Virus record (IMG/VR): IMGVR_UViG_3300016466_000153
Location: 1-27,426 of that record
Length of the DNA: 27,426 nucleotides
Source of the DNA: a virus
Taxonomy: Duplodnaviria; Caudoviricetes
Strand: one strand, 5' to 3'
Below the pieces are notes generated by a model. It saw only the letters and a list, made by a program, of their open reading frames with translations. It was not told the DNA's origin and searched no databases. The position numbers and the translations under genes were made by a program. Positions 1 to 27,426 of the stretch are shown piece after piece. Within the stretch, counting starts at the first letter, position 1. Every line of letters starts with the position of its first letter.

Positions 1-21
1 AATGTCGATGACAAGTTCCAC
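1..21 (-). CDS. Possible 5' end of DNA polymerase (truncated by the window edge)
   Basis: GTG at 21 reads MELVIDI, resembling an exonuclease I motif start. It has an AAGGA RBS upstream and lies downstream of primase/helicase. Only 7 codons are visible. Confidence 0.25.
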
Positions 22-90
22 TATGCCAATGTCCTTATGCTTGTGAGGATTTTGCACTAATCATATTAAACTTACTAATAATCCTTACGA

Positions 91-459
91 TCATGCGTTC
101 TTAATACCTCGTGCTCTGATTGCTGCCGCAGCTTCTTCTTTTGTAATCCATGCACCATTGCGTTCCATGTTTTCACACAGCACTGCACACGCCTCACGCT
201 CTTCGGTACGAATCTCCTCAAATATCTGGTCAAGGTTTGAGGAAATTTCTGGCTGCTCCCTTAGCTTGGCTTCAACTGACTTAGCAAACTGAGTGATTAC
301 CTCTTTGACTACAAGCTTTGTGTACTTACGAATCTCTTTATCATAGTTGCAATCCCAACATACAGTAGCATCCTCTGGTTTCCAAGGCTCGTCTTCCCAC
401 ATGCAGAACCCTGCTTTCTCAAGCAGCTTGAGCATCCTTTTCTCTTTTATTATTTTCAT
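91..459 (-). CDS. Hypothetical phage protein (C-terminal EREACA..C..AAAIRARG motif)
   Basis: ORF track 91..468. ATG at 459 overlaps the upstream stop (TAATG) and has a GAGG RBS. Confidence 0.7.
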   Translation of the reverse strand: MKIIKEKRMLKLLEKAGFCMWEDEPWKPEDATVCWDCNYDKEIRKYTKLVVKEVITQFAKSVEAKLREQPEISSNLDQIFEEIRTEEREACAVLCENMERNGAWITKEEAAAAIRARGIKNA

Positions 460-737
460 TACCGCCACCTCATATCAACTGCATTGGTCAAATTAAACGG
501 GTTGGTGTACAGATCACTGTGCTTCTTCTGCTCTGCAGGTTTCTTTCTGTTAGGCTTATATGACGAAAGATCACGGAAGTTAACAGAAGTTTTATACACA
601 ATACAGCCGGTCAGATCCATGTGCAACGCAGTTGCTTTGCCGTGTCTTTCCAGCAGCTTGCCCATCCTCCATGCCTTGTGCTTGGTGACACCGAAGTGCT
701 CCATCAGATCCTTTGAAGTGAACGTTTCTACTTGCAT
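459..737 (-). CDS. Hypothetical protein, possible winged-HTH DNA-binding
   Basis: AGGAGG RBS. FTSKDLMEHFGVTKHKAWR resembles an HTH. Confidence 0.6.
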   Translation of the reverse strand: MQVETFTSKDLMEHFGVTKHKAWRMGKLLERHGKATALHMDLTGCIVYKTSVNFRDLSSYKPNRKKPAEQKKHSDLYTNPFNLTNAVDMRWR

Positions 738-748
738 GCCATGCCTCC

Positions 749-1975
749 TTAAGATGAATAGACACCAGTCGTGTAATCGAACTCACAGTTTACTATCCTG
801 TGCATCCCGTTGATCTTGTTCTTTACAATGTTCAAGTACCGCATCCCATCATCACCGTCTGTCGAGTCTTGGAGTGGTGGGTTCCTAGAGATTAGTATCA
901 TAAGATCTGACTCACCTGCCAAGCCTGTCTTACTGCCTTCGATCATGGCCTGTGACAACACAATCTTACCCTCAGCCTCGGCACTTAGCTGTGTGCAGTA
1001 CACCACAAGACAGCCGTACATCTTGCCGATGTTACGGGCATAGATTGCATTTGCTTTGAGTGCCTCGTGGTTGTTAGTGGCAGCACCATCTTCTGCAAAC
1101 TTACTGCCAATGTCCATCACCACTACGTCAGGCTTGTGATTCTTTATCACTGACTCAGCCCAGTACATGTGCCTACCAGTTGCATCTACAAACTTTAAGT
1201 TGTCACGCAGTGGATCGTACAGCCTGTGTGCCTTAGACTTGTCAGCGACAATCTGTTGCATGGTCATGCCGGTGGCAGCAGTCATGTACCTACTAGCCAC
1301 ACGTTCAGGTTTCTCTTCGTTGCACAGCACCAGCACCTTTGCACCTTGGTGTGCCCAGCCATTAGGCCCAGCACACAACGTAGCATGGAAGCTGCTCTTA
1401 CCTACGTTTGACCTAGCACCAATGACAAACAGCATGCCACTGTCCAAGCCTTGGACTGCACTGTGCAAGCTGTGAATATTGAACTGCCACTTGGTGTTGT
1501 TAGCCGCACTGTCAATCAAGCTATCGATGCTAGTGTCTACATAGCTGATGCGGATACTAGGGGTGAAGTCATCTTGGTATGTCTCAAGGATCTTACGCAA
1601 TGGTTCCATTGTGTTCTGATCACCATTGACGTATTGAAATCCTAGGTTAGCAATCTCCTCACCGACAACCTGTCTGAACATGCTTGACAGTACGTCTTGT
1701 GCCACGTCAGCACCTATCTGCTCAGCCTTGTCTATCTTGTTGAACTGAAGTTCGTATGCCTGCTTCTGTGCAGTTGTTAATGTGGGATTGTGTGAAAAGA
1801 AAAGGGCTTGTACTTCATCAATCGACAAGTCCCTTTGGTAGTTGTCCATGGCTTGATCAATGACAACCTTGATCTTGCGTAGGTCTTTGGTAAACAGTTT
1901 GTCAGGGCACTTGTTGCCCCGGGTCTCATCGTAAAAGCTTTTGTTTAATAAACTCCTGAGTAACGCATGTTCCAA
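749..1975 (-). CDS. DnaB-like (SF4) replicative DNA helicase
   Basis: Walker A GARSNVGKSS, LCNEE motif, Walker B VVVMD, TQLS and IVKNK motifs; adjacent to primase. Confidence 0.92.
   Translation of the reverse strand: MEHALLRSLLNKSFYDETRGNKCPDKLFTKDLRKIKVVIDQAMDNYQRDLSIDEVQALFFSHNPTLTTAQKQAYELQFNKIDKAEQIGADVAQDVLSSMFRQVVGEEIANLGFQYVNGDQNTMEPLRKILETYQDDFTPSIRISYVDTSIDSLIDSAANNTKWQFNIHSLHSAVQGLDSGMLFVIGARSNVGKSSFHATLCAGPNGWAHQGAKVLVLCNEEKPERVASRYMTAATGMTMQQIVADKSKAHRLYDPLRDNLKFVDATGRHMYWAESVIKNHKPDVVVMDIGSKFAEDGAATNNHEALKANAIYARNIGKMYGCLVVYCTQLSAEAEGKIVLSQAMIEGSKTGLAGESDLMILISRNPPLQDSTDGDDGMRYLNIVKNKINGMHRIVNCEFDYTTGVYSS
1094..1110 (-). promoter_or_regulatory. Intragenic sigma54-like -24/-12 match
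   Basis: TTGGCAGTAAGTTTGCA (GG-N10-GC). It may be imposed by the DIGSKFA codons. Confidence 0.2.
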
Positions 1976-1976
1976 G

Positions 1977-2747
1977 TCATACTCCTATTAGCTGTTTAAG
2001 AATTCCGATGTCCTCATCGGTTCGGTACTTGAGGTCATCATACAGCTTAAGTGCGTACACGTCAATGCCTTCACTGCGTAACTCACGGGAGTAAGCAAGT
2101 GTCTTGTCTGCAGCATCAGGATCTAGTGCCACCACCACCTTGAAGTACTTCTTCAATGCAGTCTTGTATTCATCCAGCAACTGTGTGCCTAGCAAAGCAA
2201 ACCCTGTGCCACCCAATGACTCAACCACAGCAGCACTGATTGCATCCTCAACTACCACAGCCACGTTGCTCTCTGATCCTCTGACGTACGGGACACGGGC
2301 AGTACCATACCTTCTCCACTTGGGTACAACACCAGCCTTAGTTGCTCTACCAATTGCATCTACAATCTTGCCTTGCCATACAGTTGGGAAAACAATCCTG
2401 TCCTCCTTGACATCGTAGCGTAGGTCGAGTGCCTCAGGGTCAATGCCGTACTTATCTCGGTACTGATTTAAGTACTCAGGTCGGTATATCACCCACTCAG
2501 GAAACTTAAACTCAGGCAGTTCAACAAACTCCTCTTGCCTGTGCATGGCACGTTTGATGTCAGACACAGACATGCCTACATTCATAGCACCTGATACATC
2601 ACAGCTATTGGAATAGCAATTCCATAGCAGCTTGCCCATCTGATTGACAGCAGTAAAGGTGCTTGATCTTTTGCAGACAGGACACGGGCCACGCCACACT
2701 TCACCCATGCCTAAGTCTAGGTCAGTGACAAATTGTTTTGGATTCAT
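1977..2747 (-). CDS. DNA primase (zinc finger + TOPRIM)
   Basis: CPVC...CYSNSC zinc-binding domain; TOPRIM motifs VVEDAISA and ALDPDA. Confidence 0.9.
   Translation of the reverse strand: MNPKQFVTDLDLGMGEVWRGPCPVCKRSSTFTAVNQMGKLLWNCYSNSCDVSGAMNVGMSVSDIKRAMHRQEEFVELPEFKFPEWVIYRPEYLNQYRDKYGIDPEALDLRYDVKEDRIVFPTVWQGKIVDAIGRATKAGVVPKWRRYGTARVPYVRGSESNVAVVVEDAISAAVVESLGGTGFALLGTQLLDEYKTALKKYFKVVVALDPDAADKTLAYSRELRSEGIDVYALKLYDDLKYRTDEDIGILKQLIGV
2196..2212 (-). promoter_or_regulatory. Intragenic sigma54-like -24/-12 match upstream of helicase
   Basis: GTGGCACAGGGTTTGCT matches TGGCAC-N5-TTGCW exactly, about 220 bp upstream of the helicase start. Confidence 0.3.
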
Positions 2748-2890
2748 TTGGTAGCCATGAAGTAGAGACCTACGTTACTGAATGCGTACCCACTGTACAC
2801 AATCATCATGGAGATGTTGCCCTTGAGACCTTGCTCACCGGCAATGTATGCATAGATTAAACCGGTCACTATGATGAGCCATGCTGACAT
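2744..2890 (-). CDS. Small hydrophobic membrane protein (48 aa)
   Basis: Read manually: MSAWLIIVTGLIYAYIAGEQGLKGNISMMIVYSGYAFSNVGLYFMATK. AAGGA RBS; ATGA overlap with primase. Confidence 0.75.
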   Translation of the reverse strand: MSAWLIIVTGLIYAYIAGEQGLKGNISMMIVYSGYAFSNVGLYFMATK

Positions 2891-2916
2891 TTGGATTCCT
2901 TATATCACTTGTAATG

Positions 2917-3819
2917 TTACCCCTGCCGGTGTGCAAAGCGGAGCGTAGCAGCTTGTTGTGCACTTGTCAAGGTATTTTTTAAATAGGGTTTGACTGACTG
3001 AGGATTCGCATGGCCTGTGATCGACATGATCTGAGGCAGGGGGACACCGGCATCAACCATCTCCACTGTGCCAGTCCTACGCATGTCCATGATTTGCAGT
3101 TCCTCTGGCATACCTGCAGCCCTGAGCACCCTACGTGCAGCCATGGACAGTGCATGCTTTGAGTACGGCTCAGACAGTACCCGTTTGCCATGGCAGACAG
3201 GGGCTACGTACTGCTGAAACCCCATGTCATCCTGCTGTTGCACCAGCATCTCATGCAACTCGTCTGTGGTTGGCAGTTCTACCCTAGCCCTACGTTTAGA
3301 TTGCTCTAAATATAATACCCGTTTCTCAAAGTCGTACTTGTCCCATGTCAGGTTAGCCATGTCACCCAGCCTCTGACACCACTCGTATGCCATCTGTACA
3401 ATCAGGCCCACAGAACGCCATTTAAACTCGCTGTATGCCGTTGTGAGGAAGAGGTTGATATCCTCCCTTGTCCACACCACTTTGCGGGGTCTGTGTGGCC
3501 TTCTAGATACCTTGCTGAAGGGGTTTGTAGGTACATGTCCTAACTGGATTGCAAAGTTCCATAGCTTACTGCTCACAGCTAGGGTATGGTTGGCAAAAGA
3601 TACCCCCCTCTCTGCCCATATGTTGTAAGCAGCCTGTGCATTTGGGGGTGTGATGGTTGTGATGTTGGCTACTGCAAACTTAACACGTGGCAATTCGGTA
3701 GCCAGCATTGTGTCAATGCAGTACTTGTAATCTTTCTGTGTGACAGGGGCTAGGGATCTGTAGTCTAGGGACAGGTAATACTCAGCTACAACGTCTGTAA
3801 TCTTTGTACCCTTCGGCAT
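2917..3819 (-). CDS. int: Tyrosine recombinase / phage integrase
   Basis: SAM-like core-binding region; catalytic R (CQRLGD), K (QSKRR), MDMRRT (HxxR position), TGH and Y (KPY). Confidence 0.9.
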   Translation of the reverse strand: MPKGTKITDVVAEYYLSLDYRSLAPVTQKDYKYCIDTMLATELPRVKFAVANITTITPPNAQAAYNIWAERGVSFANHTLAVSSKLWNFAIQLGHVPTNPFSKVSRRPHRPRKVVWTREDINLFLTTAYSEFKWRSVGLIVQMAYEWCQRLGDMANLTWDKYDFEKRVLYLEQSKRRARVELPTTDELHEMLVQQQDDMGFQQYVAPVCHGKRVLSEPYSKHALSMAARRVLRAAGMPEELQIMDMRRTGTVEMVDAGVPLPQIMSITGHANPQSVKPYLKNTLTSAQQAATLRFAHRQG

Positions 3820-3831
3820 ACAGTACCCCTA

Positions 3832-4050
3832 TCAAAGTACATCTTTTAACTGCTTGTTTTCCAGTGCAGTGCTTAGGTCTGCAATCAAAGTCTCGTCTGT
3901 GCTCCCATACCTCAGGGCACGGAGTGAACGGGTGCAAAGATTGCGTAGCTTGTACACCTCTGTCTCAGTCCAGTCTGCATCACAGGCACACTCCATCCTA
4001 GCCCAAGCACTACAGGTGCAACCCATTCCCGGGTAGTAATCGATTGGCAT
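3832..4050 (-). CDS. Hypothetical protein with CTC..ECAC motif
   Basis: ORF in operon; GGAGG RBS. Confidence 0.65.
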   Translation of the reverse strand: MPIDYYPGMGCTCSAWARMECACDADWTETEVYKLRNLCTRSLRALRYGSTDETLIADLSTALENKQLKDVL

Positions 4051-4293
4051 CTATTTTCCCTCCGGCATCTCGCCTTGTTTAGTTGCCCACAAAGATACGC
4101 ATGCCATCTCCAAGTCCATCGATGGCCTGTGAGTACGCAGTGCATGCTTGTAACCTAGGTCATATGCTTCGACTAGGTTGGCTGCTGTCTCTCCACTACG
4201 CAGTACCCATATTATTTGTACAACACTGGCACCAATCAGGAATCCTGCGATGATGGTGTGGACTGCTTGGCTGTGTAGCCATTCTCTGCCCAT
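4051..4293 (-). CDS. Hypothetical membrane protein
   Basis: GGAGG RBS; N-terminal hydrophobic segment. Confidence 0.65.
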   Translation of the reverse strand: MGREWLHSQAVHTIIAGFLIGASVVQIIWVLRSGETAANLVEAYDLGYKHALRTHRPSMDLEMACVSLWATKQGEMPEGK

Positions 4294-4499
4294 GCTACCT
4301 CCTGTTCAAGTAATTTGATTCGCCTCTCCATGCTATCGACATTTAGATTATCGTAGATAGTATTGGCAAAGTTAAGTAGGAACTCACCTAGGTCTAGCCT
4401 AGCACCACCATCCTCCTCCTCATGTATGTGCATCTTCTTGTCTGACTCAGGCATTGAGTCCATGATCAAGTTGATGTCATCCAAAGTAAACTTAGCCAC
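4236..4499 (-). CDS. Hypothetical protein
   Basis: GTG start with GGAG RBS. Confidence 0.6.
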   Translation of the reverse strand: MAKFTLDDINLIMDSMPESDKKMHIHEEEDGGARLDLGEFLLNFANTIYDNLNVDSMERRIKLLEQEVAWAENGYTAKQSTPSSQDS

Positions 4500-4501
4500 A
4501 A

Positions 4502-4609
4502 TTAATCTCCCAGTCTAGATATCCAAAGGGCAATGCCTGCCACAATCAGTAAGCCAATAGTATCCCTGACGATTACGTATGCAACGTAATTGATTTCCAT
4601 AAAAGACAT
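4502..4609 (-). CDS. Small hydrophobic peptide (35 aa)
   Basis: Read manually: MSFMEINYVAYVIVRDTIGLLIVAGIALWISRLGD; GGGGAG RBS. Confidence 0.5.
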   Translation of the reverse strand: MSFMEINYVAYVIVRDTIGLLIVAGIALWISRLGD

Positions 4610-4697
4610 AACCACTCCCCTGTTGGATTGCACAAAAACTATATACGTTGTAAAAAAATTCACAGAAAACGTGAAGAGTGCACAACTTTATATAGTG

Positions 4698-4789
4698 GAT
4701 GCTGGTTACGATAATCCAGCGTTGGTGCCCCCCGTTTTACACGGAGCTTAGTGGGTGCCTTGCACCACACTTCCAACCGATCAAGCATC
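4698..4789 (-). ncRNA. Candidate multi-branch structured RNA
   Basis: Five complementary segment pairs in 92 nt, immediately after the DUF932 stop codon. Confidence 0.4.
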
Positions 4790-4798
4790 TTATGTTAC

Positions 4799-5680
4799 CT
4801 AAGCAGCCAGTGCAAACTCAGGCATGAACAACTGCTGGTAGGCATCAGACTGCATGACAGCATGGATGTCAGTCTCCATACGGATACGCTTACGCTCAAG
4901 GTCAGTGCCTGCACGGCCTTCGATGTGAGTACTGAGGTGAGTCAGCGTATTGTAAACACGATAAGCATTGTCACCGATGCTGTTGTAGTTATCGTAGATA
5001 CCAACAATCTGATCAAGCCACTTCTTGTTGACCTTCATGCCGGTACGGGTTGGGTACGTAGCCACGTGGCTCTCAAAGAACTTGACCACAGTCTCACGAT
5101 TGACACGGACGTTACGCATCTGTGCCATCATCTCAGCCTGTTGCTCAAGTTGGATGGGGAAGTTAGCGGCCACTTTGCCAACAGTCTCAGGGTCTGAGTA
5201 CGTCGTGTGCTTCTGACTGATACCGACACGCTCACGGGGTGCAATCATTCCGTTCAAGCAGGCAAGGCGGTAGATCATGGCCTCGACTTGACGCTTGACA
5301 GACTGGTCGTGTGAGTCACGTACATTCATCTGCATCTTAGCAGCCTCACCAAGCTTCTTCTCAAAGTCGTACTTGTTGAGGATGATCTTGGCTGAGAATG
5401 CTGCACCATCTGCAATGCTGGAGAACGATACCTCGGCATGGCTGGTGTCAATGTCGGCAAGTGCCAAGCCCTCACGCAGGTTGTCCCACATGGTACGGAA
5501 GTTGGCAGTGCGGTGCACAGAACGTGAGTCACCAATGACTACGTCAGTGACAGGGTTGACCACCCAGAAGCGGTCAGCCAGTGCAATACCATTGCGGATC
5601 TGTGGCTCACGTGCTGGTTCGAAGTCGAGGTCAGCAGGCAGGGCAGGCAGGATGTCGTTGAGTTGTGCTTCGGTCATCAT
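4799..5680 (-). CDS. DUF932-family protein
   Basis: VRDSHDQS and YRLACLNGM motifs, NAYRVYNTLTH C-terminal motif; AAGGAG RBS. Confidence 0.75.
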   Translation of the reverse strand: MMTEAQLNDILPALPADLDFEPAREPQIRNGIALADRFWVVNPVTDVVIGDSRSVHRTANFRTMWDNLREGLALADIDTSHAEVSFSSIADGAAFSAKIILNKYDFEKKLGEAAKMQMNVRDSHDQSVKRQVEAMIYRLACLNGMIAPRERVGISQKHTTYSDPETVGKVAANFPIQLEQQAEMMAQMRNVRVNRETVVKFFESHVATYPTRTGMKVNKKWLDQIVGIYDNYNSIGDNAYRVYNTLTHLSTHIEGRAGTDLERKRIRMETDIHAVMQSDAYQQLFMPEFALAA

Positions 5681-5685
5681 GGGTA

Positions 5686-6105
5686 TTACTCCTTAAAGGA
5701 AAGTTTGTTTGGAATAGAACTGCTGTGTGGAGCAAACGACTCTACCTCTACGGGTAGTTTGTAGGTACGGCTTAGGTACTGAAAGAAACTTACAGGTGAT
5801 TGCTTGTGTGTCTCAAATGAAATCATCAGTGCATCAGATACAGGGCAGTCGGCATAGTGCCACCGGCTGACAGTCTTTGTGGGACAGTTAGGTGCAGTCC
5901 AGCCCAGTGCTTCAAAGGGCATGGGTTTGTAGGTACTAAATGCCTGCTTGACCGGGGCATACTGTGCCTCATTGCCGATGAGTCTAATGTTGTGGTGAAT
6001 CCATTCATGGTTAGCGATATCCTCCAGCCCTCCCAACCAGTTACGAGGTCGGGCATGGGGGTGATCAGGTACGATGACCTTGGTTTGAACGAAGGGTTTG
6101 AACAT
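5686..6105 (-). CDS. Hypothetical protein, weakly DUF1281/YubB-like
   Basis: NHEWIHHNIRLIG and ISFET..SP..FFQYL resemble the family motifs as recalled. Confidence 0.45.
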   Translation of the reverse strand: MFKPFVQTKVIVPDHPHARPRNWLGGLEDIANHEWIHHNIRLIGNEAQYAPVKQAFSTYKPMPFEALGWTAPNCPTKTVSRWHYADCPVSDALMISFETHKQSPVSFFQYLSRTYKLPVEVESFAPHSSSIPNKLSFKE

Positions 6106-6298
6106 TCCATCCTTTCCCTATGTGCCTTGCTGGTGTAGACCTAGCCCAGTACAAACTGTACCTGCCTAGGTGCAAGGCGTTGAACACTGTGCCCGGTATT
6201 GCAGACTCCAAGCACACCCCTCGGTCTTTACGTACCCGTCTACGGAATATGACAGGCAGCAGACCGAACAACTTAAAACGTTTTTCGTAGTACCTCAT
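6065..6298 (-). CDS. Hypothetical basic protein
   Basis: ATG at 6298 with GGAG RBS (MRYYEKRFKL...). Confidence 0.55.
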   Translation of the reverse strand: MRYYEKRFKLFGLLPVIFRRRVRKDRGVCLESAIPGTVFNALHLGRYSLYWARSTPARHIGKGWNVQTLRSNQGHRT

Positions 6299-6423
6299 GG
6301 CGATTCTCCCATTATCATCACAAGTACCAGCAGTGCATACAACGGCACTAGCAGGGCACAAGACAGTAAGATCATAGCAATTGTGTCCACAAAAGGCAAG
6401 TACTTCGGATTGATTTTAAACAT
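6295..6423 (-). CDS. Small membrane peptide (42 aa)
   Basis: Read manually: MFKINPKYLPFVDTIAMILLSCALLVPLYALLVLVMIMGESP. GAGG RBS; ATGA overlap with the next gene. Confidence 0.6.
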   Translation of the reverse strand: MFKINPKYLPFVDTIAMILLSCALLVPLYALLVLVMIMGESP

Positions 6424-6781
6424 AGGCAGTCACCTCTTTGTTACCTGCAAGATACACAAAGTTGGCACTACCTGCCTTGGCTTCTGTGCCTTTGTACACA
6501 AACGAGTCGTACTTGTACGGGTTGTAGGTGACAGGAGCACCCATGCTCATGGGTATCCAGTTGGCAGTTGACTCATCCAACATACCCACAACACCGGCAT
6601 GGACATTCTTCTTCTGCTCACGCAGGACACGTTGCCTGCCTGCCTCAGAGACTTTGAACGTGCAGTTCCAGAGTGTGACTGCCTTGGCATGATAGATCAC
6701 CCTACCTTTGAGGTTACCCTCAAGGGCTTTGACTGACCAGCAGTCCCGGTGCAGATTTCTGTAGGCAAAAACTTTAAGCAT
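6416..6781 (-). CDS. Conserved phage early protein of unknown function
   Basis: YRNLH..CWSVK and SEAGRQRVLREQKKNVHAGV motifs; AAGGAG RBS. Confidence 0.75.
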   Translation of the reverse strand: MLKVFAYRNLHRDCWSVKALEGNLKGRVIYHAKAVTLWNCTFKVSEAGRQRVLREQKKNVHAGVVGMLDESTANWIPMSMGAPVTYNPYKYDSFVYKGTEAKAGSANFVYLAGNKEVTAYV

Positions 6782-6792
6782 GGCGTGTCTCC

Positions 6793-7263
6793 TTACCAAC
6801 TGGATTGATAGTAAAATTCCCAGCACTCCGGTGCATTGATGGCACGTAGCAGGATCTTGAGGGTGCGCTCAAGGTCTTTGAAATAGTACTCGTCAATTTC
6901 TATGCTGCCGAAGAAGCACCCACTGACTGGGGGCAGTAACTCCAGTGCCCTACGGATACGATCTCTTTCGTCCTGTGTTTCAAGCACATCAGTCACAGTC
7001 TCAAGCAGGTGCAACAACTGGTCACGGGATACCCTATGTTCTTGGCATTCGTCCTCCCCATTCTGTACGTTCATAACGAACCAATTGTGGATGGCATTTG
7101 ACTTGCGCCAATAGCCTGCCTCACATATCACCTGCTGTACTTCCCACTTGGGATAGGGCAGGTTGATTGCCTTGGCAATTGCCTCCTTGGCAGGCATATC
7201 ATCCTTGGTTACAGCGTCAGACCAAAGCCAACGTTTTGCTTTGAGATACATATCCAAGCCCAT
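6793..7263 (-). CDS. Conserved phage protein (MGLDMYL / YWRKxNxIHxWF family)
   Basis: Characteristic motifs and C-terminal YYQSSW. Confidence 0.78.
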   Translation of the reverse strand: MGLDMYLKAKRWLWSDAVTKDDMPAKEAIAKAINLPYPKWEVQQVICEAGYWRKSNAIHNWFVMNVQNGEDECQEHRVSRDQLLHLLETVTDVLETQDERDRIRRALELLPPVSGCFFGSIEIDEYYFKDLERTLKILLRAINAPECWEFYYQSSW

Positions 7264-7265
7264 GA

Positions 7266-7508
7266 TCACTTCTCCTGTGTAGTTGCGTTGCCAATGATTG
7301 TGTGCATATCCCGTTCAAGGCGGGTGAGGAATTCTTTGTAGAGCATCAGCAGTCTACTGCTGTCTGCGTCATTCAGAGTCTCGTCTATCACCCACATATT
7401 CTGTACGTCTAGTAAAACTTTCTTGGCTAAGTTCTCGCAGTAAGCCACGTCCTCTTGGGCTGTCTTGAGTTTAGCCATAAGTTCATCATGCTGGGCTGGG
7501 AGTTGCAT
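7266..7508 (-). CDS. Hypothetical protein
   Basis: AAGGAG RBS; operon packing. Confidence 0.6.
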   Translation of the reverse strand: MQLPAQHDELMAKLKTAQEDVAYCENLAKKVLLDVQNMWVIDETLNDADSSRLLMLYKEFLTRLERDMHTIIGNATTQEK

Positions 7509-7695
7509 CTAGTTTCTCCTTACGTTGCAGGTAGAGTTTGTACTGCTTGGGGGTGTACCTAGATATGATAGTTATGCTGGGGCTGTCATTATTCATATAC
7601 TCCAGCCACCTATCAAAACTGGCATAGTCCAGTGCCTCTTGTTTGCTGGTGAACTTGTGGTTACAACCCTGTACTACATAGATGTACCTACTCAT
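7486..7695 (-). CDS. Hypothetical protein
   Basis: GGAG RBS; ATGA overlap. Confidence 0.6.
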   Translation of the reverse strand: MSRYIYVVQGCNHKFTSKQEALDYASFDRWLEYMNNDSPSITIISRYTPKQYKLYLQRKEKLDATPSPA

Positions 7696-7913
7696 GTCTC
7701 TCCTTCCATACGACGCATATACTCTGCGCCATCTAGTGCATCTGCAAAGAATGACAGGACTACCCGCTTGCCATCAGGCGGTGCATAGTTTGCAGCCACA
7801 ATCATAAGTGCAAGGCAGCACTCATAAGGTGTGTAGTCCATGCCGTTGAGTAACTCAGACAACAGCGTACTGAGTTGCCTGATGTTCTCTTCACGCTGTT
7901 GTTGTGAGGACAT
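7692..7913 (-). CDS. Hypothetical protein
   Basis: GGGAG RBS. Confidence 0.6.
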   Translation of the reverse strand: MSSQQQREENIRQLSTLLSELLNGMDYTPYECCLALMIVAANYAPPDGKRVVLSFFADALDGAEYMRRMEGET

Positions 7914-7915
7914 AA

Positions 7916-8260
7916 TTAACTCCCAAGTACTAGGTGTAAAGTGGTCACGCCATCGGGGCTGGTCTCCCCTTTGTAGACACCCTCAAAGAATGCATGGTGG
8001 GCATCCTTTGTGCATTTCATAGACCGCTTGGCACAGTTGTACAGCCTACCCCATGTGGGGTTTGTCAGTACGTCTGAGACATAGGCGTGGCTGTCTTCAC
8101 CTCCGAAGTACTCAGCAGCAGGTACATATGCTCTGTACTTGCCTTCGAATGCAACCACGTTACGCTTCATCACGTATCCGTAATCGTCCCGTCGAACCTT
8201 CGACACTAGACTTGGGTCTCTGTCGAGGGTGGATTCACTCACATGTACACTGTAGATCAT
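7916..8260 (-). CDS. Hypothetical protein
   Basis: ATG at 8260 with GGAGG RBS; DAHHAFFEG motif. Confidence 0.65.
   Translation of the reverse strand: MIYSVHVSESTLDRDPSLVSKVRRDDYGYVMKRNVVAFEGKYRAYVPAAEYFGGEDSHAYVSDVLTNPTWGRLYNCAKRSMKCTKDAHHAFFEGVYKGETSPDGVTTLHLVLGS
8190..8205. promoter_or_regulatory. Palindromic operator-like site, copy 1 (intragenic)
   Basis: CGTCGAACCTTCGACA followed by CTAG; one mismatch to consensus. Confidence 0.6.
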
Positions 8261-8646
8261 GCTACCTCCAGTTTTAGGTTGGCGAAGTACATATCCTGTA
8301 AGTCTTTGAGTCGTACTGCAAAGGGCCACTCAGGGTTATCAGGCCATAGGTTTTTCCCCAGTGCCTGACTCATACGCAAGGCTGTGAGTATGTCAGAAAT
8401 CACAGTGCTACGCACATCTTTGTCTGTATACACAGGGATGGATACGCAACTATTTGCCCAGTCAAATTTCAATGGGTCACCAGTCCATATCAACAGCCCG
8501 TTGTCCGTAGACGAGGGGTCGAAGATATCCCGGATGGAATGATCGGCAATCGCTACGTCACCACGTACATTGATGTACAGAAAGTGGGTGTAGTAACGCT
8601 TGGCCTCAGCCCTGTTAATGATGTGCCACTTATTACTCTTCGTCAT
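8257..8646 (-). CDS. Hypothetical protein
   Basis: ATG at 8646 with AGGAG RBS. Confidence 0.6.
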   Translation of the reverse strand: MTKSNKWHIINRAEAKRYYTHFLYINVRGDVAIADHSIRDIFDPSSTDNGLLIWTGDPLKFDWANSCVSIPVYTDKDVRSTVISDILTALRMSQALGKNLWPDNPEWPFAVRLKDLQDMYFANLKLEVA

Positions 8647-9043
8647 CTTCGTACTCCTCTTCTTCTTGCTCGTCACGTGGGTCGGTATCAATGGACACAT
8701 GTCCAAATGTGATTACTGCATTCTCTTTGTAGCAGGGAAACTCTGCATCAAACTTGGCAATGATGCTGCCCTCAAAGCCTTCGAAGTCATCCTTTACTTC
8801 GACGCATCCCAGTGTGCCTGAGTCTACGAAGTAACGTCTGCCCATGAAGTCATGGTAACAACCATCCCCGTAGGCAGTGCCAAAGATTACAAAGTTGCGC
8901 CCATCTTTCAGGGTAAACTTGCCGTCATATCCCCGATCAAGGGAGGACAGGATACTGCACACCTCATCCCATACCTCATCCCGTAGGACGTAGCACAGGT
9001 CACCGATGTAATACCTGCCAGCAGGCATTGTAATGTCAGTCAT
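8633..9043 (-). CDS. Conserved phage protein (YYIGDLCYV...TAYGDG...VDSG family)
   Basis: Recognisable motif set and acidic tail. Confidence 0.75.
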   Translation of the reverse strand: MTDITMPAGRYYIGDLCYVLRDEVWDEVCSILSSLDRGYDGKFTLKDGRNFVIFGTAYGDGCYHDFMGRRYFVDSGTLGCVEVKDDFEGFEGSIIAKFDAEFPCYKENAVITFGHVSIDTDPRDEQEEEEYEDDEE

Positions 9044-9174
9044 TTTACGGCCTCACTTTCTTCGTTAAGTTCAGTAACTACAACACGTAAGTACCTTACA
9101 CCTTCGAATATTTCAGTCACTTCAAAGTCAACCCCTGCATTGTCCAGCAGTTCGTAGAGTTCTTGTGGTGTCAT
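9040..9174 (-). CDS. Small acidic protein (44 aa)
   Basis: Read manually: MTPQELYELLDNAGVDFEVTEIFEGVRYLRV...; GGAGG RBS. Confidence 0.65.
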   Translation of the reverse strand: MTPQELYELLDNAGVDFEVTEIFEGVRYLRVVVTELNEESEAVK

Positions 9175-9186
9175 GCCTGTGCCTCC

Positions 9187-9357
9187 CTAAGTATATGAGG
9201 CAGCGTCACTGCCATGTGCATTGTCAACCCAGCACCCACTGGCATCGAACCCAATCTGCATGGTCTCGCAAGACTCAGTGATCTCACGCACAATTTCATC
9301 AGCACGTTTACTGTTAGGCTCAACCTCTTCAAACTCAAACGCTACGTATACAATCAT
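9187..9357 (-). CDS. Small hypothetical protein (56 aa)
   Basis: Read manually: MIVYVAFEFEEVEPNSKRADEIV...; GGGAG RBS; ATGA overlap. Confidence 0.6.
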   Translation of the reverse strand: MIVYVAFEFEEVEPNSKRADEIVREITESCETMQIGFDASGCWVDNAHGSDAASYT

Positions 9358-9683
9358 GCTCGTACTCCCTTCAGTAGTTGCCGTAAAGTCATGTCTGCTT
9401 CAATGCTTGCATCCCAAATCAAGTCTTCGTAAATACCACCAGTTATGAAGTCTTGCACAGATGGATAGCAACACCCTCCTATGTACTGTGTGCTTAAGGT
9501 GATGCCTAGTTTCTTGGCTTCAATCTTAGCCATAAACCACCGCAACCAGCCCTTGTCGATTTGGTCTAAGATCTGTGCCTTTTCTTCTGCTGACATCTCC
9601 CAGTCAGGCTCGGATTCTTCAGGGCGTATTGAAAGTACGTATTCAAAGTCACCCCTTGTCTCTGTTTGTATGTACTCCCACAT
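9354..9683 (-). CDS. Hypothetical phage protein (YIGGCCY motif)
   Basis: GGAGG RBS; TAATG overlap. Confidence 0.7.
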   Translation of the reverse strand: MWEYIQTETRGDFEYVLSIRPEESEPDWEMSAEEKAQILDQIDKGWLRWFMAKIEAKKLGITLSTQYIGGCCYPSVQDFITGGIYEDLIWDASIEADMTLRQLLKGVRA

Positions 9684-9862
9684 TATTCCCTCCCTTGCAC
9701 TGTGTATTCATAGGTGTAATACAAAGACTCGCCCTTGTCATGTACAGCACGAGGGTTCATGTATATCTCATTGGCTATGTTCCGCATTGCATCAGCCGCT
9801 ACAAAGTTCCACTTGTACGGGTGCTCAGGAAACTCCACCACAACAGTCACTTCTACCTTCAT
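9683..9862 (-). CDS. Small hypothetical protein (59 aa)
   Basis: Read manually: MKVEVTVVVEFPEHPYKW...; GGAGG RBS. Confidence 0.6.
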   Translation of the reverse strand: MKVEVTVVVEFPEHPYKWNFVAADAMRNIANEIYMNPRAVHDKGESLYYTYEYTVQGRE

Positions 9863-10038
9863 GCCTGTGCCTCCAATGTTATTGCATCAATGACTACAAA
9901 GTCACCAAAAGTGTTGTACGGATAGTCCTTGACTTTTTCCAGAGCCTCTGTCAACGTGCAAGCCAAGACAGGCACTTGATGTACAACACCATTGACCACA
10001 TGCTGCAGTTGTACAAAGAATATTTTTTTCCTGCTCAT
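9859..10038 (-). CDS. Small hypothetical protein (59 aa)
   Basis: Read manually: MSRKKIFFVQLQHVVNGVVHQ...; AAGGAGG RBS. Confidence 0.6.
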   Translation of the reverse strand: MSRKKIFFVQLQHVVNGVVHQVPVLACTLTEALEKVKDYPYNTFGDFVVIDAITLEAQA

Positions 10039-10058
10039 CTTATGCCTCCTTAATTTAC

Positions 10059-10074
10059 TGTCGAATGTTCGACA
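10059..10074. promoter_or_regulatory. Palindromic operator-like site, copy 2
   Basis: TGTCGAATGTTCGACA, just upstream of an RBS. Confidence 0.75.
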
Positions 10075-10078
10075 CTAA

Positions 10079-10109
10079 AAGTTCATCGGGTACTTCTACT
10101 TCATCGCCC
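10079..10109. repeat. 31-bp direct repeat, copy A
   Basis: AAGTTCATCGGGTACTTCTACTTCATCGCCC; 30/31 identical to 10723-10753. Confidence 0.85.
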
Positions 10110-10117
10110 TTTCTAAA

Positions 10118-10705
10118 CTAAATGATACTGCCAGCCCCACCACAATCAGGGCAGTCTTTCCACACAGGGGTTATGCCATCATTGCCTTCAAAACGGCCAT
10201 AACTATGAGACAAAACACCTTGGTCATGCCAATGCTTAGCACAAGTCTCGCACCCATGCGTGTCGTTCCAAATAAAATTTGCCTCTGCATTCACTTCTTC
10301 CACCACTTTGTAAAACCGCTCGGCAAATTGCTCCGGTTCCTCATCCAACTGCTTCACCTCAACTTCATACTCGCCCGTTCCATAATCAACACCCTCGACA
10401 ATCGAGCCAACTATCAGGGCAGTCACCAACACCCCTTGGGAATCCATGTCAGACCATGAGCCCAAGCGATACAAGTCATCAGAATGTACCCATTCTGTCA
10501 CCTCCTGCTCATGCGGGTATTCGTCAAACCCATCAGGCTCAAGCACTTTGATGTATTGAATTCTTGCGCTTAACCAAGGGCCACAAGTGGTGTACTTGTA
10601 AGTCTGGCGATATAAATCACCCAACCCCTTGGCATCGGGGAAAGCCTCGGCAAAGTACTGATTGTCCAAACGCTCCTCGTCATACTCTGGTGGGTAATCG
10701 TTCAT
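10118..10705 (-). CDS. Acidic hypothetical protein with CxxC...CxxCxGxG zinc motif
   Basis: CETC and CPDCGGAG motifs; AAGGAG RBS. Confidence 0.7.
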   Translation of the reverse strand: MNDYPPEYDEERLDNQYFAEAFPDAKGLGDLYRQTYKYTTCGPWLSARIQYIKVLEPDGFDEYPHEQEVTEWVHSDDLYRLGSWSDMDSQGVLVTALIVGSIVEGVDYGTGEYEVEVKQLDEEPEQFAERFYKVVEEVNAEANFIWNDTHGCETCAKHWHDQGVLSHSYGRFEGNDGITPVWKDCPDCGGAGSII

Positions 10706-11055
10706 TTCACTTCTCCTTCCATAAGTTCATCGGGCACTTCTACTTCATCGCCCAGTTTGCTTGCCACATAACAACGCATGGCTGCAACGAGTACGGTTGG
10801 GCCATCCATACAGAAGGTGCGGTTCAGCCCACCAAGGCTAGGTTTACGAGCACCGTACTGATGCGCTTTATCAGGCGCAGGTATCCATTGCCATTCGATC
10901 TTCTCCCGCTCAATGATCGGCCCGCCTTGTGCCCATTGTTTTGAGTAGTCTGGGCAGTCGTAGTCCAACCCCCCGTCAACAACCTCATAGTTGATCCCCT
11001 CGCATTTCGCCACCGCCCAGTCCAATGCGGCCCCTTCCAGTTCAGATACTTTCAT
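10702..11055 (-). CDS. DUF2591 / NinX-like protein
   Basis: LEGAALDWAVAKCEG, YS..WAQGGPIIERE and GPT.LVAAMRCYVASKLG motifs. Confidence 0.8.
   Translation of the reverse strand: MKVSELEGAALDWAVAKCEGINYEVVDGGLDYDCPDYSKQWAQGGPIIEREKIEWQWIPAPDKAHQYGARKPSLGGLNRTFCMDGPTVLVAAMRCYVASKLGDEVEVPDELMEGEVK
10723..10753. repeat. 31-bp direct repeat, copy B
   Basis: 3' end of the DUF2591 gene (GDEVEVPDEL). Confidence 0.85.
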
Positions 11056-11067
11056 ACGCCCTCCCAA

Positions 11068-11784
11068 TTAGACTGCCACTGCAAAGCCACTGGTATCACC
11101 CACACAGGTACCCTTGGCACGTAGACCTACAATCACGTTGGCGGGATCGTCATAACGTGCATCATGTTCGTCACCATCGATCACCACTTTGCCAGCCCAC
11201 CGCTTGGGCAATGGCTGACCCTTCTTGACCAAGAAAACCACAGCCATGTTAGCCTGTGCGTCAATCGCATGTGACACCTGACGTTGGTACGTAGGCACAC
11301 CTGAGTATGAGAATGTCAGGTGATAATTGAACGGGGTCTTGCCTAATCGGCTAGCCCGTTTGGTGTAGTCATAAAACTCAACCTCAGGGAATGCCTGTGG
11401 GATGCCACTAAAAGCCTTGCCATGCCGATTGCAGGTAACAGACTCCCATGTTACGTCAGACAGCACGTTAAGCCTGACACGTGCCCTCTTGCCATGCTTA
11501 CTAGCCCGTTTGACCAGTGCCTCTAGGTCTTTGACCAACTGATCGACAAACTCCGTTTGATTGGCATGAAACCAGTCAGTCTTACGCTGACGTGCCAGTG
11601 CCACATTTGAGAATCTGCCACGGCCTGCAGACTTCAGGCATTTGTCCATGCACCCTGCTGCCTTAGAGCCGGGGCATAGCACGTTGTCAGGCATCATGGA
11701 CAGGCCAGCATACAGGTGACCAGCACCGACTTTGGCATTGGTCTTGGCGAGTTTAGAGTTAGAGTCTACGGATAGCAGTTTCAT
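11068..11784 (-). CDS. Gp88-like protein (Cys cluster, radical-SAM-like)
   Basis: CPGSKAAGCMDKCL, RLNVLSD, FYDYTK, NYHLTFS and DGDEHD motifs. Confidence 0.75.
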   Translation of the reverse strand: MKLLSVDSNSKLAKTNAKVGAGHLYAGLSMMPDNVLCPGSKAAGCMDKCLKSAGRGRFSNVALARQRKTDWFHANQTEFVDQLVKDLEALVKRASKHGKRARVRLNVLSDVTWESVTCNRHGKAFSGIPQAFPEVEFYDYTKRASRLGKTPFNYHLTFSYSGVPTYQRQVSHAIDAQANMAVVFLVKKGQPLPKRWAGKVVIDGDEHDARYDDPANVIVGLRAKGTCVGDTSGFAVAV

Positions 11785-11796
11785 ACGTCCTCCGAG

Positions 11797-11976
11797 TCAA
11801 TACACTTGGTTGATCACACACTGATAGACGAAGTCTTTGTCCTCATTCAGTGCCTCTAATTCCTTGTCAGTCAGTGGCGTACCATCCTTGTGCTCTGCAT
11901 AGGTTATGTATGCATCACAAAAGTCAGGGTAGTCACGGGTGTCTATGCCATCCACAGTCACGTTAAATGCGCTCAT
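11797..11976 (-). CDS. Small conserved phage protein (DGIDTRDYPDFCDAYI)
   Basis: Read manually, 59 aa; GAGGA RBS. Confidence 0.7.
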   Translation of the reverse strand: MSAFNVTVDGIDTRDYPDFCDAYITYAEHKDGTPLTDKELEALNEDKDFVYQCVINQVY

Positions 11977-12244
11977 CTGAATCCTCAGTTTCTACTGTCG
12001 AATGTTCGACACAACAATCGTTGATATCGCCATAGTCTTTTCTGTCCGTAGTGCCATTGTACCCACGAGCATACTGCTCAATCTCACCTGCAGACATCTC
12101 AGCCATGGGCACTCTACGGGATTTGTAGGTAGCCCCTTCGTAATAGTGAGGGTCAAACTCCCTGCCATAGTAGGCATCAGCACCGCCTCTATCGAAAGGG
12201 CCACCATGCCGGTGGGTCTCAACTGCAAACGCTACGTATGTCAT
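11963..12244 (-). CDS. Conserved phage protein (HGGPFDRGxADxYYGR)
   Basis: Motif plus GGAGG RBS. Confidence 0.75.
   Translation of the reverse strand: MTYVAFAVETHRHGGPFDRGGADAYYGREFDPHYYEGATYKSRRVPMAEMSAGEIEQYARGYNGTTDRKDYGDINDCCVEHSTVETEDSDERI
11996..12011. promoter_or_regulatory. Palindromic operator-like site, copy 3 (intragenic)
   Basis: TGTCGAATGTTCGACA. Confidence 0.72.
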
Positions 12245-12256
12245 ATGTCCTCCGGG

Positions 12257-12679
12257 TTAGTCCAAACGGGAATCAGCATATGCCTCAATGCCAGCATCAC
12301 ACAGCACCTTGGCATAAGCACTTGCATAGGCAAACTTGCGGTCAACACTCTGGTTGAACTCGCCCACCCAGACCTGCAACCCTTTAGGGTAGGCAGGGCT
12401 TGCAATGCCTTGGGCTTTGGCCCATTTGCCCCATGCAGTATTGCCCTTGAATCGTACCCAAGCAAACCCACATGCCCCTTCAGGTACAAACCATGACCTG
12501 CCGATGGGGTTGCCTATCAAGTCGGCTTCATACACTGTCATTGGAGTGGGGTTGGATTCTGTGCCAGCCTTCATGCCTGCATCATGTGCCCTTTCATGCA
12601 GGGCTTGGAATGTGTCTGCCTTGGCCTTGGTTTCAGGGATGGGGAATGCTTGGGTGAACCTTGTGAGTGTGATTTTCAT
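12257..12679 (-). CDS. Conserved phage protein (EGxCGFAWV family)
   Basis: ATG at 12679 with AAAGGA RBS; GACGFAWV and QSVDRK.AYA motifs. Confidence 0.78.
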   Translation of the reverse strand: MKITLTRFTQAFPIPETKAKADTFQALHERAHDAGMKAGTESNPTPMTVYEADLIGNPIGRSWFVPEGACGFAWVRFKGNTAWGKWAKAQGIASPAYPKGLQVWVGEFNQSVDRKFAYASAYAKVLCDAGIEAYADSRLD

Positions 12680-12702
12680 CTGCAAGTTTCCTTTCAGGTT
12701 AC

Positions 12703-12718
12703 TGTCGAACATTCGACA
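12703..12718. promoter_or_regulatory. Palindromic operator-like site, copy 4
   Basis: TGTCGAACATTCGACA, between the leader hairpin and the RBS. Confidence 0.75.
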
Positions 12719-12731
12719 CTAGACTTCACAT

Positions 12732-12794
12732 ATACAGGGTTATTATTTTTATCCCCTTCACCTTCGGTTCAGGGGTAAAAATATATAACCTATA
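12732..12794 (-). other. Long leader hairpin 1
   Basis: GGTTAT..TATTTTTA-CCCCT-GAACC-GAA-GGTGA-AGGGG-A-TAAAAATA-ATAACC. Confidence 0.7.
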
Positions 12795-12819
12795 CACACG
12801 GGTGATGCGTTGTCTTTAA

Positions 12820-12836
12820 GGCAATTAAAATGCCAA
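12820..12836 (-). promoter_or_regulatory. Putative sigma54 promoter P3
   Basis: TTGGCATTTTAATTGCC with GG-N10-GC spacing; precedes a non-coding leader. Confidence 0.55.
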
Positions 12837-13043
12837 TTCTATTGGCATATAATTGCTACTTGATCCTGCAGGCACGAGGTCAAACCTGCCTTTGATCTCA
12901 AAGCCCATACCCTGTGCCAGTTTCAAGACACGTGGAGTTAGGGTCTTAGTGCCTGCAATTTCAGCCAATGCCTTAGCCTGTGCATTGTCAGGGTGATACG
13001 CTACGCACCCATACTGGGGCTTGATTACGACGAGGATTTCCAT
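12825..13043 (-). CDS. Conserved phage protein (YG...YHP....A..LA.IAGTKTLT)
   Basis: Motif; GAAAGG RBS. Confidence 0.75.
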   Translation of the reverse strand: MEILVVIKPQYGCVAYHPDNAQAKALAEIAGTKTLTPRVLKLAQGMGFEIKGRFDLVPAGSSSNYMPIELAF

Positions 13044-13047
13044 AGGG

Positions 13048-13134
13048 CTACCCTTTCATTAGTGCATAAAAACCGGCAAACCATGGCGCACCTACAATCC
13101 CGCACCACACGAGGATTTCAAACCATTTAAGCAT
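13048..13134 (-). CDS. Small hydrophobic peptide (28 aa)
   Basis: Read manually: MLKWFEILVWCGIVGAPWFAGFYALMKG. Its RBS block is nearly identical to that of the next gene. Confidence 0.5.
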   Translation of the reverse strand: MLKWFEILVWCGIVGAPWFAGFYALMKG

Positions 13135-13228
13135 AGGACTACCCTTTCACTCTGTGCCACTTTTTATATACGTACGTGTATGTACATGGGTGTATGCACA
13201 TACAGGTAGGTACATGTGTGATGCATCA

Positions 13229-13259
13229 CGGGGCAGGTAGCATGACGCTACCCACCCCG
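13229..13259 (-). other. GC-rich hairpin after early gene (processing or stabilising; no U-tract)
   Basis: CGGGGTGGGTAGC-GTCAT-GCTACCTGCCCCG. Confidence 0.5.
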
Positions 13260-13269
13260 CAATCAAGCA

Positions 13270-13971
13270 TCAGGCTAAAGCCTGCAGAGCCGCAATCACT
13301 TTGGCAAGGTCTAAGCCTTCGGCTTTAGCGATTTGAGCCATGCTACTAGCGAATTCAGACTCACTGGCAGTAGATACCTCTACTGCACCATCATCAGATT
13401 CGCTATCAGCCTTCGGCTGTTTTACTGTCGAATGTTCGACACTACCCTTGTTACCTTCGGTAACAGTGTCATCCTCATCAGCCTCAGCCTTCGGCTTAGA
13501 GGCTTTCCGCAACTGCTGACGAAGGTAGGCCGCTGAAGCGGAAGACATTGACATGTCTTTCATAAATTTTTGAACATTTTGCCACTCTGTGGCAAGCCAC
13601 ATGGCATCGGATCGATCTTGACGTGACATTATTCCAAGTGGTGTCTTCGACACCAGTTTGCCATAATCCTTGTCTGAAGCACCGGACACCGAACGTAGTT
13701 CGAGAAGGACTTCACCGATACCTTTCAACTTTTCAAGTTGACCCTTACGTTGTTTTACAAGGGACTTGTAAACAGCGGCTTGATGCTCAATTGCTTCGCC
13801 AAGAGTGTGGCCTTCAGTACCGAAGGTACGGCTGAAGATTGGGTTGCTCTCTTTCAGAGAGGGGATTTGTACTCCCTTGGCTACAGTAGAAACCTTCGGT
13901 TTCGATTGTTCTGCTTTAGCAGAGGGAGCGACAATGGCTTTATCTTCGATAATGGCGAGGTTCGATTTCAT
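13270..13971 (-). CDS. Early protein of unknown function
   Basis: ATG at 13971 with GAAAGGA RBS; helical core and acidic linker. Confidence 0.7.
   Translation of the reverse strand: MKSNLAIIEDKAIVAPSAKAEQSKPKVSTVAKGVQIPSLKESNPIFSRTFGTEGHTLGEAIEHQAAVYKSLVKQRKGQLEKLKGIGEVLLELRSVSGASDKDYGKLVSKTPLGIMSRQDRSDAMWLATEWQNVQKFMKDMSMSSASAAYLRQQLRKASKPKAEADEDDTVTEGNKGSVEHSTVKQPKADSESDDGAVEVSTASESEFASSMAQIAKAEGLDLAKVIAALQALA
13426..13441. promoter_or_regulatory. Palindromic operator-like site, copy 5 (intragenic)
   Basis: TGTCGAATGTTCGACA. Confidence 0.72.
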
Positions 13972-14002
13972 GGTGTGAATCCTTTCAGGATGGTGGGATG
14001 AA

Positions 14003-14182
14003 TTAACGTGAAGCAAGGGAAGCAGAAACAGCAAGGAAAACATTGCCTACGGCAAGGCAAAGCATCAACAGTGATTCGGTACTACCGAATGGGAAAGCCA
14101 AGGCTGCAAATGCAAAGCATGGCAAGGCAATCAGCATGAAAGCAAGGCTGACAAAAGCGGCAATCGATCGGTCTTCATTCAT
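14003..14182 (-). CDS. Two-TM small membrane protein; first gene of the early arm
   Basis: AAGGAA RBS; two hydrophobic segments. Confidence 0.6.
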   Translation of the reverse strand: MNEDRSIAAFVSLAFMLIALPCFAFAALAFPFGSTESLLMLCLAVGNVFLAVSASLASR

Positions 14183-14190
14183 TTTCAATT

Positions 14191-14286
14191 TCCTTCTGTT
14201 GGTTTATAATCAGGGTACTGTAAATTATTCCCCCTTCACTGAAGTTCAGGGGGTAATTTACTAGTACCCTATAAACCTACAGAAGG
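14191..14286 (-). other. Long leader hairpin 2 (occludes the RBS)
   Basis: CCTTCTGT/ACAGAAGG, GGTTTATA/TATAAACC, GGGTACT/AGTACCC, GTAAATTA/TAATTTAC and CCCCCT/AGGGGG. Confidence 0.8.
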
Positions 14287-14309
14287 GTTGTCCCGGCAAC
14301 TTTCGACCC

Positions 14310-14326
14310 AGCAAAAGCCATGCCAA
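14310..14326 (-). promoter_or_regulatory. Putative sigma54 promoter P1
   Basis: TTGGCATGGCTTTTGCT; intergenic, upstream of the first early gene. Confidence 0.65.
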
Positions 14327-14404
14327 ACTTCCACGTAGGAAGCCAAAGGCTGACACAAAGTTTCGCATGTGATGACATGAGACTGATTCGGCAAATCGAC
14401 CCAA

Positions 14405-14421
14405 AGCACAGACCATGCCAA
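14405..14421 (-). promoter_or_regulatory. Putative sigma54 promoter P2
   Basis: TTGGCATGGTCTGTGCT; GG-N10-GC; imperfect duplicate of P1. Confidence 0.5.
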
Positions 14422-14440
14422 TTACATTGGCAAAGGGTAC

Positions 14441-14456
14441 TGTCGAAGGTTCGACA
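14441..14456. promoter_or_regulatory. Palindromic operator-like site, copy 6
   Basis: TGTCGAAGGTTCGACA. Confidence 0.75.
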
Positions 14457-14470
14457 CTAGAAACTGTTGG

Positions 14471-14595
14471 ACACCGAAGGTGAAGGGAGTCGATCTGCCT
14501 AGTGGATAGTTAGGTGATAAACACCGAAGGTGAATGGGGTTAAAGTGATGGACACCGAAGGTGGGGTTGACAAATAGGATTGTACACCGACGGGG
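14471..14595 (+). repeat. ACACCGAAGGTG x3 plus one variant
   Basis: Copies at 14471, 14521 and 14552; variant ACACCGACGGGG at 14584. Confidence 0.85.
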
Positions 14596-14647
14596 TATCC
14601 TTTGGATAAGCCCTCAAAACTGCCATGCCGCTACCCTTTTTTTCAAG

Positions 14648-14670
14648 TTAACTGATTCTATATCAGTTAA
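14648..14670. promoter_or_regulatory. Inverted repeat TTAACTGAT-N5-ATCAGTTAA
   Basis: Perfect 9-bp arms. Confidence 0.55.
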
Positions 14671-14680
14671 AGGCATTGGC

Positions 14681-14693
14681 TAAGTCATTGATA
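14681..14693 (-). promoter_or_regulatory. IHF consensus site
   Basis: TATCAATGACTTA matches WATCAANNNNTTR. Confidence 0.5.
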
Positions 14694-15085
14694 ATGCTAT
14701 GCATTATGGGCTGGAGTCTGCCGATCCTCGCATTGCAATCGCATCACAGCGAGTGACACGTGATCGCTAGGCGCATGCGGCCCTAGGCACGGGCAGGCGT
14801 GGGCCGGTGGGGGGCTAGCGTTATATGTATACGTACTTCTACACAGATCGGGTTTTTATAATAGGTTAGTACTTACTCACTTGCTGTACTTCACCTTAAC
14901 TACCCACACTGTAAACATAAACACTGGCATTCCTTTCACTTTAAGTAGTGGGGAATTGTGGTGTTTAGTGGGGGATTGTGGGTAGTACGTGTTTATGGTA
15001 CAATGTGAGCACTGGCTAGCTTAGCAGTACAGACGTAATTTTGGCAGGCCATAGCAACTATTTTCATGTACAAGTGAAAAAGTAC

Positions 15086-15114
15086 TTGACAAGTGCTATG
15101 AAACCCCATATAAC
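15086..15114 (+). promoter_or_regulatory. sigma70-type promoter for the late arm
   Basis: TTGACA-17 bp-TATAAC, with an A-rich upstream stretch. Confidence 0.7.
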
Positions 15115-15322
15115 TTAGTACTGTAAGTGATTACAGTTAAAATGTATTATAGTTAAAATATAAAAAAACATTATAAGTGTATATACAACTAAACTATAAA
15201 AGAACATTTAACTATAAAACACTTACAAGTGATATCACTTAAGTGAGTACAAAGCGGTAGGATACGTACTTAGTTGTAATGTCTGTACTTCTTAATGCCT
15301 AGCCCGTCATAAAAGAAAGTTC

Positions 15323-15562
15323 TTGACTGTGGCTAAAAAAACCTTATACCTTAGAGACAATTTCGTACTTGAAGATTTCTATGAAGCTGTACGCTTCAAC
15401 CGGTTGGAATCTTTACATGTACCCCATAGTGATGTATTCTTTGTTCGTGTAGCCTTACAGGAACGGACAGGGATACTGTTCCCACTGGCAGATGTAGAGG
15501 CTGCTATGAAGAAAGAGGGATGGTCAGAGTCCCGTGTTCTAGTTCCAAACAAGGAGATTTAA
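15323..15562 (+). CDS. Hypothetical protein
   Basis: First late ORF; HVPHSDVFFVR motif; start uncertain. Confidence 0.65.
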   Translation: MTVAKKTLYLRDNFVLEDFYEAVRFNRLESLHVPHSDVFFVRVALQERTGILFPLADVEAAMKKEGWSESRVLVPNKEI

Positions 15563-16054
15563 ATGGCAGTAGGTGCTAAGCTTGCAGCTTGGATGTCTAA
15601 GAAAGTTAAAGAGACTCCAAGCACACGGGATTACTCAAAAGATCCTCGTATGGATAAAAGGGAAGTTAAAGAGACCATGGCTATGGTAGAGATGCCAAAG
15701 CTATCTCGTGCGGAGTTACTAGAACTTGCAAAAAGTTCCAGAAGTATCCGAGGTCAAGCTGCTGCGGATGAGTTGGAGCGTAGGGGGCTTAAGAAGTTTC
15801 TTAAGAAAACTGGAAAGCTGGATGATCCTATAGAGAACCCGGAGTACGATAGCCCTCGTGGAGCACGTAATAAGGGGCAGCGTTTGTCTGATGCCCTTTC
15901 TGCAAGTGAGGTTAGGGAAGATATGGCAGAAAGGGAAGCAAAGGCAAAAGCAAAAGGACTATACAAAGGTGGTATGGCAAAGAAAGCACCAGCTAAAAAA
16001 CCAATGCCAGCCAAGAAGCCTGTAGCCAAGAAGCCAGCACCTAAGAAGAAGTAG
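15563..16054 (+). CDS. Basic protein with KKP-repeat (histone H1-like) tail
   Basis: AAGGAG RBS; YKGGMAKKAPAKKPMPAKKPVAKKPAPKKK. Confidence 0.7.
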   Translation: MAVGAKLAAWMSKKVKETPSTRDYSKDPRMDKREVKETMAMVEMPKLSRAELLELAKSSRSIRGQAAADELERRGLKKFLKKTGKLDDPIENPEYDSPRGARNKGQRLSDALSASEVREDMAEREAKAKAKGLYKGGMAKKAPAKKPMPAKKPVAKKPAPKKK

Positions 16055-16372
16055 ATGGCTGACTTTCCTGATCGCTACAAGAAGATGGGTTTCACAGGCT
16101 ATAACCAGCCTAAGAAATCCACTAAGCCTGAGAAGAAGATGATGGTTGTAGCCAAAGAAGGTGACAAGGTTAAGCTGATCCACTTTGGTGACAGTAGCAT
16201 GGGCCATAACTACAGCAGTGAGGCTCGTGCTAGTTTCAAAGCAAGACATGCTGCTAACATCAAGAAGGGTAAGTTGTCAGCAGCATACTGGGCCGATAAA
16301 GAACTATGGTCAGGCCCCAGTGGTAGTAAGAAGATGCCCCCTAAAGGGCAGAAGCATAAAAAGGGTCTATGA
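16055..16372 (+). CDS. Conserved basic protein (KLIHFGD...SFKARH...SAAYWA; DUF5754-like)
   Basis: Motif recall. Confidence 0.7.
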   Translation: MADFPDRYKKMGFTGYNQPKKSTKPEKKMMVVAKEGDKVKLIHFGDSSMGHNYSSEARASFKARHAANIKKGKLSAAYWADKELWSGPSGSKKMPPKGQKHKKGL

Positions 16373-16399
16373 CCATTATCTTTAAGAAAGGAAAGTAAA

Positions 16400-16720
16400 A
16401 TGGCTTTATCAAGTAAGATTGCTAAGAAGTTGATGGGACTGAGTGCTGCTGAGAAGAAAGCACTCCAAGAGGAACTAAATGCTCCTGCTAAAAAGGGTCG
16501 TACTCTAGAGGAAACAGAAGCTGAGTACACACCTGCTGAGCGTAAGCAGATGGAAGATGCACTCAAGAAGATTGGTCGTGAGTCCACCAAGATGGCTAAA
16601 GGTGGTATGGTCAAAGCCAAGATGGCTTATGGCGGCATGGCTAAAAAGAAAATGAATAAAGGTGGTATGGCTAAGTGTGGTGCTTCTAACCCTGCCTCTG
16701 GCGGTAGCCGTAGCAAGTAA
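16400..16720 (+). CDS. Basic protein with three tandem MxxGGM repeats
   Basis: AAAGGA RBS; 10-aa repeat period. Confidence 0.7.
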   Translation: MALSSKIAKKLMGLSAAEKKALQEELNAPAKKGRTLEETEAEYTPAERKQMEDALKKIGRESTKMAKGGMVKAKMAYGGMAKKKMNKGGMAKCGASNPASGGSRSK

Positions 16721-16732
16721 GGACACCTACAG

Positions 16733-17068
16733 ATGGCTAACAAGGCTCCTATCCCAAAGACTTACAAAGGTAAGCCGACAGCAGGCATGTCGGTAAAAGA
16801 GTTTGAACAGATGTACAAAGAACTTGGGCTAGACAAGCCAAGTAAGTTTACCCCCAAGGGGGATTTTAACGAAGAGCCTGATATGCCACCTAAGAAGAAG
16901 ATGGCTAAGGGAGGTAGTGTGAAAGCATTTAAACCATGTCCGGGATGTCCATCACCTGCTAAGTGTAAAGCAGCAGGCAAGTGTGCTATGAAGTCTAAGA
17001 AGGCAGCTACCGGTATGTTGGTGATTCCGGTGAAGATGTCTAAAGCCCCAGCTAAAAAGAAGAAGTAG
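16733..17068 (+). CDS. Basic protein with MAKGG motif and CxxC-x5-C-x5-C cluster
   Basis: AAGGA RBS. Confidence 0.68.
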
Positions 17069-17069
17069 C

Positions 17070-17216
17070 ATGCCTCTTAAAAAAGGTACAAGCCAAAAGA
17101 CTATCTCTGAAAACATCAGCCGCATGGTGAAGAAAGAGAAGTTGCCACAGAAGCAGGCCATTGCAATTGCCCTTAGTAAAGCTGGTAAAAGCAAGAAGCA
17201 AGTTAAGAAGAAATGA
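17070..17216 (+). CDS. Small conserved basic protein (48 aa)
   Basis: Read manually: [48 protein letters not shown]. Confidence 0.75.
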
Positions 17217-17578
17217 CACAAGCAATCCTACCTAGGTTTAAAACTGTTGGGGCAAATCTAGTGGCTAACACAGCCACGGATGTTTACACTTGTCCTAACA
17301 ATTTTACTGCCAAGGTAGACCTTGTGTTTGTAGCAAACAATACCAACGGCAATAAAACGATTACGATTACTTGGTATGACTATACGAATAGCACGTACTA
17401 CACAATTGCTCCGGGGTATGTGGTTTCTGCATATAGCTTTTTAAAATTAAGTGATGGGTATTTGATTATGAACTCCGGGGATAAGCTTAGGTTTACTTCC
17501 GAGACAGGATCAACAATGTCAGCAATCGTATCTGTAGAAGAATACTTCGACCCGGCAAACGCAAATGGCAGCAACTAA
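17213..17578 (+). CDS. Beta-rich putative virion protein
   Basis: VYTCP...VAN...LIMNSGDKL pattern. Confidence 0.7.
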
Positions 17579-17750
17579 AACAAAGTCACGTGTCAATGAA
17601 GCTGGAGTCTACACTAAGCCTGCACTACGTAAGTCTATATTTGAAAGAATCAAGGCGGGTGACAAAGGTGGAGCCGCTGGGCAATGGTCTGCCAGAAAGG
17701 CACAGATGCTTGCCAAAGAGTACAAAGCCAAAGGTGGTGGATACAAATAA
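17565..17750 (+). CDS. Conserved basic protein (GQWSARKAQMLAKEYK; DUF5872-like)
   Basis: Motif recall. Confidence 0.75.
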   Translation: MAATKTKSRVNEAGVYTKPALRKSIFERIKAGDKGGAAGQWSARKAQMLAKEYKAKGGGYK

Positions 17751-17950
17751 TGTGGTACATGGTTGTGATTATTTGCACAGCTACACTTGGGTGTGCTGAA
17801 ATTGTCGATGAACAACATAAAACATTTACAACAAAGCAAGAATGTGATCTGCGTATAGAAGAAGTGACAGATCGGTATGCGGCTACATTAGATGAAGAAA
17901 AAATAAATGCTGTAATTAAATACGGGTGCTTTAAGAAAAATGTCACTTAA
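17750..17950 (+). CDS. Small protein with hydrophobic N-terminus and four Cys
   Basis: ATG overlaps the previous stop (TAATG): MWYMVVIICTATLGC... Confidence 0.55.
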   Translation: MWYMVVIICTATLGCAEIVDEQHKTFTTKQECDLRIEEVTDRYAATLDEEKINAVIKYGCFKKNVT

Positions 17951-18194
17951 AAAGACACAACAGTCCCTCAAAGACTGGACAGCACAAAAATGGAGAACTA
18001 AAAGTGGAAAGCCTTCAACTCAAGGCCCGGGCGCAACGGGTGAGAGATATTTACCTGAAAAGGCTATCAAAGCTTTATCTGCAAGTGAATATGCAGCAAC
18101 TACTAAAGCTAAAAGAGAAGGCACTAAAGCGGGTAAGCAGTTTGTTAAACAGCCTAAAGAGATTTCCCGCAAAGTAAAGAAGTACAGGAAATAA
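17940..18194 (+). CDS. Conserved basic protein (QKWRTKSGK...GERYLP)
   Basis: Motif recall. Confidence 0.75.
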   Translation: MSLKKTQQSLKDWTAQKWRTKSGKPSTQGPGATGERYLPEKAIKALSASEYAATTKAKREGTKAGKQFVKQPKEISRKVKKYRK

Positions 18195-18220
18195 CCAATT
18201 AGGTTAAAGGAAAAGAATAA

Positions 18221-18589
18221 ATGAGAGAACTAACAGAACGCCAACAAAAATTCCTAGAGGTGCTCTTTGAGGAAGCCGGTGGCGATGTTATCCAAGCCAA
18301 AAAGTTGGCAGGCTATGCTGACAGTGTACGTACGTCTGAAGTAATCAAGGGTATTAAAGAAGAGATCATGGAGCGTACGCAGTTGTACATGGCTCGTAAT
18401 GCCCCACGTGCTGCTATGTCTTTGGTTAGTGGTATGATTGATCCTACTGAACTAGGGTTGCGTGATAAGCTGAGTGCTGCCAAGGATTTGCTTGACCGTG
18501 TAGGACTTGTCAAAACAGAGAAGGTTCAGGTAGAATCCACCAACGGATTGATGATTCTTCCACCTAAGGAAAAAGACGCAGAGGAATAA
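18221..18589 (+). CDS. terS: Probable terminase small subunit
   Basis: LTERQQKFL...AKKLAGY HTH, AAKDLLDRVG; upstream of TerL. Confidence 0.65.
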   Translation: MRELTERQQKFLEVLFEEAGGDVIQAKKLAGYADSVRTSEVIKGIKEEIMERTQLYMARNAPRAAMSLVSGMIDPTELGLRDKLSAAKDLLDRVGLVKTEKVQVESTNGLMILPPKEKDAEE

Positions 18590-19026
18590 TGGCATTTGAG
18601 AGAAGGACGAGTGCTGGTAAATTCATCCTCCCTCAGCCGAAAGATGCAGCAGAGACTGGGGAGTATGTACCCATACCGATGCTGTCTAGGTACAAGAAGG
18701 TACCATTTGGCTATGAGTTGAAAGAAGGGGATGATTATTTACTGTACCCCATACCAAACGAACTAGAAGCTTTAGAAAAAGCCAAGGATTATTTAAAGAG
18801 ATACTCTTCACGGCATGTGGCTGCATGGCTAACAAAGGTAACCGGTAGAAGTATCTCTCACACAGGGCTGTTAAAACGAATAAGAGATGAGTACGACAAA
18901 AGGGCAAAAGCTGGCGCACTTAGGGGATGGGCCGCAAGGATCGAAAAGGCCATCAAACTCGCAGCCAAATATGAGAAAACCAAAGGCTACAAAGAAAAGC
19001 AAGCCACAACCGCAGATAACGATTGA
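18589..19026 (+). CDS. Recombinase-domain-like DNA-binding protein
   Basis: VPFGY...SSRHVAAWL..TGRSISHTGL; no catalytic serine-resolvase domain. Confidence 0.6.
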   Translation: MAFERRTSAGKFILPQPKDAAETGEYVPIPMLSRYKKVPFGYELKEGDDYLLYPIPNELEALEKAKDYLKRYSSRHVAAWLTKVTGRSISHTGLLKRIRDEYDKRAKAGALRGWAARIEKAIKLAAKYEKTKGYKEKQATTADND

Positions 19027-20497
19027 AGAAGTAGCAGATCCATTGAGTGAAATCACTCAACATACTGAGCAAATTGTATTACCCCCGGAGATCGCAGAGC
19101 AGAACATAGTATTTAAGCCAAACCCCGGGCCTCAGTCAGTATTCTTAGCAGCACCAGAACGTGAAGTATTGTATGGTGGGGCAGCAGGAGGTGGTAAAAG
19201 TTATGCAATGTTGGCAGATCCACTACGTTACATGGGTCATCCGCAGTTTAGTGGCTTGTTATTACGACATACCACAGAGGAACTGCGAGAACTCATCTGG
19301 AAAAGCCAAGAGATGTACCCAAAAATCTACCCCGGCATCAAGTGGTCAGAGAGAAAGATGCAATGGGTTGCCCCCAGTGGGGCTAGGTTGTGGTTTTCTT
19401 ACCTTGATAGAGACGAAGACGTACTTAGATATCAGGGTCTAGCGTTTAGTTGGGTGGGTTTTGACGAGTTAACGCAGTGGTCTACCCCGTTTGCATGGAA
19501 TTACATGCGTTCTCGTCTACGTAGTACTGCTTCAGACCTGCCAATCTACATGAGGGCAACTACAAACCCGGGTGGCCCCGGGCATGCATGGGTTAAAAAG
19601 ATGTTTATTGACCCTTCGCCAGCAGGAAAAAGCTTTTATGCTACGGATATTGAGACAGGTGAGACCTTAGTCTACCCGGCAGGACATAGTAAAGCAGGTC
19701 AACCGTTGTTTAGACGCAGGTTCATACCTGCTTTGTTGTCTGATAACCCGTATTTGTCTGCTCAGGGTGACTATGAGACCATGCTTTTGTCTCTACCTGA
19801 GCACCAACGCAAGCAATTACTGGAAGGAAACTGGGATGTATCAGAAGGAGCAGCTTTCCCCGAGTTCAATCGGGCCATACACGTTGTTGACCCATATGAC
19901 GTACCCAGAAATTGGATTAAGTTTCGTTCGTGCGACTATGGTTATGGTTCTTTTTCCGCTGTTCTTTGGTTCGCTGTTACTCCCGCAGAACAACTGATTG
20001 TATACAGGGAGTTATACGTAAGTAAGGTGTTAGCAAAAGACTTGGCTAACATGGTTTTAGAGTTAGAGCAGAATGACGGGCAGATTAGGTACGGTGTATT
20101 GGACTCTAGCTGCTGGCACAAGCGTGGTGACACCGGCCCGTCCCTAGCAGAGCAGATGATTATGCAGGGATGTAGGTGGAGGCCATCGGATAGGTCAGCA
20201 GGATCTAGGGTGGCAGGTAAGAATGAGATACATCGTCGATTGCAGGTAGATGAATTCACCGAAGAACCTAGGCTAGTGGTGTTTAACAACTGTACTAACC
20301 TAATTTCTCAGCTACCAATATTGCCGTTGGACAAAAGTAACCCTGAGGACATTGACACTAAGGTTAGTTTTGACCACTTATATGACGCACTGCGGTATGG
20401 TATAATGAGCCGTCCTAGATTTAGTGTGTTTGATTATGATCCAGCCAGTGCTAGGCGCAATGCGTTTATACCTGCTGATCCAACTATGGGGTACTAA
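18971..20497 (+). CDS. terL: Terminase large subunit
   Basis: Walker A YGGAAGGGKS, Walker B VGFDE, ATTNPGG, nuclease DYGY...DHLYDALRY; start uncertain. Confidence 0.93.
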   Translation: MRKPKATKKSKPQPQITIEEVADPLSEITQHTEQIVLPPEIAEQNIVFKPNPGPQSVFLAAPEREVLYGGAAGGGKSYAMLADPLRYMGHPQFSGLLLRHTTEELRELIWKSQEMYPKIYPGIKWSERKMQWVAPSGARLWFSYLDRDEDVLRYQGLAFSWVGFDELTQWSTPFAWNYMRSRLRSTASDLPIYMRATTNPGGPGHAWVKKMFIDPSPAGKSFYATDIETGETLVYPAGHSKAGQPLFRRRFIPALLSDNPYLSAQGDYETMLLSLPEHQRKQLLEGNWDVSEGAAFPEFNRAIHVVDPYDVPRNWIKFRSCDYGYGSFSAVLWFAVTPAEQLIVYRELYVSKVLAKDLANMVLELEQNDGQIRYGVLDSSCWHKRGDTGPSLAEQMIMQGCRWRPSDRSAGSRVAGKNEIHRRLQVDEFTEEPRLVVFNNCTNLISQLPILPLDKSNPEDIDTKVSFDHLYDALRYGIMSRPRFSVFDYDPASARRNAFIPADPTMGY

Positions 20498-20505
20498 GAA
20501 AGATA

Positions 20506-22629
20506 ATGGCAAACGAAAACTTTATTGATTCAGACAGCATGGGTCTTGAGGATGTTTCTGATCAAACACGGGAAGAGTTGTTTATATCGCCTGTGATCAG
20601 TTTTATCAAAGAGAGATTCACCAAAGCTGAAGACACCCGGAGGATGGACGAAGAGCGATGGGTAAAAGCCTATCGCAATTACCGTGGTATCTACGGCCCG
20701 GATGTACAATTTACTGAGGCAGAGAAAAGCCGTGTCTTCATCAAGGTAACAAAGACAAAGACGCTTGCAGCCTACGGTCAAATCATTGACGTACTGTTTG
20801 CAAACAATAACTTCCCGCTGTCTGTAGAACCAACTGTTCTGCCTGAGGGTGTAGTTGCCGATGTACACATTGACATGAAGAACCCCGGCCCCCCGGAAGA
20901 AGGTGAGGGCTACGAAGAATCCCCGTATGGCTACAGAGGTGATGGCAGGGAGTTGCCACCCGGTGCTACAGCAAAGACATTGTCCGACCGGCTTGGCCCT
21001 TTGCGTAACAAGCTAAGCAATCTGCTTGGTTTAAGAGAAGGCCCGGGGCTTACTCCAACAGCAGTTACCTTTAGTCCTGCAATGGTTGCTGCTAAGAAGA
21101 TGGAAAAGAAAATCCATGACCAGTTGGATGAAAGCAATGCCAACAAGCAGCTACGGTCTGCAGCATTTGAGATGGCGTTGTTTGGTACCGGAGTAATGAA
21201 GGGGCCATTTGCGGTAGATAAAGAGTATCCCAACTGGAGTGATGCAGGTGAGTATGATCCTGTGATCAAAACAGTACCTGCTACGTCACATGTCAGTGTC
21301 TGGAACTTCTATCCTGATCCTGATGCCAGCAATATGGACGAAGCACAGTATGTGATTGAACGGCATAAGATGTCTCGGTCACAACTACGTGCACTCAAGA
21401 AGCGTCCAATGTTTCGTCACAATGTAATTGAGGATGTCATTGCAAGTGGCGAAGCATATCTTAAAAAGTACTGGGAAGACGATCTCAGTGACTATCAAAC
21501 AAACCACGGGGTAGATCGTTTTGAAGTACTGGAGTACTGGGGTGCTATTAGCCGTGAGTTCCTAGACGAACATAAAGTCCCTGTTCCAAAAGATCTGCAA
21601 GACTTGGATGAACTGCAAGCCAACGTATGGTTCTGTAATGACAGAATCCTGCGTATGGTGCTCAACCCATTTAAGCCTGCCCGTATTCCTTACTATGTTG
21701 TACCGTATGAACTAAACCCGTACTCCATGTTTGGTATTGGTGTAGCTGAAAACATGGACGATACTCAAACGCTGATGAATGGTTTCATGCGTATGGCGGT
21801 AGACAATGCTGTGCTCTCAGGCAACTTGGTGTTTGAAGTAGATGAAACAAACCTAGTGCCGGGGCAGGATCTTTCTATCTACCCGGGTAAAGTATTCCGT
21901 AGGCAAGGCGGTGCTCCGGGTCAAGCTATCTTTGGTACCAAGTTCCCCAACGTATCAAACGAAAACCTACAGTTGTTTGACAAAGCCCGGGTGCTTGCAG
22001 ATGAATCTACTGGCATCCCGTCGTTTGCTCACGGACAAACCGGAGTATCTGGCGTAGGACGCACGGCAAGTGGTATCAGCATGCTGATGAACGCAGCATC
22101 CGGTAGCATTAAAACTGTAATCAAGAATGTGGATGATTATCTGCTGCGTCCTATGGGTGAAGCATTCTTTAGCTTTAACATGCAGTTTGACTTTGACCCA
22201 TCTATCAAAGGTGACTTGGAAGTTAAGGCACGTGGTACAGAAAGCCTGATGGCTAACGAAGTACGTAGCCAAAGGCTGATGCAGTTCTTGCAGGTAGCAA
22301 GCAGTCCTGCACTCCAGCCGTTTGCTAAGTTCCCCTATATCATTCGTGAGATTGCCAAGGCGATGGATCTTGATCCAGACAAGGTAACTAACAGCATTGA
22401 AGAGGCAGCAAGGCAGGCAGCTTTGATACAACAGAATCAGCCTCAGCAAGCCCCTCAAACGGCCCCACAAGGCGTTCCCGGTGTACAAGATACCGCAGGT
22501 ACTGGTGGAGGCAACATCGGCATAGGGCAGGCTCCAGTGCCCGGAGAACAGGGGTTCAGTGCTGCACCCCCACAAGCAGCACCCCAACCCCAACCACAAC
22601 AGCCACCAATGATGGGAGGTATTCAGTAA
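20506..22629 (+). CDS. Portal protein
   Basis: 707 aa directly after TerL; FGTGVMKGP, GIGVAE and RTASGISML motifs; Q/P-rich tail. Confidence 0.88.
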   Translation: MANENFIDSDSMGLEDVSDQTREELFISPVISFIKERFTKAEDTRRMDEERWVKAYRNYRGIYGPDVQFTEAEKSRVFIKVTKTKTLAAYGQIIDVLFANNNFPLSVEPTVLPEGVVADVHIDMKNPGPPEEGEGYEESPYGYRGDGRELPPGATAKTLSDRLGPLRNKLSNLLGLREGPGLTPTAVTFSPAMVAAKKMEKKIHDQLDESNANKQLRSAAFEMALFGTGVMKGPFAVDKEYPNWSDAGEYDPVIKTVPATSHVSVWNFYPDPDASNMDEAQYVIERHKMSRSQLRALKKRPMFRHNVIEDVIASGEAYLKKYWEDDLSDYQTNHGVDRFEVLEYWGAISREFLDEHKVPVPKDLQDLDELQANVWFCNDRILRMVLNPFKPARIPYYVVPYELNPYSMFGIGVAENMDDTQTLMNGFMRMAVDNAVLSGNLVFEVDETNLVPGQDLSIYPGKVFRRQGGAPGQAIFGTKFPNVSNENLQLFDKARVLADESTGIPSFAHGQTGVSGVGRTASGISMLMNAASGSIKTVIKNVDDYLLRPMGEAFFSFNMQFDFDPSIKGDLEVKARGTESLMANEVRSQRLMQFLQVASSPALQPFAKFPYIIREIAKAMDLDPDKVTNSIEEAARQAALIQQNQPQQAPQTAPQGVPGVQDTAGTGGGNIGIGQAPVPGEQGFSAAPPQAAPQPQPQQPPMMGGIQ

Positions 22630-22848
22630 ATGAGTGAAACAAAGCAGTATGTATGGAAGCTAAAGAGTCTGGCTGGTGCTGGGCAGTGGAAAGCTTTTTG
22701 TGAAATGCTGGATTACAAGATTGAATTGCAACAAAAGAAACTAGAGCAATCAAAAGATCCTGTAGATATCTATCATGCTCAGGGTGCCATTCAGGCTTTA
22801 CGCCAAATGAAGCTGCTAAAGGAAGAGATTAATGGGACTGGCAAGTAA
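22630..22848 (+). CDS. Conserved small protein after portal
   Basis: IYHAQGAIQALR motif. Confidence 0.7.
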   Translation: MSETKQYVWKLKSLAGAGQWKAFCEMLDYKIELQQKKLEQSKDPVDIYHAQGAIQALRQMKLLKEEINGTGK

Positions 22849-24511
22849 ACTAGCTAAGGCAATTACTAGTGAGGCAAAAAAGTCCTCTCGTAGAATTGAC
22901 TCTGCAAAAACTCCAAATACAAAAGAGAGTAAAGTTTTTAGCGATGATACGCAAGCCGATGTTCTTCCAGAAAAAGAAAGCACTGAAAACTTTAACAGAA
23001 AATTTAAAGACACTGTAGTTGTAGACGAAAACAAAAAACCTATTCGTATGTATCATGGTAGAACACAGGACTATGACACATTCGACACTAGTGGATCTTC
23101 TAGCCGATTTGGGGAAATAGGGACACATTTTGGTCCTTACCAGCAAGCAAATCAATTTGCTTCAAAAGAAGGTGGGAATATTGTCCCAGCATACCTAGAT
23201 ATAAAAAATCCATTGCGGCTCCATGATTATGGAAGTTTTGATGCCACTGAAGTGCTAGAGCAGTTAAGAGGTTACGGTTTTGATAACAATATCATAGATA
23301 GAATTCAAGACCTTCCGTACGAACAGCAAAGTAAAGCAACAATTGATTTAATAAAAAGTAAAGGATACGATGGAATTGTGTACCTCAATCGTACAGACCT
23401 TAATTTAAAAGGTACCCCCGAACAAGTTGAGCGTCAAATGGACAGGCTAAAAGATAAAGACGATGCCACTTTAATAAAAAAATATGGGGCCAAAGACTCT
23501 TACATAATTTTTGATCCAACACAAGCAAAGTCGGCTTTTAACAAAGGAAGCTACAGCGAAACGGATGCTCGTTTTAATTTTAATATAGGGGGTTCTGTAA
23601 ATACAGAATCTAAAAACACACCAATGAAACAAATTAACAATCAAAGCCAGACCCTGTATCCAATGAAGCAGGACATGGCTGTCCCTCCGGGGCTTGGTGC
23701 TCCTGTTCCTCCTAACGTCCCCGGTCAAGTGAATATGGCTGAAGGTGGTTTGTATGACGAGGGTGGCACGGTAGATCCTGTGTCTGGCAATGAAGTACCT
23801 CCGGGTTCTACGCAGAAAGAGGTACGGGACGATATTCCTGCACAGCTAAGTGAAGGGGAGTTTGTATTCCCGGCTGACGTGGTTAGGTTTATTGGCTTGG
23901 ATCGTCTGATGAAGATGCGCCAATTGGCTAAAGAAGGTTTGGCTAAGATGGAAGCAATGGGTCAGATGGGCAACTCAGAAGAAGCAACTATGTCTGACAA
24001 CGGAGAGTTTGAGTCTGACATTGATGAATTGCTTGAGGAAGTTGAAAACGAAAAAGAGCCAGAAGAAGAAATGGAAATGGCTGAAGGTGGTGCAGTTCCT
24101 GCTGTGAATACACAGATGGAAAAAGCAATGCAGCCAAAGATGAAAGCCAGCGATATTATTAAAGCAGACTTGGCTCGTGGTGGGTTTACTGAACAGGAAC
24201 GAAAGTTTTTTAATATACTAGCAGGCAGTGTTGCTAGGGGTGCAGCCGCATTAGTACAGATTAACAATACTGTATTCGTAGGCAGTCGTATAAAGAATGG
24301 GGAATTTAGAGTTCACTTCTTTACCCAAGACAAACCACAGATGTTGGCAGGGGCTATTGAAAAGTACGCAGATATATTGACTCGCTCTGGAATTAAAAAG
24401 ATTCATTCGGTTACAGAAAATACAAAAGTTATTTCCTTGTTGCAAAGCATAGGCTACGCAGTAGACGTAAAGAAACAAGGCAATAAATATATGATTACTG
24501 TGGAGAGATAA
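22832..24511 (+). CDS. Multidomain putative internal virion protein: ART-PolyVal-like + DDIPAxLSxGEFV + C-terminal domain
   Basis: MYHG, GTHFG, YLDIKNPL, GYDGIVY and YIIFDPTQAKS motifs; AAGGA RBS. Confidence 0.7.
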   Translation: MGLASKLAKAITSEAKKSSRRIDSAKTPNTKESKVFSDDTQADVLPEKESTENFNRKFKDTVVVDENKKPIRMYHGRTQDYDTFDTSGSSSRFGEIGTHFGPYQQANQFASKEGGNIVPAYLDIKNPLRLHDYGSFDATEVLEQLRGYGFDNNIIDRIQDLPYEQQSKATIDLIKSKGYDGIVYLNRTDLNLKGTPEQVERQMDRLKDKDDATLIKKYGAKDSYIIFDPTQAKSAFNKGSYSETDARFNFNIGGSVNTESKNTPMKQINNQSQTLYPMKQDMAVPPGLGAPVPPNVPGQVNMAEGGLYDEGGTVDPVSGNEVPPGSTQKEVRDDIPAQLSEGEFVFPADVVRFIGLDRLMKMRQLAKEGLAKMEAMGQMGNSEEATMSDNGEFESDIDELLEEVENEKEPEEEMEMAEGGAVPAVNTQMEKAMQPKMKASDIIKADLARGGFTEQERKFFNILAGSVARGAAALVQINNTVFVGSRIKNGEFRVHFFTQDKPQMLAGAIEKYADILTRSGIKKIHSVTENTKVISLLQSIGYAVDVKKQGNKYMITVER

Positions 24512-24512
24512 A

Positions 24513-25760
24513 ATGGGAGGAGCAGTAGAAGCTGTAGGTGACATTGTAGGTGATGTATTTGAAGGCGTGGGTGACGTAGTAGGTGATGTATTTGATGCTG
24601 TCGGTGATGCGTTTGAAGCAGTAGGTGATGCTATTGGTGACGTTGGGTCATGGATTGACGATAACGTTCTACAGCCAATGCTAAACGATCCGATTAAAAC
24701 CATAGCCACAATTGCCGCTGTAGCTACAGGTAACCCACAATTAGTCCCTTACATTAACGCTGCTGATGCTGCTGCTAAAGGCGGCAGTATTGAAGACATT
24801 GGTAAAGCGTACGCTATTTCGTACGTTGCAGGTGAAGCTGGTTCTAAAGTTGGTACTGCCGTGGCTGGTGAAACCGGTTCACAAGTAGCAGGCAACATTG
24901 CTAAAGGAACTACCCGTGGTGCTGTTACAGCCGAGTTGTCCGGTGGAGATGCAACCAAAGGTGCTCTACTTGGTGGTGCAGTTGCCGGTGCTGGTGAAGT
25001 AGTTAACGTTGTTAAAGAGGCGTTTAAGGATGAACCTGCTGCCCCGACAATTACATTAGAAGAAGCTAAACCTTTGGGTGGTGGCATTGACCCGACAGTA
25101 CTTAGCCGTCCATCAGGGATTGATCCTTTAAAAACTTCAGGGCAAGGTATATCCTCTCCTTCATTTACTCCAGACACTCCATTTACTGGGGATTACTCAT
25201 TGGTTGCCCCTACGCCAACCCCAACACCTACATTTGCAACAGAGGGAGAGCAGCAGTATGGTGTAGCACCTACCCGACCTACTACTGCAACTGGTGAAAT
25301 TGATTATGGTATTGATTCTGAGAAAGTAGAACTGCTTCCTACTCCAGATAAAGATTTGGATTGGAATGCTGTTGGCAATAAGATCCTTAAAGATGCTCAG
25401 AAGGCTTTGGGTAAAACATTGCTTGAGTCTTTGTTCCCGACACCTACTCCAGCCCCACGTAGAAAAGCAGGGGATGGTACTGCGTCTTATGAACTCGGAG
25501 ATGCAGCCAGTGCTGCCTCGGCTACTGTAGGCTTAGAAGAAGTTGGTGTATCTAAATATGATCTAAAGACGTTTGAGAATGAGCAGGGCAATAGAATTAA
25601 TATTCCGTTTAAAGATGATGAACCACAAATGCCAATCCCATCGGGATACAGCGAAGTGAAGATGGCAAAGGGTGGTCTTGCTAAGAAGCGTAAAACTGTG
25701 GTAAAATCCGCAACTAATATGTCGAAAACCAGAAAGGGGCTGGCGGCACAACTAGCGTAG
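24513..25760 (+). CDS. Gly/Ala-rich putative ejection/pilot protein
   Basis: MGG start, VGD repeats, glycine-zipper segments, P/T linker. Confidence 0.6.
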   Translation: MGGAVEAVGDIVGDVFEGVGDVVGDVFDAVGDAFEAVGDAIGDVGSWIDDNVLQPMLNDPIKTIATIAAVATGNPQLVPYINAADAAAKGGSIEDIGKAYAISYVAGEAGSKVGTAVAGETGSQVAGNIAKGTTRGAVTAELSGGDATKGALLGGAVAGAGEVVNVVKEAFKDEPAAPTITLEEAKPLGGGIDPTVLSRPSGIDPLKTSGQGISSPSFTPDTPFTGDYSLVAPTPTPTPTFATEGEQQYGVAPTRPTTATGEIDYGIDSEKVELLPTPDKDLDWNAVGNKILKDAQKALGKTLLESLFPTPTPAPRRKAGDGTASYELGDAASAASATVGLEEVGVSKYDLKTFENEQGNRINIPFKDDEPQMPIPSGYSEVKMAKGGLAKKRKTVVKSATNMSKTRKGLAAQLA

Positions 25761-25834
25761 TAAATCCCCTTATTGATGGCTACCTGATCCCCCAGTAATA
25801 CTGGCTACGGTTGGCCCCAAACGAAAGGAAAAGC

Positions 25835-26719
25835 ATGAGCGCAGTAGATGAAGTAGTTGTGGATAATACACCTAAAGTTTCGTTAATTAAGAATTCTGGT
25901 TTTGCAAAACGTTCTGCTCTTGATGAAAGAATCGAAAAAGAAGAACAAGAACTCAAAGCACTAACAGAACAAAATGTAGCAGAACCAAAACCTGCAGATG
26001 AAATGGACGAAGAACCAACGTCTGCTGAAGAGAAGAGTTTTAAAAAGCGGTACGGTGATTTGCGTAGGCATTCACAGAAGCAACAGATGGAGTTTCAAAA
26101 GCAGATTGATGAACTCCGTACGCAACTGGAGCAGGCAACTAAGCAACAGATTAAGCTGCCTAAGTCTGAAGAAGAGTTGCAGAAGTGGGCTTCTGAGTAC
26201 CCGGATGTTGCCAAGATTGTAGAAACAATTGCAATCAAAAAGGCAAAAGAGCAAGCTGCCGATATTGAAACCCGGCTAAAGCAAATTGATGAAATGCAGT
26301 TGGACGCATTGAAACAAAAAGCTGAAGCAGAACTCATGCGGCTACACCCTGACTTTGATCAGATTCGTGATCAGGACGAGTTTCATTCTTGGGTGGAAGC
26401 ACAGCCTAAGTGGGTGCAGCAAGCTTTGTATGAGAATGAGACTGACGCTGTATCTGCCGCAAGGGCTATTGACCTTTATAAGGCTGACATGGGAATCCGT
26501 ACGGACAAGAAGTCCCGTAAGGAATCTGAGAAAGAGGCAGCTAAAGGCGTGGCAGTTAGCCGTAATTCTTCCCCGGATAAAGCTGCAGAAGCTGGGGTAT
26601 TGCGGGAGTCTGAAGTAGAAAAGATGTCGGCACGGGAATATGAAGCAAGGCAGGAAGAAATTGTAGCTGCTATCCGTGCTGGCAAGTTTGTTTACGATTT
26701 GACAGGTAACGCAAGATAA
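25835..26719 (+). CDS. Capsid scaffolding protein
   Basis: Coiled-coil, KKRYGDLRRH motif, directly before the capsid gene; AAAGGA RBS at ATG 25835. Confidence 0.75.
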   Translation: MSAVDEVVVDNTPKVSLIKNSGFAKRSALDERIEKEEQELKALTEQNVAEPKPADEMDEEPTSAEEKSFKKRYGDLRRHSQKQQMEFQKQIDELRTQLEQATKQQIKLPKSEEELQKWASEYPDVAKIVETIAIKKAKEQAADIETRLKQIDEMQLDALKQKAEAELMRLHPDFDQIRDQDEFHSWVEAQPKWVQQALYENETDAVSAARAIDLYKADMGIRTDKKSRKESEKEAAKGVAVSRNSSPDKAAEAGVLRESEVEKMSAREYEARQEEIVAAIRAGKFVYDLTGNAR

Positions 26720-26722
26720 TAC

Positions 26723-26750
26723 TTGACATTTTGTAAAATAGTAATATAAC
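26723..26750 (+). promoter_or_regulatory. sigma70-type promoter for the capsid gene
   Basis: TTGACA-16 bp-TATAAC; same ACTTGACA..ATATAACT as at 15084. Confidence 0.6.
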
Positions 26751-26835
26751 TGGGGGAAAAGGGATAAATTCTCTTTTCTCTCAGTAAGTTGCCCCTGCTG
26801 CACAGGTTACCAACTTTTTTAATTAAAACTTGTAA

Positions 26836-26950
26836 CGCATAACAACGAACACAGATACACCTGATTCGTTGATAGCCCGTCTAGGTAAGGAGGCATCCGA
26901 ACCGATGGCGCACCTAGCAACTTCAGCCTCTGTAGGTAGTGTTAAAGCGT
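26836..26950 (+). ncRNA. Candidate structured capsid-leader RNA
   Basis: Nested helices ACGC/GCGT, TAACA/TGTTA, ACAGA/TCTGT, CTGA/TCAG, GTTG/CAAC, CCGTC/GATGG and GGA/TCC. Confidence 0.5.
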
Positions 26951-27022
26951 ATTTAATTTTAGTTACTTTATTGTAACTAGGAATTATTTTAACTTTTACA
27001 TTGTCTTAGGAGGACATACATC

Positions 27023-27426
27023 ATGGCATTTCCCACCGCTGCGGGTTATGGCAATCTACCTAATGGTAACTTTAGCCCCGTAATTTATTCCAAGCAGGTA
27101 CAACTTGCTTTCCGTAAAGCTTCTACTGTTGAAGCTATCACTAACTCTGACTACTTTGGCGAGATCGCTAACTTTGGCGATTCCGTTAAGGTTATCAAAG
27201 AGCCTGAGATCACTGTCAAGAACTATGCTCGTGGCACTCAGATCACTGCACAAGATCTGGATGACGAGGATTTCACCCTTGTCGTTGATCAAGCTAACTA
27301 CTTTGCATTCAAGATCGATGACATCGAAGCTGCTCACAGCCATGTGAACTTCATGTCGCTGGCTTCTGATCGTGCTGCTTATCGTCTTCGTGACCAGTAC
27401 GACCAAGACGTTCTTGGCTATCTCTG
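27023..27426 (+). CDS. Major capsid protein (partial, runs off the window)
   Basis: AGGAGG RBS; MAFPTAAGYGNLPNGNFSPVIYSKQVQLAFRK...GEIANFGDSVKVIKEPEI. Absent from the ORF track because no stop codon lies in the window. Confidence 0.9.
   Translation, partial: MAFPTAAGYGNLPNGNFSPVIYSKQVQLAFRKASTVEAITNSDYFGEIANFGDSVKVIKEPEITVKNYARGTQITAQDLDDEDFTLVVDQANYFAFKIDDIEAAHSHVNFMSLASDRAAYRLRDQYDQDVLGYL

Follow-up and report, generated by a model that had tools for sequence, protein, structure and literature searches.

The window, the whole 27,426-nucleotide stretch of DNA analysed here, represents about half the genome of an uncultured HMO-2011-like phage. Its genes form two opposed arms, with the integrase–primase–helicase order also seen in HMO-2011-type phages (Puniceispirillum phage HMO-2011 and Roseobacter phages CRP-1/2/3; PMC9038755), whose portal is 72–73% identical to that of the window. 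Between the arms lies a conserved motif—probably a physical genome end or a terminal repeat—that anchors 78 non-redundant junctions; two relatives are classed with direct terminal repeats, and two carry a DNA polymerase with a partial DnaJ domain. The features discussed below are collected in Table 1.

Table 1. Coordinates of genes, promoter-like sites and repeats in the window
Feature	Position	Strand	Remarks
Helicase-gene sigma54-like match	1094..1109 (box 1109-1095)	-	invariant I-G-S-K-F-A; 9.6 bits
Primase-gene sigma54-like match	2196..2211 (box 2211-2197)	-	codons G-G-T-G-F-A; 18.5 bits
Tyrosine integrase gene	2917..3819	-	PF00589, E 1.2e-16; phrog_1
Sigma70-type site, TTGACA-17-TACGCT	2942..2970	-	3' end of integrase gene, upstream of primase-helicase
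Palindrome copy 6	8190..8205	.	one mismatch; inside an ORF; 11.8 bits
Palindrome copy 5	10059..10074	.	intergenic, just before ribosome-binding site
Palindrome copy 4	11996..12011	.	just before ribosome-binding site; no sigma54 box nearby
Palindrome copy 3	12703..12718	.	102 nt downstream of P3, just before ribosome-binding site; 18.7 bits
Leader hairpin 2	12723..12808	-	after P3; core same as hairpin 1 (alignment); z -5.56
P3, sigma54-type box	12820..12836 (box 12835-12821)	-	predicted start 12809; 10.9 bits
gp1, first large early protein	13270..13971	-	233 aa, helical, conserved; 410 homologues
Palindrome copy 2	13426..13441	.	inside low-confidence linker of gp1
First small early ORF	14003..14182	-	59 aa, hydrophobic, no family match
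Leader hairpin 1, long	14192..14286	-	begins 13 nt past predicted P2 start, ends in ribosome-binding site
P2, sigma54-type -24/-12 box	14310..14326 (box 14325-14311)	-	predicted start 14299; window's top score, 21.2 bits
P1, sigma54-type -24/-12 box	14405..14421 (box 14420-14406)	-	predicted start 14394; 16.7 bits
Palindrome copy 1	14441..14456	.	20 nt before P1, 115 nt before P2; 13.8 bits, host-derived matrix
IHF consensus site	14681..14693	-	225 nt upstream of palindrome copy 1
Genome-end motif	14785..14849	-	GATCTGTGT...ATACA...CGC, then GC-rich stretch; conserved
Sigma70-type late promoter, TTGACA-17-TATAAC	15086..15114	+	similar site in relatives
Sigma70-type site, TTGACA-16-TATAAC	26723..26750	+	before major capsid gene

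A first, sequence-only reading had listed five minus-strand GG-N10-GC boxes of sigma54 type in the early arm. All five are present, the quoted positions marking the base just after each box, and four carry TTGC as described, the exception being P1 with GTGC. As a complete list it falls short, since the early sense strand also has matches at 11407, 9214 and 5180, all in ORFs. That strand holds eight TGGCA-N8-GC matches against 1.77 expected, and the antisense strand of the same arm five against 1.69. The fuller TGGCA-N6-TTGC pattern stood up to shuffling (four found, 0.15 expected, 0/200 shuffles), and the late sense strand has no match to it. P1 and P2 are indeed duplicates, 95 nt apart and both followed by TGGGTCGA..TTGCCG; the -24 half of P1 is also one arm of a short palindrome, TGCCAAT-N3-ATTGGCA. 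On a sigma54 matrix built from 58 pilin promoters of Betaproteobacteria, the putative host group, P2, the primase-gene site and P1 score well, with P3 and the helicase-gene site weaker. The host pilin promoters themselves have a minimum of 11.7 bits and a 10th percentile of 15.1, and the scores of P1 and P2 fall inside the range of host sigma54 promoters. In the 668-nt non-coding head, two sites reach at least 15 bits against 0.00 expected.

Predicted sigma54 starts sit just before hairpin stems. Leader hairpin 1 folds at -54.5 kcal/mol (z -7.79, 0/200 shuffles), has a conserved core and no Rfam match, and by its shape could be an RNase III-like substrate. Across 16 loci that span three deep gp1 lineages, the hairpin core follows a P2-type box at 82–87 nt; the TGGCA and TGC of the box are the same in all of them, while its spacer differs. 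The proposal that sigma54-type promoters head the early arm is supported by a conserved position, fixed -24/-12 bases and a variable spacer. A forward box is present in 15 of the 24 junctions where gp1 has a strong homologue and a reverse one in none; the nine without a canonical box comprise one clade with TT for GC at -12 and others with GG-N11-GC or nothing. A second, upstream box occurs in six relatives including the window, at a spacing of 93–96 or 105–107 nt. P3 is weaker than P1 and P2 yet conserved, and its box–hairpin–palindrome order recurs in six loci at 113–138 nt.

Further into the early arm, the boxes in the primase and helicase genes are probably coding by-products, retained in only 3 of 26 primase and 4 of 22 helicase rows. 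Their loss in most relatives, together with a sigma70-type site before the primase, argues against the claim that the entire early arm is sigma54-driven. That site (at 2970) has a -35 region like that of the late promoter at 15086, and 12 of 17 non-redundant primase loci, that of Roseobacter phage CRP-1 among them, have one of its type upstream of the gene. The late arm appears to be of sigma70 type, as had been proposed, with both TTGACA/TATAAC sites (15086 and 26723) present.

The TGT-N10-ACA palindrome reported upstream of P1 exists, but not as a single site: it is one of six co-oriented TGTCGAA-NN-TTCGACA copies, and most relatives have a copy at the same place in gp1 as copy 2. Copy 1 is predicted to be the enhancer for a host sigma54 activator. 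Counting against this, palindrome-to-box gaps in the phage show no helical phase (R 0.04–0.28, 18 gaps); the host gaps of at most 85 nt do (R 0.64 at 10.5), though all host gaps together do not (R 0.20), and the 20-nt gap before P1 is shorter than the commonest host ones. An IHF consensus had also been noted and is present at 14693–14681, but a role in a sigma54 loop does not fit a site outside the enhancer–promoter interval. In 40 of 40 junctions, sigma70-type ones included, it lies 130–180 nt from the end motif with at most one mismatch (32 exact); its likely role is at the genome end, in packaging, circularisation or replication, and not in the loop.

The same palindrome emerges from bacterial promoters. 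A Gibbs search of 58 betaproteobacterial MSHA-type pilin promoters, unseeded by the phage, returned TGTCGAaATtTCGACA, and the six best sites of the resulting matrix in the window are the six phage copies. When pilin genes were located solely by their protein, 32 of 104 upstream regions contained the palindrome within three mismatches (0/104 in-gene regions; 0.55 in shuffles). All 16 of the bacterial loci retrieved, which come from four genomes, have it 31–103 nt ahead of a sigma54 box; four of these loci had been picked up with the joint pattern, two represent one and the same place, and two of the genomes are closely related. These palindrome–box pairs and the pilin promoter motif support the earlier suggestion that the palindrome is an activator site. 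On the other side, the palindrome taken alone shows no enrichment in the betaproteobacterial order (34 of 401 genomes versus 38 for the control), and such sites there have a sigma54 box within 200 nt in only 5 of 29 cases.

Four of the five genomes read encode a REC-AAA+-HTH activator within the same cluster as the pilin promoter, at a distance of 16–18 kb; this cluster is MSHA-type (MshL over its cut-off). Of the 129 among 301 genomes that have this activator, 124 also have the pilin. The protein reaches the cut-off of no named NCBIfam family, and its recognition helix presumably differs from that of PilR. In two non-betaproteobacterial MAGs the same palindrome serves other genes, so its reader could be another activator. 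No prophage with gp1 turned up in GTDB. Because the window is only about half a genome, the claim that no activator is encoded here had to be checked in relatives, and it held: PF00158 is absent from five of five near-complete relatives, and no activator or sigma factor was found among the 95 ORFs of two of them.

On balance, we consider it probable that the first early genes are transcribed from host sigma54 promoters (P2, P1 and probably P3) under a host NtrC-family activator bound to the 16-bp palindrome; the betaproteobacterial MSHA-type pilus cluster is its most likely source, although, given the rest, that identity has about an even chance of being right. This reading builds on comparison of sequences: the boxes, their place before leader hairpins, the agreement of the palindrome with the pilin motif, and the absence of an activator gene from near-complete relatives. 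Once the left genome end is inside the cell, a closed complex of sigma54-RNA polymerase would form at P1/P2, to be opened by phosphorylated host activator at copy 1, concentrated by the other copies. The hairpin-headed transcript would then yield gp1 and other small early proteins, sigma70-type promoters would run replication and late genes, and the extra palindrome copies would serve as remote enhancers and, at a later stage, titrate the activator away.

A candidate second reader of the palindrome is gp1, and the palindromes could instead be operators through which gp1, as a possible ParB/KorB-like binder, represses or organises the early region, the sigma54 boxes being fired by another host activator, perhaps from solution. 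The palindrome tracks gp1 better than it tracks the sigma54 box: every one of the 24 junctions where gp1 has a strong homologue carries it at the genome end, against 0 of 3 with a weak homologue and 1 of 13 lacking gp1 (the sequence of that one stops before gp1 would be reached), and 5 of these 13 have boxes but no palindrome. As a single clade is involved, this co-occurrence is not independent evidence. One copy lies inside gp1, and most stand before ribosome-binding sites without a box; across 68 internal copies in 25 loci, a box lies downstream in only 3 (background 47/960 windows) and upstream in 7. A weak lead connects gp1 to DUF3102/ParB-type DNA-binding domains (Atlas 0.92, 149/256 features, family on 29% of members), and comparison of its structure model (pLDDT 65.6) gave only SopB/KorB rows at Z 3.6–3.8 over residues 77–164. 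No fold match of weight and no PDB sequence match was obtained for gp1, and 74 family members gave no hit to Pfam DUF3102. Such operators would leave unexplained both the identity of the site with the de novo consensus for host pilin enhancers and its location 70–170 nt ahead of sigma54 boxes. We regard this explanation as unlikely, and it is compatible with a host activator if gp1 competes with it.

More doubtful is a decoy role, in which early RNA begins elsewhere and the boxes and palindromes are unproductive docking sites for sigma54 holoenzyme and the pilus activator, titrating both, which would shut down host pilin synthesis (receptor exclusion) or anchor the entering DNA. The first 6.7 kb hold six strong palindrome sites, four scoring above 82% of host sites, most of them with no adjacent box; in one clade TGGCAYG and the palindrome persist although the -12 GC is gone and the spacing is sigma70-like, and 4 of the 13 junctions lacking gp1 have leftward boxes that face the genome end. 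Against such a decoy, the boxes still have their two halves, all point the same way and stand at a set distance from the leader hairpin, and no sigma70-type site turned up ahead of the first genes in the window's group.

We give little credence to a role in RNA, with the palindromes as stem-loops before ribosome-binding sites (message stabilisers or cassette recombination points) and P3 as a terminator arm. The 22-mer does fold as a hairpin (z -3.29), the flanks of the six copies share one orientation, and a ribosome-binding site directly follows 39 of 68 internal copies (background 208/960). P3 overlaps the final codons of ORF 12825–13043, at whose end it forms the 3' arm of a 16-bp imperfect inverted repeat and is flagged terminator-like; a comparable repeat, with 9- and 11-base spacing, occurs in three relatives. 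Yet it is the palindrome sequence itself that is conserved, not pairing alone, and it equals a DNA motif found in host promoters; the predicted transcript begins downstream of copy 1, and no inverted partner accompanies P2 (fold z -1.11).

Least probable of all is the full model of the sequence-only reading, in which all five boxes are promoters, IHF bends the loop and the activator's state selects lysis versus lysogeny or dormancy: the score of the primase site, helicase codons identical in three relatives (background codon identity 0.52–0.79), functional intragenic sigma54 sites in E. coli (PMC4591121) and the reported integration of the CRP-3 relative (PMC9038755) speak for it, but the intragenic boxes are rarely retained, the primase has its sigma70-type site, IHF lies outside the interval, unlike the cases in PMC2709558, and recurs at sigma70-type junctions, no repressor gene was recognised in the family annotation of the window or the ORFs of two relatives, and nothing beyond an integrase gene favours the switch.

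Host-driven sigma54 transcription of the first genes, the reading we prefer, resembles known systems in part. NifA sites have the form TGT-N10-ACA. Among classical enhancer-dependent sigma54 promoters, nifH is served by NifA together with IHF, and glnAp2 by NtrC independently of IHF (PMC2709558). The phage shares with these classical promoters the -24/-12 box and a palindrome of TGT-N10-ACA shape about 100–150 nt upstream, but differs in that IHF is not between enhancer and promoter, one upstream site is common to tandem boxes, and more sites are scattered in transcribed genes. Pseudomonas phage YuA, which has no RNA polymerase of its own, is described as relying on both sigma70 and sigma54 promoters, with one sigma54-like start, P015, mapped (PMC10914365); the available text of that account names no enhancer or host activator, the word 'enhancer' occurring 0 times. 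YuA is unrelated to this phage, in which tandem boxes head the early arm alongside a six-copy enhancer-type palindrome. Closer relatives differ as well: CRP-1 gp01 is a distant gp1 homologue, and the stretches of HMO-2011 and CRP-1 read have a similar leader hairpin with no sigma54 box before it and no palindrome copy, in records that may stop short of the true genome end. The word 'promoter' does not occur in the available main text of PMC9038755. In the PilS–PilR system, a membrane kinase and an NtrC-family activator drive pilA from a GG-N10-GC promoter with an upstream TGT-type site (PMC6058289, PMC7170775). PilR sites bear the hallmark TGT-N11-AGA/GTCT quoted there, whereas the MSHA-type host motif identified here is a 16-bp TGTCG-N6-CGACA palindrome, and in this phage the element sits on viral DNA. 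With sigma54-type boxes beside a palindrome that matches the pilin-promoter motif, the phage likely lets the host's pilus regulator start its early genes.

The window, an entire contig of about half a phage genome, contains two arms that diverge from a non-coding junction near 14.2–15.3 kb, which probably represents the joined genome ends; two relatives were assigned to the direct terminal repeat class. On the minus arm, small early genes are followed by integrase, primase and helicase; terminase, portal and capsid genes lie on the plus arm. The portal shares 72–73% identity with its counterparts in Roseobacter phage CRP-1 and Puniceispirillum phage HMO-2011, and homologous portal, terminase, capsid, primase and helicase genes in conserved order place the phage with the HMO-2011 type. 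The type is recognised by a family A DNA polymerase whose central domain is a partial DnaJ (PMC9038755) and which has two CXXCXGXG motifs. The window's polymerase gene lies off the contig; in two relatives a DnaJ match falls inside the family A polymerase, at E-values (1.7e-4 and 3.3e-5) short of the Pfam cut-off. No tRNA was found in the window or three relatives. In the late arm, an ORF with an ART-PolyVal ADP-ribosyltransferase domain (E 8.9e-17) may encode an ejected internal virion protein.

Positions of promoter-like and associated elements in the window
Feature	Position (nt)	Remark
P1, sigma54-type box	14420	minus strand
P2, sigma54-type box	14325	minus strand
P3, sigma54-type box	12835	minus strand
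Primase site	2211	intragenic sigma54-type box
Helicase site	1109	intragenic sigma54-type box
Palindrome, first copy	14441–14456	before P1
Palindrome, all six copies	14456 to 8190	co-oriented
CACCTTCGGTG element (three copies) and CCGAAGG words	14461–14563 and 12750–13900	minus strand
TTAACTGAT-N5-ATCAGTTAA inverted repeat	14648–14670	about 10 nt past the IHF site
First leader hairpin	14192–14286	after P2
Second leader hairpin	12723–12808	after P3
gp1 ORF	13270–13971	first large early protein
31-nt direct repeats	10079–10109 and 10723–10753	97% identical
ORF flanked by the 31-nt repeats	10118–10705	beside palindrome copy 5
TTGACA-17-TACGCT	2970	end of integrase gene
ART-PolyVal ORF	22832–24511	late arm

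A sequence-only reading had listed five sigma54-type boxes with exact spacing in the early arm. All five are present, and three more TGGCA-N8-GC matches, each within an ORF, were missing from that list. TGGCA-N6-TTGC occurs four times on the early sense strand (0.15 expected; 0/200 shuffles) and is absent from the late sense strand. P1, P2 and P3 each combine a –24 TGGCA with a –12 TGC at exact GG-N10-GC spacing, which is invariant in 16 related loci. Scored with a matrix derived from host pilin promoters (described below), P2, the primase site and P1 fall within the host range, and P3 and the helicase site under the host minimum; the non-coding head holds two sites of at least 15 bits versus 0.00 expected. 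P1/P2 and P3 (the latter in six loci) occupy conserved, gene-directed, non-coding positions, which the primase and helicase sites do not. A generic sigma70 scan was uninformative (23 sites versus 21.4), and a suspected promoter near the 3′ end of gp1 (13317) scored 0.5 bits and was dropped.

The intragenic boxes overlap the peptides GGTGFA (primase) and IGSKFA (helicase). Once unrelated peptides had been removed (3 of 29 primase rows, 1 of 23 helicase rows), the box was kept in 3/26 and 4/22 rows, respectively, and was lost throughout one lineage with a canonical terminal box. Codons of the helicase site are identical in three relatives (background 0.52–0.79), and intragenic sigma54 sites can be functional, as an excerpt of PMC4591121 describes, so the two boxes may still be active. 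The TTGACA-17-TACGCT motif is found in 12 of 17 primase loci, CRP-1 among them, arguing that the replication genes are likely driven by a sigma70-type promoter. With the intragenic boxes mostly lost in relatives and a sigma70-type site before the primase gene, the proposal that the whole early arm is sigma54-driven is not supported.

A genome-end motif search returned 64 viral and 108 metagenomic loci (flanks fetched for 80 of the 108), yielding 78 non-redundant junctions. Forty passed a second end-motif filter; the 38 excluded include one (L235) that carries palindrome and box. The 24 junctions with a strong gp1 homologue share one order—end motif, IHF site, palindrome (24/24), then sigma54 box, found forward in 15/24 and reverse in 0/24. 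The last box stands 82–87 nt ahead of the long-hairpin core in 16 loci, where TGGCA and TGC are invariant and the spacer varies, and six loci have tandem boxes spaced 93–96 or 105–107 nt apart. In the gp1 tree, canonical boxes fall in three deep lineages. One clade of seven rows (L179, L191, L200, L203, L226, L253 and L304; support 100/100) keeps TGGCAYG and has TT at –12 with sigma70-like spacing; three further rows have GG-N11-GC within an inverted repeat, or no box. Members of the TT clade keep the upstream palindrome, read TTTTACT at –12 and have an upstream tract rich in A/T as well as a TTAC-N4-GTAA palindrome; here a sigma54 promoter may have become a sigma70 one. Among 13 junctions without gp1, five carry forward boxes and no palindrome, four of these five also a leftward box, and several carry plain TTGACA promoters. 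A sister group (L201, L204, L243 and L309; 370–630 nt from the end motif) lacks gp1 and palindrome and has canonical forward and leftward sigma54 boxes; the different conserved block between these opposed boxes suggests another host activator. In MW202701 the sole box is leftward, near 43948.

The leader hairpin starts just past the predicted transcription start and ends in the ribosome-binding site (fold z –7.79); that after P3 reached z –5.56. Both have an AGTGAA-containing apex that recurs in marine relatives (HMO-2011 1–60 and 1200–1250; CRP-1 near 1000), and window positions 1–16000, hairpins included, gave no Rfam match. Presumably these are akin to T7-type RNase III sites. The search for expression data listed no RNA holder, and the one run with a 0.05 share yielded only short contigs of mixed relatives, uninformative on starts.

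IHF had been proposed to act in a sigma54 promoter loop. At the promoters treated in the consulted part of PMC2709558, IHF binds between enhancer and promoter. Here, 225 nt separate the IHF site from the palindrome downstream of it, which puts the site outside that interval, and it stands 130–180 nt from the end motif in 40/40 junctions (32 exact), sigma70-type junctions included. Because of this upstream position and constant distance, a genome-end role is more likely, and the loop proposal is not supported. The inverted repeat next to the IHF site is conserved in many relatives and is possibly a terminase or integrase arm site.

The TGT-N10-ACA palindrome noted before P1 is real, yet not single: it is the first of six co-oriented TGTCGAA-NN-TTCGACA copies. 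Upstream of it, the CACCTTCGGTG copies are spaced 50 and 31 nt apart and are multiplied in several relatives, and CCGAAGG words are numerous in the early leader; either could be weak half-sites or UUCG/GAA mini-hairpins. Half-sites are likewise repeated at host MAG sites. The 31-nt repeats beside copy 5 look like the trace of a gene insertion.

We then looked for the palindrome in bacteria. Two GTDB searches for the joint pattern of palindrome, gap and sigma54 box gave 35 and 30 loci; a large part of the first set resembles chance matches in ORFs, and 11 of 13 inspected closely precede a plausible gene start. Two related MAGs hold 9 and 11 palindrome copies (controls 1 and 2), and a near-consensus box follows by 31–103 nt in 16/16 loci fetched from these and two other genomes, four loci having been preselected by the joint pattern and two coinciding in place. 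The same prepilin gene lies downstream of the palindrome in seven genomes, most of them labelled Betaproteobacteria; it belongs to an MSHA-type cluster (MshL 253.4 bits; cut-off 250.2). The cluster also encodes a membrane kinase and an activator of REC-AAA+-HTH architecture, which scores below the cut-off of every named family and lies 16–18 kb from the pilin promoter in four of five genomes examined.

For an unbiased set, the pilin was collected by protein alone, giving 104 upstream regions, one of them a seed, after 6 of 110 loci were dropped (upstream sequence shorter than 330 nt, or nothing matching the motif). A strict sigma54 box is present in 59 regions and a loose one in 83 (in-gene control 24), and the palindrome occurs within three mismatches in 32/104, versus 0 in-gene and 0.55 in shuffles. 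A symmetric Gibbs search of 58 pilin regions, phage sequence excluded, recovered TGTCGAaATtTCGACA; the top six sites of its matrix in the window are the six phage copies (0.76 expected). By sequence, phage and pilin promoter share an enhancer motif that would belong to an MSHA-activator regulon. Order-wide, the activator occurs in 129 of 301 genomes and the pilin in 124 of those 129, kinship uncorrected; among 30 pilin loci with known genomes, motif and box coincide in 14/26 with the activator and 1/4 without. The palindrome alone is no marker (34/401 genomes versus 38 control; both genome tallies count the unpublished G037, G216 and G305), and a box stands beside 5/29 sites found by the palindrome alone. 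The motif also occurs in unrelated MAGs, and 37 GTDB matches of the flanked palindrome are taxonomically scattered. It differs from the hallmark TGT-N11-AGA site and GTCT elements of the PilR regulon, as excerpted from PMC6058289, and the family comparison of the pilin cluster brought up no PilR model.

Several further loci deserve mention. Two 7-Mb MAGs labelled proteobacterium/Alphaproteobacteria (G009 and G010; L425–L440) have a sigma54 regulon of at least 8–9 genes, each behind an exact palindrome, encoding predicted lipoproteins and secreted proteins, with 21–22 candidate activators per MAG. Palindrome variants precede sigma54 boxes at L408, L450 and L462, ahead of a flagellar hook-type gene (Hyphomicrobiales MAG) and two secreted-looking proteins (betaproteobacterial sample). 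Small-genome Methylophilaceae (L571, L606) keep the pilin, with neither box nor palindrome upstream.

Sigma54 requires an enhancer-binding ATPase (PMC2709558, in part). The window had been said to encode none, and this extends to its relatives: PF00158 was found in 0/5 near-complete relatives, and neither activator nor sigma factor among 95 ORFs of two. Activation would therefore have to be host-derived. On balance, we think it probable that host sigma54 holoenzyme docks at P1/P2 and that a palindrome-bound host activator of the NtrC family opens the complex. Sequence comparison shows the motifs, their positions and conservation, the host-motif match, activator–pilin synteny and the missing phage activator; binding, firing and host are inferred. 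Given this mechanism, chances are roughly even that the MSHA-cluster activator, the leading candidate by synteny and co-occurrence, is the one involved. The remaining palindrome copies would concentrate the activator locally or, at a later stage, serve as a sink for it, and middle and late genes would use sigma70.

Against this reading, the palindrome tracks gp1 better than it tracks the box. Among 68 internal copies in 25 loci, a box lies downstream of three (background 47/960) and upstream of seven, six of these being the conserved P3–hairpin–palindrome module at 113–138 nt; 39/68 sit just before a ribosome-binding site by manual count (background 208/960). Phage palindrome–box gaps show no helical phase, which short host gaps do show. 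The palindromes could be operators for gp1, the reading we first favoured and, because of the host-promoter evidence, now place second and consider unlikely. A weak Atlas lead points from gp1 to DUF3102/ParB-type domains, and structural rows to SopB/KorB reach Z 3.6–3.8 (rmsd 3.0–4.1, 70–76 aligned residues). Pfam gave no DUF3102/ParB-type confirmation, Foldseek nothing at E<=0.001, the best VIA hit (Z 4.7) is an unrelated helical protein, and no match appeared in PDB sequences, in GenBank phages by tblastn or in GTDB. That the copies are pure decoys would suit the internal ones with no box downstream, and sits poorly with boxes that keep both halves, one orientation and a fixed distance to the leader hairpin; we give it little credence. 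Placement before ribosome-binding sites would suit RNA stem-loops, which the motif match to host promoters makes very improbable. Least credible is the full lysis/lysogeny switch of the sequence-only reading, on which only the integrase bears.

A bolder extension of the host-activator reading, which we hold doubtful, is that the phage ties its start-up to the regulator of its own receptor: it would adsorb to MSHA-type pili and copy the pilin enhancer in ideal form, restricting the firing of its first promoters, and perhaps transcription-driven DNA entry, to cells with the pilus activator on; the multiplying copies, possibly with gp1, would then pull the activator off the pilin promoter and exclude later phages. 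Receptor and sink would both be inferred here.

Phage YuA is described, in an excerpt, as using a sigma54-like promoter (PMC10914365), and phage sigma54 use is therefore already known as a kind. In the literature searched, YuA was the only phage case, and no paper dealt with host-enhancer copying by a phage, with the palindrome motif or with HMO-2011-type promoters. The sigma54, altered and sigma70 versions of one leader among related ends form a natural series for phage sigma-factor switching.

The general view of lytic podovirus-type phages is that they begin with strong sigma70 promoters or a polymerase of their own. If our reading is true, infection would hinge on a single host pathway, since its start would need a signal-controlled host activator driven by ATP; for that pathway sequence names a candidate, a pilus cluster that has its own kinase and activator. 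This would offer a predicted binding motif for a widespread betaproteobacterial activator, of which we found no description in the literature searched, a sequence marker from which to predict hosts for an abundant uncultured group of phages, and a link, open to testing, from the expression of the receptor to that of phage genes.

Follow-up and report, generated by a model that had tools for sequence, protein, structure and literature searches.

In T4-type phages, promoter-stem-loop (PeSL) cassettes occupy intergenic cassette boundaries and carry promoters. DNA mini-hairpins with GNA triloops are described, in the sections of PMC13037366 available to us, as nuclease resistant, far less stable when made of RNA and poorly bound by SSB; nearest-neighbour energies miss their stability (PMC13037366). 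The hairpins of phage N4 promoters have been shown to extrude under supercoiling, and extrusion needs a C-G closing pair plus a flanking G and A (PMC4496689, the part available). Template switching, for its part, homogenises the arms of inverted repeats and inverts their spacers in coding DNA (PMC8604942, in the sections available), and a part in the conservation of perfect repeats in proteobacteria has been proposed for it (PMC5941160, likewise).

The DNA analysed here (27,426 nt, hereafter the window) is a fragment of the genome of an HMO-2011-type podophage. Such phages, widespread in lakes and oceans, are among the most abundant aquatic phage groups and their life cycle has been little studied. 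The window's TerL is 72-73% identical to the TerL of CRP-1, CRP-345 and HMO-2011. The minus-strand (early) arm carries integrase, primase and helicase, and the plus-strand arm terminase, portal and capsid; terminase, portal, capsid, primase and helicase are homologous to those of HMO-2011-type phages, with conserved order (integrase-primase-helicase), and the gene of DNA polymerase A, which in this group has a DnaJ insert, would lie outside the window. Several late-arm proteins (window 15563-17068 and 22832-25760) have a short MAKGG/MAEGG motif in common and were assigned to no family. At the beginning of the early arm, adjoining the gap between the arms, is a dense field of small perfect inverted repeats (Table 1). 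The GC skew turns at this site, a signal confounded by the change of coding strand, and no DNA match to the region was found among annotated phages.

Table 1. Features at and around the mini-hairpin field (positions in the window).
Feature	Position	Strand	Remark
Mini-hairpin field	13313..14608	none	23 perfect inverted repeats of 4-8 bp with GNA or AAA triloops
Three CACC-GAA-GGTG copies	14472..14563	+	the GAA hairpins farthest out in the field
First early gene, 233 aa	13270..13971	-	14 of the GNA/AAA stems lie in it; no known family
Short hydrophobic ORF, about 60 aa, in leader	14003..14188	-	frame also open in L001
Long interrupted stem in leader	14192..14286	-	core CCCC...GGGG at 14229-14252; second copy at 12733-12794
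Conserved TATACATA / C-rich motif in divergent-arm gap	14770..14850	-	candidate terminal-repeat start near 14832 (ICBM1 analogy)
Operator-like palindrome TGTCGAA-nn-TTCGACA	14441..14456	none	upstream of gene
Operator-like palindrome	13426..13441	none	within the gene's linker
Operator-like palindrome, further copy	12703..12718	none	
Operator-like palindrome, further copy	11996..12011	none	
Operator-like palindrome, further copy	10059..10074	none	
Operator-like palindrome, further copy	8190..8205	none	one mismatch

All 14 stems listed by the first-pass annotation are present where it placed them, and the field is larger than first described: a 7-bp stem with a TTC loop at 13725 and several stems with GTA, GGA, GCA or AAA loops had gone unlisted, and a few further stems in the same interval have 2-nt TT/AA loops. 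The GNA/AAA class amounts to 23 stems in 1,290 nt compared to 24 in the remaining 26,136 nt of the window. Of the window's 16 GAA/TTC triloops (stems of at least 4 bp), 14 fall within 13313-14563. The field spans the leader and the first early gene, where nine of the ten GAA loops are on the sense strand.

If the density of stems simply reflected the encoded protein and its codons, it should reappear when synonymous codons are permuted. In 3,000 such permutations within the 233-aa gene the expected number of GAA/TTC stems was 0.61 ± 0.74 (maximum 4), against 10 observed: protein and codon composition thus do not explain the field, and a composition artefact, for which the first-pass annotation had proposed just such a shuffle, is rejected. 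For the leader (13972-14600), 300 approximate trinucleotide shuffles gave 0.48 ± 0.72 stems (maximum 4) compared to eight observed, three of which are copies of one repeat. A repeat family of a single sequence was also rejected: stem sequences differ and turn over. Regular spacing was not found (median p 0.78, 24 genes), and most genes contain a hairpin-free gap of up to 150-220 nt. The stem at 13979-13991 overlaps the gene's ribosome-binding-site-like GAAAGGA, and the same stem occurs in G005.

The gene starts at 13971, not at 14043, and its product has 410 homologues, forming 87 clusters at 50% identity, which support a real gene and reject a spurious ORF. The predicted structure comprises a basic, all-helical core (residues 49-160, pLDDT 93) made of a long helix and a helical bundle, a low-confidence linker and a small C-terminal helical part. 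Searches of PHROGs, Pfam, PDB sequences and Foldseek returned nothing significant. Hints of a DUF3102-like protein, from fold and Atlas comparison, are weak, and PF11300 (DUF3102) matched neither the window protein nor the 70 of 87 distant homologues scanned. The variable linker (window 13380-13500) is mostly spelled by DNA elements – hairpins encode PKA, TEG and SEA, and the palindrome listed in Table 1 encodes VEHST – which suggests that the linker peptide is dictated by these elements. A caution for this gene is that DNA structure appears to shape its synonymous positions and even some amino acids of the linker.

Structured RNA is expected to tolerate G-U pairs and to favor a single orientation. 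GNA mini-hairpins of DNA are expected to combine a GNA loop, free in its middle base, with a pyrimidine-purine closing pair. Loops and stems were therefore pooled from 14 representative genes. Loops of 3 nt (181 vs 35 expected) stand well beyond every other length, and perfect 5-bp stems with GNA/AAA loops number 94 (4.2 expected), while one-mismatch 5-bp stems are not enriched (G-T: 4 vs 6.5 expected; A-C: 2 vs 6.7). GAA, GTA, GGA and GCA loops are all enriched, and at one conserved site the middle base switches between A and T; other triloops occur in 32 stems (about 22 expected). The closing pair of the 149 pooled stems is C-G in 107, T-A in 31, G-C in 7 and A-T in 4. Purine loops are in excess on both strands (sense, 105 vs 7.9 expected; opposite, 44 vs 5.7). 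Loops of 4 nt (51 vs 32 expected) have no dominant sequence, and those of 2 nt are led by TTTA (17) and CTTG (7), which we take to be stable DNA mini-loops. The loop, its free middle base and the closing pair are those of GNA mini-hairpins; the marks of structured RNA are missing, there being no G-T excess and both strands being enriched. Together with the covariation and loop flips described below, the lack of wobble pairs, the use of both strands and the C-G closing pair point to a structural code of DNA type: the signature is that of DNA and not RNA, which bears out the structure-based DNA code first proposed for this locus.

A role of the stems in early mRNA – in stability, in translation control or as a protein sponge – would accommodate the greater enrichment of purine loops on the sense strand (13-fold vs 8-fold on the other) and the overlap of stem 13979 with the GAAAGGA, but both orientations are strongly enriched, G-U pairs are absent, no tetraloop excess is comparable, TTTA/CTTG dominate the 2-nt loops and loop flips are tolerated; we consider such a role highly improbable. 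Reading the stems on the opposite strand as UUCG/UNCG RNA tetraloops was rejected, since this register would break the stems.

The field recurs in most homologues of the gene, including those of the cultured phages CRP-1 and CRP-345, and in HMO-2011 it has the same position. CRP-1 gp01 and CRP-345 gp01 are clear matches (E 1.8e-9 and 1.1e-7). The case for HMO-2011 gp74 as a homologue is weak (hhalign E 0.021, probability 2%; BLASTP to CRP-1 gp01 E 2e-4) and draws partly on position. In one set, 19 of 20 genes contain 9-17 triloop stems compared to 2-5 expected; the exception, L082, has three (3.6 expected), none of them GNA/AAA. Metagenome contigs supplied 19 more distinct genes (from 26 out of 30 loci, setting aside four partial loci and duplicates), which hold 8-16 GNA/AAA stems compared to 0.8-1.7 expected. 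A thinner field (3-14 stems vs 0.2-1.6 expected) is found at 22 loci, mostly of the marine CRP-1 clade (22 of 38 loci, the other 16 being near-duplicate or partial), and 19 of the 22 exceed the maximum of 200 shuffles.

At the level of genomes, five near-complete relatives have 10-25 GAA/TTC stems within 2.5 kb of the gene compared to 8-13 in the whole remainder of 49-53 kb. In nine genomes with the gene, the kilobase richest in stems contains 8-16 of them; in nine without it (one of these incomplete at the site) it contains 1-4: gene and field occur together in 9/9 genomes, and the field is absent from 9/9 genomes that lack the gene. Eight isolates or records without the gene show no field, though several retain the gap motif of Table 1. 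The clade formed by the carriers is at the same time the closest one (TerL 72-73% vs at most 70%), so the co-occurrence of gene and field may be a single event. Relative to the start codon, the field reaches about 900 nt upstream and 900-2,400 nt downstream, in some lineages taking in the next genes, and is confined to the early side of the gap motif with no extension into the late arm.

The expectation, voiced with the first description, that relatives should share the cluster is therefore borne out for most of them and fails for one. L082 and L181 are 82-84% identical to the window (DNA) in the gap and late arm, yet have no GNA/AAA hairpin in the gene. The hairpin-free copy (L181 7048-7737; the same in L082 and L003) has a higher GC content and a duplicated leader element, and constitutes a natural control allele. 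Elsewhere, no such field was found in ICBM1, T7, N4 or VpV262 (3-5 such stems in the first 5 kb of each), nor in the right end of MQM1, in VP2 or in the last 20 kb of phiM6, by which a general property of podophage left ends is rejected. The field is real, conserved and of DNA type, and its repeats probably mirror the folding of this DNA into hairpins, however that came about.

Individual stems turn over, and density differs by lineage, from about 3 to 16 stems per gene. Alignments by pair and by column were made with L040 (partial), CRP-1, HMO-2011 and phiM6 set aside, and L082 was kept out of the counts. Over 12 disjoint pairs, synonymous differences affect 54 of 324 sites in stems and 415 of 1,505 outside (p = 3e-5); pairwise change at two-fold sites of loops is not significantly lower than outside (20/109 vs 175/757, p = 0.33). 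Across pairs 162 hairpins were kept, 26 were kept by compensation, 10 were lost by one pair and 63 by 2-4 pairs, with 19 further hairpins not alignable. One stem covaries between GAAC/GTTC (14) and GAGC/GCTC (5), two synonymous sites changing together in all 19 carriers. Two loops also flip exactly between unchanged arms (GAA/TTC, 9 vs 1; TCC/GGA, 8 vs 2), altering the protein from Lys to Ser and from Ser to Gly.

Template switching, which the first-pass annotation had not considered, can give rise to perfect stems, and preserve them, in the absence of selection. Since it yields both compensation and flips, these are signs of hairpin-type events and not of selection. The same process might even account for the field as a whole: in a stretch that is often single-stranded, template switching would perfect quasi-palindromes and flip loops, and stable loops would accumulate without benefit. 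The exact flips, made at the cost of amino acid changes, are what such a neutral drive predicts, as are the few one-mismatch forms (10 losses by one pair vs 63 by 2-4) and the reported capacity of template switching to homogenise arms and preserve perfect repeats (PMC8604942, PMC5941160, in the parts available). However, a base in the loop is not restorable in this way, yet in-frame Glu codons that form loops are GAA in 85 cases and GAG in one, compared to 239 and 148 elsewhere – the loop class being defined from the same data, and the counts coming from related sequences. Moreover, two Glu loop columns (GAA in 21/21 and 16/16 sequences) stay constant throughout the tree, whereas 16 other two-fold columns average 4.0 changes. 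The excess of stems with other triloops is only about 10, and a neutral drive still needs an unusual single-stranded state limited to 1-2.5 kb. We judge it unlikely; the case for selection lies in the loop, that is, on the GAA bias of Glu codons and the two unchanging columns.

A second element accompanies the gene. The palindrome TGTCGAA-nn-TTCGACA is present in six copies across the early arm of the window, and other genomes with the gene carry 4-7 copies, which in CRP-1 and CRP-345 take the form TGTCCAA-nn-TTGGACA. It is essentially absent from genomes without the gene; HMO-2011 does not match the pattern. The sequence thus changes in step between clades. Dimer operators have this form, a fixed palindrome around a free centre, and from this the 233-aa product is likely to be the protein that binds it. 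Operators and hairpins are separable codes, since five operators persist in L082 although its hairpins are gone. In HMO-2011 a different palindrome, AGTCCG-ACAG-CGGACT, flanks gp74 (L089 48580-48600 and 49510-49530) and is possibly a diverged operator. The two long interrupted stems of Table 1 lie upstream of early genes, and a similar one lies upstream of HMO-2011 gp74; with their CCCC...GGGG cores they may be candidate sites of RNase III-type RNA processing, unlike the mini-hairpins in kind. The short leader ORF possibly encodes a membrane peptide.

Might the hairpins themselves, as such or as cruciforms, be structure-specific binding sites or decoys for the gene product or for a host DNA-sensing protein? 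The strict association of gene and field (9/9 with, 9/9 without, one incomplete at the site) and the basic, helical core with its weak DUF3102-like hints would fit, but the association may be one event in the closest clade, L082 has the gene without hairpins, the protein is without significant family or fold match, and the operator, changing in step between clades, is the better candidate target. This reading is improbable.

An alternative that makes use of both elements is a transcription-activated replication origin. Hairpins would then leave the displaced strand uncoated by SSB and accessible to the phage's helicase-primase, and the gene product would bind the operators lying within and near its own gene. 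Mini-hairpins are found in the origin of G4 and in ssiA, where CCGAAGG assists the primase RepB' (PMC13037366, in the sections available). CCGAAGG is also the commonest core in the field; the phage encodes a primase and a helicase, on either arm, forks leaving from here would move in the direction of transcription; operator and gene are found together, and purine loops are more often on the sense strand (54 distinct stems in genes, against 34). Yet origins usually retain a few fixed elements, whereas here sites turn over, and L082 has gene and operators with no hairpins. An apparent change in loop orientation close to the upstream operator, tried as a sign of an origin, disappeared once repeats had been collapsed (24 vs 17). 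An origin is, like the neutral drive, an unlikely explanation.

The position of the field bears on a further possibility. The gap motif, 270 bp outside the field, is kept from freshwater relatives to CRP-1, HMO-2011 and phages without the gene, and resembles the first bases of the ICBM1 genome, where the annotated terminal repeat begins. Cobavirus terminal repeats measure 159-173 bp and have a conserved G+C-rich region at the 5' end (PMC6775973, the part available). By this analogy the motif is probably the left genome end, and, if the analogy holds, that end would be near 14832 and the field some 230-1,520 nt from it; a long terminal repeat covering the field is disfavored by the length of the cobavirus repeats. 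The nearness to a genome end suggested in the first-pass annotation stands to this extent, by the likeness of the motif to the ICBM1 start. Three contigs (L043, L057, L058) break within 30 nt of the motif. Contig ends near it are scattered, and the more distant relative phiM6 has been called pac-type (PMC6256558, the part available). A genome end as such needs no field: several phages without the gene keep the motif without the field, and the first 5 kb of ICBM1, T7, N4 and VpV262 have 3-5 stems.

In T7 the left end enters the cell first. If the left end marked here by likeness to ICBM1 does the same, then the outer 1.3 kb of the early arm, with its 23 perfect repeats, would fold into DNA mini-hairpins upon unwinding, and these would shield the end from host single-strand nucleases and keep SSB or RecA from coating it before phage proteins exist. 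Such an additive shield of transiently unwound, first-entering DNA is the best mechanism we can offer, and we put it forward tentatively. It supposes a stretch that in vivo becomes single-stranded or supercoiled, and a small benefit from every hairpin, the benefits adding up. Additivity would explain the turnover of sites, the lineage-variable density and the total loss in one lineage, and suits a field so diffuse and variable better than a fixed origin or promoter does. Against the shield, hairpins so short would not halt a processive helicase-nuclease. The fuller claim – a second code of DNA structure in which hairpins armour the first-entering end as a protein-free anti-defence acting before expression, with the gene as a new operator-binding regulator of the early arm – is more doubtful still; if true, it would describe an anti-defence strategy that requires no protein and is active before any phage gene is expressed. 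All readings but the RNA one imply frequent extrusion or a frequent single-stranded state of this DNA. Be it through selection or through template switching, the field would mark a stretch in such a state in vivo, and it bears on genome entry or replication in HMO-2011-type phages. With cultured carriers (CRP-1, CRP-345, HMO-2011) and a natural hairpin-free allele, the matter is directly testable.

The GNA mini-hairpin is a known building block. For a kilobase-scale field of unrelated ones inside a coding gene of a dsDNA phage, no description was found in the literature searched, which lacked most subscription papers, and the words "hairpin", "promoter" and "termini" do not occur in the main text of the paper on the HMO-2011-type group as available (PMC9038755). 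CRP-1, CRP-345 and HMO-2011 have the same first early gene and field, the match of HMO-2011 gp74 being weak. Like PeSL cassettes of T4-type phages, the field consists of repeated stem-loops in an early region, but its stems are short, mostly intragenic and not copies of one sequence.

The likeness to N4 promoter hairpins, drawn in the first-pass annotation, is closer: both have 5-7 bp stems and C-GNA-G loops near a phage left end (here a left end by analogy), and the loop chemistry, C-G closing pair and G and A flanking the loop are the same (PMC4496689, the part available). That the stems serve as N4-type promoters for a virion RNA polymerase can nonetheless be almost entirely dismissed. The 23 flanks have no conserved -17 to +1 layout, no fixed stem bases and no A-run before the start, and the loops are mostly on the non-template strand. 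In a scan of relatives in 20-kb pieces, the longest ORF was 1,092-1,143 aa in 5/5 near-complete relatives, without motif A or B of a T7-type polymerase, where N4 has a virion polymerase of 3,500 aa; the N4 genome itself has only four such stems in its first 5 kb. The field also resembles inverted repeats maintained by template switching, with perfect arms, compensated changes and spacer inversions in coding DNA (PMC8604942, PMC5941160, in the parts available), but differs in its confinement to one region, its narrow loop set and its fixed closing-pair preference. With the Hirao-type GNA mini-hairpins of the G4 origin and ssiA it has in common the C-G-closed GNA triloop, the CCGAAGG core and a presumed action in ssDNA (PMC13037366, the sections available). 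Those, however, number one to three per non-coding origin and are fixed, whereas here 10-25 stems, unrelated in sequence, are written in synonymous codons over 1-2.5 kb of a dsDNA phage, and turn over.
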